From contig NC_057718.1 in NCBI RefSeq assembly GCF_004010195.1, positions 8,600,494 to 8,664,493 of the forward strand: 64,000 nt of DNA, written 5' to 3'. Shown here piece by piece: positions 1-64,000 of the stretch. The stretch is from Chiloscyllium plagiosum (lineage: Eukaryota). The translations under genes and the position numbers were made by a program. Position 1 is the first letter of the stretch. Each line of letters begins with the position of its first letter. A model generated the notes under the pieces. It did not search any database and was not told the origin of the DNA. It was given only the letters and a program-made list of their open reading frames with translations.

Positions 1-377
1 ACTTTCTGCAGTTCTCTGCTTTGAGAACATACATTGACACCCTTGGATCAGTGACCATTGAGCTATAATCATGAATTCAAAAGGTACAGTTGCCATAAAG
101 AATGACAACTGTGATGAGTTGAACCGAAGTGTCACCACACCCCAGACAAGGGGAAAGGTGAGAAGATAGAAACTTCATGATACCTTCAGCTGGTGTGAGG
201 ATTGAACTCATACTGTTGGTGTTCACTGTGCATCATACACCATCTGCCTGGCGAATGAAGACCATCAATGCTGGCTCTTTGCAGGTGCTATTAGACCACA
301 CTACTCACCTCTTCACTAAACTCACCCTGTCCATTCTCCTGCTGTTCTCAGTTACGTATTTAAATGCATTTTTTTTT

Positions 378-1095
378 ACAGGGGATGGGGTTTGGTTTGT
401 AATGCAGAATGACACCAATAGCATGGTTTCATCATCGATGGTCCCTCACAGATGAGGATGACTCTCTCCCTCGCTCAAGGTGAGTCTGTAGATAGCTGTA
501 CAGACCGATGGGGCTATCGCAGGCTCTGTTACACCTGGGGCAGCAGGTGGTGATGGGAAGGGGTGGCTGGGGCATTAGCGAAGCAGTGTGATCCTTACGG
601 TGTTTTCTACCGGCTTCCATTTCTTCCGGACGGCAACTCTCAGCGCTTTCTCGAATGCTCCTCCTCCATTTTGGATGGTCTTGGGCCGGTGATTCCCAGG
701 TGACAGTGGGACTGCCGCACTTCCCCAGTGGGGCCTTGAGGGTATCCCTGAAGAACTTCCTCTGTCCTCCTGCTGTTTCGAAGGTGGAAGTAGAGCACTG
801 GTTTAGGGACTCTCGTATGGGTCATGGGGATGACGTGCCCAGCCGACCGTAGCCGATTGACGGGTGCGGTCAATGGTTCGATGCTGGGGATGTTGGCCTG
901 GTTGAGGACACTGATGTTCTTCCCGACGGATTTGCAGGATCTTCCTCAGGGGCTGAGGTTATCATGAAGGACTCTCATTTACAAATTCTCCTCTTGCCTA
1001 CGGCATGATGACCCTCAGATGAAACCATAACCAGTCACCTCTCTCTAATGAAAGAACAGCCCAATGGTCTGGTAGAACCATCACAGCTTCAATTT
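378..1095 (+). mobile_element. Old SINE-like repeat split by an RTE insertion; related copies at ~130-250(-), 11872-12000(-), 15465-15945(-), 21490-21680(+), 23520-23704(+)
   Basis: Recurrent motif chain TGGTTTGTAATGCAGA..GGGTTCAATTC (B-box-like)..GCTGAGGTTA..ACCACCAGTC..CTCTCTAATGA shared among the listed copies. Confidence 0.6.
430..950 (-). mobile_element. RTE-clade LINE 3' fragment (decayed)
   Basis: Minus-strand peptides LRSAGHVIPMTHTRVPKPVLY (RTE 'LRWAGHV.RM...R.PK..LY') and C-terminal zinc finger CPRCNRACDSPIGLYS; short (ATG)n-like tail at 430. Confidence 0.8.
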
Positions 1096-1881
1096 TTAAG
1101 AGCTGAAAGGAATTCACAAAAACAGATATGTGGTTGAATGTTCATACTTATCCAAAGAGAAATAAATTGTAGGGCTAAATGGAAAGGTTGAGGGGATGGT
1201 AGTGGTGATTGGTGACCTGCTCTTGCAGGCGCCCAACACTAAAATGATGGACTGAATGGTCTTCACCTGTGATTCCTTTCAAGAATTACAATTTCAAATT
1301 TTTAGTGAAAGGTTTCAGCGCTTGTGTTTATACAAATTAGAATGGGAACAATCCATGTATTCACTCTAATTTGCATATGTAAACATATTTATAATTAGCA
1401 TAATTGATCTTAAACGGTCCCCCTTAAGCTCTCCAATTGTGGGACATTGGGAAAGGATTGTCTGGAAATTCACCTGCTCTGTGTAGGTTAATCGCAACGA
1501 AGCTACGTTTTGAAGAGTCGTACACGGAATAATTATTAGTATTTTGAGTTGGAGAAAGGATAGAGAGGGCTGATGCCAACATTAATATCAGCTCTCGCTG
1601 CCATCTTCGATTGTTGCCTGTTTGTTGAAAATAAATTGGTACATGCAAGTCAGGTCCTGACGCTGTTTTGTCATTCACTGCAGTCACTTTGATCTTTGTC
1701 ACAAGGCTGTAATTATGTTTCCGATAGCGAACACTTGGGGAATGACAGAAAAGGTTTGAACAGATGTTAAACTTAATATAGATACGCTGTTGAGTAAATA
1801 GGTCACAGCAGCTGTTTCCTGTCACCTTGAAGGAATAAACAAAAGAAGTTGCATTTACGTAGAGCCTCACATCCTCAAGAC

Positions 1882-3260
1882 GTCATAGACTCTTAGAGTC
1901 ATAGGGTGGTAGAGATGTACAGCGTGGAAACAAAACCTTCGGTCCAACCCGTCCATGCCGACCAGATATCCCAACCCAATCTAGTCCCACCTGCCAACAC
2001 CTGGCCCATATCTCCCCAAACCATTCCTATTCATATACCCATCCAGGTGCCTTTTAAATGATGCAATTATATCAGCCTCCACCACTCCCTCTGGCAGCTC
2101 ATTCCATACCCGTACCACACTCTGTGTGAAAAGGTTGCCCCTTAGGTCTCTTTTATATCTTTCCCCTCTCACTCTAAACCTATGCCCTCTAGTTCTGGAT
2201 TCCCCGACCCCAGGATAGGGGTCGGGGAACCCATGGATAGGATAAATAGACTTTGTCTATTTATCCTATCCATGCCCCTCATAATTTTGTAAACCTCTAT
2301 AAGGTCAACCCTCAGCCTCCGACGCTCCAGGGAAAACAGCCCCAGCCTGTTCAGCCTCTCCAGCCTCTCCCTATAGCTCAAATCCTCCAACATCCTTGTA
2401 AATCTTTTCTGAACACTTTCAAGTTTCACAACATTTTTCCAATAGGAAGGAGACCAGAATTGCACAAATATTCCAACAGTGGCCTAACCAATGTCCTGTA
2501 CAGACGCAACATGAGCTCCCAACTCTTGTACTCAATACTCTGACCAATAAAATAAGCCTGCTTCACTATCTTACCTACCTGCGACTCCACTTTCAAGGAG
2601 CTATGAACCTGCATTCCAAGGTCTTTGTTCAACAACACTCCCTAGGACCTTACCATTAAGTGTATAAGTCATGCTAAGATTTGCTTTCCCAAAATGCAGT
2701 ACCTCGCATTTATCTGAATTAAACTCCATCTGCCACTTCCCAGACCATTGGCCCATCTGGTCCAGATTCTGCTGTAATCTGAGGTCACCCTCTTCGCTGT
2801 CCACTGCACCTCCAATTTTGGTATCATCTCCAAACTTACTAACTCTACCTCTTATGCTCACATCCAAATCATTTATGTAAATGACAAAAAGTAGTGGACC
2901 CAGCACCAATCCTTGTGGCACTCCACTGGTCACAGGCCTCCAGTCTGAAAAACAACCCTCCACCCCGATTCTCTGTCTTCTGCCTTTGAGCCAGTTCTGT
3001 ATCCAAATGGCTAGTTCTCCATGTATTCCATGAGATTTAACCTTGCTAATCAGTCTCCCATGGGGAACCTTGTCGAACGCCTTACTGAAGTCCATATAGA
3101 TCACATCTACTGCTCTGCCCTCATCAATCTTCTTTGTTACTTCTTCAAAAAACTCAATCAAGTTTGTGAGACATGATTTCCCATATCGATGATACAAATA
3201 TCTCAGCAAGAGGCCCAGCAATCACTTCTCTGACTTCCCACAGAGTTGTAAGGTACACTG
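1882..3260 (-). mobile_element. CR1/HER1-type LINE, 3' part of ORF2 (RT) plus 3'UTR, with internal deletion
   Basis: ORF 2601-3221 contains KSCLTNLIEFF, DVIYMDFSKAFDKVPH, SGVPQG, FGDDTK; (CTATGACT)n-type tail at 1882-1903. Confidence 0.95.
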
Positions 3261-3913
3261 CGGGGGCCAGTGACAATAATTCTATTAGATTTAAAATAGT
3301 GATGGAAAAGGATAGACCAGATCTGAAAGTTGAAGTTATAAATTGGAGAAAGGCCAATTTTGATGGTACTCGTCAAGAATTTTCAGAAGTTGATTGGGTG
3401 CAGATGTTCGCAGGTAAAGGGACGGCTGGAAAATGGGAAGCCTTCAGAAATTAGATAACGAGAATCCAGAGAAAGTATATTCCTGTTAAGGTAAAAGGAA
3501 AGGCTGGTAGGTATAGGGAATGCTGAATGACTAAAGAAATTGAAGGCTTAGTTACGAAAAAGAAGGAAGCCTTTGTTAGGTATAGACAGGATCGATCGAG
3601 TGAATCCTTAGAAGAGTACAGAGGAAGTAGGAGTATACTTAAGAGGGAAATCAGGAGGGCAAAACGGGGACATGAGCTAGCTTTGGCAAATAGAATTAAG
3701 GAGAATCCAAAGGGGTTTACAAATATATTAAGGACAATAGGGCAACTAGGGAGAGAATAGGGCCCCTCAAAGATCAGCAAGGCGGCCTTTGTGTGGAGCC
3801 GCAAAAAATGGGGGAGATACTAAACGAGTATTTTGCATCAGTATTTACTGTGGAAAAGGATATGGAAGATATAGAAAGCAGGGAAAAAGATGGTGACACC
3901 TTGCAAAAAAAAA
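3261..3913 (+). mobile_element. Inverted 5' segment of the same CR1 LINE (end of endonuclease plus linker)
   Basis: SDNNSIRFKIV..NWRKANFD..REIRRAKRGHE..IKENPKGF..LNEYFASVFT on the + strand; colinear with the part just upstream of the minus-strand segment. Confidence 0.9.
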
Positions 3914-3979
3914 GTCCGAAAGCAGCAAGTTCCCAGAAGCTAGAAGCAATAATGTGATAATGGACAGATAATCACTTCC

Positions 3980-4227
3980 TGTGCCAACATCCCGGGCATG
4001 GAGGCACTGACTCCACCCCTTGATCGGCTACAATGAACTGGACACGGCATCCTCATGACTGATACGAGATTCCCCAAACACGGGGCTCTACTCCCAGCTC
4101 CAAAACAGCAGGATGGCCTCAGGCTGGACAGAGGACATGTTTCAGGCTACCCTCAAGGCCTCACTGGGGAAGCGCAGCATTCCCAAAAGACACCTGGGAA
4201 TCTCCAACTCAAGATCGTCCAAAGAAT
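3980..4227 (+). mobile_element. RTE-clade LINE fragment
   Basis: Resembles 640-900 in reverse (GCCAACATCCC..CATGACTGATACGAGATTCCCCAAAC..TACCCTCAAGGCCTCACTGGGGAAG). Confidence 0.75.
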
Positions 4228-4364
4228 GAGCCTCATTCCTGATGAAGAGCTTATGCCTGAAATGTTGATTCTCCTGCTCGTCAGGTGCTGCCCGACCTGC
4301 TGTGCTTTTCCAGCACCACACTCTTGACGCTAATATTCAGCATCTGCAGTCCTCGCTTTCTCCT
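4228..4364 (+). mobile_element. PLE terminal repeat, family A, with hammerhead-like core
   Basis: CTGATGA(4239)-AGAGCTTATGCCT-GAAA-TGTT followed by CTGCTGTGCTTTTCCAGCACCAC..CATCTGCAGTCCTC; same family at 7155-7487, 8205-8410, 15948-16118, 20454-20788, 23069-23155, 23705-24923, 39070-39176, 49537-49623, 59857-59920. Confidence 0.75.
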
Positions 4365-4384
4365 AGATAATCACTTCCAGTGAC

Positions 4385-4482
4385 AAAAACAGAAATCAGC
4401 AAAGAAACTCAGAAGATCTGGCAGCATCTGAGGTGAGAAAGAAGAATGAACATTCCAGGCCCAGTGACCGTTCTTCAGAACA
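4385..4482 (-). mobile_element. PLE terminal repeat, family C (partial)
   Basis: AAAAACAGAAAT..GAAACTCAG..TCTGGCAGCATCTG; ends at TTCTTCAGAAC (reverse of GTTCTGAAGAA); related to 12018-12226, 20270-20825, 57085-57210. Confidence 0.6.
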
Positions 4483-4644
4483 GTTTGGTTTTGTAATCTC
4501 ATCCAGTGTTGTTAGGTTGGGCATAAATAATTGGAACAAGCACCACGGGGAACAACTTCACAAAAAAATTCAATTTATCTCTAGTCATAGAAGAGGTACC
4601 AGAGGACCTAAAGGGGAGACAGTGTGGTATCGTTATTCAAGAAG

Positions 4645-6005
4645 GGATTAGGGGATAGACCAGGAAACTAGAGGCTAGTCTGTCTCATATTGGTGGTGGC
4701 AAAATTATTGGGGGCAATTTTGATGGACAGAATTATTCTGCAATTTGAGAGGTAGGGATTAATCAAAAACGGCTTTGTTTTGTTAAAAGGAGCCATATCT
4801 GACCAACTTGATTGAATTTTTTGAAGAGTTGACCAAGTGTGAAGATAAGGGCAATGATTGTGATATAGTCCACCTGGACTTCAGCAAGGCTTTTGCCAAG
4901 GTCCTGCGTGGGAGACTGATAGCAAGGATAAGAGCCTGTGGGATCCAAGGAAATTTTGCAAATTTGATCCACATTTGACTGAATGGAAAAAAGCAGAGGA
5001 TGATGGTTGAAGGGTTTTTTTTGACTGGGTGTTTGTATCTAGTCGGGTCCCATTATTGGGGCCCTTGCTGTGTGTGATATACATAAATGACTTGGACTTG
5101 AATGTAGGAAGATTGGTCAGTAAGTGTACGGATTATACAAAAAATTATGGGGTGATAGGATCGTGAGGAGGATGGCCTTCGACTACAGGAGGATATCAAT
5201 GGGTTGATCAGTGGCAAATGGAATTAAATCCAGATAAATATGAGGTGCTGCACTCAAGCAGGACAAACAAGGCAAGGGATTAAATGATGAATGGTAAGAC
5301 CCTGGGAAGCATTAAGGATCAAAGGGACCTTTGTGTGTATTTTCATCAGTCCCTTAAGATATCAGTACAGATAGACAAAGTGGTTAGAAGGCATATGGTA
5401 TACTTGCTTTAATTAGTCCAGGCATAGAATTTAAGAGCAGGGAGGTTATGCTGGAACTGTATTCAATACTAGTGAGGCTACAGACAGAGTATTGTGTGCA
5501 GTTCTGGAATCCACATTATAAGAGGGAAGTGATAGCACTGGACAGGGTTCAGGGGAGATTTACCAACACGGGCTGGAGATTTTCAGTTCTGCCTGGGCTG
5601 GACCGACTGGGATTGATTTCCTTTGAGCAGAGGAGACTGAGTGGGGACATGATTGAGATGGAAAAAGTGGGGACATGAATGAGATGGAAAAAGTCTTGAG
5701 GGGCATAGATAGGGTAGACATAAAGAAATGTTTCCTCTGGGTGGGGGCATCAATGACCAAAGGATATAGATTTAAGGAAATGGGTAGAAGGTTTAGAGGA
5801 GATGTGAGATAAATAATTTTCACCCAGATGGAGGTGGGAATCTGGAGCTGTGGAGGTGGTAGAGACAGAAACTCTCACAGCGTTTCAAAAGGATTTAGAT
5901 GTAGATTTGAGATACTAGGGCAGACAAGGTTATGGGAAAAGTGCTGGAAAATTGGGGGATTAGAATAGTGAAGCGGTTGTTTTTGGCTGGTGTGGAAATG
6001 ATGGA
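4645..6005 (+). mobile_element. Decayed CR1-type LINE (RT domain to 3' end)
   Basis: Frameshifted remnants of LTNLIEFF, DFSKAF, YINDLD, EYCVQFW.PHY and the typical 3'UTR. Confidence 0.9.
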
Positions 6006-6008
6006 AAT

Positions 6009-6520
6009 GAGGAAAAGCTGAGGGACTTGAGGTTGTTTTCGTGAGAGAGAAGAAGGTTGAGAGGTGACTTAATAGAGCTGCAAAGGGCCTGTACTGCGCT
6101 GTATTTTTCTATGTTCTATGTTCTATGTATGACTTGAGGTTGTTTTCGTGAGAGAGAAGAAGGTTGAGAGGTGACTTAATAAAGACATAAGATAATCAGA
6201 CGGTTAGAGAGGGGTGGACAGGGTGAGCCTTTTTCCAAGACGAGGTGGCGCGAGCACGAGGAAGCATAGCTTTAAATTGAGGGGTGATGGATATAGGATA
6301 GATGTCAGAGGTAGTTTCTTTACTCAGAGAGTATTATGGGTATGGAATGCTTTGGCTGCAACGGTAGTAGATTTGCCAACTTTACATTTAAATCTTTATT
6401 GGACAAGGATATGGACGTACATGGAATAGTGTAGGTTAGATGGGCTTCAGGTTGGTATGACAGGTCGGCGCAACATCGAGGGCCGAAGGGCCTGTACTGC
6501 GCTTTAATGTTCTATGTTAA
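6009..6520 (+). mobile_element. CR1 3' fragment containing a nested 56-bp CR1 tail insert flanked by a 51-bp duplication
   Basis: LFS.E.RRLRGDL remnant, (TTCTATG)n tails at ~6106-6127 and ~6510; exact repeat 6024-6074 = 6131-6181. Confidence 0.85.
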
Positions 6521-6790
6521 TTGATTCTGCCTCTACTGCTGTCTGGGACAGTGAGTTCCACAGATCCACAACTCTCTGATAGATGTAGTTTCTCCTCATC
6601 TCAGTTTTGAACCTACTTTCTATCACTCTTTCTCTATGCCCTGTTGGTTGAGACTGTCTCACAAGGGGGTGATCACTGCGATCCTTATCAATCTCCTTTA
6701 GCATTTTATATACCTCAGTCAGATTTCCCTTCATTCTTCTGACCTCCAGCAAGTTCAAGTCCATTCCTCATACAGCAACCCTGGATGAGA
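6520..6790 (-). mobile_element. CR1 3' ORF2 fragment
   Basis: ORF 6504-6764: RRMKGNLTEVYKML..RVVDLWNSL. Confidence 0.85.
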
Positions 6791-7010
6791 AACAGTGTAA
6801 GAGTAAAAGGTTGGAAGGAACAGTGAAAGCACAGAATAATGAATGAGAGAAAAAGAGGAGAGATAGGAACAGTAAAAAGTTGACAATATGAAAATGAGTG
6901 AGAAGTTGTGAGAAACAGACAGCGAATGAGAACTTGAGAGAGGGATAAAATGATTACCAAAGGCTTTCATGTGTCATCAAAAGTATCTGTTATCTCTTTT
7001 ACATCTGGTT

Positions 7011-7145
7011 AATTAGATAAGATTTGATTCCCTACAGTATGGAAACAGGCCATTTGACCCAACAAGTCCACACTGACCCTCCGGAGAGTAACCCACCCAG
7101 ACCAAATCCCCAACCCTATATTTACCCCTGACTAATGCACCTAAA
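7011..7145 (-). mobile_element. HE1-type SINE 3' fragment
   Basis: TGGAAACAGGCC..CCCAACAAGTCCACAC matches the 3' end of other HE1 copies. Confidence 0.75.
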
Positions 7146-7154
7146 CTAGGCAAA

Positions 7155-7487
7155 AGTGAGGACTGCAGATGCTGGAAACCAGACTCTAGATTAGAGTGGT
7201 GCTGGAAAAACACAGCAGGNNNNNNNNNNNNNNNNNNNNNNNNNNNNNNNNNNNNNNNNNNNNNNNNNNNNNNNNNNNNNNNNNNNNNNNNNNNNNNNNN
7301 NNNNNNNNNNNNNNNNNNNNNNNNNNNNNNNNNNNNNNNNNNNNNNNNNNNNNNNNNNNNNNNNNNNNNNNNNNNNNNNNNNNNTCGATTCTCCTGTTCC
7401 CTGGATGCTGCCTGACCTGCTGCGCTTTTCCAGCAACACATTTCCAGCTCTGATCTCCAGCATCTGCAGACCTCACTTTCTCCTCAA
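7155..7487. mobile_element. PLE family A fold-back element spanning an assembly gap (N 7220-7384)
   Basis: GAGGACTGCAGATGCTGGA.. on the left and ..TCCAGCATCTGCAGACCTC on the right are inverted copies. Confidence 0.7.
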
Positions 7488-7840
7488 AGGTGACTTAATA
7501 GAGACATGCAAGATAATCAGAGGGTTAGATAGGGTGGACGGGGAGAACCGTTTCCTCATATGGTGATGGCCAGCACGAGGGGACATAGCTTTAAATTGAG
7601 GGGCGATAGATATAGGACAGATGTCAGAGATAGTTTCTTTACTCAGTAAGTAGTAGGGGTGTGGAATGCCCTGCCTGCAACAGTAGTAGGCTCACCAACT
7701 TTAAGGGCATTTAAATTGTCATTGGATAAACATATGGATGAAAATGGAATAGTGTAGGTTAGATGGGCTTCAGATTGGTTTAACGAGTCAGTGCAACATT
7801 GAGGGCCGAAGGGCCTGTATTGCGCTGTAATGTTCCATGT
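7488..7840 (+). mobile_element. CR1 3' fragment, same subfamily as 6170-6520
   Basis: Near-colinear with 6170-6520, ending GGGCCGAAGGGCCTGTATTGCGCTGTAATGTTC. Confidence 0.85.
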
Positions 7841-8824
7841 TGATGGGTTGAAGGGCTTTTCATGTAGATCGCCACGAAAATACCTCTTTGAAGTGCTATC
7901 AGAGGGTATGTTATGTCCACTTGGAGATGGAGTGTTGGTTTTACCTTCAGTTGATGTCTATCCATGTACTGCTGCAGTTTTGAACAGAGGAGCTGAATGG
8001 CGTAAAGATCAACACTTGGATCCAGCAGCACATTGCATTGAGAGGACTCAGTGTTTGCACCCACAATTCACTGCACAACATATCCCAATGTTATGCATCA
8101 ACGTGGAAAATAACGGATAATCTTAGAGAGAATGAGGGCTGCAGTGGCCCTTCTAATGAAGGCTCCAAACCTGAAGTGACAGGTTTGATTTTAGCTCATT
8201 TGGAGACGGTAAGGACTGCAGATGCTAGAAGTCAGGGTCAATAGATGTGAGGCAGGAAAAGCACAGCAGGTCAGACAGCATTGAGGAGCAGGAAAGTCAA
8301 AGTTTCAGTCAATGTTGGTCAAAGGTTTTGGTCAGAAATGTTGACTCCCTGCCCTTCAGATGCTGTGTGACCTGCTGTACCTTTCCAGCTTCACATCAAT
8401 TGACTCTTAATTTTAATCCAACTAAATTGAATCAGTAATATTCTTGCTCACATTGGTCTCAGTAGATTTTAACTGGAGAATGGATCACTGTAAATATTTC
8501 AAAAGGGTTTGGAGAAAGGACAAAGGACAATAGCACTGAGTGGGCAAATCTCTCAGTGATGAAGCATCAAGGCTGTTAAAAGTGCAAGTGACGATTTTCT
8601 TTTACACAAGAGGATTTTGGATGTTTGAAGGTATTGCCAGGGAGAAGACAGTCTCGATTACAAATGGGACAGTGAAAGATGGTACCTACAACCATCTAAG
8701 GCATAACGTTACCTAGGTACAGATTCTTGAGCACAATTTCTTCGGAGAAAGAAGTTAGAAAAGTTTTTAAAAATCCAGCATTACAGACCACAGGAATAAA
8801 CTAGGAAAAGTTCCGAATAACAAA

Positions 8825-9050
8825 GTTAAAAATCACACAGCATCAGGTTATAGTCCGACAGGTTTAATTGGAAGCACTAGCTTTCGGAGCGCCGATCCTT
8901 CATCAGGTGGTTGGGCTGATCAGATGCCCAACCTGATGAAGGAGCAGGGCTCTGAAAGCTAGTGCTTCCAATTAAACCTGTTGGACTATAACCTGGTGTT
9001 GTGTGATTTTTAACTTTATACACCCCAGTCCAACACCGGCATCTCCGAAT
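8825..9050. mobile_element. PLE family B fold-back element (~190-bp hairpin) with two oppositely oriented hammerhead cores
   Basis: Arms ~8825-8916 and ~8926-9014 are reverse complements; cores at 8878-8906(-) and 8933-8961(+). Confidence 0.8.
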
Positions 9051-9209
9051 CATGATTACTGTCCAAATGACAATCCTTCCAAACCAGTCCACACTGGCAC
9101 CTAGCAAATTGTAGACTTTTCACTGTACTAATTTGAATACGTGTGATAATAAAAGGATTTCGAATTCTAAATCCAGTACAGAATGCAAGGGACTAAGGCA
9201 TTTCGAAAC

Positions 9210-9847
9210 TGTTATGGACTAGGCCAGATTACTCAAAACATTCTTAAGCAGGCAGCCCCAGACCATAACTTTGCAATTTGTTTCAGTAACTGTACAGTAA
9301 AAATTATCAGGAGTATGTTAGCTAAGTTGACTACATGTTTTAAGACAGACAAACATTTATTCACAAAATTACAGAATGAAACACAAAGAACAGAATATAG
9401 GATACCCACAGAACTCAGTCTAACCAAACAAGACTTAATTATGCTGTTCTGAAAATATGCAATAAACAAACCCCTTAACCACAGTAAAAGTGAAACTGAG
9501 GCTTACAGGTCGAAGTTAGAAGGGCAGAAGGAGAGAGAGTCTAACAGCCTGTTCCACACAACCCCACTGCTGAACTGACACTAAAGTTCTGAACTGAACT
9601 GCACAGCTAGAGAGCCGGCCATGCACTCTTTCATTTTTCAGGTTACTTCTAAAACATGAAAGCTTGGATCTAAAGTCTCATCTGTTCATGTGTAAACAAA
9701 TAGGCCTCCCAATTCCCTTTTCATCTCTGTACTAAACCGGTCAATTTGGAGCCTGGTCTGTTGTATGACCCTACTGAGAAAGAACCAAGGACACAGTAAC
9801 CTTGAGGAAAGGAACAGCTTTTCATGAAAAGGACCATCTTTCTGACA
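9210..9847. mobile_element. Solo LTR (638 bp)
   Basis: Begins TGTTA, ends TGACA; 4-bp TSD AAAC at 9206-9209 and 9848-9851; related copy at 54997-55606. Confidence 0.8.
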
Positions 9848-9930
9848 AAACTTTAGCATTTTCTGGATTTTCAAGAGATATTATAATGCCTAAGCACAAG
9901 TGTGTGAACTGGATAACACTGTGGATATAG

Positions 9931-11854
9931 TTAAAAATCACACAACACCAGGTTATAGTCCATATTTGGAAGCACTAGCTTTCGGAGCACTGTTTCTTCA
10001 TCAGGTGGTTGTGGAGCACAGAATTTATAGCTAAAGATCACAGTGTCATGTAACTGAAACAATATATTGAACAAGCCGAGATTTTAGAATGGTTTACAGG
10101 TTTCAGTTCATTAATATATAAATCCCAGAACTACTTTTAAGTCACATTCTTGAAATAACTTAAGGTTTTATTAAAAACTGACATCTCAGTTCAGCGAATA
10201 CATTAAAGGTGTGAGGTTAGAGTCTGTTTTCCAAACTTGAGTCAGACTGGTTCTATTTCCAAAGCAGGAATTTATATAATGTTATATGGATTGACTGCCT
10301 TCAGGTTGTGCGCTTTTTGAGCAAAATAGAATGTGTCTGCAAATACAATTCTGCAAATGCAAATTCACCCCATAGACTTATATATGTGGTGCGTGTATGA
10401 GAGCAAGAGAGAGTATGAGTGTGCGCATGTGAGTGTGAGTGCGTGTGAGAGAGTATGTGTTTGTGTGTGTGCGTGCTTGGAAGCATGTGCATGACAGTGA
10501 TGGATTATAAGCCTGTGAGAGGGTGTGCGCGTGGGTATGAGTATTCGGGGTGTATGTGTGTGTATCAGACAGAGCATGTGAATGACAGAGGTGTGTGTGT
10601 GTGTGTGTGTGGTGCAATGGGGTCACCTGTAGTGTGATATGAACCCAAGGTTCCGGTTGAGGCCATCCCCATGGATACCGAACTTGGCTATCAGCCTCTG
10701 CTCGGCCACTCTGCATTGTTGCATGGTGTCCATTCATCTGTTGTCTTCGCGTCTGCTTGGTCTCACCAATGTACCATGCCTTAGGCATCCTTGCCTGCAG
10801 TGTGTGAGACAGACAACATTGACCAAGTCACTGGAGTCCCTGCCGCTACATGGTGGGTGGTGTCCCCTCTCTCATACACAGGTGCTCTCTCAGACATACA
10901 CACATACACCCCTCCCACACACTCACACCCACACACACACCCTCTCACAAGCTTATTCTCCATTATACTCACGCGCACACTCTACCAAGCACATACACAC
11001 ACAAATACACAATCTCTCACGTGCACTTGCACTCATGCGCACACTTACATGCACACACTCACACTGTTGCTCTCTCTCATACACGCGTGCACACATATAC
11101 GTCTATAATAGGTGAATTTGTATTTGCAGAGTTGTTTTTACAGTTACATTCCATTTTGCTCAAAAAGCACACAACCTGCAGGCAGTCAATGCTACAGTCA
11201 GTCCATGTAATATTTTATAAATTCCTACTTTGGAAATAAAACCAGTCTAACTCAAGATTGGGTTACAGACAGACTCTAACCACACACCTTTAATGCATTG
11301 TCTGAGCTGAGATGCCACCTATCTTTAAAAAACCTGAAGTTATCTCGAGAACGTGACTTAAAAGATGTTCTGGGATTTACATGTTAATGAACTGAAACCT
11401 GCAACTCATTCTAAACGATGAAAGACTTAACAGCAACCTAACCTTGTTCAATTTATCATTTCAGCTGCATGACACTGTGATCTTTTGCTGTAAATTCTGA
11501 GTCTTATGGTCCTGCTCCACTAGTTACCTGATGAAGGAGCAGCGCTCTGAAAGCTTATACTTCCAAATAAACCTGTTGGAAACCTGAGGAAAGGCTGAGG
11601 CACTTGGGGTTGTTTTCATTGGAGAAAAGAAGGTTTAGGGGTGACTTGATAGAGGTGTACAAGATGATTAGGGGTTTAGATAGGGTTGACCGTGAGAACC
11701 TTTTTCCACGTATGGAGTCAGCTATTAGGCGCAACATCGAGGGGCGAAGGGCCTGTACTGCGCTGTATTCTTCTATGTTCTATGTTCTATGGACTGTAAC
11801 CTGGTGTCATGAGATTTTTAACTTTGTCCACCCCAGTCCAACACTGACACCTCC
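9931..11854. mobile_element. PLE family B insertion: long inverted arms around a GIY-YIG remnant
   Basis: Arms ~9931-10590 vs ~10868-11822 are inverted; central minus-strand PKAWYIGETKQTRRQQMNGH (GIY-YIG 'YIGET'); perfect 15-bp TSD ACACTGTGGATATAG at 9916-9930 and 11855-11869. Confidence 0.85.
11581..11790 (+). mobile_element. Short, internally deleted CR1 3' fragment nested in the PLE arm
   Basis: GLFSLEKRRFRGDLIEVYKMIRG; (TTCTATG)n tail; the PLE sequence resumes after it. Confidence 0.85.
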
Positions 11855-12017
11855 ACACTGTGGATATAGATAAGGTAAAGTTGCCATAGGCCTAAGAGGA
11901 TCATAGGCCTGCTCTCTCTTTAGTGGCTTAGCATGAGGATCACCATATGACAGATAAGGGGAGAGGTTGAGATACGTAGTCCTTCGTGGTAACCTCAGGT
12001 GGTAGAGGATATGTAAA

Positions 12018-12226
12018 CAAAAACAGAAATTGCTGGAAAAGCTCGACAGGTCTGGCAGCATCTGTGGAGAGAACTCAGAGTTAAGGTTTCGGATCTGAAG
12101 ACCCTTGCTAAAAACTCAGACTGGAACCATTAACTCTGACTTCTCTCCACAGATGCTGCCAGCCCTGCTGACCTCTTCCAGCAACTTCTGTTTTTGTTTC
12201 TGATTTACAGCATCTGCTGTTTTTTT
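12018..12226. mobile_element. PLE family C fold-back element
   Basis: Inverted arms AAAAACAGAAATTGCTGGAA../..TTCCAGCAACTTCTGTTTTTG; flanking direct repeat GT(A/G)GAG(G/C)ATATGTAAA at 12002-12017 and 12227-12242. Confidence 0.7.
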
Positions 12227-12834
12227 GTGGAGCATATGTAAATATTTGTCTGAAGCATAAAGCAGAAATGAAACACTATAAAACAACAATCAAACTTATT
12301 TTGCTGAGCCAGAAGCTGTATCTTCCATCTTTCCATTCCCAAGGTTACTGCATTCAGAGTGATGTGGACAGAACAAAGAATATCGTACAGGCCTTCAGTT
12401 CATCAATAGTTTGAATGGGTGTAGAAGAAGTGTCTGATTATCAATTGTAAGAGCAGCTAATTCATACAAACTACTGGTTGTAGGATTTTGTGAGCGAGAG
12501 AAACATCAGGAGAAAAGGGTTAACAGAGAGAAAAAACAAACAAAAGCAGATGGGAACAGAGATTGAGAAAGAGAGAGAGAGAAAGAAGTAGGTTCACAGG
12601 GACAGCATAGAAAGAAATTGAAAAAGCTTCATAGCATTGCGCTGAGTTTTTCAACACTGCGCAGTCACTGCATTTATCCCTTCACCTGCTATTTCTGATT
12701 CTCGGTCAGGAGATCAAATAAACCCATGCCTTCTTCAACCTGAAGAGTGGTGAGACCAATCTGCAAGTTGCTTGGATCTACTCAATGGAGGAGTGGTCAT
12801 CTGAACTTGGGAATTCCAAGTGGGAAAGAAGATA

Positions 12835-14910
12835 GTTTATTATAAACAGCTATTTGAAGGGAAGTCCACATTTGTGATGTGAGAGGCTTTCAAAGATAGG
12901 TTTAAGATAGTGCAGGATAGGCATGTCCCATTGAAGGCAAAGAATAGGAAGGGCAAGATTCGTGAACTGTGGATGACAGGAGAAATCGTACAACTAGCCA
13001 AGAGGGAAAGGGAAGCGTACATAAGGTCTTGGCAGCTGAGGACAGAACGGGCCCTGGAGGAATATCAGAAGAGTAGGACAAGACTTAAACAAGGAATCAA
13101 GCGGGCTAAAAGGGGTCAGGAAATAGCTTTAGCGAGCAGAATTAAGGAGAATCCCAAAGCATTTTATTCTTATATAAGAAGCAAGCGGGTAACTAGAGAA
13201 AGGATTGGTCCACTAAAGGATAATGAAGGTTGGCTGTGTGCCGAACCTGAGAGAATGGGTGAGATTCTGAATGATTACTTTGCATCAATGTTCACTGAGG
13301 AGAGGGACATGATGAATCTTGAGATTATAGATAGAAGTTTGATTAGTCTGGATCACGTTGGCATAAGTAGGGAAGATGTGTCGGATATGCTAGAGGTTAT
13401 TAAGGTGGACAAAACCCCAGGACCAGATGGGATCTACCCTAGGTTGCTGAGGGAGGTGAGAGAAGAAATAGCTGGGGCCCTGACAGATATCTTTGTGGTG
13501 TCCTTAAATACAGGTGCCGGAGGAAGGTTGCTCATATTGTCCCCCTGTACAAGAAGGGTAGTAGAGATATTCTGGGTAACTACAGACCAGTGAGCCTAAC
13601 ATCGCTGGTGGGGAAGTTGCTGGAGAGGGTACTGAGAGATAGGATCTATTTATATTTGGAAAGGAATGAGCTTATCAATAGACAACATGGTTTTGTGCGG
13701 GGGAGATCGTGCCTTACCAACGTGATAGAGTTCTTCAAGGAAGTGACCAAGTTGTTAGATGAAGGAAGGGCTATTGATGTCATATAATGGACTTTAATAA
13801 GGCGTTTGATAAGGTTCCCCATTGTAGACTAATGGAGAAAGTGAAGTCACATGGTGTTTAGGGTTTTCTAGCTAGGTGGATAAAGAACTGGTTGAGTAAC
13901 AGGAGACAGAGAGTAGTAGTTGAAGGTAATTTCTCGAAATGGAGAAAGGTGTTCCACAGGGGTCAGTATTGGGGCCACTGTTGTTTGTAATATACATAAA
14001 TGATCTGGAAGAGGGCACTGTTGGTATGATCAGCAGGTTTGCAGATGACACGAAGATTGGTGGAGTGGCAGAAAGCATAGGGGACTGTCAGAGAACACAG
14101 GAGGATATACATAAACTGGAGACTTGGGCGGAAAAGTGGCAGATGGCGTTTCAATCCAGACAAATGTGAGGTGATGCATTTAAGCAAGTCTAATTCTAGA
14201 GCAAATTATACAATGAATAGAAGAGCCTTGAGAAAAGTTGATGGGCAGAGAGATCTGGGAGTGCAGGTCCATTGTACCCTGAAGGTTGCTGAACACGTAG
14301 ATAGAGTGGTCAAGAAGGCATATAATATGCTTGCCTTCATCGGATGGTGTATTGAGTATAAGAGCTGGCAGGTCATGTTAACATTGTACAAGACATTGGT
14401 TCAGCCGCATTTAGACTGCTATGTACAGTTCTGGTCGCCACGTTACCAAAAGGTTGTGGACGCTTTGGAGAAGGTGCAGAGAAGGTTTAGGAGGTTTATT
14501 TTCACTCGAAAGAAGGAGATTGAGGGGGGACCTGATTGAGGTTTGCAAAATCATGAAGGGTATAGACAGGGTGAATAGAGACAAGCTTTTTCCCAGGGTG
14601 AAGGATTCAATAACGAGAGGTCATGCTTTCAAGGTGAGAGGTGGAAAGTTTAAGGGGGATACAAGCAGTAAGTATTTCACACAGAGGGTGATGGGTGTTT
14701 GGAACATGTTGCCAGCAGAGGTGGGAGAGGCAGGCATGGTAGATTAATTTAAGATGCGTCTGGCCAGATGCATGAGTCGGTAGAGATCAGAGGGATACAG
14801 ATGCTTAGGAATTGACCGACAGGTTTAGACAGTAGATTTGGATCGGCTCATGCTTGGAGGGCCGAAGGGTCTGTTCCTGGGCTGTAAATCTTTTTGTTCT
14901 TTGTTCTTTA
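12835..14910 (+). mobile_element. CR1-type LINE, 5'-truncated ORF2 (linker plus RT) to 3' tail
   Basis: ORFs 12910-13593 (IKENPKAFYSYI, DKTPGPDGIYPRLL), 13590-13787 (QHGFVRGRSCLTN), 13939-14169 (GVPQGSVLGP, FADDTK); tail near 14890-14910; frameshifted, so non-functional. Confidence 0.95.
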
Positions 14911-14974
14911 TAAAGTATTGATGGCACAGAAATGGGTCATTCAGCCAAAGGAGTCATGTTGGGTTTTCTTTTCT

Positions 14975-15320
14975 TTATACATTCACAGGATGAGGGCATC
15001 ACTGGATGGGCAGCATTTATTGCCCATCTCTAATTGCTCAGAGGGCAGTTAAGAGTCGACCACATTGCCGTGGGTCTGGAGTCACATGTAGGCCAGACCA
15101 GGTAAGGATGGCAGTTTCCTTCCCACAAGGGCATTAGTGAACCAGATGGATTTTTCCGACAATTGACAATGGATTCATGATCATCATTAGATTTGTAATT
15201 CCAGATACTTATTGAGTTCAAATTCTACCACCTGCCATGATGGGATTTGAACCTAAGCCTGTAGGACATTATCTGGATCAACAATCCATCAATAATACCA
15301 TTAGGTCATTGCCTTCCCTG
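14975..15320 (-). mobile_element. tRNA-headed SINE sharing its 3' end with the old CR1-like LINE; other copies at ~16600-16920(+), 35520-35810(-), 35915-36010(-), 36225-36300(-), 37460-37640(-)
   Basis: CAGCATTTATTGCCCATC..GGTCTGGAGTCACATGTAGGCCAGACC..TTAGTGAACCAGATGG; the 3' end matches 49905-49980. Confidence 0.7.
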
Positions 15321-15527
15321 TGATCCACAAGAGTCTCCTTCCATTTCAAACTTGTTCTCACTAAGTTTACAACTGGAAACAGCAAGTGGGACCTGACAGA
15401 AAGAAAGCAAGCTTGAAATTCCTGAGTCTGACTGGCTGACTGAGGAAGTCAAGATCAGTGACAAAAATTAAAGTCACCATAAGTCCTCACAGGACTAGAG
15501 GGCGGCTATCTCATTTGAGAAGGAACA

Positions 15528-15812
15528 ACTCACAGCGCCTGAGACCCGGGTTCAATTCCCGCCTCAGGCGACTGACTGTGTGGAGTTTGCAAGTTCTCCC
15601 TGTGTCTGCGTGGGTTTCCTCCGGGTGCTCCGGTTTCCTCCCACAGTCCAAAGATGTGCAGGTCAGGTGAATTGGCCATGCTAAATTGCCCGTAGTGTTA
15701 GGTAAGGGGTAAATGTAGGGGCATGGGTGGGTTGCGCTTCGGCGGGTCGGTGTGGACTTGTTGGGCCGAAGGGCCTGTTTCCACACTGTAATGTAATCTA
15801 ATCTAATCTAAA
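15528..15812 (+). mobile_element. HE1-type V-SINE (5'-truncated)
   Basis: B-box GGTTCAATTCC, V-domain TGTGTGGAGTTTGCA..GGGTTTCCTCCGGGTGCTCCGGTTTCCTCCCACAGTCCAAAG, (AATCT)n tail. Confidence 0.9.
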
Positions 15813-15947
15813 CTGATGGGAAGTTTAACTTGAGGGTCACCATGTCTCAGGTGAGGAGAGACGTTGAGATGAAAAGGCCTATACAGTCACCTCAGTCAGT
15901 GTGAGAACTGAACCCATGCTGTTGGTATATTACTGCATGCAAACCAG

Positions 15948-16118
15948 GTCAGGCAGCATCCGAGGAGCAGGAGAATCGATGTGTCGGGCATAAGCCCTTC
16001 ATCAGGAATATGCCTGAAACATCGACTCTCTTGCTCCTCGGATGCTGCCTGACCTGCTGTGCTTTTCCATCACCACACTCTCAACTCTATCTCCAGCATC
16101 TGCAGTCCTCACTTTCTC
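15948..16118. mobile_element. PLE family A fold-back element
   Basis: Inverted arms meeting near 16008; flanking repeat CTGCAT(G/A)CAA(A/C)CCAG at 15933-15947 and 16119-16133. Confidence 0.75.
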
Positions 16119-17009
16119 CTGCATACAACCCAGCCATGCCTGGACTAGTGAAAATTGCTTTTGAAATTGGTTTTGAGATGAAAGGGAACAGAAAGTCTTG
16201 TGTGCATGATCAGTTTCTGGTAATAAATGTGGGCCTCAGAAAGACTCAGGTTTCTCTTCATATAATACATTTTATTACAACTACAAAATGGACAACAAGG
16301 AGCTGTATTAGGAAATGCAATTCATATCAGGACCTGGAAAGTTTTTTCAATTTTCACATAATAAATTGACTGGGAGGGGAGATGTAAGCAAACAGGCTCA
16401 ATTAATTTCTTCAAAAATGGCTGATAGTAGATTTTGTCAAAATCAGGTTCAGCAATATATTGTGAATGGACGGATTCAAAAAACATCATCATTCATTTTT
16501 TTTCCATTATTGATGTTAGCACAAAGAGCATGGAGAGACAAGCAGACAAGAAAATTAATAATTTCAACATGTGGAACCTTAAATTCATTCTAAGGTTAAT
16601 CTGGGTGGCAAGGGGAGAAGGTTGCCATGTTTCTGGATATGTATTCCATTTGCCCAAGCTACTGCTCTGGGTACATGAGTTCAAAACACTCCAAAGGGCC
16701 TTCTGCCAAATTCCAGTTGGAATTGAAAGCAAATCTCAGTAATAGTGATCATAACAATTGTTGTTGATAGTCTTTTAAAGGAACTCAGGAAATCTGCCAC
16801 CCTTACCCAGTCTGACCTAGATGTGACTCCAGACCCAACAGCAAAGTAGTTGATTCCTAACTACCTTCTGAAATGGGCTGGCAAACCATTCAGTTCAAGG
16901 ACAAACAGGAATGAACTACAAATGAATTAACCAAAACAAACTGACCCGGGGCAGAGAGAAAGTAATTGTCTAGTTAATTGTGTTTAGCTTATTCAGTTTA
17001 ATTTCTTAC

Positions 17010-17430
17010 CAAACGTATAAGACGATATGGACTAGGAGCTGGAGTAGGCCATTCAGCCCCTCAAGCCGGTCCCGCCATGTAATACGATCATGGCTGATCT
17101 CATCTCAGCTTCAACCACACTTTCTAGCCTGCACTCCATACCCTTGCAATCCGTTACTAATTAAAAATCTGTCTCCTTCTTAAATTTATTCAGAATCCTG
17201 CGGTTCATCACACTCTTGGGGGAGTGAATTCCTCAAATGCTGTTTGAGATAAGTCATTGCTCCTCATCTCTGCCACCCATTAGCCCTAGACAATGACCTC
17301 TCAGTTTAGATTGCCCCACATTAGGAAAGATCCTGTGTTACATTCATTTTGTCCATCCCCTTTAACATCTGATATAACTCCAATAGATCCCCTCTCACGC
17401 TTCTCAACTCCAGACAGCATACATCAAAGG
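17010..17430 (-). mobile_element. Decayed CR1 3' fragment
   Basis: GGAGTAGGCCATTCAGCCCC..ATCATGGCTGATC 3'UTR motif and decayed ORF2 end. Confidence 0.7.
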
Positions 17431-18404
17431 TTTATGTTTTACGAAGGATTTAGCTCTCCTGAGGAAGGGTTGCATCCAAAACATTGACTTCTCCACCTCC
17501 TAATGCTGCCTGGCTTGCTGTGTTCTTCCAGCCTCCTGCTAGTCCATTTTCACCAAAGCAAAACACAGCTTTGAAATATGACTTTTTGTCATTTTCTACC
17601 CAATGTGATGAGACCCTTGGACAGCAAGACCACAGAAGCGAAAGGCTGTTTCCCATCAAAAATCGGTGGTCTTGTTTATCAGTGATAAAACAGCCCGTGC
17701 CTTTTAGGAAGATACATTAATTCGAAACGCCTTGTAGTCTTTGCAATTTGATTATGCTTTTTCACACAGATTTCTGTACTTTAATTAAACTAGCGGTACT
17801 CCTGGTTTGAACAGCCTCTACAAATCTCATCCACAAGTTTTAATTAAAATGATATTATTGTTTCTTACAAACTGTCAGTCTGAAATGTTTAAATGCTCAA
17901 TCCCACGTCAGGAGTGATCTCCACTGTCGTGAGCACAAAGTCTTACTGAAGAACAGCAAAAATGCTGCAATTAAAATGTAGCAGAAGATTTTCCATAGAT
18001 GTGTTAATTTAGAGGTTATTACACTGGACTCACAGTAAGAGGCTGTGAGTTTAAATACTACCATGGAAAAGGATTAAAATTGAATGCAAGAACTGTGGTC
18101 ATGTTGTGATTTGAAATGTGCTGCTGGAAAGGCTACTAGAAGCAATTTGAATAGTAATTTTCAGAAAAGAAATGAGGTAAGTAATAGAAAAGATGCAACT
18201 TCCATGGCCACGAAGCTGGAAGAGGGGAGTTGGACTAATTGGAAACTCTCTTACAGGTTCCGTGTTTTGAATGCCTTCTTTATGAGCTGAGTACAGGAAG
18301 AAAGGTTTTTCAAGTTACCAGATTGTTGTAAAAATCCAAATTTGACGGGAGACAGCCACTTTTGTATTCCAATTACTAGGCTCTCAAAATAACCATCCTA
18401 CTCA

Positions 18405-18722
18405 TAGAATCCCTACAGTGTGGAAGCAGGCTATTCAGCCCATCAAGTCCACCTCAACCCTCCAACGACCATCCCAACCAGATCCACCCCATCCCTGCAA
18501 CACTGCATTTCCCATGGCTGACCTGCATATTCCTGAACACTATGGGCAATTTAGCGCAGCTAATCTGCCTAACCTGCACATCTTTGGACTTTGGGAGGAA
18601 ACCCACACAGATACAGGGAGAATGTGCAAACTCCACACAGACGGTTACCTGAGCCTGGAATCGAGCCCAGATCGCTGGCACTGTGAGGCAGCAGTGCTCA
18701 CTACTGAGCCACCATGCCACCC
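18405..18722 (-). mobile_element. HE1-type V-SINE
   Basis: Reverse of the tRNA head (GGCATGGTGGCTCAGTAGTGAGCACTGCTGCCTCACAG) and V-domain. Confidence 0.85.
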
Positions 18723-19314
18723 TGCACTGATCTTGTTTACGGTCATGTTGTGTATTATCTCAAGGTTATTATGTATTCTGATCAAAAGCATGTTCATAAT
18801 ATCAGCATTGTGCATATGACCTAAAAGTATGAAAATTTCTGACACCATCCTCTAGAAATCACATGGCACATGACACTCTACTAGAAGCCTACTCTTTTGC
18901 TGTAATTGAGTAGCCTGATACTAGTGAATATAATAACTGTGAGCAATATCTTAGTGTAATCAAATAGCCTAATCTTAGACCAGACACTTATGTGTCTGTG
19001 AATGTAATCATTATAATATATTCGTTAGATGTATTAAGTATGTACTGGATCCTTTAATACCATAACATCCATGGTCTAGTTTCTTATAAAGGAAAACATA
19101 AACAGTGCCATATCAGGGTAAAATTCTCCACTAAAGGCAAACTCATAGTCAGATAGGGGTCTCCCAGGCAGACTGTATCCTCGTAGATGTAAAAGAAATC
19201 CAGGAGTGGCCACAATTGCGATGGTTTATTTTGGAAGGCACCAAACACACTGAAAACTCACTGAGATGAAGTCGAGGTGTCAGAGGAAGCCCACAAGCCT
19301 CCAAATATACACAT

Positions 19315-19540
19315 AGTGTCAGAGAGTCAAACAGCACAGAAACAGACCCTTCGGTCCAACCTGCCTGGCCCATATCCCTCCAAATCTTTCCTATACATAT
19401 ACTTATCTAAGTGTCTATTAAATGCTGTGTTCCTCAGGAAGTTCATTCCACACGTGAACCGCCCTCCGTGTAAAACCTCTCAACCTCCTACACTCAAATG
19501 AAAAAAGGCCCAGTCTATCCTGCCTTTATTTATAACTCAT
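19315..19540 (-). mobile_element. CR1 3' fragment, internally deleted
   Basis: CAGCACAGAAACAGACCCTTCGGTCCAAC..CCCATATCCCTCCAAA 3'UTR motif. Confidence 0.7.
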
Positions 19541-19649
19541 CCGGCTGACCTCTCCCACAGACCACGAGCCGCTGCAGACGATGCAGGCGTTGCTTTAACA
19601 AGCCAATCCAAACCCATTGAACCGAAGTAACTTATCCTCAATCCTGAAG

Positions 19650-19765
19650 TTAAAAATCACACAACACCAGGTTATCGCCCAACAGGTTTATCTGGAAGCA
19701 CCATCTTCCTGGTTTAATGTGATTTTTAACTTTGTACACCCCAGTCCAACACTGGCACATTCAAA
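19650..19765. mobile_element. PLE family B mini fold-back
   Basis: TTAAAAATCACA../..TGTGATTTTTAA inverted ends; flanking repeat TC(A/G)AT(C/T)CTGAAG at 19638-19649 and 19766-19777. Confidence 0.7.
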
Positions 19766-20269
19766 TCGATTCTGAAGGGAATGCCTTGGAAGAGATAATG
19801 GATAACACGCGTGCCAGAATTTTGTCAATGGCAGTTTCCTGCTCCCCTGGAGACCCTCATTCACAAAGCCAGTACCTGTGCAAACTGCAGCACTCCCTCA
19901 TTCACAGCACTGACTGAGATTTATTTACACGGGTAACCAAGCGAATTATCCAGAGGTCACGGGAGCCCAAGACATGAGCTGAAATTATTCATGCAGCTGT
20001 ATATAACCTGTGCAATGAAGCTGGTGTCAGCTGTGTTAAAAGACAGTATTTTCTTCCTGTCCCCAAACAAAGCATTATTTCAGTAAACCACTGATTGTAG
20101 GAAAGACAGACAGCCAGTTAATAATAATAACAGATCCATTACCGGGCTTAAAAGGTGCTTCCATTACTCCACATACAGTCATTAAAGTCAAGTCGGAAAC
20201 TGGAATGGGAATGAATTTGGCTTTAGCTGCTACACAAATCAATTTCTCAAATGCTGGGCCAGAAGAGTA

Positions 20270-20825
20270 ACACACTAGATCTTGCTGCAGAAACTCAGCA
20301 GGTCTGGCAGGATCTGTGGAGAGAGAAAGCAGAGTTACCGTTTCAAGTCCAGTGACCCTTTGAAACACTAACTTTGTTGCTGTCTCCACAGATGCTACCA
20401 ACCTGCTGAATTTCACCAACAATTTCTGTTTTGTATGTTTCAGATCTCCAGCAACTTGGAGTAAATGAGGACTGCAGATGCCGGAGAGTCAGAGTAGAGA
20501 TAGAGTAGTGCTGGAAAAACACAGCAGGTTGGGCAACATCCGAGGAGCAGGAGAATCAACGTTTCGGGCAGGAGCCTTCTCCGGGACTGGGGAGTGGGAA
20601 GGGGGCTGAGAGATAAATATGGGGAGGTGGGGCTAGGTGAAAGGTCGGCGGGATGGTAAGAAGTGGGCAAAGGTAGGAGATGATGGTGATAGGTTAGTGG
20701 GAAGTGTGGTGCGGATAAGTAGGAAGGAAGACGGACAGGTAGGTCAGGTGAAGAGGGCAGATTTGAGTCAGAGGGTTGCGTTATCTAATCAGATCTCCAG
20801 CATCCACAGCTCTTTGTTTCACTAT
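20270..20825. mobile_element. PLE family C fold-back with a nested family A fragment (20454-20788)
   Basis: The nested insert is flanked by an exact 14-bp repeat TCAGATCTCCAGCA at 20440-20453 and 20789-20802. Confidence 0.75.
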
Positions 20826-21782
20826 TATGGAGCAGACCATGTTGGAGCAGCCATCTCAAGGCATCGGGCTTTAGCTAGATGTTTTACTAAGCACTTGCTT
20901 TCAAATATTTTTTCATTTGGAATTGTGGGCTGATAACAGAGTGGTGAGGGCAAATGGAGGATCCAAGCCTCAGTGAATGAAGAGACCAGTGGTGAGTCTT
21001 CTTAATATTCCTGCATTAATGCAATGACTACACTTACACAGTGTTTTCTTCAAGTCTTTTGAGATCAGGAAAGGTGCTAAATGAATGCAATTCTTTCTTT
21101 TCCAGGACTGAAGGTTAAAAATAAAGCCAGAGAGGCTCCGAATGGGAAGAGTCAAATATGATACAGAGAGAAATATAAAGGGAGGGAAAGGAAGATTGAA
21201 TTCAGCATCAATAAAAGAAAAGAAAGTCAAAAACGATTTGCGTATACATTCTGCCAATTATAAAAAGTTTAAAAAACAATGTAACAAATGAATTCATGAG
21301 ACTCCACAATTTATATTATTCAGTTTCAGTTTCTGTGTTGTTAATTGACATTGTACAGACAATTAATATGGCATTAATGCTGTCAATTCTCAGATTCAAC
21401 TCGTTGGCAAGTGTAATGAATAACTGATGTGTGAATTCAGCAAGATCTGAAATATAATGGATAAGCTAAGTATGAGATGTAAGGGAGATTTGGGGATGGT
21501 TAGCTCTATTGGTCGGATGAGCTGGTTTACAATACAGTGTGATATTAACAGCACGAGTTCAATTCTCCACTGACTGAGATCGCTAAGGAGATCCCAACCT
21601 TACCTGAGAGGTAGTGGTCTTTAGGCTAAACCACTGTCGGTCATCTCCTACTCATGAGAGTCTGGGACTGAGGGGAGTTGACTTCAATAAAATGACCAGC
21701 CAGTTCTATTAACATATAATTACGACATGCAATGCATGAGTGTGGTTGCCAAGTTTACTCGAGGTGAGCCAACATCAATTCC

Positions 21783-22235
21783 CAGTCTTGGGGAAGCCCA
21801 GCACAGACTCCTGGTCATTAGGAAGCCCAGCACAGACTCCTGGTCTTGGGGAAGCCCAGCGCAGACTCCTGGTCTTGAGGAAGCCCAACGCAGACTCCTG
21901 GACTTGAGGAAGCCCAGCACAGACTCCTGGTCTTGGGGAAGCCCAGCGCAGACTCCTGGTCTTGGGGAAGCCCAGCGCAGACTCCTGGTCTTGAGGAAGC
22001 TGAGCGCAGGCTCCTGGTCTTGAGGAAGCCCAGCACAGACTCCTGGTCTTGGGGAAGCCCAGCACAGACTCCTAGTCTTGAGGAAGCCCAGCACAGACTC
22101 CTGGTCTTGAGGAAGCCCAGCACAGACTCCTGGTCTTGGGGAAGCCCAGCACAGACTCCTGGTCTTGGGGAAGCCCAGCACAGACTCCTGGTCTTGAGGA
22201 AGCCCAGCACAGACTCCTGGTTTTGAGGAAGCCCA
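21783..22235. repeat. 29-bp minisatellite, ~15.5 copies, consensus GGAAGCCCAGCACAGACTCCTGGTCTTG(A/G)
   Basis: Units start at 21792, 21821 ... 22227 (period 29); no spacers. Confidence 0.97.
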
Positions 22236-22459
22236 ATGTGGGCTCCCATCCCTTAGGACTTTAGGACTGAAATGCTGAACATTTACCTTTATTTCTTCAT
22301 TTTTCTATTTTATACCTAAGATTTTTTATTGAGGTACATTTGTACCTAAGATGGCACCAGAAATGGCGACTTTGTATATTTTTCACTGTACTCCTGTCTC
22401 CCTATTCTTGAGTATATGTGACAATTTGGTGTAAGGATAGTAATCTCTCCCTTTTTTTA

Positions 22460-23240
22460 GCAAAACTAAAGAGCTGATCATCAAATTCAGGAAGCAAAGA
22501 GGAGGACAGGCCCCGGTTTCCATCAATGGAGCTGAGGTAGAGATGGTCGAGAGCACCAAGTTCCTCGGAGTGACAATCTGACCTGGTCCAAACACTTTGA
22601 TGCAACGGTCAAGAAAGCACAACAATGCTCTTTTTCCTTAGGAGGCTAAGGAACTTCAGCGTGTCTATAAGGACCCTCACCAATTTTTATAGATGCACCA
22701 CAGAAAACATTCTTTCCAAATGGATCACGGCTTGGTATGGCAACTGCTCTCAGGATGGCAAGAAACTACAGAGAGTTGTGAACACAGCCCAGTCCATCAC
22801 ATAAGCCAACCTTCCATTCATTGCCTCCATCTACACTTTCCACTGCCAACATCATCAAAAACCCCTCCCTCCCCGATTATAATTCCCTCCAACCTCTTCG
22901 GTCAGGCAGAAGATACAAAAGCTTAAACACACGCACCAACAGATTCAAGAACAGTTCTTTCCTTCTGTTATTTGACTCATGAACAGACCGCTCAATTTAA
23001 AACCTAATAGCGATCTTGCTTTTGTGCACCTTCTTTCCAGCCATAATCTTGAGTCCCTCGCTCTGTTCAAAGGGCTTATGCCCGAAACGTCGATTCTCCT
23101 GTTCCTTGGATGCTGCCTGGCCTGCTGCGCTTTTCCAGCAACACATTTTCAGCTGTGATCTTTGTATGGTATGACCGACCGCATGCAAAACAAAACTTTT
23201 CACTGTACTTAGGCATGTGACAATAATAAATCAAATCAAA
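22460..23240 (+). mobile_element. Rex1/Babar-like non-LTR 3' fragment, interrupted by a PLE family A piece at 23069-23155
   Basis: Remnants KTKELII.FRK, INGAEVE.VE..KFLGV, VKKAQQ.LFFLRRL, NFYRCT.E.IL..WITAWYGNCS; 3' end TTTTCACTGTAC..GTGACAATAATAAATCAAATC. Confidence 0.8.
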
Positions 23241-23704
23241 GCAATAAGTCTAACTTTAATTCTAATTCGAAATTTGATGGGAACATCAACTCACTGAAGA
23301 TAAAGAGGCTAGGGGCTACATTGTAAGAGTGAGTAGAGACAATAATAGTGGAATTTACAATATCAGTGGAAGTATAAAGCAAGGGGCAGCCAGTGATTTT
23401 CTTTCCAACTCCCACCTGCTGTGATATCCTTTATTATTGAAATCACACCCACTCTAATCACACAAGGTAATTTCAAAGCTCCCTGAAGCATATGCAGAAA
23501 ATTAAGTAATAAGGATGAGTTAGCTTTGATGGTTGGTTTGAAATACAGACTGATACCAATAGAGTGGGTTCAATTCTTCCACCGGCTGAGGTTACCAGGA
23601 AGGACTCTCCTTTTCAACCTCTCCCTTCGCCTGAGGTGTGGTGGCCCTAATGTTAAAACACCACCAGCAGTCTCCCTCTTGTTCTTTGATAAGGGAATGG
23701 GACT

Positions 23705-24923
23705 TTGAGAAAATGAGGACTGCATGTGCTGGAGAGTCAGAATCAAAAAGGGTGGTGCTGGAAAAGCACAGCAGGTCAGGCAGCATCAGAGGAGCAAGAG
23801 AGTCAACGTTTCTGGCATAAGCCCTTCATCAGGAATGGGGAGGTGGGGGCTGGTGATGAAAAGGGCTGAGAGATAAATAGGAGGGTGGGGGTGAGGTTGA
23901 GGGTGAGGTAGCTGGAGGTGGTGAAGGGGGCNNNNNNNNNNNNNNNNNNNNNNNNNNNNNNNNNNNNNNNNNNNNNNNNNNNNNNNNNNNNNNNNNNNNN
24001 NNNNNNNNNNNNNNNNNNNNNNNNNNNNNNNNNNNNNNNNNNNNNNNNNNNNNNNNNNNNNNNNNNNNNNNNNNNNNNNNNNNNNNNNNNNNNNNNNNNN
24101 NNNNNNNNNNNNNNNNNNNNNNNNNNNNNNNNNNNNNNNNNNNNNNNNNNNNNNNNNNNNNNNNNNNNNNNNNNNNNNNNNNNNNNNNNNNNNNNNNNNN
24201 NNNNNNNNNNNNNNNNNNNNNNNNNNNNNNNNNNNNNNNNNNNNNNNNNNNNNNNNNNNNNNNNNNNNNNNNNNNNNNNNNNNNNNNNNNNNNNNNNNNN
24301 NNNNNNNNNNNNNNNNNNNNNNNNNNNNNNNNNNNNNNNNNNNNNNNNNNNNNNNNNNNNNNNNNNNNNNNNNNNNNNNNNNNNNNNNNNNNNNNNNNNN
24401 NNNNNNNNNNNNNNNNNNNNNNNNNNNNNNNNNNNNNNNNNNNNNNNNNNNNNNNNNNNNNNNNNNNNNNNNNNNNNNNNNNNNNNNNNNNNNNNNNNNN
24501 NNNNNNNNNNNNNNNNNNNNNNNNNNNNNNNNNNNNNNNNNNNNNNNNNNNNNNNNNNNNNNNNNNNNNNNNNNNNNNNNNNNNNNNNNNNNNNNNNNNN
24601 NNNNNNNNNNNNNNNNNNNNNNNNNNNNNNNNNNNNNNNNNNNNNNNNNNNNNNNNNNNNNNNNNNNNNNNNNNNNNNNNNNNNNNNNNNNNNNNNNNNN
24701 NNNNNNNNNNNNNNNNNNNNNNNNNNNNNNNNNNNNNNNNNNNNNNNNNNNNNNNNNNNNNNNNNNNNNNNNNNNNNNNNNNNNNNNNNNNNNNNNNNNN
24801 NNNNNGGTGAGGTAGCTGGGAAGTCGACAGGTAGATGCAGATGTGGGGTGATTGGGATAGGTCGGTGGGAAAGGTGGAATGGATAGGTGGGAAGAAAGAT
24901 GGACAAGTGGGTCAGGTCAAGAG
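23705..24923 (-). mobile_element. PLE family A 3' end with hammerhead core, spanning gap N 23932-24805
   Basis: Minus-strand ATTC-CTGATGA-AGGGCTTATGCCA-GAAA-CGTT at 23805-23836; flanking repeat GGGACT at 23699-23704 and 24924-24929. Confidence 0.7.
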
Positions 24924-25004
24924 GGGACTATAATGATTTTATGTTTTACCAGTGATTTCTTTTGATACAGGTATTTCCAGAGTGACTGTCTGTTAGAGGG
25001 ATCA

Positions 25005-25272
25005 CTCTTTGAGAAGATTTGTAGCTCAGGTTGAGGTTCTGAATGTAGGTTTGCTTGTTGGGGTGGAAGGTTTATTTTCAGACATTTCGTCACCATACTA
25101 GGTAAAATCGTCAGTGAGCCTCCGGACGAAGCAGTGCTGATGATTCCTGCTTTCTATTTATATGTTTGGGTTTCTTTGGGGTTGGTGATGTTATTTCCTG
25201 AGATGATGTCATTTTCTATGGTGATGGGGCAGTAAATCAGGTCCAAGTCAAAGAACAGGAAATGATATCATC
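25005..25272 (-). mobile_element. PLE family D terminal region
   Basis: Reverse complement of 60240-60485; core CTGACGA..GGTGAC-GAAA-TGTC at ~25081-25114(-). Confidence 0.8.
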
Positions 25273-25329
25273 ATACGAGCTTTACAATGCTCTGGGCTCA
25301 AGTCCCACTTTAAGGAATGAGCATGGAAA

Positions 25330-25580
25330 TTGACACTGGAAGAGATGCTGTCATTCAGATGCAGCATTAAGCCAAGGGCCCCCATCTATGTCTTTGCATC
25401 ACTGTGAAAGATCTCTTGACACTATTTTGAGAGACGGCCAAGGAGCTATCCTTAATTTCAACAAACATCATTAAAAGAGATTGCAGTATCTCAAGTTCAG
25501 CTGAAACCTAGTGTTTGTCCCAAAACATTGAGTTGCCATGTGTGAAACAGAATTCCTATTCAATACAGTAATGTAACTTC
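25330..25580 (+). mobile_element. DeuSINE-like remnant; related remnants at ~42600-42735 plus 43385-43430, and 57520-57815
   Basis: GATGCTGTCATTCAGATG..TTAAGCCAAGG..GTGAAAGATCTCTTGACACTATTTTGA resembles the Deu core as recalled; highly decayed. Confidence 0.5.
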
Positions 25581-25754
25581 CTGGCTCCTTGGGCTGTGTG
25601 CTTATTCTCTTACCAATGCAATCTTATCCTGTAGCCTGAATAGTCTGACTGATTCTTGATCCCACCAATCCCACCTGTCCAAAAGCTGGCAAAATCCGAA
25701 ATCTGGCATGGACTCAAGTCTGGAATTTCTCGCTTTGAGACGCAATATTTTGTT

Positions 25755-26095
25755 ATTTGATATGGAAAGGTTGTTTTCCCTAGTGCGAGAGTCTAGGCCC
25801 CAAGGGCATAATGTCAGAATAAGTATTGGTCCTCAAGATAGAGGTGAGGAGGAATTTCTTCTCTCAGAGGGGGAGGAGTATGTGGAATTCTTTACCCCGG
25901 AGGGCTGTTGAAGCTGGGTTGTCTAATATATTCAAGGCAGGATTCATATAAATGAATTTTTAATCAGCAAGGGAATCAAGGGGTATAGGGAAAAGGCAGA
26001 AAATTAATGATTAGCAACTAATTCATAATCTCATCGAATGGAAGAGCAATCTCAATGGGCTGAATGGCCTCCTTCTGTTCCTGTGTCTCTTGAGC
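25755..26095 (+). mobile_element. CR1 3' fragment
   Basis: RLFSLVRESRP.GHN remnant and ATGGGCTGAATGGCCT 3'UTR. Confidence 0.8.
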
Positions 26096-26429
26096 TTCAC
26101 TCCTGGTAATGCCTGGTCCATATTATAATGGTCACATGACTATAACAGACCAGGAAGGACATGTTTGTACATGGTTCCATTTCAGTTCAAACGGCACTGC
26201 TGGTCTCTGATTGATTGACAGCTCTTGGTTGTCAGGGTTTCTGGCTACAAGGTCCTTGATTCCAGAGAAGACCCACTGCTGGGCCTTGGTGACACTCATT
26301 CAGTGGGAAACCCCTCAGATAAGTTGATGAATAATAGATGGGAAAAAAAATTAGCCTGAGGTGGAAGCCTTGAGTCTGTACTCGAAGGAGTCTAGAAAGA
26401 TGGGTGGGGAAAGTGGGGGGGGTTCTCAT

Positions 26430-26765
26430 TGAAATGTACAGAATGCGTAAGAAATGTTTCCACTGGGATAGGAGGGCACAACCTCAGAGTGAAGGGGCAA
26501 CCCTTTCGAATTGAGATGAGGAGGAATATCTTCAGCCAAAGGGTAGTTCATCTGTGGAACCTTTTGCCACTGAAGGCTGTGGAAGTGAGGTCATTGAGTA
26601 TATTTAAGACAGAGATAGATAGGTTCTTGATTGGTAAGGGGAATCAAGGGTTACGTAGAGAAGGCAGGCGAATGGGGTTGACAAACATATCAGTCATGAT
26701 CGAATGGCAGAGCAGACTCAATGGGCCGAATGGCCTAATTCGACTCCTCTATCTTATGGTCTTAT
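26430..26765 (+). mobile_element. CR1 3' fragment
   Basis: GHNLRVKGQPFRIEMRRNIFSQRVVHLWNLLP; (TCTTATGG) tail. Confidence 0.88.
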
Positions 26766-27214
26766 ACTTACTTTGTCTATGATTGTTCATCAGTCTACAG
26801 CTGAGGACATTTTCCTCCACAAAGCGCTGTTACAAGCACAAACAGGACTGTTCACATCTTCAGGATCAATTGTGATGAAATAGATCTCTTTTCTTCATAT
26901 CAATGGGTTGGTGATTCAATGAATAATGTAACAATTTGTTGTCTTTTCCATCTGTGTAAAGGTGTGAGAATGAAACATGTAAGGACATGGAGAATATCTT
27001 GCACGATGGCAATCAGGGAAATTAAATCGAAGTTATCAAGATTGAGAGTGGAAATGGCCTTCTTTTCCATGGCTGATAGCACAGCGGAGCACAGATAGAA
27101 TCTGTGTTGGGGGATGCGGGGGCAGGAAGGAAAACAACATTGACACAATGAAATGTCAGGAGAACATTACACTTCAAATATTTTACCCTCTTATTTATGC
27201 CTCATGCTGCTTAT

Positions 27215-27825
27215 CATTGAGTCGAAAAGATGTACAGCATGGAAACAGACCCTTCAGTCCAATTCATCATCATGATGAAATATCCTAAATTAATCAAGTT
27301 CCATTTGCCAGCATTTGACACATATCCCTCTAAACCCTTCCTATTTATGTGTCCATCTAGATACCTTTTTTAAGTGTTGTGATTGTACCAGCCTCGACCA
27401 CTTCCTTTGGCAGCTCATTCCATACACTCTCTGCATGGAACAATTGCCCCTTAGGTCCATTGTAAGTATTTCCCTTCTCACCTTAAATTTCTAGTTTTGA
27501 ACTCCCCAGCCCCAGGGAGAATACCTTGTCTATTTATCCTATCCATGCCCCTCATGGTTTTGGAAATCTCTATAAGGGCATTCCTCAGCGTCCAATGCTC
27601 CCAAGGAAAACAGCCCCAGCCTATTCAGCCTCTCTCCACAGCTCAAACCCTCTAATACTGGCAATATCCTTGTAAATCTTGCTGAACCCTTTCAAGTTTA
27701 ATAGGAACATAGGAACAGCAAAAGGCCATTCAGTCCCTTGAGACTGTTCTGTCAATCACTGAGATTATAGCCTCACTCCATAAACCTGCCTTTGGCTTAA
27801 ATCCTAAATACCTTCACCTAACAAA
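27215..27825 (-). mobile_element. Two adjacent CR1 3' fragments
   Basis: 3'UTR motifs GATGTACAGCATGGAAACAGACCCTTC and GGCCATTCAGTCCC. Confidence 0.8.
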
Positions 27826-27854
27826 GAAATTAACTGTTGTCACAGTGGATGATG

Positions 27855-29045
27855 TGGAGGTGTCAGTGTTGGACTGGGGTGGACAAAGTTAAAAATCACA
27901 CAACATTTGGTTATAGTCCAACAGGTTTATTTGGAAGTACTAGCTTTCGGAGCCACGCTCCTTCAACAGGTAACTAGTGGAGTAGGATCATAAGACACAG
28001 AATTTAAAGCAAAAAATCAAAGTATCATGCAATTGATACAATATATTGAACAAACCTAGATTGTTGTTAAGTCTTTCATCTTTTGGAATGAGTTGCAAGT
28101 ATTGTTGCATTAATATGTAAATCCCAGAACTACTTCCAAGTCACATTCACGAGAAAACTCATGGATTGGATGCTAGGAAATTGTTTCCGTTAGGCGAGGA
28201 GACTAGGACCCGTGGACACAGCCTTAGAATTAGAGGGGGTAAATTCAGAACAGAAATGCGGAGACATTTCTTCAGCCAGAGAGTGGTGGGCCTGTGGAAT
28301 TCATTGCCGCAGAGTGTAGTGGAGGCTGGGACGCTAAATGTCTTCAAGGCAGAAATTGATAAATTCTTGATGTCACAAGGAATTAAGGGCTATGGGGAGA
28401 ATGGTAAGTGGAGTTGAAATGCCCATCAGCCATGATTGAATGGCGGAGTGGACTCGATGGGCCGAATGGACTTACTTCCGCTCCTATGTCTTATGGTCTT
28501 ATGGTCTTATGGTCTTATGGTTTTAATTTTTTAAAAAGTGACATCTCAGCTCAGATAATGCATTCAAAGTGTGAAATTAGAGTCTGTCTGTATTCCAATC
28601 TTGAGTCAGACTGGTTCTATTTCCAAAGTAGGAATTTATATAATGTTACATGGATTGACTGCCTGCAGGTTGTGCGCTTTTTGAACAAAAGTAGAATGTA
28701 TCTGCAAATACAATTCTGCAAATGCAAATTCACCCCATAGACGTATAGGTGTCTCTGCGTTCATTTGGGGGGGGGGGGGGGAAGAGAGAGAGAGAAAGAG
28801 TGTTTGTGTGTGTGTACATGTGTGGGAGAGAGTGTGAGTGTATGCAAGTGAGTGTGTATGTGTGTGCATGCTTGGGAGAGTGTGTGCATGCTCTTACATA
28901 CTCACACATTCACACAGACCGTCTCTCATACACATGCTGTCTGTCAGACACACATACATATACCCTACACACACAGACACACGTGCACACCCTCTCACAG
29001 GCTTATACTCTGTCACACTCATGCACACATTCTACCAACCAACTA
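27855..29045 (-). mobile_element. PLE family B copy with a short inverted arm, interrupted by a CR1 3' fragment (28159-28520, +)
   Basis: Colinear with 9931-10590; hammerhead-like core at 27938-27972(-); the CR1 insert has GHSLRIRGGKFRTEMRRHFFSQRVVGLWNSLP and a (TCTTATGG)n tail. Confidence 0.85.
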
Positions 29046-29529
29046 ACTATTCTGAGCATATTTTCCAGGACTTCAGCCATAACCTTATATGCCTTGGCAT
29101 TGCAAGTGCACATGTAAATAGTTCTGAAATGTGATGAGGGTTTCTGTCTCCACTACCCCTACAGGCAGCGAGTTCCAGATTCCCACCATCCAAGATTCCT
29201 CATTACATCTCCTCGAAAACCTCTGGCCATTTCCTTAAATCTCTGCCCCATCAAAGTCAACGGTTTCTTCCTGACTACCCCATCTATTCTGTTTCATTCA
29301 AGCAACATCCTGGCAAATCTCTACTGCACCCTTTCCAGCGCTATCGCAAACTTCCTTTAATGTGAATTTCACACAATACCACCGCCGTAACCGAACCAAC
29401 ATTTTATACTGTTCCACCATCGCCCTGCTTTTAAACTGTGTGCCTCAACCAATAGTCAAGTGTACCTATGGCTTCTTAAACATTTGATGCACTTGCCTTG
29501 ATAGCTTAAGGGACAGGTGTGAAAACTGT

Positions 29530-30520
29530 TAACAATTTTTTTGGATGCACTATAGAAAACATTATATTTGATGCATCCTGGCTTGGTATGGCAAGTGCAG
29601 AAACTGCAGGGAGTTGTGAACACAACCCAGTCCATCACACAAACCAGCCTCCCATCCATTGACCCCATCTACATTTCTCACTGCCTCAGGAAGGCAGCCA
29701 CCATCATCAAAAACTCCACTCCCCAGTTATGAGATGTTATGAAACTTGAAAGTGTTCAGAAAAAACTTACAAGGATGTTGCCAGGGTTGGAGGATTTGAG
29801 CTACAGGGAGAGGCTGAACAGGCTGGGGCTGCTTTCTCTGGAGTGTCAGAGGCTGAGGGGTGACCTTATAGAGGTTTACAAAATTATGAGGGGGATGGAT
29901 AGGATAAATAGACAAAGTCTTTTCTCTGGGGTCAGGGAGTCCAGCACAAGACGGCATAGGTTTAGGGTGAGAGGGGAAAGATATAAAAGAGGCCTAAGGG
30001 GCAACTTTTTCACGCAGAAGGTGGTACGCATGTGGAATGAGCTGCCAGAGGAAGTGGTGGAGGCTGGTACAATTGCAACATTTAAGAGGCATTTGGATGG
30101 GTATATGAATAGGAAGGGTTTGGAGGGATATGGGCCGGGTGCTGGCAGGTGGGACTTGATTGGTTTGAGATATCTGGTCGGCATGGACAGGTTGGGCCGA
30201 AGGGTCTGTTTCCATGCTGTACATCTCTATGACTCTATGATTCTATGAGAAGATACAAAAGTTTAAACACATACACTAACAGATTTAGGAACAGCTTCTT
30301 TCCCCTGTTATTAGACTTCTGAATGGGACATCTCAGATTTTAAATGTAATGTTGACCTTGCTCTTTTGTGCACCTTCTCTGAAGCCGTAACATTGTATTC
30401 CTCGCTCTGTTCTATTACTCTAATGCACTTTATACGGTATGACCCGCCTGTGTTGCACGCAAAACAAAACTTTTCACTGTATCTAGGTACAAGTGGCAAT
30501 AATAAATCAAATCAAATCAA
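29530..30520 (+). mobile_element. Rex1/Babar-like 3' fragment split by a CR1 3' fragment (29727-30247, +)
   Basis: Similar to 22680-23240 on both sides; CR1 ORF 29739-30248 KLESVQKKLTRMLPGLE.. with (CTATGA)n tail. Confidence 0.85.
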
Positions 30521-30829
30521 GTCAAGATCAGCTTGTGATTGGTGTATAATGTTACCACCAATCCTCCTTTGATCCTCCTAAGGGCCTATTGGAGGTCACA
30601 GATTGACCATTGCAGAGTCTTAACAAGAAGAGACACTTGTGCTGAGTGTATTGCATGGTAGAAATAGGTAAAAGTACATTGACTAGTTAGCTAGAACTAT
30701 TTAAGACTAGCAGGAACCAGAGAGAACACATCTGGCTGCACTGCAACCTTGTACTCAAATGCTCTTTTTCCTACCCACCATTGTCCTATGTCATCAGATT
30801 GGGTGGAGAAAATACAAGTTCAAAATTAC

Positions 30830-31650
30830 TCTTTCGGTCCCTGTGGAAGGCTGTCAAGGGAGTGGAGGGGAATATGTGCCTGGTGGTGGCATCTCGCTGG
30901 AAGTGGTGGAAATGGCAGCACTGGAAATGATGATCTTCTGGATGTGGATGCTGGCGGGATGGCAGTTGAGAACAAGGGGGACCCTGTCACTGTTGTGGGA
31001 GAGAAGGGACGGGGTAGAAGATAGAGGTGCAGGAGATGGGTCAGACCCGGCTGAGGGCTCTGCCAACTACGGGGCTGGGGAATCCTCAGTTCAAGGAAGA
31101 AGGTGGACATTTCGCAGGCTCCCTTGTCAAAGGTGGCATCATGGGAATAGCTGTGACAGAGATGGAGGACTTGGGAGAATGGAATAGAGTACTTACAGGT
31201 GTGAGGATGCATAGTCAAGGTAACTGTGGGAGTCAGCAAGGTTTGTGGTGGATATTGGTGGCCAGCCTATCCTCTGAAATGGAAACAAAGATGGCGAGGA
31301 TGAGAAGGGAGGAGTCAGAGATGGACTGACTAAAGTTCAGAGTGCAAATGAACTCAGCCAAGTGGAGGAGGGTGGCAGAGGATGGGGTCGGTTCAGGCCT
31401 TTTTTCCATGAAGAAGTGGAGAGCCCTGGGACCATCTTGATGGGGGATGAATGTGAAAGCGATTGCATGTCCATGGTAAAGAGGAGGCGGCTGGAGCCTG
31501 CAAACTGGACATTCTGATACTGACATAAAGCATCAGAGGAATCGTGGGTGTAAGTGGAAACTGACTGGACAAATGGAGAAAACTCTGAATTGAAGTTGGA
31601 AAAGATGGGTTCTGTGGGGCGGGAGCAGACAAAAACAATGGCAATCCTAT
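30830..31650 (-). mobile_element. PLE RT/linker fragment (decayed, catalytic core deleted)
   Basis: IPHQDG.RALHFF..LLHLAEFICTLNF, DRLATNIHHKP, HPHTCKYSIPFSQ, DRVPLVL..HP are characteristic PLE RT/thumb motifs. Confidence 0.8.
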
Positions 31651-32519
31651 TTATGAATTTCAGGAAGGAGGGGCTGTGCGGGGCTGGGGGACCATGAGCT
31701 TGGAGGCAGTGGGATGGAGAGGGAGATCACCAGGTGAAGTGAGGTCAGTGACCATTGTGCACACGAAAGCTTGGTGTTCCAAGGAACAGCCGCGGTCTCC
31801 AGCTCAGACTCACCCCACGCGGATCCCAACTCAAGTCTCATCCTTTGTGTTTTGAATCCACCCAGGATCACCGGTCATCATGCAATGTTTTTGTTCACAT
31901 CCTTTCCAAGTCTGGATTCGTAGCATTGTATGTTCCAACACTTCAAGCAAAAAGTGTCTTTTTGTACTTTTTGTGTTTAGGGTACCTGCATCCCACACAC
32001 ACTACCCCCCCCCCACCACCCCCCCCCCCCCCACCTCACCCTTCAGGCAATGGTCCTCGCCACCTTCAGAATAAAAATCATACCTCTTGAATCCAACCTG
32101 GATGTTTCACCAGGTGGATTGGGATGTGGGTCAAACAGTCTGCTTTACTTTGGATGGTGTGTGGCATCATGTGGAAGGTAGGGAACCTGTGGAATTCTTT
32201 ACTGCAGAGGATTGTTGAGACTGGGTCGTAATGCATATTCTACTCTGAGATAGACAGATTTTTAATCCGTAAGGTAGAAATTTTTGGATGTCAGATGAAT
32301 GTGACTGGTGTGATATCAATACATCTTCTTTCTTTCACTGCCAATTCACTGAGTCAGACAATTTCCTATTGCCTTTGCGATCTCCAATGTTGTAACCTAT
32401 AAAAACTCTTCTCTGTATTTTCTGAGCAGATCCCTCCCAACCCCCACCCTTTATATTATTCCTGCTCGGTGTTATGAATTCTGGCTATTTCAGTGCTGGG
32501 GCTGACCAGCTAGCACAAG

Positions 32520-32945
32520 GACACAAGAAATAGGATTAGGAGTAGACCATATGTCCCATTGAGCTTATCCAGCCAATCAAACTGATCATAACTAAGTCAT
32601 AGAGTCATAGAGATGTACAGCATGGAAACAGACCTTTTGGACTAAACTATCCATGCTGACCAGATATCCCAACCCAATCTAGTTCCACCTGCCATATCCC
32701 TCCAAATCCTTCCCATTCATATCTTTCCGATAGGAAGGAGACCAGAATTGCACGCAATATTCCAACAGTGGCCTAACCAATCTCCTGTACGGCCGCAACA
32801 TGACCTCCCAACTCCTGTACTCAATATTCTGACTGATAAAGGAAAGCATACCAGACGCCTGCCACTTCTCAGCCCAATGGCCCATCTGATCAAGATCCTG
32901 TTATAATCTGAGGTAACCCTCTTCGCTGTCCACTACACCTCCAGC
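32520..32945 (-). mobile_element. CR1 fragments, multiply deleted
   Basis: IEYRSWEVMLR..RPLLEYCVQFWSPSYRKD; (CTATGACT) tail near 32595. Confidence 0.85.
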
Positions 32946-33961
32946 TTGGCAGTCAACACACCTTCCCCTCAACGTTCGAATATTCAAAGTCAACTTCAGC
33001 TGAATTTCACTTCTACAAGTTCCAGAGTTCCAACATGCTGCAGAGCTGATATTTTGACGCCTCAGTCTCTGCCAGGTATGCCATAACCTGGTGGCAAAGC
33101 ATTGGTAGGACAGGGCGACAAAATATTAATTTTTTTAGTCCTTTACAGAAGACCTTTACTGGAAGAAATTATGAAGGTCATTAGCTTCAGACAGGCTATT
33201 TGTTTACTAAGCACAACGAGTATGACAGGGGAAAAAATTGCATTTTGAAATGTAGCCGCTATTTTCATTTTCATTTAAATTTACTAATGTGTTATGAATA
33301 CTTACAGAATCTACAATTTTTTGAGGGAAATTTCAGTCAGGTTTATATGTGCAGGAAAGTTTGGATCATTATCAAAACGTGGAGGAAATCATCAGTTTAA
33401 ATGTTTGTTTGTTTTCTGTCTTCAGGAACACTATTCCATGGATAGTTAACATAAATTAAATTGCAAACAAACATTTTTTTAACTATTTCTTGGTCTTTGG
33501 TTCAGTAACTCGCACACAAAACCAATGTATAATAACTGCAAAAGATGCTCCTATAAGTTACATGCAGAGATTTATAATATTTTTAAATTAAGCTCTGTGC
33601 ATTTAGTACCATTCTCCAGCTCTCTATCTGCCATCCATTCATAGGAACACAGTTCCTTTATATGGCTTCATAATAAAATATTGCATTCTTTCAGGGGCTT
33701 CCTGAGCTGCTGAGTGGACGAATGAGGTTCTCCCACATGACAGGAACAGGAAGTAGGTATAGGAAGAAATTAAAACAGCTGTTGAGTCTTCTCTACCTTT
33801 CAAGACAATCTTATCTCGGGCCCCACTTTCCCATCTGCTCTTGATATCCCATGATCCTTTGAGAGATCAAACATCTGTCTATTCAAGCCTTAAATTGATT
33901 CAATGCTAGAGCTTCCAAAAATCTCTGTGTGGAAAATTCCAAAAATTTACCTTCCTTGGAT

Positions 33962-34252
33962 ATAAGTTAGCTCACTGAGCTGGAAGGTTTATTTTCAGAC
34001 GTTTTGACACCATACTAAGTAACATCATCAGTGAGCCTCCAGTGAACTACTGGTGTCAGTGACCTGGTTTCTATTTAAGTGTTTAGGTTTCCTTGGGTTG
34101 GTGGCATCATTTCCTGTGGTGATGTCATTTCCTGTGGTGATGTCATTTCTTGTTCTTTTTCTCAGAGGGTGGCAAATGGGGTCCAAGTCAAATGGGGTCC
34201 ATCTCAACGAACATATTGACTTGGACCCCATTTACCACCCTCTGAGAAAAAG
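33962..34252 (-). mobile_element. PLE family D terminal region with short inverted arm, nested in a CR1 remnant
   Basis: Homologous to 25005-25272 and 60240-60485; 36-bp inverted repeat 34156-34191 / 34216-34251. Confidence 0.8.
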
Positions 34253-34599
34253 ATTCTTTACAGCACAGGACAGTTGAGGTTGGGTCTTTAAGTATATTCA
34301 AGGTTGAGTTAATGGTTTTTAATCATTACGAGAATCAAGCGTTATAAGGAAAACGCAGGAAAATAGAATTGAAGATTATCAGGTCAACCATGATCTCATT
34401 CAATGGCAGAGCAAACTTGATGGGCTGAATGGCCAACGTCTACTCTTGCATTTCGTGGTCTTATCATCTTATGAGATATAGTGCCTCCTTTCCATTCCAA
34501 TACCCTTTTCACATAATAGATTTATCATTAATAATGCTTTATAACCTCTTCCAATAGCATGTATTTTGACATTTCCAGTGTATGTGATATTCTAGGAAC

Positions 34600-34990
34600 A
34601 TTTGTCCTTCCTCAACAGAAAAGGATAAGTAACTATTCAAGGAGATTGAATGGGTGAGTATCGAACGTCTTCATTGTCTTTGAAGGTTATGCAAGATAAA
34701 ATGGACAATACCATAAATTTAGTTTATTTGGACAAACTGCAAAATCTTACACTGGTCTTCATGAGAAACTATTAATTAAACTAAAAGTTATATGAAGCAA
34801 GGGTAGAACATTAAATAGACTAAAGAATTGATTATACAATAGAAAACTGAAGACATTTTGAAGAAATGTGATTTTAGTCTTATGGAAGTATTGAGTGGCA
34901 AGTCCCAGGTGTCAATGCTTAGCCAACCTTGGCTCTAATCTGCGATAATGACATGACCTACCAGAACATTATAAGATTATCAATTCTGAT
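34600..34990 (+). mobile_element. Very old CR1-like RT remnant
   Basis: Faint VYLD..HEKLLIKL..L.NRK...EVLSG..Q.S.L motif order. Confidence 0.5.
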
Positions 34991-36334
34991 GACAGCACTA
35001 CAACTCAAAGCAATTGGTTATATGTGAAGTACTCTCAGATGTGATAACTGCTTTATAAATCACCCTGTGCAAAAGTAAAGATAATTACATCCAGAATAAA
35101 GTTTTGTTTCTCCTAAATTCTCTCTGATACTGGATTATTAAGTGCCTTGACAAATTTTCAAAACTTTTGTGATTCCATTGAACTTGAGTGGGACATGGGA
35201 AAGCTGAAGACCTTGCAATTAAATAATACCTTGTAGGATTTTGGAAAGTATTTCACAAACAGAGGCATGTGTGGGGTAGCCCATAGGAATAAGGGTGATG
35301 CTCTCTTATAGAGTCATCCAGCATGGAAACAGACCCTTCGGTCCAACCAACCCATGCCAACCATGTTCCCAAACTAAACTAGTCCCACTTGCCTACTCCT
35401 GGCTCATATCCCTCCAAACCTTTCCCATTCGTGAACTTATCCAAATGTCTTTTAATCTTACAATTGTACCTGCAACCACCACTTTCACTTGGTAAGAACC
35501 TGCGCATATTTTAATTTCAGTCACAATTCGTGGATGTCACTGGCCAGGCCAGGCAGTTATTGCCTGAAAGGCAGTTAAGAGTCAACTACATTGTGGTGGG
35601 TCTGAGGTCACATGTAGGCCAGACCGGGCAAGGATGGCAGATTTTCTTCCCTAAAGGAAATTAGCGAACCAGATGGGTTTTTATGGCAGATTAAGTCAGC
35701 TCTTCATTCAGGTTCTGCCATCTGGCACGGTGGCATTCAAGCCCATGTGCATAAAACATGAACTAGAGTTTACGAATTACTAGTCTAGTGACGTTACCAC
35801 TACCTCACATTAAGACTGACAACATAGTGAGGCTGTTTTGCACTCCAACTGCCACATGATCCTGACTGATAACTCAAGGGGATGAATTACCTACTCCTTA
35901 TACCTCGTATATTCTTAAGAGTCGACCACATTGCTATGGCTCTGGAGTCACATGTAAACCAGACAAAGTAAGGGTGGCAGATTTCCTTCTGTAAAGGGTA
36001 TTAGTGAACAATCGCTACAGGAATGCTCACAAGTTTATCATTAAACCCCGTTAAACACACAGAAAACCCATATGACACTCGTTCAAAATCCAGAAGTCTG
36101 AAATAAATGATGTTAAAATATATGTAAATCACACATCTCACACAACACAAGTATTACATGTGTTTTCCCTCTGGAAGGTATGAATGGATTCTGAGGCTAC
36201 TTTAGAACATCGTTTAGAACCCATCACTTTGCTGTAGGTCTGAAGCCACAACGTCAGCCAGATTGGGGAAGGATGACAGATTTCCTTTCCAAAGAACAAT
36301 TCCTTTTATTCACTCATGAAACATTACCAAGCAG

Positions 36335-37110
36335 GATGGTGAGTCGTTTGGAGGGGAACTTGCAACTGGTGGTGTTCCTATGTATCTGCTGCCCAAGTCC
36401 TTTTAGATGAAAGTGATCGCGGGCTTGGAATCTTTGTCTAAGGATCTTTGGTGAATTTCTATAGTGCGGCTTGCACTGCTGCTACTGCTGGTGGAGGGAG
36501 TGAATATTTGTGAATGTGGTACCAATCAAGGGGGCTGCTTTGTCCTGGATGGTGTCGAACTGCTCAATTGTTGTTGAAACTGCCCTCGTCCAGGCAAATG
36601 GGGAGTTTTCCATCACACTCCTGACTTGTATGTACCAATGGTGGACAGGCTTTGGGGAGCCAGGAGATGAGCTACTCACTGCGGTATGCTCTTGTAGCTA
36701 TTGTGTTTGTATGGTAAATCCAGTTGAGTCTTTGGTGAATGCTAACAAGTAGGATGTTGATAGTGGAAAATTCAGTGATGGTAACACCATGGAATGTAGG
36801 GACAGTGGTTGGACTGTCTCTTATTGGAAATGGTCATAGCCAAGCATTTGCATGGTGAGAATGTTACTTGCCACTTGTCAACCCAAGCCTGGATATTGTC
36901 CAGATCTTGTTGCTGCTTCAGTGTCTGAGGAGTCCTGAATGGTGCTGAACATTGGGCAATTATCAATGAACATCACCACTTCTGACACTATGATGAAGGG
37001 AAGCAGCTGAAAATAGTTGGGCCTAGGACACTATCCTGAGGAACTCCTGCAGAGTCCTGGAGCTGAGATGACTGACCACAACCATCATCATATGTGCCAG
37101 GTATGTCACC
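36335..37110 (-). mobile_element. Old CR1-like LINE (second family); also 47580-48190 and split pieces at 49905-50130, 50788-50905, 53312-53540
   Basis: Minus-strand QQDLDNIQAWVDKWQVTFSP.KC and QVRSVMENSPFAW..DTIQDKAA.LIG. Confidence 0.85.
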
Positions 37111-37112
37111 GT

Positions 37113-37432
37113 GGGCAGCACAGTGGCACGGTGGTTAACACTGCTGCCTCACAGCACCAGAGACCCGGGTTCAATTCCTGCCTCAGGCAGCTGTCTATGT
37201 GGAGTTTGCACATTCTCCCTGTGTCTACGTGGGTTTCCTCTGGGTGCTCCGGTTTCCTCCCACAGTCCAAAAATGTGCAGGTTAGGTGAATTGGCCATGC
37301 TGAATTGCCTGTAGTGTTCGGTGAAGGGGTGAATGTAGGGGAATGGGTCTAGGTGGTTTGATGTTCGGAGGGTCGGTGTGGACTTGTTGGGCCAAAGGGC
37401 CTGGTTCCACACTGTAAGTAATCTAATCTAAA
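37113..37432 (+). mobile_element. HE1-type V-SINE, full length
   Basis: tRNA head GGGCAGCACAGTGGCACGGTGGTTAACAC, B-box, V-domain, (AATCT)n tail. Confidence 0.92.
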
Positions 37433-38029
37433 CCAGTGGTGTGTGTCCTGTACTAATTCACTGATAAGGGAATCAGATGAGGTTTTAATAACAATTGATG
37501 ATGGCAACCTTGATTGAGATTAACATTTAATTGTGTTGACTGCATTTAACTTCTAAGAGCTGCAATCATGGGATTTGAACTCATATTCCCGGAGTATTGA
37601 CCAAGGTCTCTGGATTATTGCCACACCAATATTCCACCCCTTTGCTGCTTTAGCCATTCTGCCAAATGGTTTGTCCAGTTTTCATGTGCTGTCGTGCAGG
37701 AAGTACAGTGCTAGCCTTGATCACATTTCAATATTAATATACTGAATGTGTGCAGCACTGATGGAAGAGATTGTAAAGACACTGAGACTAAAAAAGGAAT
37801 GTTAACATGGAGAAATATGTAGGTTTGGGTGCAGCCAGATGGTTTAATTCTGGGGAAAACATGAGGAGTGCTAATGGTGTGGCAAAGGAAGTAGGTTTGG
37901 AGGAGGCTCAACAAATGCTCGAGTTTAAGTCGGGGCTGGAGAACTTTACAGACAAAAGGAGAGGCAAGATGGATGTGCAGGAATTTGAATGTAATTTCAT
38001 TCTTATGGCACTGCAGCTAGATTGAAAGC

Positions 38030-38309
38030 TAGAGGCATGGCACTCATCCACAGATTCAATCAATTAACACATCGACCTGGACCCAATATACTGACCACTG
38101 CAACGGACAGCTGGAACTGACAACCGGAAGCGGCAGATTCCAACCACTACAAATGGCGGAGGAAAGATCACAGAAGTGCTTCACAGGAGGCTCCCGAACA
38201 CTGAGGATGTCACCTAGACAGGGGACGAAACGTCTGCAACACAAATTCCCAGCTCGGCGAACAGAACTACAACAACGAGCACCAGAGCTACAAATCTTCT
38301 CACGAACTT
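38030..38309 (+). mobile_element. PLE (family D-like) 3' fragment with intact hammerhead core
   Basis: Starts in LEAWHSS.DSIN.HIDLDP (GIY-YIG C-terminus); core at 38201-38234; exact 12-bp TSD TAGATTGAAAGC at 38018-38029 and 38310-38321. Confidence 0.85.
38199..38236 (+). ncRNA. Putative minimal type I hammerhead ribozyme
   Basis: CA-CUGAGGA-U-GUCACCU(AGAC)AGGGGAC-GAAA-CGUC-UG: conserved core, stem II, palindromic ACGU stem III, GUC cleavage triplet; activity not shown. Confidence 0.7.
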
Positions 38310-38709
38310 TAGATTGAAAGCCATTGTGAGTCACAATAGGTGAATGGGAAATCAGGTTAGAAGCTGCAGAGTTTTGGATGAGCTCTAGATTATTGTGGAT
38401 GACAGATGGAAGGGCAGACATTGGTATCATCAAATCTGGATATGATAAGACGTCTTGATGACTATTCTGGCAGCAGGTAGGCTGAGGGTCCAGTGGAGGT
38501 GGGAACTACTGCAGAAAGGAATGGTCCTTAATTTAAAGTTAGAAACATAGCTCTGGGTCAGACAGGACAGGGAGCAGAAAGAATCCAGCCAGCATAGAAA
38601 CATGAAATCTTCAGACTCAAGAGTGACAGCAAGGACAACAGAACGGAATTGGCACTTTACTCAAGGAAAGGAAGAGACAATGACACAATAGTCTTGCGTA
38701 GGAGACAGA

Positions 38710-39245
38710 GTAACAGAGGAAATAGGAACAGGAGTAGGCCATTCGGTCCTTTGAGATAGCTCCACCATGTAATATGATCATAGCTGATCATCCAACTCTG
38801 TCCCTTGCTCTCGTGTTCTCCCTTTAGCCCAAAGGATTATGTCGAACTCCTTGAAAACTTTCAAAATTTTGATTTCAACCATTTTCTGTGGCAGAGAACC
38901 CCACAGGGTCACCAATCCCTGGGTGAAGACATTTCTCCTCATCTCACTCCTGAATCACTTAGAATGTTACCCTTTGGTTCTCGACTATAATCATCAGGAA
39001 AGGCCTGTGTAGTCCTGTTTGAATATTGTAAGTTTCTGTGAGACTCCCCCTGCCATTCTTCAGTGAATAAAGGGTAAAAACAATGACTGCAGATGCTGGA
39101 AACCAGATTCTGGATTAGTGGTGCTCCTTGGATGCTGTCTGAACTGCTGTGCTCTTCCAGCACCACTAATCCAGAATTCAGTGAATATAGTCCTAACCGA
39201 TGTCTCTTCATCTATCGGTCTAGCAATCCCAGGAATCAGTCAGGA
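38710..39245 (-). mobile_element. CR1 3' remnant with a nested PLE family A mini fold-back (39070-39176)
   Basis: The nested insert is flanked by an exact 11-bp repeat TTCAGTGAATA at 39059-39069 and 39177-39187. Confidence 0.75.
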
Positions 39246-39280
39246 TGTCTGAGCAGGAAGATATCAAACTGAAGGACAAT

Positions 39281-40090
39281 TGTTAAAAATCACACAATAC
39301 CAGATTATAGTCCAACAGGTTTATTTGGAAGCACTAGCTTTCGGAGCATTGCTCCTCCATCAGGCGGTTGTGGAGAATAAGATTGTAAGACACAGAATTT
39401 ATAGCAAAGGTTTACAATGTGATGTAACTGACATTACATACTGAAAAAAACCTGGATTGTTTGTTAAGTCTCTCATCTTTTAGAATGGACATGTTGGTTT
39501 CAGTTCTTTCATATGTAAATCACGCAACTTTTTTAAAGTTACATTCTCAAGTGAATTTTAACAATAGGTGCCATGTTGGCCCAGATAATGTATTGAAGGT
39601 GTGAGGTGCCCTGTGTGAGATTGCCTGTGCCCCAATGTTCAGACTGATTCTATTCTAAAAAATGATTTACAGAATCTTACATGGATTCATGCAGTTTTTG
39701 AGCAAAATAAAATGTAATTCTGCAAGTAGAAATTCACCCGACAAACTTGTGCCTGTGTGAGTGTGTGTGTGTGTCTGTAGAAGTGTCTGTCTGTGAGTAT
39801 GTGTCTGTCTGTGTATGTGTGTCTGTGTGTGTGTAAGTATGTGTCTGTGTGTCTGTGTGTGTCTGTATAAGAGTGTGTGTGAATGTATGAGTGCATCTGT
39901 CTATGAGTGTATAGCGTAGTGGGTCACCTGTAGTGTGACATAAACCCAAGGTCCCGGTTCAGGTTATCCCCATGGATACCGAAAATTGGCTATCAGCCTC
40001 TGCTCGGCCACTCTGCATTGTTGCCTGTCCCGAAGTTTGCCTTGGAGGATGGTCACCTGAAGGTCTGAGGTCGAATGTCCCAGACCCCAG
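39281..40090 (-). mobile_element. PLE family B copy (terminal repeat, (TG)n tract, GIY-YIG C-terminal remnant)
   Basis: Colinear with 9931-10720; core variant CTGATGG..GCTCC-GAAA-GCTA at ~39335-39363(-). Confidence 0.85.
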
Positions 40091-41154
40091 AATCACACTG
40101 GAGGAGGTTGCAAATGATTAAAGAAACTGAAATTGCTATCATTTGAGCAGAGGTGTTCAATAGAGGTGTTCAAAATCATAGAGAGGTTTTGTAGGGTGGA
40201 TAAAGAGAAGTCACTTCCAGAGGCAGAAGGTTTGAGTCATTTTTATGCAGTTGGTTGATACAATCTGGATAGGGCAGTAGTGGCAAGTTTATAACAACTT
40301 TCAAAAGGCAATCAGATCCACGCTCTAAAAGGAAACATTCCAAGGTTATGCGGACAGAGCAAGCAAATCGTACAAACTGGGTAGTTCTGTCAAAAAGCCA
40401 GCATGGACAGAAAGGGCCGAATGGCCTGATTCTGCACTAGACCCTATTGAGAAATCTACAGATGACTATGCAGTGAGCTCTCCTGCTGAATTCTCCTTGA
40501 TCAGTGAAGCTTCACAGCTACAACCTCCTTTCATTAATATATTTATATTAATATCAGACAGTTCTAATAAAATTGTCTTTTAAAAATTGCTTTTCATATT
40601 GAAATATCAATAAGCCTCATGATCTGGAAAGGGTGGTGAGCCTAAAGTGATTAATTATTCTCACCGGTTGTTAAGCCTTAAGTTATTGTATATGTTGCTG
40701 CATCGCTCGCCCTTCCATCTGCTCATGCTTAAAGATTACCTCAGATGTTTTATTGTGCACTATCCACATGACTCATTGCAGATTAACTTTGTACCTCTGC
40801 CAGGATTGTTCTTACACAAGTCACCTTCCAGGATATGAAAATGCATTCCCTTTTCTCTGTTAATGGTGACAATTTGTGCGACTCTGTGAGTGGATTGTTA
40901 TTCACAATCACACTGGTTTCCTTTCTTTCATCAACCTTGACTTACTTTTAGCTCGACAATCCAATTCGCACGGAATGGCCAAGTAAATAAGGTATTTAGA
41001 TAACCCAAGGTAATGAAATAAAAATGTGTAAGGGCTATGAAAAGCATTGCATAGCAAGAAAGCAGAATTTTCAGAAGCTCTGTTGACAAAGCAACTACAG
41101 CCAGGTTTCTCCCTCTCTCTCTTTCCCTGCTTTCTCTTATTCATCACTCCCGCA

Positions 41155-42085
41155 AGACCATAAGACATCGGAACAAGAGGTCATTGAGCTCCTTGAGCCT
41201 GCTCTCCCACGTCTGATCCAACATTCCTCATGTCCACATTCCTGCTCTTTCCCCATAACCCTTGATTCCCTGACTCATTAAGAATCCATTAATCACATGT
41301 ACACAGCGACTCTACCCCCCACCCCCCTGACAACTCTACATGGCAAGGAGTTCCAAAGTTTCACGATTCTTCCCACATTTACAGTGTCTAGTCCTGTTCA
41401 AATTTTCTAGGTTTGTACGAGATGCCCCCTCATTCTTCTAAACTCCAATGGATGTAGTCCAAACCGATTCAGTTTCTCTTCATACGTCAGTCCAGCCATC
41501 CCAGGAATCAGTCTGGTGAATCTTTCTTACACTCCCTCCATAAAGAACATCCTTCCTCAGAAAAGGAGAGCGAAACTGCACACAATACTCCAGGTGTGGG
41601 GTCTCACCCTGTGCAGTTGCAGCAAGACATCCCTACTCTTGTACTTGAGTCCTCTCACTATGGAGACCAATGTACCATTTATCTTTGTCACTGTCTGTTG
41701 CACCTGCATGCTTATCTTCAGAGACTGGTGTACAAAGGTCACCCAGGTCACGTTGCACCTCCTCCTTTCCTAATCTACACTCTCCACGTAGAGTCATGGA
41801 GTTGTACAATAGGGAAACAGATCCTTCATTCCAACTTTTCCATGCTGACTAGATATTCTAAATTAATCTGGTTCCATTCGCGAGCACTTAGCTCCTATCC
41901 GTCTGAACCCTTCCTTTTCATATACCCATCCAGATGCCTTTCACATTTTATAATTGTACCAGCTTCCAGCACTTCCTCTGGCAGTCCATTGCAGACATGA
42001 ACCACCCCCAACATGACTAAGTTGCCCCTTAGATACCTTTTAAATCTTTCCCTTCTCATGTTAAACCTATGCTCTCTAGTTTAGT
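41155..42085 (-). mobile_element. Two CR1 3' fragments
   Basis: GLKYKSRDVLLQL.RVRPH and two separate 3'UTR starts (41155, 41790). Confidence 0.8.
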
Positions 42086-42754
42086 GAAGTTTGAAACACT
42101 GACAGAACTAAGTTTCTAACAGCATCCAAGTTTCCAAAGTTATGCTTTCAGCCTGTCAGTTCTCCATCCTTCCTTTTCTATGTTGAAGTTTTAAATTGAC
42201 TAGCTTCAACTCCCAGCACAATTTGTAATTCAGTTGCGTGCCTGTCTTATGTTCCTGGCTGAGTGCAGTTAATTACACTAGCTCTTTAGTCCCAAGACTG
42301 AGCTAAGTCCCAGAGTATGTAATTAGCCACTTCAATGGCATTCTGATGCAGTGCTACCTGGTAGTGCTGTTATCTGTGCAACGTGATGCTCAGCTAAGAC
42401 TTTGTCAGGAAGGTATGATCGTCAAAAAGTGTGGAGAAGGCATGTCATCGTGTCCATATGTTGACAATGAGTTCAAACAACAGTCAAACACGTGAGGGTT
42501 TGAGGGAGAAAGCCAGCGAGCTATGCTTTGGTTTTCCTGCTTCTATGCATTGGAGATTGTGTACTCAAGACCAACTCCAGAAATTTACATTGGAAACCTA
42601 GGCTCTGCTGCATTACTCAGGGAGTGCTGCGTTGTTGGGAAGTGCTGAGGTCCCATTTGCCCACTCAAATATAAAAGGTACAACGACATTCTCCTTTGGA
42701 TCTGCCCAGCAGAATTATCCTTCAATCAACCAGCTTCTCTGTTCATACAGTCGC

Positions 42755-43385
42755 AAAATCACAGAACTGTACAGGACAGAAACAAACCCTTTGGTCCAAC
42801 TTATTGATGCCAACCAGGTATCCTAAATTAATCTAGCCCCATTTGCCAGCATTTGACCTATATTCCCTAAATCCTTCCTATTCATATACCCATCCAAATG
42901 CTTTCTAAATATTATAATTGTACCAGCCTCCACCACTTCCACTGACAGCTCATTCCATACACACACCACCCTCTGCGTGAAACATTTGCCCTTTAAGCCC
43001 TTTTAAATCTCTTCTCTCTCACCTTAAGCGTATGCCCTCTAGGTTTGGACTCCCCTACCCTGGGGAAAAGACCTTGGACTATTCACCCTATCCATTCCCC
43101 TCATGATTTTATAAACCTCTATAAGATCACCCCTCAGCCTCCAGAGAAAACAGCCCCAGCCTTTTCAGCCTCTCCCTGTAGCTCAAATCCCCCAACCCTG
43201 GCAACATCCTTGTAAGTCTTTTCTGAACCCTTTCAAGTTTCACAACATCCTTCCAATAGGAAGAAGACCAGAATTGAATTAAGTTTTCCAAAAGTGGCCT
43301 ACCCAATGTCTTGTACAGCAGCAACATGAACTCCCACCTTCCATAGTCAATGCATTACCCAATAAAGGTAAGCATGCCAAACCCA
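42755..43385 (-). mobile_element. CR1 3' fragment
   Basis: LYKTLGRPLLE..QFWS..KDVVKLERVQKRLTRMLPGL. Confidence 0.9.
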
Positions 43386-44415
43386 GATTCACATTGTTAT
43401 TAGTGGGAGCTAGTTGTGTGCAAATTAGCTACCAGATCATCAACCTTTGAGCAATCCTGTAAATATTTTGCAAGGACATATATAAATGAAATCTCTTTCT
43501 TACTTTAGGATTAAATATGCCACCCCTCTCAAATCTGGGGGCTATATCTTACATTAGATCTCACTGTAAAACTGTGGGGCACAATCAACACAACCACCTC
43601 TCTCTCTTTCTCTCTCTGATTTCTTCCACTCTACAATTACTTTGCCTTCTAAGTTCAACTAGATGTCTATATCATCGTCGCTATGGCATCACTGTTGGTG
43701 TCTTTCCTGGGTAAACCTGCCAGAGTCTCAAAAACATGCCACACCACAACATCAGAAAATACATAACAAGAAAGTAAACCCGAGGGACTAGAGAGTGATT
43801 GTCCTCATTTTCCTGGGGGTTGTAAATGCAGGACTTGCCCATGCCATTCGCTGTTGAGGTGAAAGTATATGTGTTTGATGTTGCCTCTTCATTCATCAGG
43901 TTTTACTGTGTCTTTAGAAAAGCAGAGGTTATTCCTGCAAACTAGGTGCCAGATTCTTGAAGTCAAGCTTACGCTAGGCTCCTCGTGCAGCTGAACACAC
44001 GTTCCGCACTAATTGTCAACCGCATGTGTTAAATGCTCCACATTTGCAAATGGGATGCCATTGCAGCTACAATCCAAAGGCTTCCAGAACACGGAGGGAA
44101 GTCCTCTGGGTGTGTCCTTCCAACCATGTCAGATACAGAGGTGCCCCCTTATTGCTTCACATGTGCAGAAAACAATAAACCAGATTTTATGGTTCTATGC
44201 TGATGGGTTCAGAGGTTACACAAAATCCAGTAGTTCTGCTCCTGCTACCCACCCAGCATGGGGATGATGGGTCAAATGGCCTCTTTCTGCGCTGTAAGAT
44301 TCTACAATAATGAGAGATAGATGTGAAGGATACTTGGTAGACACTGGGCGTGTGCTTTATAGGAAGCTAATTTGGATACACAGAGGAGCAAAGGCTAAGG
44401 ATTAAAAAGTGATTT

Positions 44416-44720
44416 CACGCATAATCGTGGTCACAGTAATTATGATGACCTTCCTCTAATTAATTAAAACCATCATTGCTTGTTTACCATGGTTAATTAG
44501 AGCCAATTAGTGTGGCGCCCTTATTCCTAATGAAAGCAGAAACATTCACGGATTAAAGGTCAATTTTCTGAAGACGTCATCACTGTAAACAATTACTCGT
44601 CACTCAACCTCCATTGACTGGAGGTGAGTCACTGAAAAGCTACGTGATAGCTCAGAGACAGAATAGCAACGAGGTCCCATGGTGAAAAATGATTAGGCCT
44701 CATACTTGCGATGACCTTCA
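44416..44720. promoter_or_regulatory. Candidate conserved enhancer (motif-dense unique sequence)
   Basis: TAATTA 44437/44457/44494, TGTTTAC 44481, GTAAACA 44585, GGATTA 44550, AAAGGTCA 44555, TGACCT 44446/44712, GACGTCA 44573, TGAGTCA 44625; retains CpGs; conservation not tested. Confidence 0.45.
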
Positions 44721-45129
44721 TCAACCGGGAATCATTGAATAGAATCCCTACTGTTGGGAAAAACGACATTTGGCCCATTGAGTTTGAGCTGACCCACTGA
44801 AGAGAATCACACCCACCCTATCCCTGTAACCCCACGTGAATTTTGTAATCATGGATTAACACACCTGAGTTATCCAATCAACATTTGCCGAAATGCAACA
44901 TTGACTCCCATTAGGTTGCAGTGCAAACTCTTTCCCAGGATCTCCAATCCATGGGTATTCTGTAACCTGTAAAAATAACACTTGGTGTCACAAAGTAGAT
45001 ATAGTCTTCTCCCGCCCTCCTTGACTCCTTGGTTCATATCTTGGATTTCTTCACATCAATCCCTCAAGTATATTTCGGGATGTAGATTGGTGAGAAAATG
45101 TTGTGCCTAGTACATAATCTCTGAATGTC

Positions 45130-46220
45130 TACAGTATAGAAGGAGGCCATTCAGCCCCTCTGTGTCTGAATAAGCAATGCATGTTGTGCAATTCCCCTGG
45201 TTTTCTCACATAACTCCCCACATTCTTCCTTTTCAGATAATTATCTAATTCCTTCTTAAAAGCCACAATTGGAAGTTCGTTCACCTTATCGAAATGTATT
45301 GATGCGTCATTGGCTAGGCCTGTCCCCAGTTGGTCTGGAGACAATAAGGCCATAGAATATAGTAGCAGAATTAGGCCATTCAGCCCATCAAATCTGTTCC
45401 ACTATTCGATCAGGGCTGATGTACCTCAACCCTATTCGCCTGCTTTTCCCCATAACCCTTGATCCCTTTACTAATCAAGAACCTATCTATCTTTGCTTTA
45501 AAGACACTCAATGACTTGGTTTCCACAGCTTTCTGTAGCAGTGAGTTCCACAGAGTCACCACCCTCTGGCTGAAGAAATTCCTCCTCATCTCAGTTCCAA
45601 AAGGTTGTCCCTTCACACTGAAGCTGAGTCCTCAGTTCCAAGTCTGTCCCATTCATGGAAACATTTCCATATCCACTCTATCCAGGTCTTTCAGTATTCC
45701 ATAAGTTTCAATTGTCTTGAGCCTTCTAAACTCCATCTAGTACAGATCCAGAGTCCTTAACTGTTCCTCGTGTGACAAGCCCTTCATCCCCAGGATCATT
45801 CCTGAAAACCTCCTCTGGACTGCCTCGAAGCCCAACACATCCTTCCTTAGATACTGGGCCCAAACTGCTCACAATATTCCAAACGTGGTCTGACCAGAGC
45901 CTAGACAGTTATTGGTACATCCCTGCTCTTGTATTCTAACCCTCTTGAAATGAATGCTAACATTGTATTTTCCTTCCTAACTGCCAACTGAACCTGAATG
46001 TTAACCTTAAGTGAATCCTGAACTAGAACTCCCTTTGTGCTTCAGACTTCAAAGCCATTCCCAATTTAGGAAATAGTCTACGTCTCTATTCTTCCAAGCA
46101 AAATGCATAACTTCACACTTCACCACGTTATCTTCCAACTGTCACTTCTTTGCCCACTCTCCTAGCCTGTCCAACTCCTCCTGCAGCCTCCCCACTTCCT
46201 CAACACTACCTGCTCCTTCC
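45130..46220 (-). mobile_element. CR1 3' fragments (45130-45290 and 45350-46220)
   Basis: KGQPFGTEMRRNFFSQRVVTLWNSL and upstream ORF2 remnants. Confidence 0.88.
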
Positions 46221-46225
46221 CTTGT

Positions 46226-46552
46226 GGGCGGCATGGTGGCACAGTGGTTAGCACTGCTGCCTCACAGCGCCTGAGACCCAGATTCAATTCCCGCCTCTGG
46301 CGACTGACTGTGTGGAGTTTGCACGTTCTCCCCGTGTCTGCGTGGGTTTCCTCTGGGTGCTCCGGTTTCCTCCCACAGTCCAAAGATGTGCAGGTCAGGT
46401 GAAATGGCCATGCTAAATTGCCCGTAGTGTTAGGTAAGGGGTAAATGTAGGGGTATGGGTGGGTTGCGCTTCGGCGGGTTGGTGTGGACTTGTTGGGCCG
46501 AATGGCCTGTTTCCACACTGTAATCTAATCTAAATCTAATCTAATCTAATCT
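46226..46552 (+). mobile_element. HE1-type V-SINE, full length
   Basis: GGGCGGCATGGTGGCACAGTGGTTAGCACTGCTGCCTCACAG head, V-domain, (AATCT)n tail. Confidence 0.93.
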
Positions 46553-46559
46553 ATTCTAA

Positions 46560-47142
46560 ATAAACAGAGATAACTTGAAAAGTGTCCATGTTGCAGAGGA
46601 GATGGTACTGGATGTCTTAAATCGCATCAAGGTTGATAAAGCCCTGGAACCTGATCAGGTGTATTCCAGAACTTTCTGGAAATCTAGAAGTGATTATTGG
46701 GCCTCTCCTGAGGTATTTGTATCGTTGATAGCGACAGGTGAGGTGCCATTATTTTAAAAAGGTGGTAAGGAGAGGCCATGGAACAAGAGAACGGTGAGCC
46801 TGAAGTCAGTGGCAGGCAAGTTGTTGGAAGGATTTCTGAGGGACAGGATATCCATCTATTTGGAAACATAAGGAATGATTAGGGAGTGTCGATGTGGCTT
46901 TGTACGTGCACAATCATGTCTCACTAACTTGACAATGTTTTGAAGTGACAAAGAAAATTGATTAAGTCAGGCGGTGAACGTTGTTTATATGGACATTCAA
47001 CAAGGTTCCACAAAGCAGACTGGTTAGCAGGGTTAGATAACATGGAATGCAGGGAGAGCAAGCCATTTGGATACAAAACTGGCTTGAAGGTAGGATACAG
47101 AGGGTGGTGATGGAGGGTTGCTTTGCGGACTGGAGGCCTGTG
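46560..47142 (+). mobile_element. CR1 ORF2 fragment running into gap N 47143-47279
   Basis: IKVDKALEPDQVY, IWIQNWLEGRIQRVVMEGCFADWRPV. Confidence 0.85.
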
Positions 47143-47279
47143 NNNNNNNNNNNNNNNNNNNNNNNNNNNNNNNNNNNNNNNNNNNNNNNNNNNNNNNNNN
47201 NNNNNNNNNNNNNNNNNNNNNNNNNNNNNNNNNNNNNNNNNNNNNNNNNNNNNNNNNNNNNNNNNNNNNNNNNNNNNNN

Positions 47280-47448
47280 CACCTGACCTGCACATCTTTG
47301 GACTGTGGGAGGAAACCGGAGCACCCGGAGGAAACCCACGCAGACACGTGGAGAACGTGCAAACTCCACACAATCAATCGCCTGAGGCGGGAATTGAACC
47401 CGGGTCTCTGGCGCTGTGAGGCAGCAGTACTAACCACTGTGCCACCGT
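47280..47448 (-). mobile_element. HE1-type V-SINE 5' half
   Basis: Reverse complement of the tRNA head and V-domain. Confidence 0.9.
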
Positions 47449-48559
47449 TCCCCCTTCAGAACTCTGGGGTGTAGTCTACCTTGTCCGGGTGATTTATCCA
47501 CCTTCAGACCTCTCAGCTTCCCTTTGTGATGGCCACCACACTCACCTCTGCCCCCCGACTATCCTGAAGTTCTGGAGAAGGTAATGATGAGATGCCTTCA
47601 TGAACTGCTGCAGTCCATGCCCTGTAGGTAGACTCACAATGCCCTTAGAGAGGGAATTCCAAGATTTTCTCCCAGATTCACTGAAGGAACAGTGATATTT
47701 TTCCAAGTCAGAATAGTGAGTGGCTTCTGGGAGGAAAAACTCACAAATGGTGGTGTTCCCATGTATCTGCTGCCCTTGTACTGGAAGTGGTCATTAGTTT
47801 GGAAGGTGCTGGTAAATTTCTGCAGTGCATCTTGGAGATATTATATACTGCTGCTACTGAGCATCTGAGGTGGAGGGAGTGGACGTTTGTAGACATGGAG
47901 CCAATCAAACGAGCTGGTTTGTCCTGAATGATGTCAAGATTCTTGAGTATTGGAGGAGGTGTACCCATCCAAGCAAGGGGGGGCGCGGGGGAATTCCATT
48001 GGACTCTTGACTTCTGCCTTGGGGAGTCAGGAGGTGAGTTACGTATTGCACTATTCCTAGGCTCTGACCCGCTCCTAGAGCTGTTATATTGATATGGCAA
48101 ATCCAGTTGCGTTTCGGTAAATGGGGATGATCCCCAGGATGTTGGCAATGCTATTAAATGTCAAGCTGCGGTGGTTAGATTGTCTCTTGCCCGTGCATCA
48201 GATCAACCATTGAGCAAAGAACTGAAGAATACCAATGAAGAAACATATTAGATGGTAGCATTGCTGCCTTTAATGCGTTGTAAGATCACCATTGAGATCA
48301 TTAGAAACAATGGGACAGTTTGGTTGACAATTTAAGGAGGATGTATCCAGACAAAGAGTGGCTTAGGGCAATAGAACATTCTGTAATATTGCAGCAAATT
48401 TATAATTCAATGGATGGTGAGATCTCTTTTAGGGAGCCATCGTTGAGAGCAGTGACAGCAATGTAATTCTCTTTTGGCAAGACAATTGTTAGTTCAATTA
48501 AGCTGCACAGGAACACTTAGAGACAATCTCCAGACAAATTTCTCTAATTCATTCTCAGC

Positions 48560-49000
48560 GAACCCAAATAGGCGGAAGGCTGTTAGAATTGGACAGCTAA
48601 TCTTGTCGAAGATAATAGCTATGAAAGAGAAACAGAGCTGGGAGTGAAAGATTGCAGGGTTTAACATAGTTAGAAAACCTAGGTGGATAAAAATGGGAAG
48701 CCAAGTCACTGCGCTTACTAGTGATAACATAATGACAGTAAAAAGCAATGCAGTTATCACTATGATGGAAGTTGAATGCATTTGAATAAAAATCAAAGAT
48801 AATTAAAGATCAGTCACTCCCAGAGGTGTGGTTTACAGAGCATTTAATAACGGAATGGAGGTGAAGGGGCAATATGCAGACAAATTAGGGAAATGAATAA
48901 TCAACATAAAGCAATAGCCACGAGGGTATGTCAACTTCTCTGATGTTATTTGGTGAGGAGCGGAAGGTTAAAGGGACAAATTTCTTACAGTGTGTATGGT
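48560..49000 (+). mobile_element. Very old CR1 apurinic endonuclease-domain remnant
   Basis: W..KIAGFNIVRK..ECI.IKIKD..GVVYR..IC.QI..NF.D..W..KFLQCV motif order. Confidence 0.55.
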
Positions 49001-49536
49001 GGCAATAATATTCCTGAACAGGTTGATTTGAAAATATCACTTGATATTTTGAACGGTGCTCCTGTTTAACCCAATAAGAAGCTCAGCATGGAGGACTCCC
49101 TACCACAGCTGGTAAAGAGGAATGGACTCATGCCAACTGCGGAGTTGAGTGTGGGCTGGTGTGGTACACATTGGCATTGGTGGGGTATGCATTCATGAGG
49201 TCCAGTGAGGCCTTACAGTGGCGAGGGCATCAGTGCAAGTGAGACGGCGCTGAAAAGTAGCGGCTTTTGTTCTAGTGGCATCGGCGTGGGGAAGGGGATT
49301 TGTGCCTGGCCATCAGGCCCATGGAGGAACACTTAACAGGAAGGACCATAAGGTTGAACACTATTTCTTTACTTTGTTATTTGTCTGCCTTTATATTCTA
49401 TGTTTTGGTTTATTTTTCTGTGGTTTAAGACAACAACGCAGCGTAGGGACACTATACGACATTTTTTGGAACATAATACATGTGGCAATCAATAAATACA
49501 TGAAATCTGCAGCAGGTAAGCAAACTGAGTATTTAG

Positions 49537-49623
49537 CTGAAACTTTATTGCTGGAACAGCACAGCAGGTCAGGCAGCATCTAGGGAACAGAAGATTCGAC
49601 GTTTCGGGCACATGCCCTTCTTC
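49537..49623 (-). mobile_element. 87-bp PLE family A insert with intact hammerhead core
   Basis: Minus-strand CTGAAGA-AGGGC(ATGT)GCCC-GAAA-CGTC at 49598-49625; 9-bp TSD AGTATTTAG at 49528-49536 and 49624-49632. Confidence 0.8.
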
Positions 49624-50129
49624 AGTATTTAGGCAACAGTGCTCATAACAGTAAAGGCTAGATTTTACAGACACTGCCCACCCCAGCTAAAATATCCGGG
49701 GATGAGCCTGCCCATGATTCCCACAGCTGCTCCAGAGTACTTCAATGCTGGGAGCTTTGTCAAATACTTTCAAATGAAGATCCAGCCTAGATTAAGGACA
49801 GGTTACACCTTTGAGAATTGTGGCCAAAATAATTGATTGGCAGCACTGTAGCTCCAGCAGCATCAGTTGGGAATGGTGGCCGCTGCGGGAATTTCTTTTT
49901 ATAAAATTTATTCACTTTGTGGAATGTGGGGGTTGCCGACTGGACCCAGCATTTATTACCCGTCCTTAGTTGCCCCTTGAGATGCTGCTGGGGTGAGCTG
50001 CCTGCTTGAACCGCTGCAGCCCACTTGTGGGTTAACCAACAATGCCCTTAGGAAGGGAATTCCAGGACTTTGACCCAGTGACACTGAAGGGACAGTGATA
50101 TATATCAAGTCAGGATGGTGAATGACTTA

Positions 50130-50787
50130 GAGTCATAGTCATACAGATGTACAACACGGAAACAGACCCTTCAGTCCAACCCGTCCATGCAGACCAGATA
50201 TCCCAACCCAGTCCAGGTCCACCAGCCAGCACCTGGCCCATATCCCTCCAAACCCTTCCTATTCATGCACCCATCCAGATGCCTTTTAAATGTTGCAATT
50301 GTTCTAGCCTCTACCACTTCCTCTGGCAGCTCATTCCATACATGTAACACTGTCTGTGTGAAAACATTGCCCCTTAGGTCCTTTTTATATCTTTCCCCTC
50401 TCACCCTAAACCTATGCCCTCTAATTCTGGACTCCCTGACCCCAGGGAAGAGACTTTGTCTATTTATCCTACCCATGTCCATCACGATTTTATAAACCTC
50501 TATAAGGCCACCCCTCAACCTCCGACGCTCCAGGGAAAAATAGTGCCAGCCTATTCAGCCTCTCCCTATAACTCAAATCCTCCAACCCTGGCTACATCCT
50601 TGTAAATCTTTTCTGAACACTTTCAAGTTTAACAACATCCTTCCGATAGGAAGGAGACCAGAATTGCACACAATATTCCAAAAGTGGCCTAACCAATGTC
50701 CTGTACAGCCGCAACATGACCTCCCAACTCCTGTATTCAATACTCTGACCAATAAAGGAAAGCATACCAAACGCCTTCTTCACTACC
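50130..50787 (-). mobile_element. CR1 3' fragment nested in the old CR1-like LINE
   Basis: VVKKAFGMLSFIGQSIEYRSWEVMLRLYRTLVRPLLEYCVQFWSP. Confidence 0.92.
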
Positions 50788-50905
50788 TTGAGGGAACTTG
50801 CAGGTGGTGGGATTGCCCTTGTCCTTCTAGATGGAAATGGACATGTGGGTTTGGAAGGTGCTGTCTGAGGATCTTTGGTGAATTTCTGCAGTGCATTTTT
50901 TAGAT

Positions 50906-53310
50906 AGAACAGTACAGGCCCTTCGGCCCTCAATGTTGATTAGATTACTTACAGTGTGGAAACAGGCCCTTCAGCCCAACAAGTCCACACCGACCCACCG
51001 AAGCGCAACCCACCCAGACCCATTCCCCTACATTTACCACTGCACCTAACACTATGGGCAATTTAGCATGGCCAATTCACCTAACCTGCACATTTTTGGA
51101 CTGTGGGAGGAAACCCACGCAGACATGGGGAATTCCCTGAGGCGGGAATTGAACCCAGGTCTCTGGCGCTGTGAGGCAACAGTGCTAACCACTGTGCCAC
51201 CGTGCCACCCAATGTTGTGCCGGCCTTCTATCCAACTCTAAGATCAGACTAACTTACATACACTTCATTGTACTAATGTCCATATGCCTATCCAAGAGTT
51301 GCTTAAATGTCCCTAATGTATCTGATTCCACTGCCATTGCTGATAGTGCATTCCATGTACCCACCGCTCTGTGTGTAAAGAACCTGCCTCTGACATCTCC
51401 CCTAAACCTTCCTCCAATCACCTTAAAATTATACCGCTTCGTGGTAGACATTTCCACCTTGTGAATAAGTCTTTGGCTATCCACTCTATCTATGCCTCTC
51501 AACATCTTGTTCATCCTCGATCAAGTCACCTCTCATCCTTCTTCGCTCCAATGAGAAAAGCTCTAGCTCCCTCAACCTTTCTTCATAAGATACGCCCTCC
51601 AGTCCAGGCAGCATCCTGGTAAATCTCTTCTGCACCCTCTCTGAAGCTTCTACATCTTTCCTATAATGAGTTGACCAGAACTGAACACAATATTCCAAGT
51701 GTGGTCTAACCAGGACTCTGTGGAGCTGCAGCAAACCTCATGACTCTTAAACTCAATCCCCTGCTCATGAAAGCCAACACACCATATGCCTACTTAACAA
51801 CCATACCAACCTGGGTGGCAACTTTGAAGGATCCATGGACATGGACCCCAAGATCCCTCTGTTCCGTCACACTGCCAAGAATCCTGCCTTTAACCCTCTA
51901 TTCTGCATTCAAATTCAGCCTTCCAAAGTGAATGACTTCACACTTTTCCAGGTTGAACTCCATCTGCCACTTATCAGCCCGGTTCTGTATCCTGTCAATA
52001 TCCAGTTGCAACCTACAACAGCCCTCCACACTATCCACAACAAATAAACAACCTTCGTGTCATCGACAAACTTAATAATACACCCTTCCACTTTCTCATC
52101 CAAGTCATTCATAAAAATCACAAAGAGCAAAGGTCCCAAAACCGACCCTTACACAACACCACTGGTCACCAAGCTCCAGGCTGAATGCTTTCCACCTACC
52201 ACCACCCTGTTTTCTATGGGCCAGTCAATTCTGTATCCAGCCAGCCAGATTTCCCTGTATCCCATGCCTCCTTACTTGTTGAATGAGCCTACCATGGGGA
52301 ACTTTATCAAATGCCTTGCTAAAATCTATGTACACCACATTCACTGCTTTACCTTCATCAATGTGTTTTGTCACATCTTCAAACAATTCAATAAGGTTTG
52401 TGAGGCACGACCTGCCCCTCACAAAGTCATGCTGACTATCTATGTTAAAGAATGGTTTTCCAAATAATCATGAATCCTGTCTCTCAAAATCCTCTCCAAT
52501 ACTTTGCACACCACAGACTTAAGACTGACTAGTCTGTAATTTCTAGAATTATCCCTATTCCCTTTCTTGAACAAGGGAATAATATTTGTCACCCTCCAGT
52601 CATCTGGCACGAATCCATTGGACAGTGAAGAAGTAAAGATCATCGTCTAAGGCGCAGCAATCTCTTCCCTCGCTTCCTGTAATAACCGTGATTATATCCC
52701 ATCTGGCCCAGGGGACCTATCTATCCTTATGTTTTTCAAAATTTTTAGTGCCTCCTCCTTCCTAACACAAACCTGTTATAGCATATCAGTCTGTTTTACG
52801 CTGTCCTCAGAAACGTCAAGATCCCTCTCAGTAGTGAATAGTGAAACAATGTGTTCATTCAGGACCTCTCTTACCTCCTCCAACTCTCGGCGCATGTTCC
52901 CTCCACTATCCCTGATCGATCCTGCCCTTACTCTGGCCATCCTCCTGTTCCCCACATAAGTATAGAATGCCTTAGAGTTTTCCTTAATCCTATCCACTAA
53001 AGCTTTCTCATCCCCCCTTCTAGCTCTCCTAAGTCCATTCTTCAGTTCCTTCCTGGCTACCTTGTAACCCTCTAGAGCCCTGTCTGATCCTTGCCTCCTC
53101 AACCTTAAGTAAGCTTCCTTTTTCCTCTTGAGTAGATGTTCCACATCCCTTGTCACCCAAGATTCCTTCACCCTCCCATCCCTTCCTTGCCTCAGTGGGA
53201 CAAACCTGTCCAGGGCTATCAGCAAGTGCTTCCTGAACAACCTCCACATTTCTGTTGTGCATTTCCCTGAGAACATCTGTTTGCATTCTAAGCACACCAT
53301 TTCCTGCCGA
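50906..53310 (-). mobile_element. CR1 LINE ~2.1 kb (linker, RT, 3'UTR) containing an HE1 SINE
   Basis: ORFs 52776-53339, 52440-52643 (VPDDWRVTNIIPLFKKG..NYRLVSL), 52225-52422 (DFSKAFDKVPH), 51915-52139 (FVDDTK). Confidence 0.95.
50939..51209 (-). mobile_element. HE1-type V-SINE with 8-bp TSD
   Basis: CAATGTTG at 50931-50938 and 51210-51217. Confidence 0.9.
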
Positions 53311-54996
53311 ATAGCATACACACTGCTGCTACTGAGCATCAGTGGTGGAGAGAGTGGATGCTTGTGGATGTGGTACCAATCAAGTGATCTGCTTTGGCCT
53401 GGATGGTGTCAAGCTTCTTGAGTGTTGTTGGAGCTGAACCCATCCAGGGCAATTGGGGAGTATTCCATCACACTCCTGCCTTGTGCCTTGTAGATGGTGG
53501 ACAGGCTTTGGGGAGGCAGGGGGTGAGTTAATCACTGCAGTCCCACCACGTCAAGGATAACAGGCAAATCAGGACCTGGGGTCTCAGTGAGGAGTATGGG
53601 GGTCAGGTTCAAAAGGCTGAGGAGCAAATTATTAAGGGCGGGGGAGGACGGCACGTGGAGGATGCAGACCTTGGGAGTGAAGGATGCCTAGGATGGGCTT
53701 AAGGGACCTGCAGAGGTCTGTGCTCTGACTGAAGCCCAGTGCAGCTTAACCTGTCAGGTTGCCCACATGGCGCATGCCCACTGACCTCTCGCTGCAGGGA
53801 AGATACCAGCTGTTGCCAGGTTGAGGGTTCTAAGTGTCCATTAATTGTCCATTTGCATTAGCTCTGTTGAGCCACTCAGTAAGCCCATTTGTGAGCAGGC
53901 CACAGGACACCTCCCACTCTATGCCCTCACAAATTTTCAGACCAGTCTGGGGGAATGGGAGTGGCTGCTGGGATTAGAATAGATGGTGGAAAGGTCACCT
54001 ACCGATTTTCTGTGCCGACTCTTCCTCCAACACACAGCCCAATGATCTGAGAGAGACTTGGGCTCATATTGTGCGCACCGACTCTAATACTGTCACAGCT
54101 CCACATTGGGCTGGATTTCGCTTCCACAGGCAGCTACAGGTTTGGAGATTGGCATCGTGACATCTTCTTGGTTCTGTGCAGTGTCTATCACCATCCTTTG
54201 GGCTCGGGCTCATGTTCAGGGATTTCCTAATCGTGGTGAGAATTCCCGCATTCGATTCCAGTGTGTTACTTTCTCACCTGGAGTGTGGCAGTCTCCTTTC
54301 TGCATTTTTCAATAGGTTTGCCTTTGGAGTAATGTTAGTGACGTTGTGTGGCATTCCCTGTTTTAATTCCACATCAACCAGATGGGGGAATGCACCTTCC
54401 TCTTTTATATTTATTCACAGGATGTGGATGCTACTGTAAATGATGGAATTTACTGTTTAATCCTGGTAACCTATGACCGGTACTGAACTCTTATAGCCCA
54501 TGGTGTGAGGACGCTCACACGTCTTGCTAGGTAGTGAGTTCCAGAGTTTTGATGAAGCCATTGTTGTACTAGAGTGCTTAAAGTTATGTAATGCACGCTT
54601 GTTTAATCATTTAATTATTTGTAGTTATGGGGAAGTGATTAAATGAAATGATGTAGCAAGCAACTTAGTTAATAGCAAAATGCCGACTGGGTGACCACTT
54701 TGCAGAGCACCTACATTCTGTCTGTAAAAGTGACCTGTTTCCAGTTTCCAAACACTTCAACATACCTCCATGCTCCCTGGCCAATATCTCTGTCCTGGGC
54801 TTGCTGCAGTGTGAGCTGGGAGAACAGTATCTCATTTCTTGCTGGGAGAACAGACAGCCTTCAGGGATTTAATATTGAGTCAGGTCATTCTGGAGCCTGA
54901 ACATTTCCTTCTATATCTTTTACACACCCTGTCATTCCTGACACTGTGATGATATGGGCTGCTTTCAGTCCAGCCATGACATTTTCCCCTACTCAT

Positions 54997-55606
54997 TGTC
55001 ATAAACAAGGCCAAACCCCTTAAAACATTTTTTAAGCAGGTAGCCCAGACCGTAACTTTGCTATTTGTTTGGGTGAGGTGTATAGGGGATATTCTCTGAG
55101 TAAATTAGTTGGGTTATCTACCATGTTTTAAACAAACAAAACTTGTTTACAAAATTATGGAATGAAACACAAAGAACAGAATACCAGATAGCTTATCCTA
55201 TCCAAACCCAACTTAATGATGCTGTTCTGAAAATACCTGCAACAGTCCCATACACACCCCTTAGCACAAATAGTAACAATGACACAGCAACTCACAGTTC
55301 AAAATTATAAGGGAGAAAAGACAGAGAGAAGGCCTCCAGTTTCCCCTGTGACTTTTACTCAACTCCCTCCCGAACTGACTAAAGCTCTGACCTGCACAGC
55401 AAGAGAGCTGGTCATGCCCCCTTGACGGTACCAATTTTTCAAAAGACCTTTCAAGCTTTTTTTCTTGAAGCATTATCTGTTAGGGTAAACAACAAGGCCC
55501 CAATGAACCATTCAAACTTCAGACACGATGGAGCCTGGCCAATTACACCCTCTCTGAAAGAAACCTCAAGGGCAGAGTAACTTTGTACCAGACCAGCAGT
55601 GTGATA
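54997..55606. mobile_element. Solo LTR (610 bp), same family as 9210-9847, inserted in a decayed PLE remnant (~54680-55755)
   Basis: TGTCA...TGATA ends, 4-bp TSD TCAT at 54993-54996 and 55607-55610; shared blocks such as AAGCAGG.AGCCC.GACC.TAACTTTGC and GAATGAAACACAAAGAACAGAATA. Confidence 0.78.
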
Positions 55607-55754
55607 TCATGGTACCCCACAGAAGCTTTCTTTCTTCCCTGGCTGCTGACACCATTCCTTTGCCTGCATGACTTTCTTTCTCTCTTCCTGAGCTTTGACT
55701 CCATCTATCTATCTATCCACTCCTTCCCACCCCACATCTCCTATCATCAGCATA

Positions 55755-57045
55755 GAAAATAGAACATAGAACAATACAGCGCAGAACAGGTCCTTTGGCC
55801 CTAGATGTTGCGCCGACCTGTGAACTATTCTCAGCTCTTCCCCCTACACTATCCCATCATCATCCATGTGCTTATCTAAGGATTTTTTAAAATCTCCCTA
55901 ATGTGGCTGAGTTAACTACATTGGCAGGTAGGACATTCCACGCCTTTACCACTCTCTGAGGAAAGAACCTGCCTCTGACATCTGTCTTAAATCTATCACC
56001 CCTCACTTTGTAGTTATGCCCCCTCGTACAAGCTGATGTCATCATACTAGGCGAAAACTGTCACTGTCTATCCTATCTGATCCTCTGATCATCTTGTATG
56101 TCTCTACGAAATCCCTTCTTAGCCTTCTTCTTTCCAACGAGAACAGACCCAAGTCTCTCAGCCTTTCCTCATAAGACCTTCTCTCCAGACCAGGCAATAT
56201 CCTGGTAAATCTCCTCTGCACCTTTTCCAATGCTTCCACATCCTTCCCAAAATATGGTGACCAGAACTGTATACAATATTCCAAGTGTAGCCACATTAGC
56301 GTTTTGTATAGTTGCAGCAGAATATTGCAGCTCTGAAACCCATTCCCTCTACCAATAAAACCTAACACACCGTATGCCTTCTTAACAGCACTATCAACCT
56401 GGGTGGCAACTTTCAGGGATCTATGTACATGGACTCCAAGCTCCCCCTGCACATCCACATTACCAAAAATTTATCCATTGACCCAGTACTCTGCCTTCCT
56501 GTTATTCTTCCCAAAGTGCAACACCTCACATTTAGCTGCATTGAACTCCATTTGCCACCTCTCAGCCCAATTCTGCAGTTTATCCAAGTCCCCCTGCAAC
56601 CTGTAACATTCTTCCATACTGTCCACTACTCCACCAACTTTAGTGTCATCTGCAAATTTACTAATCCATTCATCTATGCCTGCGTCTAAGTCATTTATAA
56701 AAATGACAAACAGCAGTGGTCCCAAAACAGATCCTTGTGGCACACCACTACTAACCAGACTCCAGGCTGAATATTTTCCATTAACCACCACTCGCTGTCT
56801 TCTTTCAGAAAGCCAGTTTCTAATCCAAACTGCTAAATCACCCTTAATCCCATTCCTCTACATTTTCTCCAACAGCCTACCATGTGAAACCTCATCAAAG
56901 GCTTTACTGAAGTCCATGTACACCACATCAACTGCCCTACCCTCATCTACATGCTTGGTCGCCTTCTCAAAAAACTCAATGAGGTTTGTGAGACATGACC
57001 TGCCCTTGATGAAACCAGGTTGATGATCTGAAATCAAATTGTTGC
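55755..57045 (-). mobile_element. CR1 LINE, RT to 3' tail
   Basis: GRSCLTNLIEFFE, YMDFSKAFD, SGVPQGSVLGPLLF, FADDTK; (TTCTATG)n tail. Confidence 0.95.
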
Positions 57046-57084
57046 TTGCTAGCAAGCAACAAATAGCAGCTTTTCCAAGCTACT

Positions 57085-57210
57085 CGCTGAAGATGGGTCA
57101 CTGGACTTGAAACGTTAGCTCTGTTTTCCTCTTCTACAGATGTTGCCATACCTGCTGAGTTCCTGCAGCAGTTTCTGTTTTTGTTGATGATTGCCAGCAT
57201 CCACAGGCCA
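57085..57210 (+). mobile_element. PLE family C terminal repeat with hammerhead-like core
   Basis: CTGAAGA(57087)-TGGGTC(ACTG)GACTT-GAAA-CGTTA. Confidence 0.7.
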
Positions 57211-57214
57211 ATAG

Positions 57215-57480
57215 GATGAGAGGAGAAGAAATTGCATCACCCAGAGAGTAGGGGGCCTGTGGAATTCTCTTCCACAGGAAATTGTTGAGATGAAAAAAAT
57301 ATTGGATGTTTTCAAGAAGGATTCAGATGTTGTCCTTAGGGATAAAGATCAAAAGGTGTGGGAGAAAGTGAGATCAGGATGCTCATGTTGGATGATCAAT
57401 CATGACTATGTTGAATGGTGGAGCTGGCTTGAAGGGCTGAATGGCCCACTTGTGGTCTTATTTTTCTATGTTTCTATGAT
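57215..57480 (+). mobile_element. CR1 3' fragment
   Basis: Remnant of MRRN..TQRV..LWNSLP and 3'UTR with (TTTCTATG) tail. Confidence 0.8.
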
Positions 57481-58446
57481 ATCAGTTTAATCCTTTCTAG
57501 CTACTGTATATGACTTAAGGTATCAGCGGCTGGTTGAGTAGATAGTAACCTCACACCAGATTGGAAAGGTTGTGAGTGTGACCATAATCCAATCTGACTC
57601 TCCACAGTAGGAGGTGCTATCGTTTACATTGGATGTTAGATTGAACTGTTGTGTGCCCACTCCCTGTCAGGGAAACATAAAAGACCAAGGGGTGTTAATT
57701 TAAGGAAGAGCATGGAAGTCCTCCATTGTGTCCTGGCCAATGAGCACCCCTCAAAGGACCTCCCAGAGAGCCCAGATAATCTGATTATTGTCACATGCTG
57801 ATTGTGGGACTTTGAAAAAGAGGTGATATGGGTTATTTTCAGCAGTGAAGAGCTGAACATTGTGATACATGGTGGAGCAGCAGTTCTCAAACTATAGGCC
57901 ACAGGAGCAGTGAATGCAATGAGAAGCTCCTTTCCCCTCTGAGCCTGCATCACCCACACAGAGCAGTACCATTCAGCTGTTGTCTAGCTCTGCTCTCCTC
58001 TTGGTCTCTCTGGATGGGACCTGAGTTCCTGCTTGTGGTTCTCCCATTGAACCTCAAAAACCCCAGCCTCCTATGTGAAACAGTGATGCCAACACAGCTG
58101 AACTGCAGGGTGACTGAGCCCGAACTAATCATGAGGAAACCTACCAAACAGCAGTGATTCGTAGTCAGTAAAGGAATTCGCCAGAGCTGCAAATGTAACC
58201 CACATGATTGAGGCAAATGTACAAAAATAAAACACCAGAATCAATACAGCTGGCAGCTGCCCCATTATGCAAAGAGGGAACCACATCTGGAGTTCACCCA
58301 TCCTTGCAGTGTATAGTTTAAAAATATACAAATGTTGAGAAAACTGTCTGTGAGTTTGTTAACCTACAGATGTACAACTCAAAGCAGATCACAGTTCTTT
58401 TACTATTCTGTGTGGCAGTGCAGAACAACTTGTGCTCTGAAGCCAC

Positions 58447-58720
58447 AGAATCCCTATAATGTGGAAGCAGGCCATTCAGCCCATCAGGGACTCTTCAAAG
58501 AGCATCCCACACCTACCCACCTTATAACCCTGCATTTCCCTTGGCTAATTCACCCAACCTGCACATCTCTGGATACTATGGATAATTCCCCATGGCCAGT
58601 CCAATTAACTTGCACATCTTTGGACTGTGGGAGGAAACCCACACTGACACAGGGAGAATATGCAAACTCCACAAAGACAGTTGCCTGAGGGTGGAATTGA
58701 ACCCAGGAATTAGCACTGCG
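58447..58720 (-). mobile_element. HE1-type V-SINE (decayed)
   Basis: TGCACATCTTTGGACTGTGGGAGGAAACCCAC..GCAAACTCCAC. Confidence 0.8.
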
Positions 58721-59424
58721 CAGCAGTGCACAGACCAGCCAAGAGCCTCAGTTTGCACTCTGAGGCTTCCTGACCAAGAAGCATGAGCTGGAGCAGCTCA
58801 GATAAATCTGTGGATGGTGAGCACATAAAATAATAAGTTTTACAAAGTTTCTGTAAAAGCTCAGATTTTCATATTCACACAATAAGTACATGTTAATAAT
58901 TATATACTGCTATTCTGCTACACTGTTTTATTGCTACTTTGTTTTACTGGTGTCTGGTGTCATATTAATTTTCAAGCATTAAATAGCATTGGATAGTAGT
59001 TTGTAAAGAGACTTTATAAAGGTTTTAATCAGGTTTTCTGATGAACAGGTGATGAACCATCTAAATGAGAGAGCGGGGGAGGGCTGCATTCAGTGATTAA
59101 AAATATCTTGAATTTGTATGGCGCTTTCACAACCTCACAATGTCCCTGTGCATTTTACAATGAATGAAGAGCAATGCTGCAGACGTATGTTCTCCAAAGT
59201 ATGAATTCACAATGAACCATAAGACGCAAGAGCTTTCTCCCCCATAAATCTTGATCCCCTTATTAATTATGTCTGTCTCTGCCTTGAATATAGTTAATGG
59301 CCAAGCCTTGACAACTCTCTGTGGTAAAGGATTCCATAGATTCACTGCTCTCTGAGAGAAGATGTTCTTCCTCTTCGCCATCTTAAATGGGAGATCCCTT
59401 ACTCTGAATATTTCATTATTTCAC

Positions 59425-60485
59425 GATAGAACATTATTTCAAGGAGCCACCACACACTGCAGCATAAAGGAACTACGCAGAGCAGAGAAAAATCACCTAC
59501 AATGTATTCAAAAAGAATGGGTACCCAATGAACACAGTCCGCCGATTTCTCAGCAACAAACCCAGACAAGCAGACAAAACACATCCAGAAACCCTAACCT
59601 CTCTCCCCTACATCAAAGACATCTAGGAAATGACTGCCAGACTACTCAAACCACTTGGCAACATGGTAGCCCACAAACCCACCAAAACACTAAAACAGCA
59701 GCTAATGAACTTGAAGGACCTTATACAGACAACAAGCAAAACTAATGTCATTTACAAAACACCTTGTAAGAACTGTAACAAACACTACATTTGACAAACA
59801 GGCAGAAAACTAGCCACCAGGATACATGAACATCAACTAGCCACAAAAAGACATGAGCTGATGATGTGTTGCTGGAAAAGCGCAGCAGGTCAGGCAGCAT
59901 CCAAGGAGCAGGAGAATCGAGATTTGACTGAGACAAGGTGGGGGGAGGGGAAATGAGGAAACTGGAGAAATCTGAGTTCATCCCTTGTGGTCGGAGGGTT
60001 CAGACCAACAAAATTTGGACCCAACCAGGACAACCAGTACCTACAACAAATCCGAACAACTGACACAGAAAGACATGACCCACTCTCACTAGTATCCTCA
60101 CATACAGATGAGGAAGGACACCACTTTGAATGGGACAACACATCCATTCTTGGACAGGCCAAACAGAGACACGCACAAGAATTCCTAGAAGCATGGCATT
60201 CCAACCAGAACTCTATCAACAAACACATTTACTACCCCCTGAGAAAAAGAACAGGAAATGACATCACCACATACAATGACGTCACCATAGGAAATGATAT
60301 CACCAACCCAAGGAAACCTAAACACATAAATAGAAAGCGGGCCACGCCACCAGTGCTTCATCCGGAGGCTCACTGAAGATGTTACCTAGTATGATGATGA
60401 AACGTCTGAAAACTAACCTTCCAACTCAGTGAGCAAACCTACATCCGAAACTTCAACCTGAGCTACAAATCTTCTCAAAACTCAC
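59425..60485 (+). mobile_element. PLE family D: linker, GIY-YIG endonuclease and terminal repeat, interrupted at 59857-60068
   Basis: RTLFQ.ATTHCS..KKNGYP..LPYIK..VAHKPT..NVIYK.PC..C...YI.QTGRKLATRIHEHQ..RHDPLSLV..GHHFEWDNTSIL..FLEAWHS; core CTGAAGA..GAAA-CGTC at 60373-60406. Confidence 0.9.
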
Positions 60486-60626
60486 TAAGGTTTCTGCAAT
60501 TTTTACACATTTAATTAATATTCAGTTCATTTGTTTGTCCTGCCAAAGCACATAACCTTACATAGGCTGCCTATTGGCCAGTAGGCCATTCAACTCATCG
60601 AGTCCACATCAATCCTCCAAACAGCA

Positions 60627-60880
60627 TTATGGTTTGGTATGGTTATGGTTATGGCTAGGGTCAGGTTTAGGTTTATAGCTAAGATTTGGAGTACATCAAT
60701 CAGGCAGTAGTTAGGGTTAGGGTTAGCTATAGGGTTAGGGTTAGGATTAGGTTTAAGGTTAAGGTTAGGATTAGTCTTAGTGTTAGGTTTAGGGTTAGTA
60801 TTAGGGTTTGGGTTAAGGTTAAGATTACGGTTAGGGTTAGGATTATGGTGTGGTTTAGGGTTAGGGTTTGGGTTAGGTTT
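60627..60880 (+). repeat. Degenerate interstitial telomeric-like tract (TTAGGG variants)
   Basis: Hexamer periodicity with several exact TTAGGG units, purest at 60711-60880; interrupted at ~60689-60709. Confidence 0.85.
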
Positions 60881-60899
60881 AATTCCAGACTCACAGGAG

Positions 60900-61410
60900 T
60901 TTGCACAACCTCTTTGCTTCACAATGTCTTAATGTATAGTTTTGCACAGAGACTGTCTTACAGAGCATTGGAAGCAGTTCAGAGATGAAAGACTTGCCTT
61001 ATGCACAGAGATTGAGCAGTGTTAACATCTAATTGATGTCTGTAAGATGCTAGGGATTGACAATGTCGATGTAGTGCTGGTGTTTTCTCATGTGCGGCAG
61101 TCTAGAATGAGAGGTCATACTTTTAGAATAAGGGGGTAGCAGATTTAAACCAGATATGAGGAGCAGTTACTTCTCTCAAAGGGTCATGGATCTGTAAAAT
61201 TCACTCCCCCAGGGTACAGTGGATGTCGGGGCATTGAAGAAATTTGAGGAGTAGAAAGGCAGTTTCGTAATGGGTTGAAGGGTTATGGGGTGTGGCAGGA
61301 AAGTGGAGTTGTGGCTGAGCTGAGGTCAACCATGATCATATCCAATGGCAAAGCAGGCTCAAGGGGTTGAAATCCCTCCTCCTGCTCCTTGAGTTCTTAC
61401 ATTCTTATGT
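60900..61410 (+). mobile_element. Decayed CR1 3' fragment
   Basis: ALEAVQR, GHTFRIRG.RF..MR..YFSQRV remnants and 3'UTR. Confidence 0.75.
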
Positions 61411-61814
61411 TCAAAGTGATTCCAAAACAATGGGTGCTGATGTCAGTGTATGGCATTTTCCTGACTGGTTTAATTAAATTAGAATCAGTCAATGCCTTCT
61501 GTATTCAGTTCAGGAGCATTGATTTTGTTGAAGTGTCATATCAGGGATTTTGTGTAATTTACATTGATGGAGTTCTACAGTATTGACTGAATCAATTGCT
61601 CCAGATGCCACAGTAAATTAGCAGCAAAGTCTATCAATTCACAGCTTCTGGTGTTATAGTTGAGTAACTCACCTACTTAGACAAGAGACCATCAGACTTT
61701 CTGGTCTCTTGCGCTTCAATCAACAGTCAAACTTATAACACAGCAAATGTGGCTGCTCCCATAATCTACAGAATGCCTGAAAAGAAACAGGCAGCGAATT
61801 GGACAGGGAAATCA

Positions 61815-62358
61815 GACTCGGGGACCAAAGATCCACAGTTCAACTAGGGTCCTGAAGTGAATGTAGTTTGGCAATTCTATCGGCACGCGATCTACCCCCT
61901 TTACTAAAGGGATACAGGTGTTTGGTTAAATGAAGAGAACCCGGACTATACTCATTGGAATTTAAGGAATGAGGGGGTTTCTATAAAAACATGTAAAATT
62001 ATGAATGGAAAACTTAAGATAGAAGCAGGGAGGTTGGTTCCACTGGCAGGTGAAACTAGAATTAAGGAGGTATAGCCTCAAAATAAGAGTGAGCAGATTT
62101 AGGACAGAGTTGAGGAGGAACTCCTTCACCCAGAGAGTTGTGAATCTGTGGAATTTCCTGCCCAGTGAAGCAGCTGAGGCTACTTTGTTGAATGTTTTTA
62201 AGGCAAAGATAGATAAATTTTTGAACAGTAAAGGGATTATGGGTTATGGTAAGTGGAGCTGAGGCCATGAAAAGATCAGCCATGATCTTATTGAATGCTG
62301 GAGCAGGCTTGAGGGGCAAACGGCCTACTCCTGCTCCGAGTTCTTATGTTCTTGTGTT
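61815..62358 (+). mobile_element. CR1 3' fragment; a further 3' piece lies at 62493-62630
   Basis: YSLKIRVSRFRTELRRNSFTQRVVNLWNFLP; (TTCTTATG) tail. Confidence 0.85.
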
Positions 62359-62668
62359 AATTATTCTCATCAGACTAGCAGGAACAAATGTAAGATGGAT
62401 TTTTTTTTTACCCAATGTTGAATTGGGAGGTAAGGTATCAGTAATCTCTGAGTTTGGCCTTTCTGGGTTCACACCTCACAGCAAACATGGACAGTGGAAT
62501 CAAGGGTTATGGAGATAAGGCAGGAACAGGATACTGATTAAGGATGATCAGCCATGATCATATTGAATGGTGGTGCAGGCTCGAAGGGCAGAATGGCCTA
62601 CTCCTGCACCTATTGTCTATTGTCTATTGTTTTAGCGAGGCCCTGGCTGAGGTTCCCCACTTCCGAAT

Positions 62669-63587
62669 GGTTAACATCCCAGGTGAGGAGGGACGAACGG
62701 ACTCCCTTTCTTTATTCACACAACCCCTCAGTTGGTTACAACAAGGTTAATTTTAATAGGATTCCTTTCCTTTCTGCCAAATCCGAAAGATCTTAGATTT
62801 AAAGGAAACCAATTTAAGCAGGTTTTCTTGAATTAACAAAAAGATTTATTAATTCTATTAATTACTAAACATGAGAAGAATTAGTAAAATGCACATTTAA
62901 GAAAGAAGAGATGATTACAAAAAGATAGAGTTTTTTTTCAAAAAAAGCAGATGTACAGATCAGTCTCTGAACTGTTGATAAAGAGTGGATAATTGGATGC
63001 TGTGGCTGTCACAGTGGAGATTAGCAGCAGCATTGACACTGATAAGTGAGCAGTCAGTTCCACAATCCTCAGTTTTATAGATTGGTTGTAAGTCTGTAAC
63101 TCTGATACCTTTCGTCCATGATTGAATTCTAGAATTCAGAATGAGAGAGACTCCTTTCTTGTCCAGGTTCCTTCTTAAATGGTTTGCAGTATGGAGGGGA
63201 TCTTTACCTGCAATGCAGGGTGACTAGAAGCATAGTCTTTAACTGTGACATTCATAATGTGCTCACATTCAAACCCAGCCTGCTACATATAAAAACATTC
63301 AGTCCCTCTTCAGTAGAGTTAAAACTGGCTTTATAACCCCTTTTCCTTGTGTATTTCTGCAGGCTAAAACAGACTTGTCTGCAAAAGATGGTTTTCTGCT
63401 GACAGAGGACCACTTCATTTTGTTAACTGTCTCCCTGTTTGAGATTTCCCTGTTGGACATGTACAACATTCTGCTGGCTTCGCACTGGACTTTGCCAGAC
63501 CTTCACTGAATTTAAATCTGCAGTATTTTCAACTGAATTTTTTTAATGTTTCTCAATACTTCAGAATTCTGGCCTCCCATGATAACA
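62669..63587. mobile_element. Possible decayed solo LTR
   Basis: Ends TAACA at 63587; left boundary uncertain (near 62669, or 62355 where TGTTA is preceded by CTTG, matching CTTG at 63588-63591). Confidence 0.35.
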
Positions 63588-63639
63588 CTTGGCCTGCAGA
63601 ATAGATGAAATGAGGTCCATTCTCAATACAGAAAAATAT

Positions 63640-63890
63640 GGTGGCTTAGTGATTAGTGCTGTCACCCCACAGTGCTGAGGTTCTGGGTTCAATTCGACCC
63701 TCGGGTGACTGTCAATGGGGAATTTGCACATTCGCCCTCTGTCTGCGTGGGTTTCCTCCCACAATCCAAAGGTTAGGTGGATTGGCCATGCAAAATGCAG
63801 TGTTTCTGGGATAGGGGAACAATGTGGGTGGCATGTACTCTGTGGACTTGATGGGCTAAATGGCCTGATTACACACTGTAGGGATTTTAT
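63640..63890 (+). mobile_element. HE1-type V-SINE (decayed)
   Basis: GGTGGCTTAGTGATTAGTGCTG head, GGTTCAATTC B-box, GTCTGCGTGGGTTTCCTCCCACAATCCAAA. Confidence 0.8.
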
Positions 63891-64000
63891 GAATATTCAT
63901 TCCTCTGGCATTGGTCAATTAAGTATTCAGGTCTATCAAGGTCTCTTTAAGTTCTGGACAGGGCACCCACGATCCCCTCTGATTTCTCAGCAGTGTGGGT

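Follow-up and report, generated by a model that had tools for sequence, protein, structure and literature searches.

The dispersed motifs of this Chiloscyllium plagiosum window (the whole 64,000-nt stretch of DNA analysed) are predicted minimal type I hammerhead ribozyme motifs (min-HHRs), and they very probably belong to the 3' modules of at least three lineages of Penelope-like elements (PLEs), of which most copies are dead and whose ribozyme would act on the element's own transcripts. The original prediction of a very large dispersed hammerhead population was borne out, since exact patterns of four families sum to at least 125,649 matches in 3.56 Gb against 0 in controls. Literature searches found no report of min-HHR PLEs for sharks.

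In each motif the catalytic core is accompanied by a single unpaired nucleotide, a base-paired helix II, a palindrome of 4 nt where helix III would be, and a helix I of 2-3 bp. A strict descriptor (core, one unpaired nucleotide after A9, stem II of at least 4 bp, palindromic A-N-N'-U and H17) matched six sites in the window, where 200 dinucleotide shuffles predict 0.01 +/- 0.10; the reversed window gave none. The loose pattern CTGANGA-N8-30-GAAA occurred 20 times against 6.4 +/- 2.7 in 100 shuffles. More than ten loci had been said to fit the hammerhead pattern: a recognisable CUGANGA...GAAA unit is indeed present at all 13 cited, on the expected strand, but only six pass the strict descriptor (8933+, 11528+, 38201+, 49598-, 57087+ and 60373+). 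The other seven (4239+, 23805-, 8878-, 9976-, 27941-, 25081- and 33993-) are decayed by mutations in the core, stem II or palindrome, and several of the sequences quoted for the loci were the family archetype, not that of the locus. A census of 3' modules counted 33 copies of these families in the window; a core can still be recognised in 13. The principal features are the following.

49598..49625, minus strand: family A motif, intact by the strict descriptor, CTGAAGA A GGGC-ATGT-GCCC GAAACGTC.
49540-49625, minus: family A module copy around this motif, with no family homology upstream of CUGA.
8822..9053, both strands: family B head-to-head pair, left arm 8822-8908 (minus) with a decayed motif at 8878-8906, right arm 8929-9053 (plus) with an intact one at 8933-8961; arm identity 87.6% over the palindrome 8822-9017; no exact target-site duplication (TSD) surviving.
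11074..11580, plus: 5'-truncated family B copy with about 450 nt of shared upstream sequence and an intact motif at 11528-11556.
9921-10403, minus: its inverted family B counterpart, decayed motif at 9976-10004.
38029..38310, plus: 5'-truncated family D PLE copy, C-terminal end of the EN ORF at 38029-38214, tail to 38310.
38201-38234, plus: intact family D motif, containing the TAG stop of the EN ORF and an ATG at stem II.
57083..57205, plus: family C module, motif at 57087-57116 (stem II GGGTC/GACTT, G-U wobbles at 10.1 and 10.2), tail homologous to that of family A.
59428..60480, plus: family D' PLE copy, GIY-YIG EN homology at 59428-60277 (profile E = 7e-67).
59864-59920, minus: A-type tail fragment interrupting this EN homology.
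60373-60406, plus: family D' motif, with a stem II of just 4 bp under the descriptor, tail to 60480.
4238..4362, plus: family A module, decayed motif at 4239-4266 with stem II mismatches, ending GAAATGTT.
4383-4478, minus: C-type module, tail-to-tail with the preceding one.
23706..23833, minus: family A module, decayed motif at 23805-23832 (GCCA for GCCC; GTT). An N run (23932-24805) lies about 100 nt upstream on the element strand.
27849..27971, minus: family B module, dead core CTGTTGA at 27941-27969, shared upstream sequence to about 28747.
25008..25120, minus: family D' module, decayed motif at 25081-25114 (GAAATGTC, weak stem II).
33958..34178, minus: family D' copy, dead motif at about 33998-34031, with CAAAACGTC replacing GAAACGTC.
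15939..16118, both strands: family A head-to-head pair, arms 15939-16006 (minus) and 16009-16118 (plus), junction within stem II of the right arm.
7153..7482, both strands: family A inverted arms, 7153-7219 (minus) and 7385-7482 (plus), flanking an N run at 7220-7384.
8203..8396, both strands: family A head-to-head pair without surviving cores, arms 8203-8306 (minus) and 8335-8396 (plus).
12016..12214, both strands: family C head-to-head pair, arms 12016-12090 (minus) and 12119-12214 (plus).
19647..19757, both strands: family B head-to-head tail fragments, 19647-19707 (minus) and 19708-19757 (plus).
20283..20588, both strands: family C head-to-head pair, 20283-20358 (minus) and 20360-20432 (plus), with an A module at 20459-20588 (minus).

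The unpaired nucleotide is found in all six strict matches, and the palindrome reads ACGU or AGCU. The claim that stem II differs wholly between families while its pairing is kept agrees with both-sided changes at two pairs, 10.2-11.2 being G-C in A, B and C and U-A in D (as read from the family sequences) and 10.3-11.3 being G-C, A-U, C-G or U-G according to the family. Helix I likewise has a different sequence in each family; in-register pairing at positions 1-3 is 0.88-1.00, except at position 3 of family A (0.23), and shifted registers mostly give 0.2 or less, with a few exceptions. MFE folding of monomers or dimers did not return the hammerhead fold. The motifs share type I topology and the catalytic core with Rfam Hammerhead_1 (RF00163). 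The Rfam hammerhead models matched none of them at the gathering score, at E<=10 over the whole window or in a 581-nt search, as the motifs lack helix III and the loop contacts.

A genome-wide scan with exact family patterns found all four proposed families abundant and genuine, with 93,197 matches for family A, 23,406 for B, 6,705 for D and 2,341 for C, each against 0 in reversed controls. The family-agnostic pattern CTGANGA-N11-27-GAAACGTC gave 138,196 matches against 601 in controls. The tails of families A and C are homologous, and family D comprises at least two subfamilies.

The association of hammerheads with PLEs, already known as the original prediction acknowledged, is supported here by linkage to ORFs, direct evidence covering families A, B and D, with C a putative member. 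In nearly all copies of family D the EN profile match ends 56-59 nt upstream of the motif, the stop of the ORF being the TAG in the stem II loop, inside the ribozyme, and the ATG of stem II begins the reading frame of the next unit, with no stop across the tail. Pfam gave no score on the family D EN itself; its GIY-YIG assignment comes from homology to Pfam-scoring public proteins, a home-made profile and Atlas look-alikes, among which only 15-20% of cluster members have GIY-YIG. RVT_1 and GIY-YIG occur in longer public relatives of family D, from which alone RT and EN are known together, the RT-coding interior of long copies here being masked as N. Family A is linked to a separate GIY-YIG ORF (Pfam 25.2 bits, cutoff 22.6): in all four EN matches chosen blind the motif lies 210-219 nt past the stop, which places it some 215 nt inside the 3'UTR of this second GIY-YIG element. 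Family B has RT-homologous segments upstream on the same strand and a marginal GIY-YIG-like stretch (i-E = 0.007).

The families had been described as terminal repeats; the motif is in fact fixed about 80-125 nt from the 3' end of the element, not in a classical terminal repeat. Copies end 3' at one of two fixed points about 35 nt apart, the longer carrying a tail extension, and their 5' ends are scattered or fall at the first nucleotides of the ribozyme (for family B, a common 3' end and scattered 5' ends in 40 scored matches). Head-to-head pairs hold about one quarter to one half of sampled copies. Seven such (-,+) pairs lie in the window, and among the 100 motifs listed for each family, pairs within 1 kb were 13 (-,+) against 0 (+,-) in D and 6 against 1 in B. 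Exact flanking repeats of at least 11 nt were found at 11 of 19 copies, one of them an internal repeat, against 0 of 19 controls, and a single 12-17-bp TSD brackets single units and entire dimers alike. Fixed 3' ends, scattered 5' ends, the tail extension, head-to-head dimers and TSDs are known PLE hallmarks, as described in the portions of PMC8557442 and PMC11167929 consulted.

The idea of tiny non-autonomous inserts is supported in part. CTGAAGA-type A copies and many B copies are minimal units that start only a few nt from the ribozyme, or such units joined head-to-head as dimers. Family D and the CTGATGA/TTTT subfamily of A are ordinary 5'-truncated copies of ORF-bearing elements. Simple random truncation does not account for the sharp 5' boundary that CTGAAGA-type units show at the ribozyme. 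It is conceivable, and we hold it as a tentative proposal, that the short copies are a self-propagating minimal non-autonomous retroelement of about 125-155 nt, made of the hammerhead and an RT-recognition tail and served by PLE proteins in trans, whose RNA would have its 5' end set at the first nucleotide of helix I. Upstream of about -4, CTGAAGA-type A copies have no sequence in common save the inverted arm, which 9 of 19 possess, and 8 of 10 singles lose homology 3-12 nt from CUGA; TSDs adjoin the motif at -1/0 in two copies (L041 and L067), dimer junctions fall at -1 to -4, and 4 of 6 (-,+) B pairs among the 100 motifs listed are 37-47 nt apart, in contrast to the continuous truncation of D and the TTTT subfamily. 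A minimal active in vitro template of like size is described for the Anolis PLE (PMC11167929, in part). The samples are nevertheless small (19 A and 8 B copies), searches found no master copy, promoter or pol III head, the first apparent discrete unit was an artefact of a truncated query, and a strong RT stop at a structured or protein-bound ribozyme predicts the same boundary.

Somewhat unlikely, in our estimate, is that the motif owes its conservation to a structural or protein-binding role in the complex that initiates reverse transcription, without self-cleavage in vivo. At the family D copy 38029..38310, RNA and DNA read coverage is limited to 38014-38317, with alternative 3' ends at about 38275 and 38310. 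In one RNA run from a polyA single-cell library, a type that shows RNA ends poorly, reads run across the predicted cut site, their depth climbing smoothly, and neither a pile-up of read ends nor a molecule ending there was seen. This reading also fits the minimal helix I and the Anolis results, in which catalytic mutants left insertion in vitro unaffected and, in the part of PMC11167929 drawn on, no RNA-seq reads start or end at the cut site. All catalytic-core positions, however, are kept across families with wholly different stems, which binding alone hardly explains, and the Anolis ribozyme, which requires the element's protein, does cleave in its presence, with rescue by the compensatory C3G/G8C double mutant (PMC11167929, same excerpt).

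Two further readings are very improbable. Animal non-LTR retrozymes, short hammerhead tandem repeats spreading via circular RNAs, are similarly hammerhead-bearing (type I), non-coding, PLE-associated and short, and reach up to about 120,000 copies in the axolotl (Cervera & de la Pena 2020, PMC7229834; Li et al. 2026 preprint); they co-occur with PLEs in vertebrates, one cartilaginous fish included (bioRxiv 10.64898/2026.07.22.740005, in extract). They are, however, head-to-tail repeats with canonical hammerheads, whereas here the copies are scattered singly or as head-to-head dimers and their hammerheads are minimal: the window holds no tandem array with a hammerhead unit, no same-strand pairs within 1 kb occur among the 100 D and 100 B motifs listed, canonical helix III and loop-loop contacts are lacking, the Rfam models are silent, and copies carry ORF-derived sequence upstream.

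Equally doubtful is the earlier suggestion of active ribozymes in the dispersed inserts, able to cut any host pre-mRNA transcribed through them. More than 10^5 near-intact motifs exist, and PLE-derived segments appear in MAP3K7, NT5DC1 and CUEDC2 isoforms in gene models of related sharks, so that such elements do get transcribed within genes. Helix I has only 2-3 bp, though, and in published in vitro work min-HHR monomers are inactive and dimers weak (PMC4209133, in part); the commonest pair arrangement is head-to-head, which puts the ribozymes on opposite strands and thus gives no dimer within one transcript. Uncleaved reads predominate, crossing the cut site without end pile-up; host pre-mRNA cutting is therefore unsupported and already weakly contradicted. 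Chance matches (0.01 expected per window, reversed controls 0) and MITE-like DNA transposons with terminal inverted repeats are ruled out: palindromic dimers with flanking duplications look superficially similar to the latter, and Rfam in E-value mode scored such dimers, the 15939..16118 pair among them, as miRNA-like hairpins, but each arm is a PLE 3' end, and such ends are also found alone and attached to EN ORFs.

The GIY-YIG ORFs of A and D and the RT-like pieces of B uphold the identification of the motifs as PLE min-HHRs, whose published counterparts (Cervera & de la Pena 2014, PMC4209133, in the sections available) share the core boxes, the unpaired nucleotide between 9 and 10.1, the G10.1-C11.1 pair, the palindromic 15.2-16.2, the absence of helix III, several consensus families per genome, mainly single dispersed motifs with some opposite-strand pairs, and an adjoining RT/GIY-YIG ORF. 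Helix I is shorter here (2-3 bp against 4-5 in the published descriptor), as is helix II of A, B and C (4-5 bp against 7-8 in the Schistosoma set), and the copy number of at least 125,649 compares with about 9,000 in Xenopus tropicalis and 4,000 in the coelacanth, under differing descriptors. Poseidon PAc of Anolis carolinensis (Frangieh et al. 2024, PMC11167929, in part) likewise has copies whose genomic end is fixed past the ribozyme, inverted insertions as priming from both strands would give, and no reads ending at the cut site; the upstream ORF here (family D) also stops inside the same ribozyme. The assignment to the Poseidon clade is putative and follows arrangement, not phylogeny. With PLEs in general (Craig et al. 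2021, PMC8557442, in part) the copies share strong 5' truncation, an inverted 5'-truncated copy creating inverted repeats, and a 30-40-bp tail extension, often at one end only; in contrast, the arms of CTGAAGA-type A and many B copies are ribozyme and tail only, forming near-perfect hairpins of about 200-280 bp within one TSD.

By analogy with the Anolis Poseidon in vitro system, reverse transcription may start internally, just downstream of the ribozyme, on protein-bound RNA, and both DNA strands may be cut and extended. Such a course would give rise to the fixed 3' end, the tail extension of about 35 nt, 5' truncation and inverted dimers; most of the more than 10^5 copies would then be dead-on-arrival fragments, carrying the ribozyme because it adjoins the initiation site. 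The ribozyme's action is most likely weak, assisted by protein or another copy and directed at transcripts of the element itself, rather than a general cutting of host RNA. The system is of a known kind, of which these elements are a new member, and their density is the main point.

Examination of the window with the loose pattern CUGANGA...GAAA gave 20 matches, versus 6.4 +/- 2.7 in shuffled sequences. A strict descriptor (core, one optional unpaired nucleotide, stem II of at least 4 bp, palindromic A-N-N'-U and H17) matched six loci, at 8933 (+), 11528 (+), 38201 (+), 49598 (-), 57087 (+) and 60373 (+), where 200 dinucleotide shuffles give a chance expectation of 0.01 +/- 0.10 and the window read in reverse gives 0. 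The original prediction had named 13 loci: the CUGANGA...GAAA unit is present on the predicted strand in all 13, but only six pass the strict descriptor, the other seven being mutated copies, and several of the sequences quoted for them turned out to be the family archetype and not that of the locus itself. A blast census counted 33 copies of the 3' modules in the window, with a recognisable core in 13.

Exact family patterns were then counted in the 3.56-Gb assembly, with the same patterns reversed as control.

Genome-wide matches to exact motif patterns and to their reversed controls
Family A pattern: 93,197 matches; reversed control, 0
Family B pattern: 23,406 matches; reversed control, 0
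Family D pattern: 6,705 matches; reversed control, 0
Family C pattern: 2,341 matches; reversed control, 0
Family-agnostic pattern CTGANGA-N11-27-GAAACGTC: 138,196 matches; reversed control, 601

The family patterns sum to 125,649 matches in the genome versus 0 in the controls, or about 35 motifs per Mb. The Rfam hammerhead models gave zero matches at the gathering score, at E<=10 or with a 581-nt search space, a silence that fits motifs without helix III.

The six strict loci carry the CUGANGA...GAAA core and the cleavable H17 of a minimal type I hammerhead. Helix II differs wholly in sequence from family to family while its pairing is kept, so that the predicted persistence of core and pairing across families A to D is borne out; stems of unequal length were not structurally aligned by MAFFT.

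Helix II strands by family
Family A: GGGC/GCCC
Family B: GGAGC/GCTCC
Family C: GGGTC/GACCY
Family D: GTCACCT/AGGGGAC, with one A-G mismatch
Subfamily D': GTTACC/GGTGAC

In 6/6 strict loci an unpaired nucleotide follows A9 (1-nt offset), and helix II measures 4-6 bp. Families A, B and D have G-C at 10.1-11.1; the window's C copy, and also B1/B4, have G-U there. A palindrome at 15.2-16.2, ACGU in A, C and D and AGCU in B, takes the place of helix III and, judged by its sequence, would permit dimer formation; neither a dimer nor a monomer hammerhead fold was recovered by MFE folding or cofolding. Among the copies sampled for anatomy, which were the first genomic matches to A (30), D (30) and B (8), helix I falls short of the 4-5 bp that belong to the minimal motif: its contiguous length is 2 bp for 19 A copies, 3 bp for 28 D copies and 3 bp for five B copies. 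Despite this length it is paired in register, with a family-specific sequence, and resembles the 2-bp variant reported from Drosophila virilis (PMC4209133).

The predicted association of these motifs with Penelope-like elements (PLEs) is upheld by endonuclease (EN) linkage in families A and D and by PLE insertion hallmarks. The sampled A, D and B copies share an end fixed about 80-125 nt 3' of the motif, and homology that fades upstream. In family D, a recurrent ORF stops at a TAG in the stem II loop. In longer public relatives of this ORF, of which the closest named ones are from carpet sharks, RVT_1, HTH_animal and GIY-YIG domains are present. A profile made from these relatives matches nearly all D copies, with the hammerhead beginning 56-59 nt past the profile end. 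The same profile matches the window at 59630-60277 (whole-target E = 7e-67), upstream of the 60373 motif, and at 38029-38139, upstream of the 38201 motif. The D segment is homologous to the GIY-YIG region of the public protein P0014, which scores 25.9 bits in Pfam; the D endonuclease itself obtains no Pfam score, scanning the whole genome with Pfam GIY-YIG yielded a single uninformative match, and nothing relevant came up when the D EN segment was searched against PDB sequences. An ATG lies where stem II begins, and the frame from there is open through the tail in most copies, the same arrangement as in the published Poseidon element of Anolis (PMC11167929). Within the long D copies (L082-L084) the reverse transcriptase (RT) interiors, between the 5' region and the visible EN, consist of N, and open frames of ~1,100 aa in these copies were discarded as artefacts of the N runs. 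As a putative direct pseudo-LTR (partial tandem) of a full copy, L082 carries a diverged EN and hammerhead ~4.2 kb upstream on the same strand, absent in L083 and L084.

Family A has a partner endonuclease, at loci L001 and L065, whose first 39 residues score 25.2 bits against the Pfam GIY-YIG cutoff of 22.6. It gave 91,656 first-look candidates genome-wide; the 150 matches scored have 92-100% identity, and the A-type motif lies 210-219 nt past the EN stop codon in 4/4 matches, picked by list position only. The tail of family C is common to family A. For family B, a 1.56-kb query yielded 40 scored matches with a common 3' end at query 1526-1561 (mostly 1545-1557) and 5' starts spread over 1-1005. 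RT-homologous pieces were seen in L014, L037 and L089, those of the family B locus L089 lying upstream on the same strand, and the family B locus L085 has a decayed, marginal GIY-YIG-like stretch (i-E = 0.007) ~950 nt upstream of the motif. Among the window ORFs, Pfam detected only two RVT_1 fragments, 2601-3221 (-) and 56471-56857 (-); neither has a tblastn match to PLE-type proteins, and both are probably relics of LINEs with no relation to the hammerhead modules.

Three public proteins from related sharks, predicted MAP3K7, NT5DC1 and CUEDC2 isoforms (P0004, P0005 and P0012), contain the D EN segment at 61-92% identity, which suggests either that PLE fragments were exonised or that the gene models are artefactual. 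At 59864-59920 (-), a tail fragment of A type that lacks a ribozyme lies inside the EN region of a D' copy, a nested PLE-in-PLE insertion. About 230 nt past the 3' end of a D' copy, 60710-60881 is a degenerate (TTAGGG)n-like array (period 6, 28.7 copies, 74% matches), and 21785-22235 is a 29-nt minisatellite (15.6 copies, 92% matches) with overlapping ORFs that have weak, sub-threshold Pfam DUF matches. Runs of N occupy 7220-7384, 23932-24805 and 47143-47279, two of them adjoining A-type modules.

The PLE hallmarks present are 5' truncation, inverted 5' copies, tail extension and target-site duplications (TSDs). Two 3' ends ~35 nt apart occur, at +90 or +125 in A and at ~+78 or ~+115 in D, in agreement with the PLE "tail" extension of 30-40 bp described in PMC8557442. 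Head-to-head (-,+) pairs dominate: within 1 kb, 13 (-,+) and 0 (+,-) pairs were found among 100 D motifs listed, and 6 (-,+) and 1 (+,-) among 100 B motifs listed, with 0 same-strand neighbours in either set; the window has 7 (-,+) pairs and no retrozyme-type head-to-tail tandem repeats of the hammerhead unit. In alignments, the "upstream homology" of CTGAAGA-type A copies is the reverse complement of ribozyme and tail, joined 1-4 nt before CUGA; this inverted arm is present in 9 of 19 copies. Exact flanking repeats of at least 11 nt occur in 11 of the 19 versus 0/19 controls, one of the 11 being an internal repeat. The TSDs enclose whole dimers, so that each dimer represents one integration event; in L041 and L067, both single copies, the TSDs adjoin the first base of CUGA; a search for TSDs around the window's own head-to-head pairs found none. 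Single-event dimers fit the two-strand cleavage and extension reported for the Anolis protein (PMC11167929).

A composite at L068 (an inverted 160-nt arm with a 350-nt A copy) has identical junctions in 4 further loci, at 88-92% identity, and has itself been copied. Rfam in E-value mode, below the gathering score, also reported miRNA-like hairpins at 34160-34247, 15938-16062, 12021-12192 and 8242-8399; three of the four coincide with head-to-head PLE module pairs, and the D' copy 33958-34178 has 34160-34247 at its 5' end.

The tiny inserts foreseen by the original prediction exist in part: CTGAAGA-type A copies, and likewise several B pairs 37-47 nt apart, start at the ribozyme, but 5' truncation is continuous in D copies and in A's CTGATGA/TTTT subfamily. 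A discrete 350-nt element with a sharp common 5' boundary was rejected, the query itself having ended there. Copies that begin precisely at the cut site, sought as a trace of cleavage left in the genome, gave no clear signal: tails without a ribozyme box number D 0/50, A 5/56 and B 6/37, and most of them are inverted-pair junctions or register slips. Ribozyme-start copies could reflect a minimal trans-mobilised template or a strong stop of reverse transcription at the ribozyme, the samples being too small to decide between them. The one copy searched for a SINE-type pol III head (tRNA, 5S, 7SL), L068, had none (ARAGORN, 0 genes; Rfam, no match). It is conceivable, if rather doubtful, that the hammerhead and its ~90-125-nt tail form a complete trans-mobilised retroelement, with an RNA 5' end at the first helix I nucleotide and on the order of 10^5 copies in this shark genome, often TSD-flanked perfect hairpins made via two-strand priming. 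If true, no PLE parasite smaller than hammerhead plus tail would yet be on record, and the hairpin insertions would supply long double-stranded RNA and miRNA-like precursors on a large, so far unrecognised scale.

The proposal that such motifs cut host pre-mRNA is unsupported, because monomers of published minimal hammerheads show no activity and dimers a weak one (PMC4209133), the Anolis ribozyme requires the element's own protein (PMC11167929), and head-to-head pairs put the ribozymes on opposite strands, so that no dimer forms within one transcript. An RNA run with the same species label (X9) gave 296 reads, mostly in one orientation and confined to the element at 38014-38317, whose depth climbs smoothly over the predicted cut site 38234/38235. 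No X9 molecule ends there, and no position has many starts or ends; the library being single-cell and polyA-primed, and so poorly suited, this is weak evidence on cleavage. It agrees with the Anolis report, which describes no reads starting or stopping at the cut site (PMC11167929). At 38216, 38229 and 38231, the changes A>G, A>T and C>G occur in ~15% of the X9 reads, two of these within the GAAAC core box. The same changes are below 1% in DNA contigs, a soft contrast as contigs under-report rare variants; tentatively, it suggests preferential expression of one dead-core variant copy.

Already in print are the link between PLEs and hammerheads, heterogeneity across several families, motifs dispersed singly, pairs on opposite strands, tails and inverted copies (PMC4209133, PMC8557442, PMC11167929). 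The link being established, the main result is the correct placement of the finding. Full-text searches on hammerhead ribozymes together with Penelope in sharks, and on Penelope among Chiloscyllium transposable elements, found no account of shark hammerheads; the whale shark genome paper merely lists Penelope among repeats (PMC8455134), and a 2026 preprint (bioRxiv 10.64898/2026.07.22.740005) surveyed a single cartilaginous fish, and that for tandem retrozymes only. For minimal hammerheads, printed counts are ~9,000 for Xenopus tropicalis and ~4,000 for coelacanth (PMC4209133); a coral has >6,000, and the axolotl up to 120,000 copies of canonical retrozymes (PMC7229834). The density here, ~35/Mb, is well above the printed counts found, including the ~120,000 retrozyme copies in the ~32-Gb axolotl genome.

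What stands out is the density, together with the very clean hairpin insertions bracketed by TSDs, which are records of single integration events. For annotation, the copies are invisible to Rfam and resemble MITEs or miRNA hairpins, and gene models of related sharks already take in PLE fragments as exons. The genome offers natural replicates of the Anolis in vitro results, namely internal initiation, two-strand priming and the minimal template.
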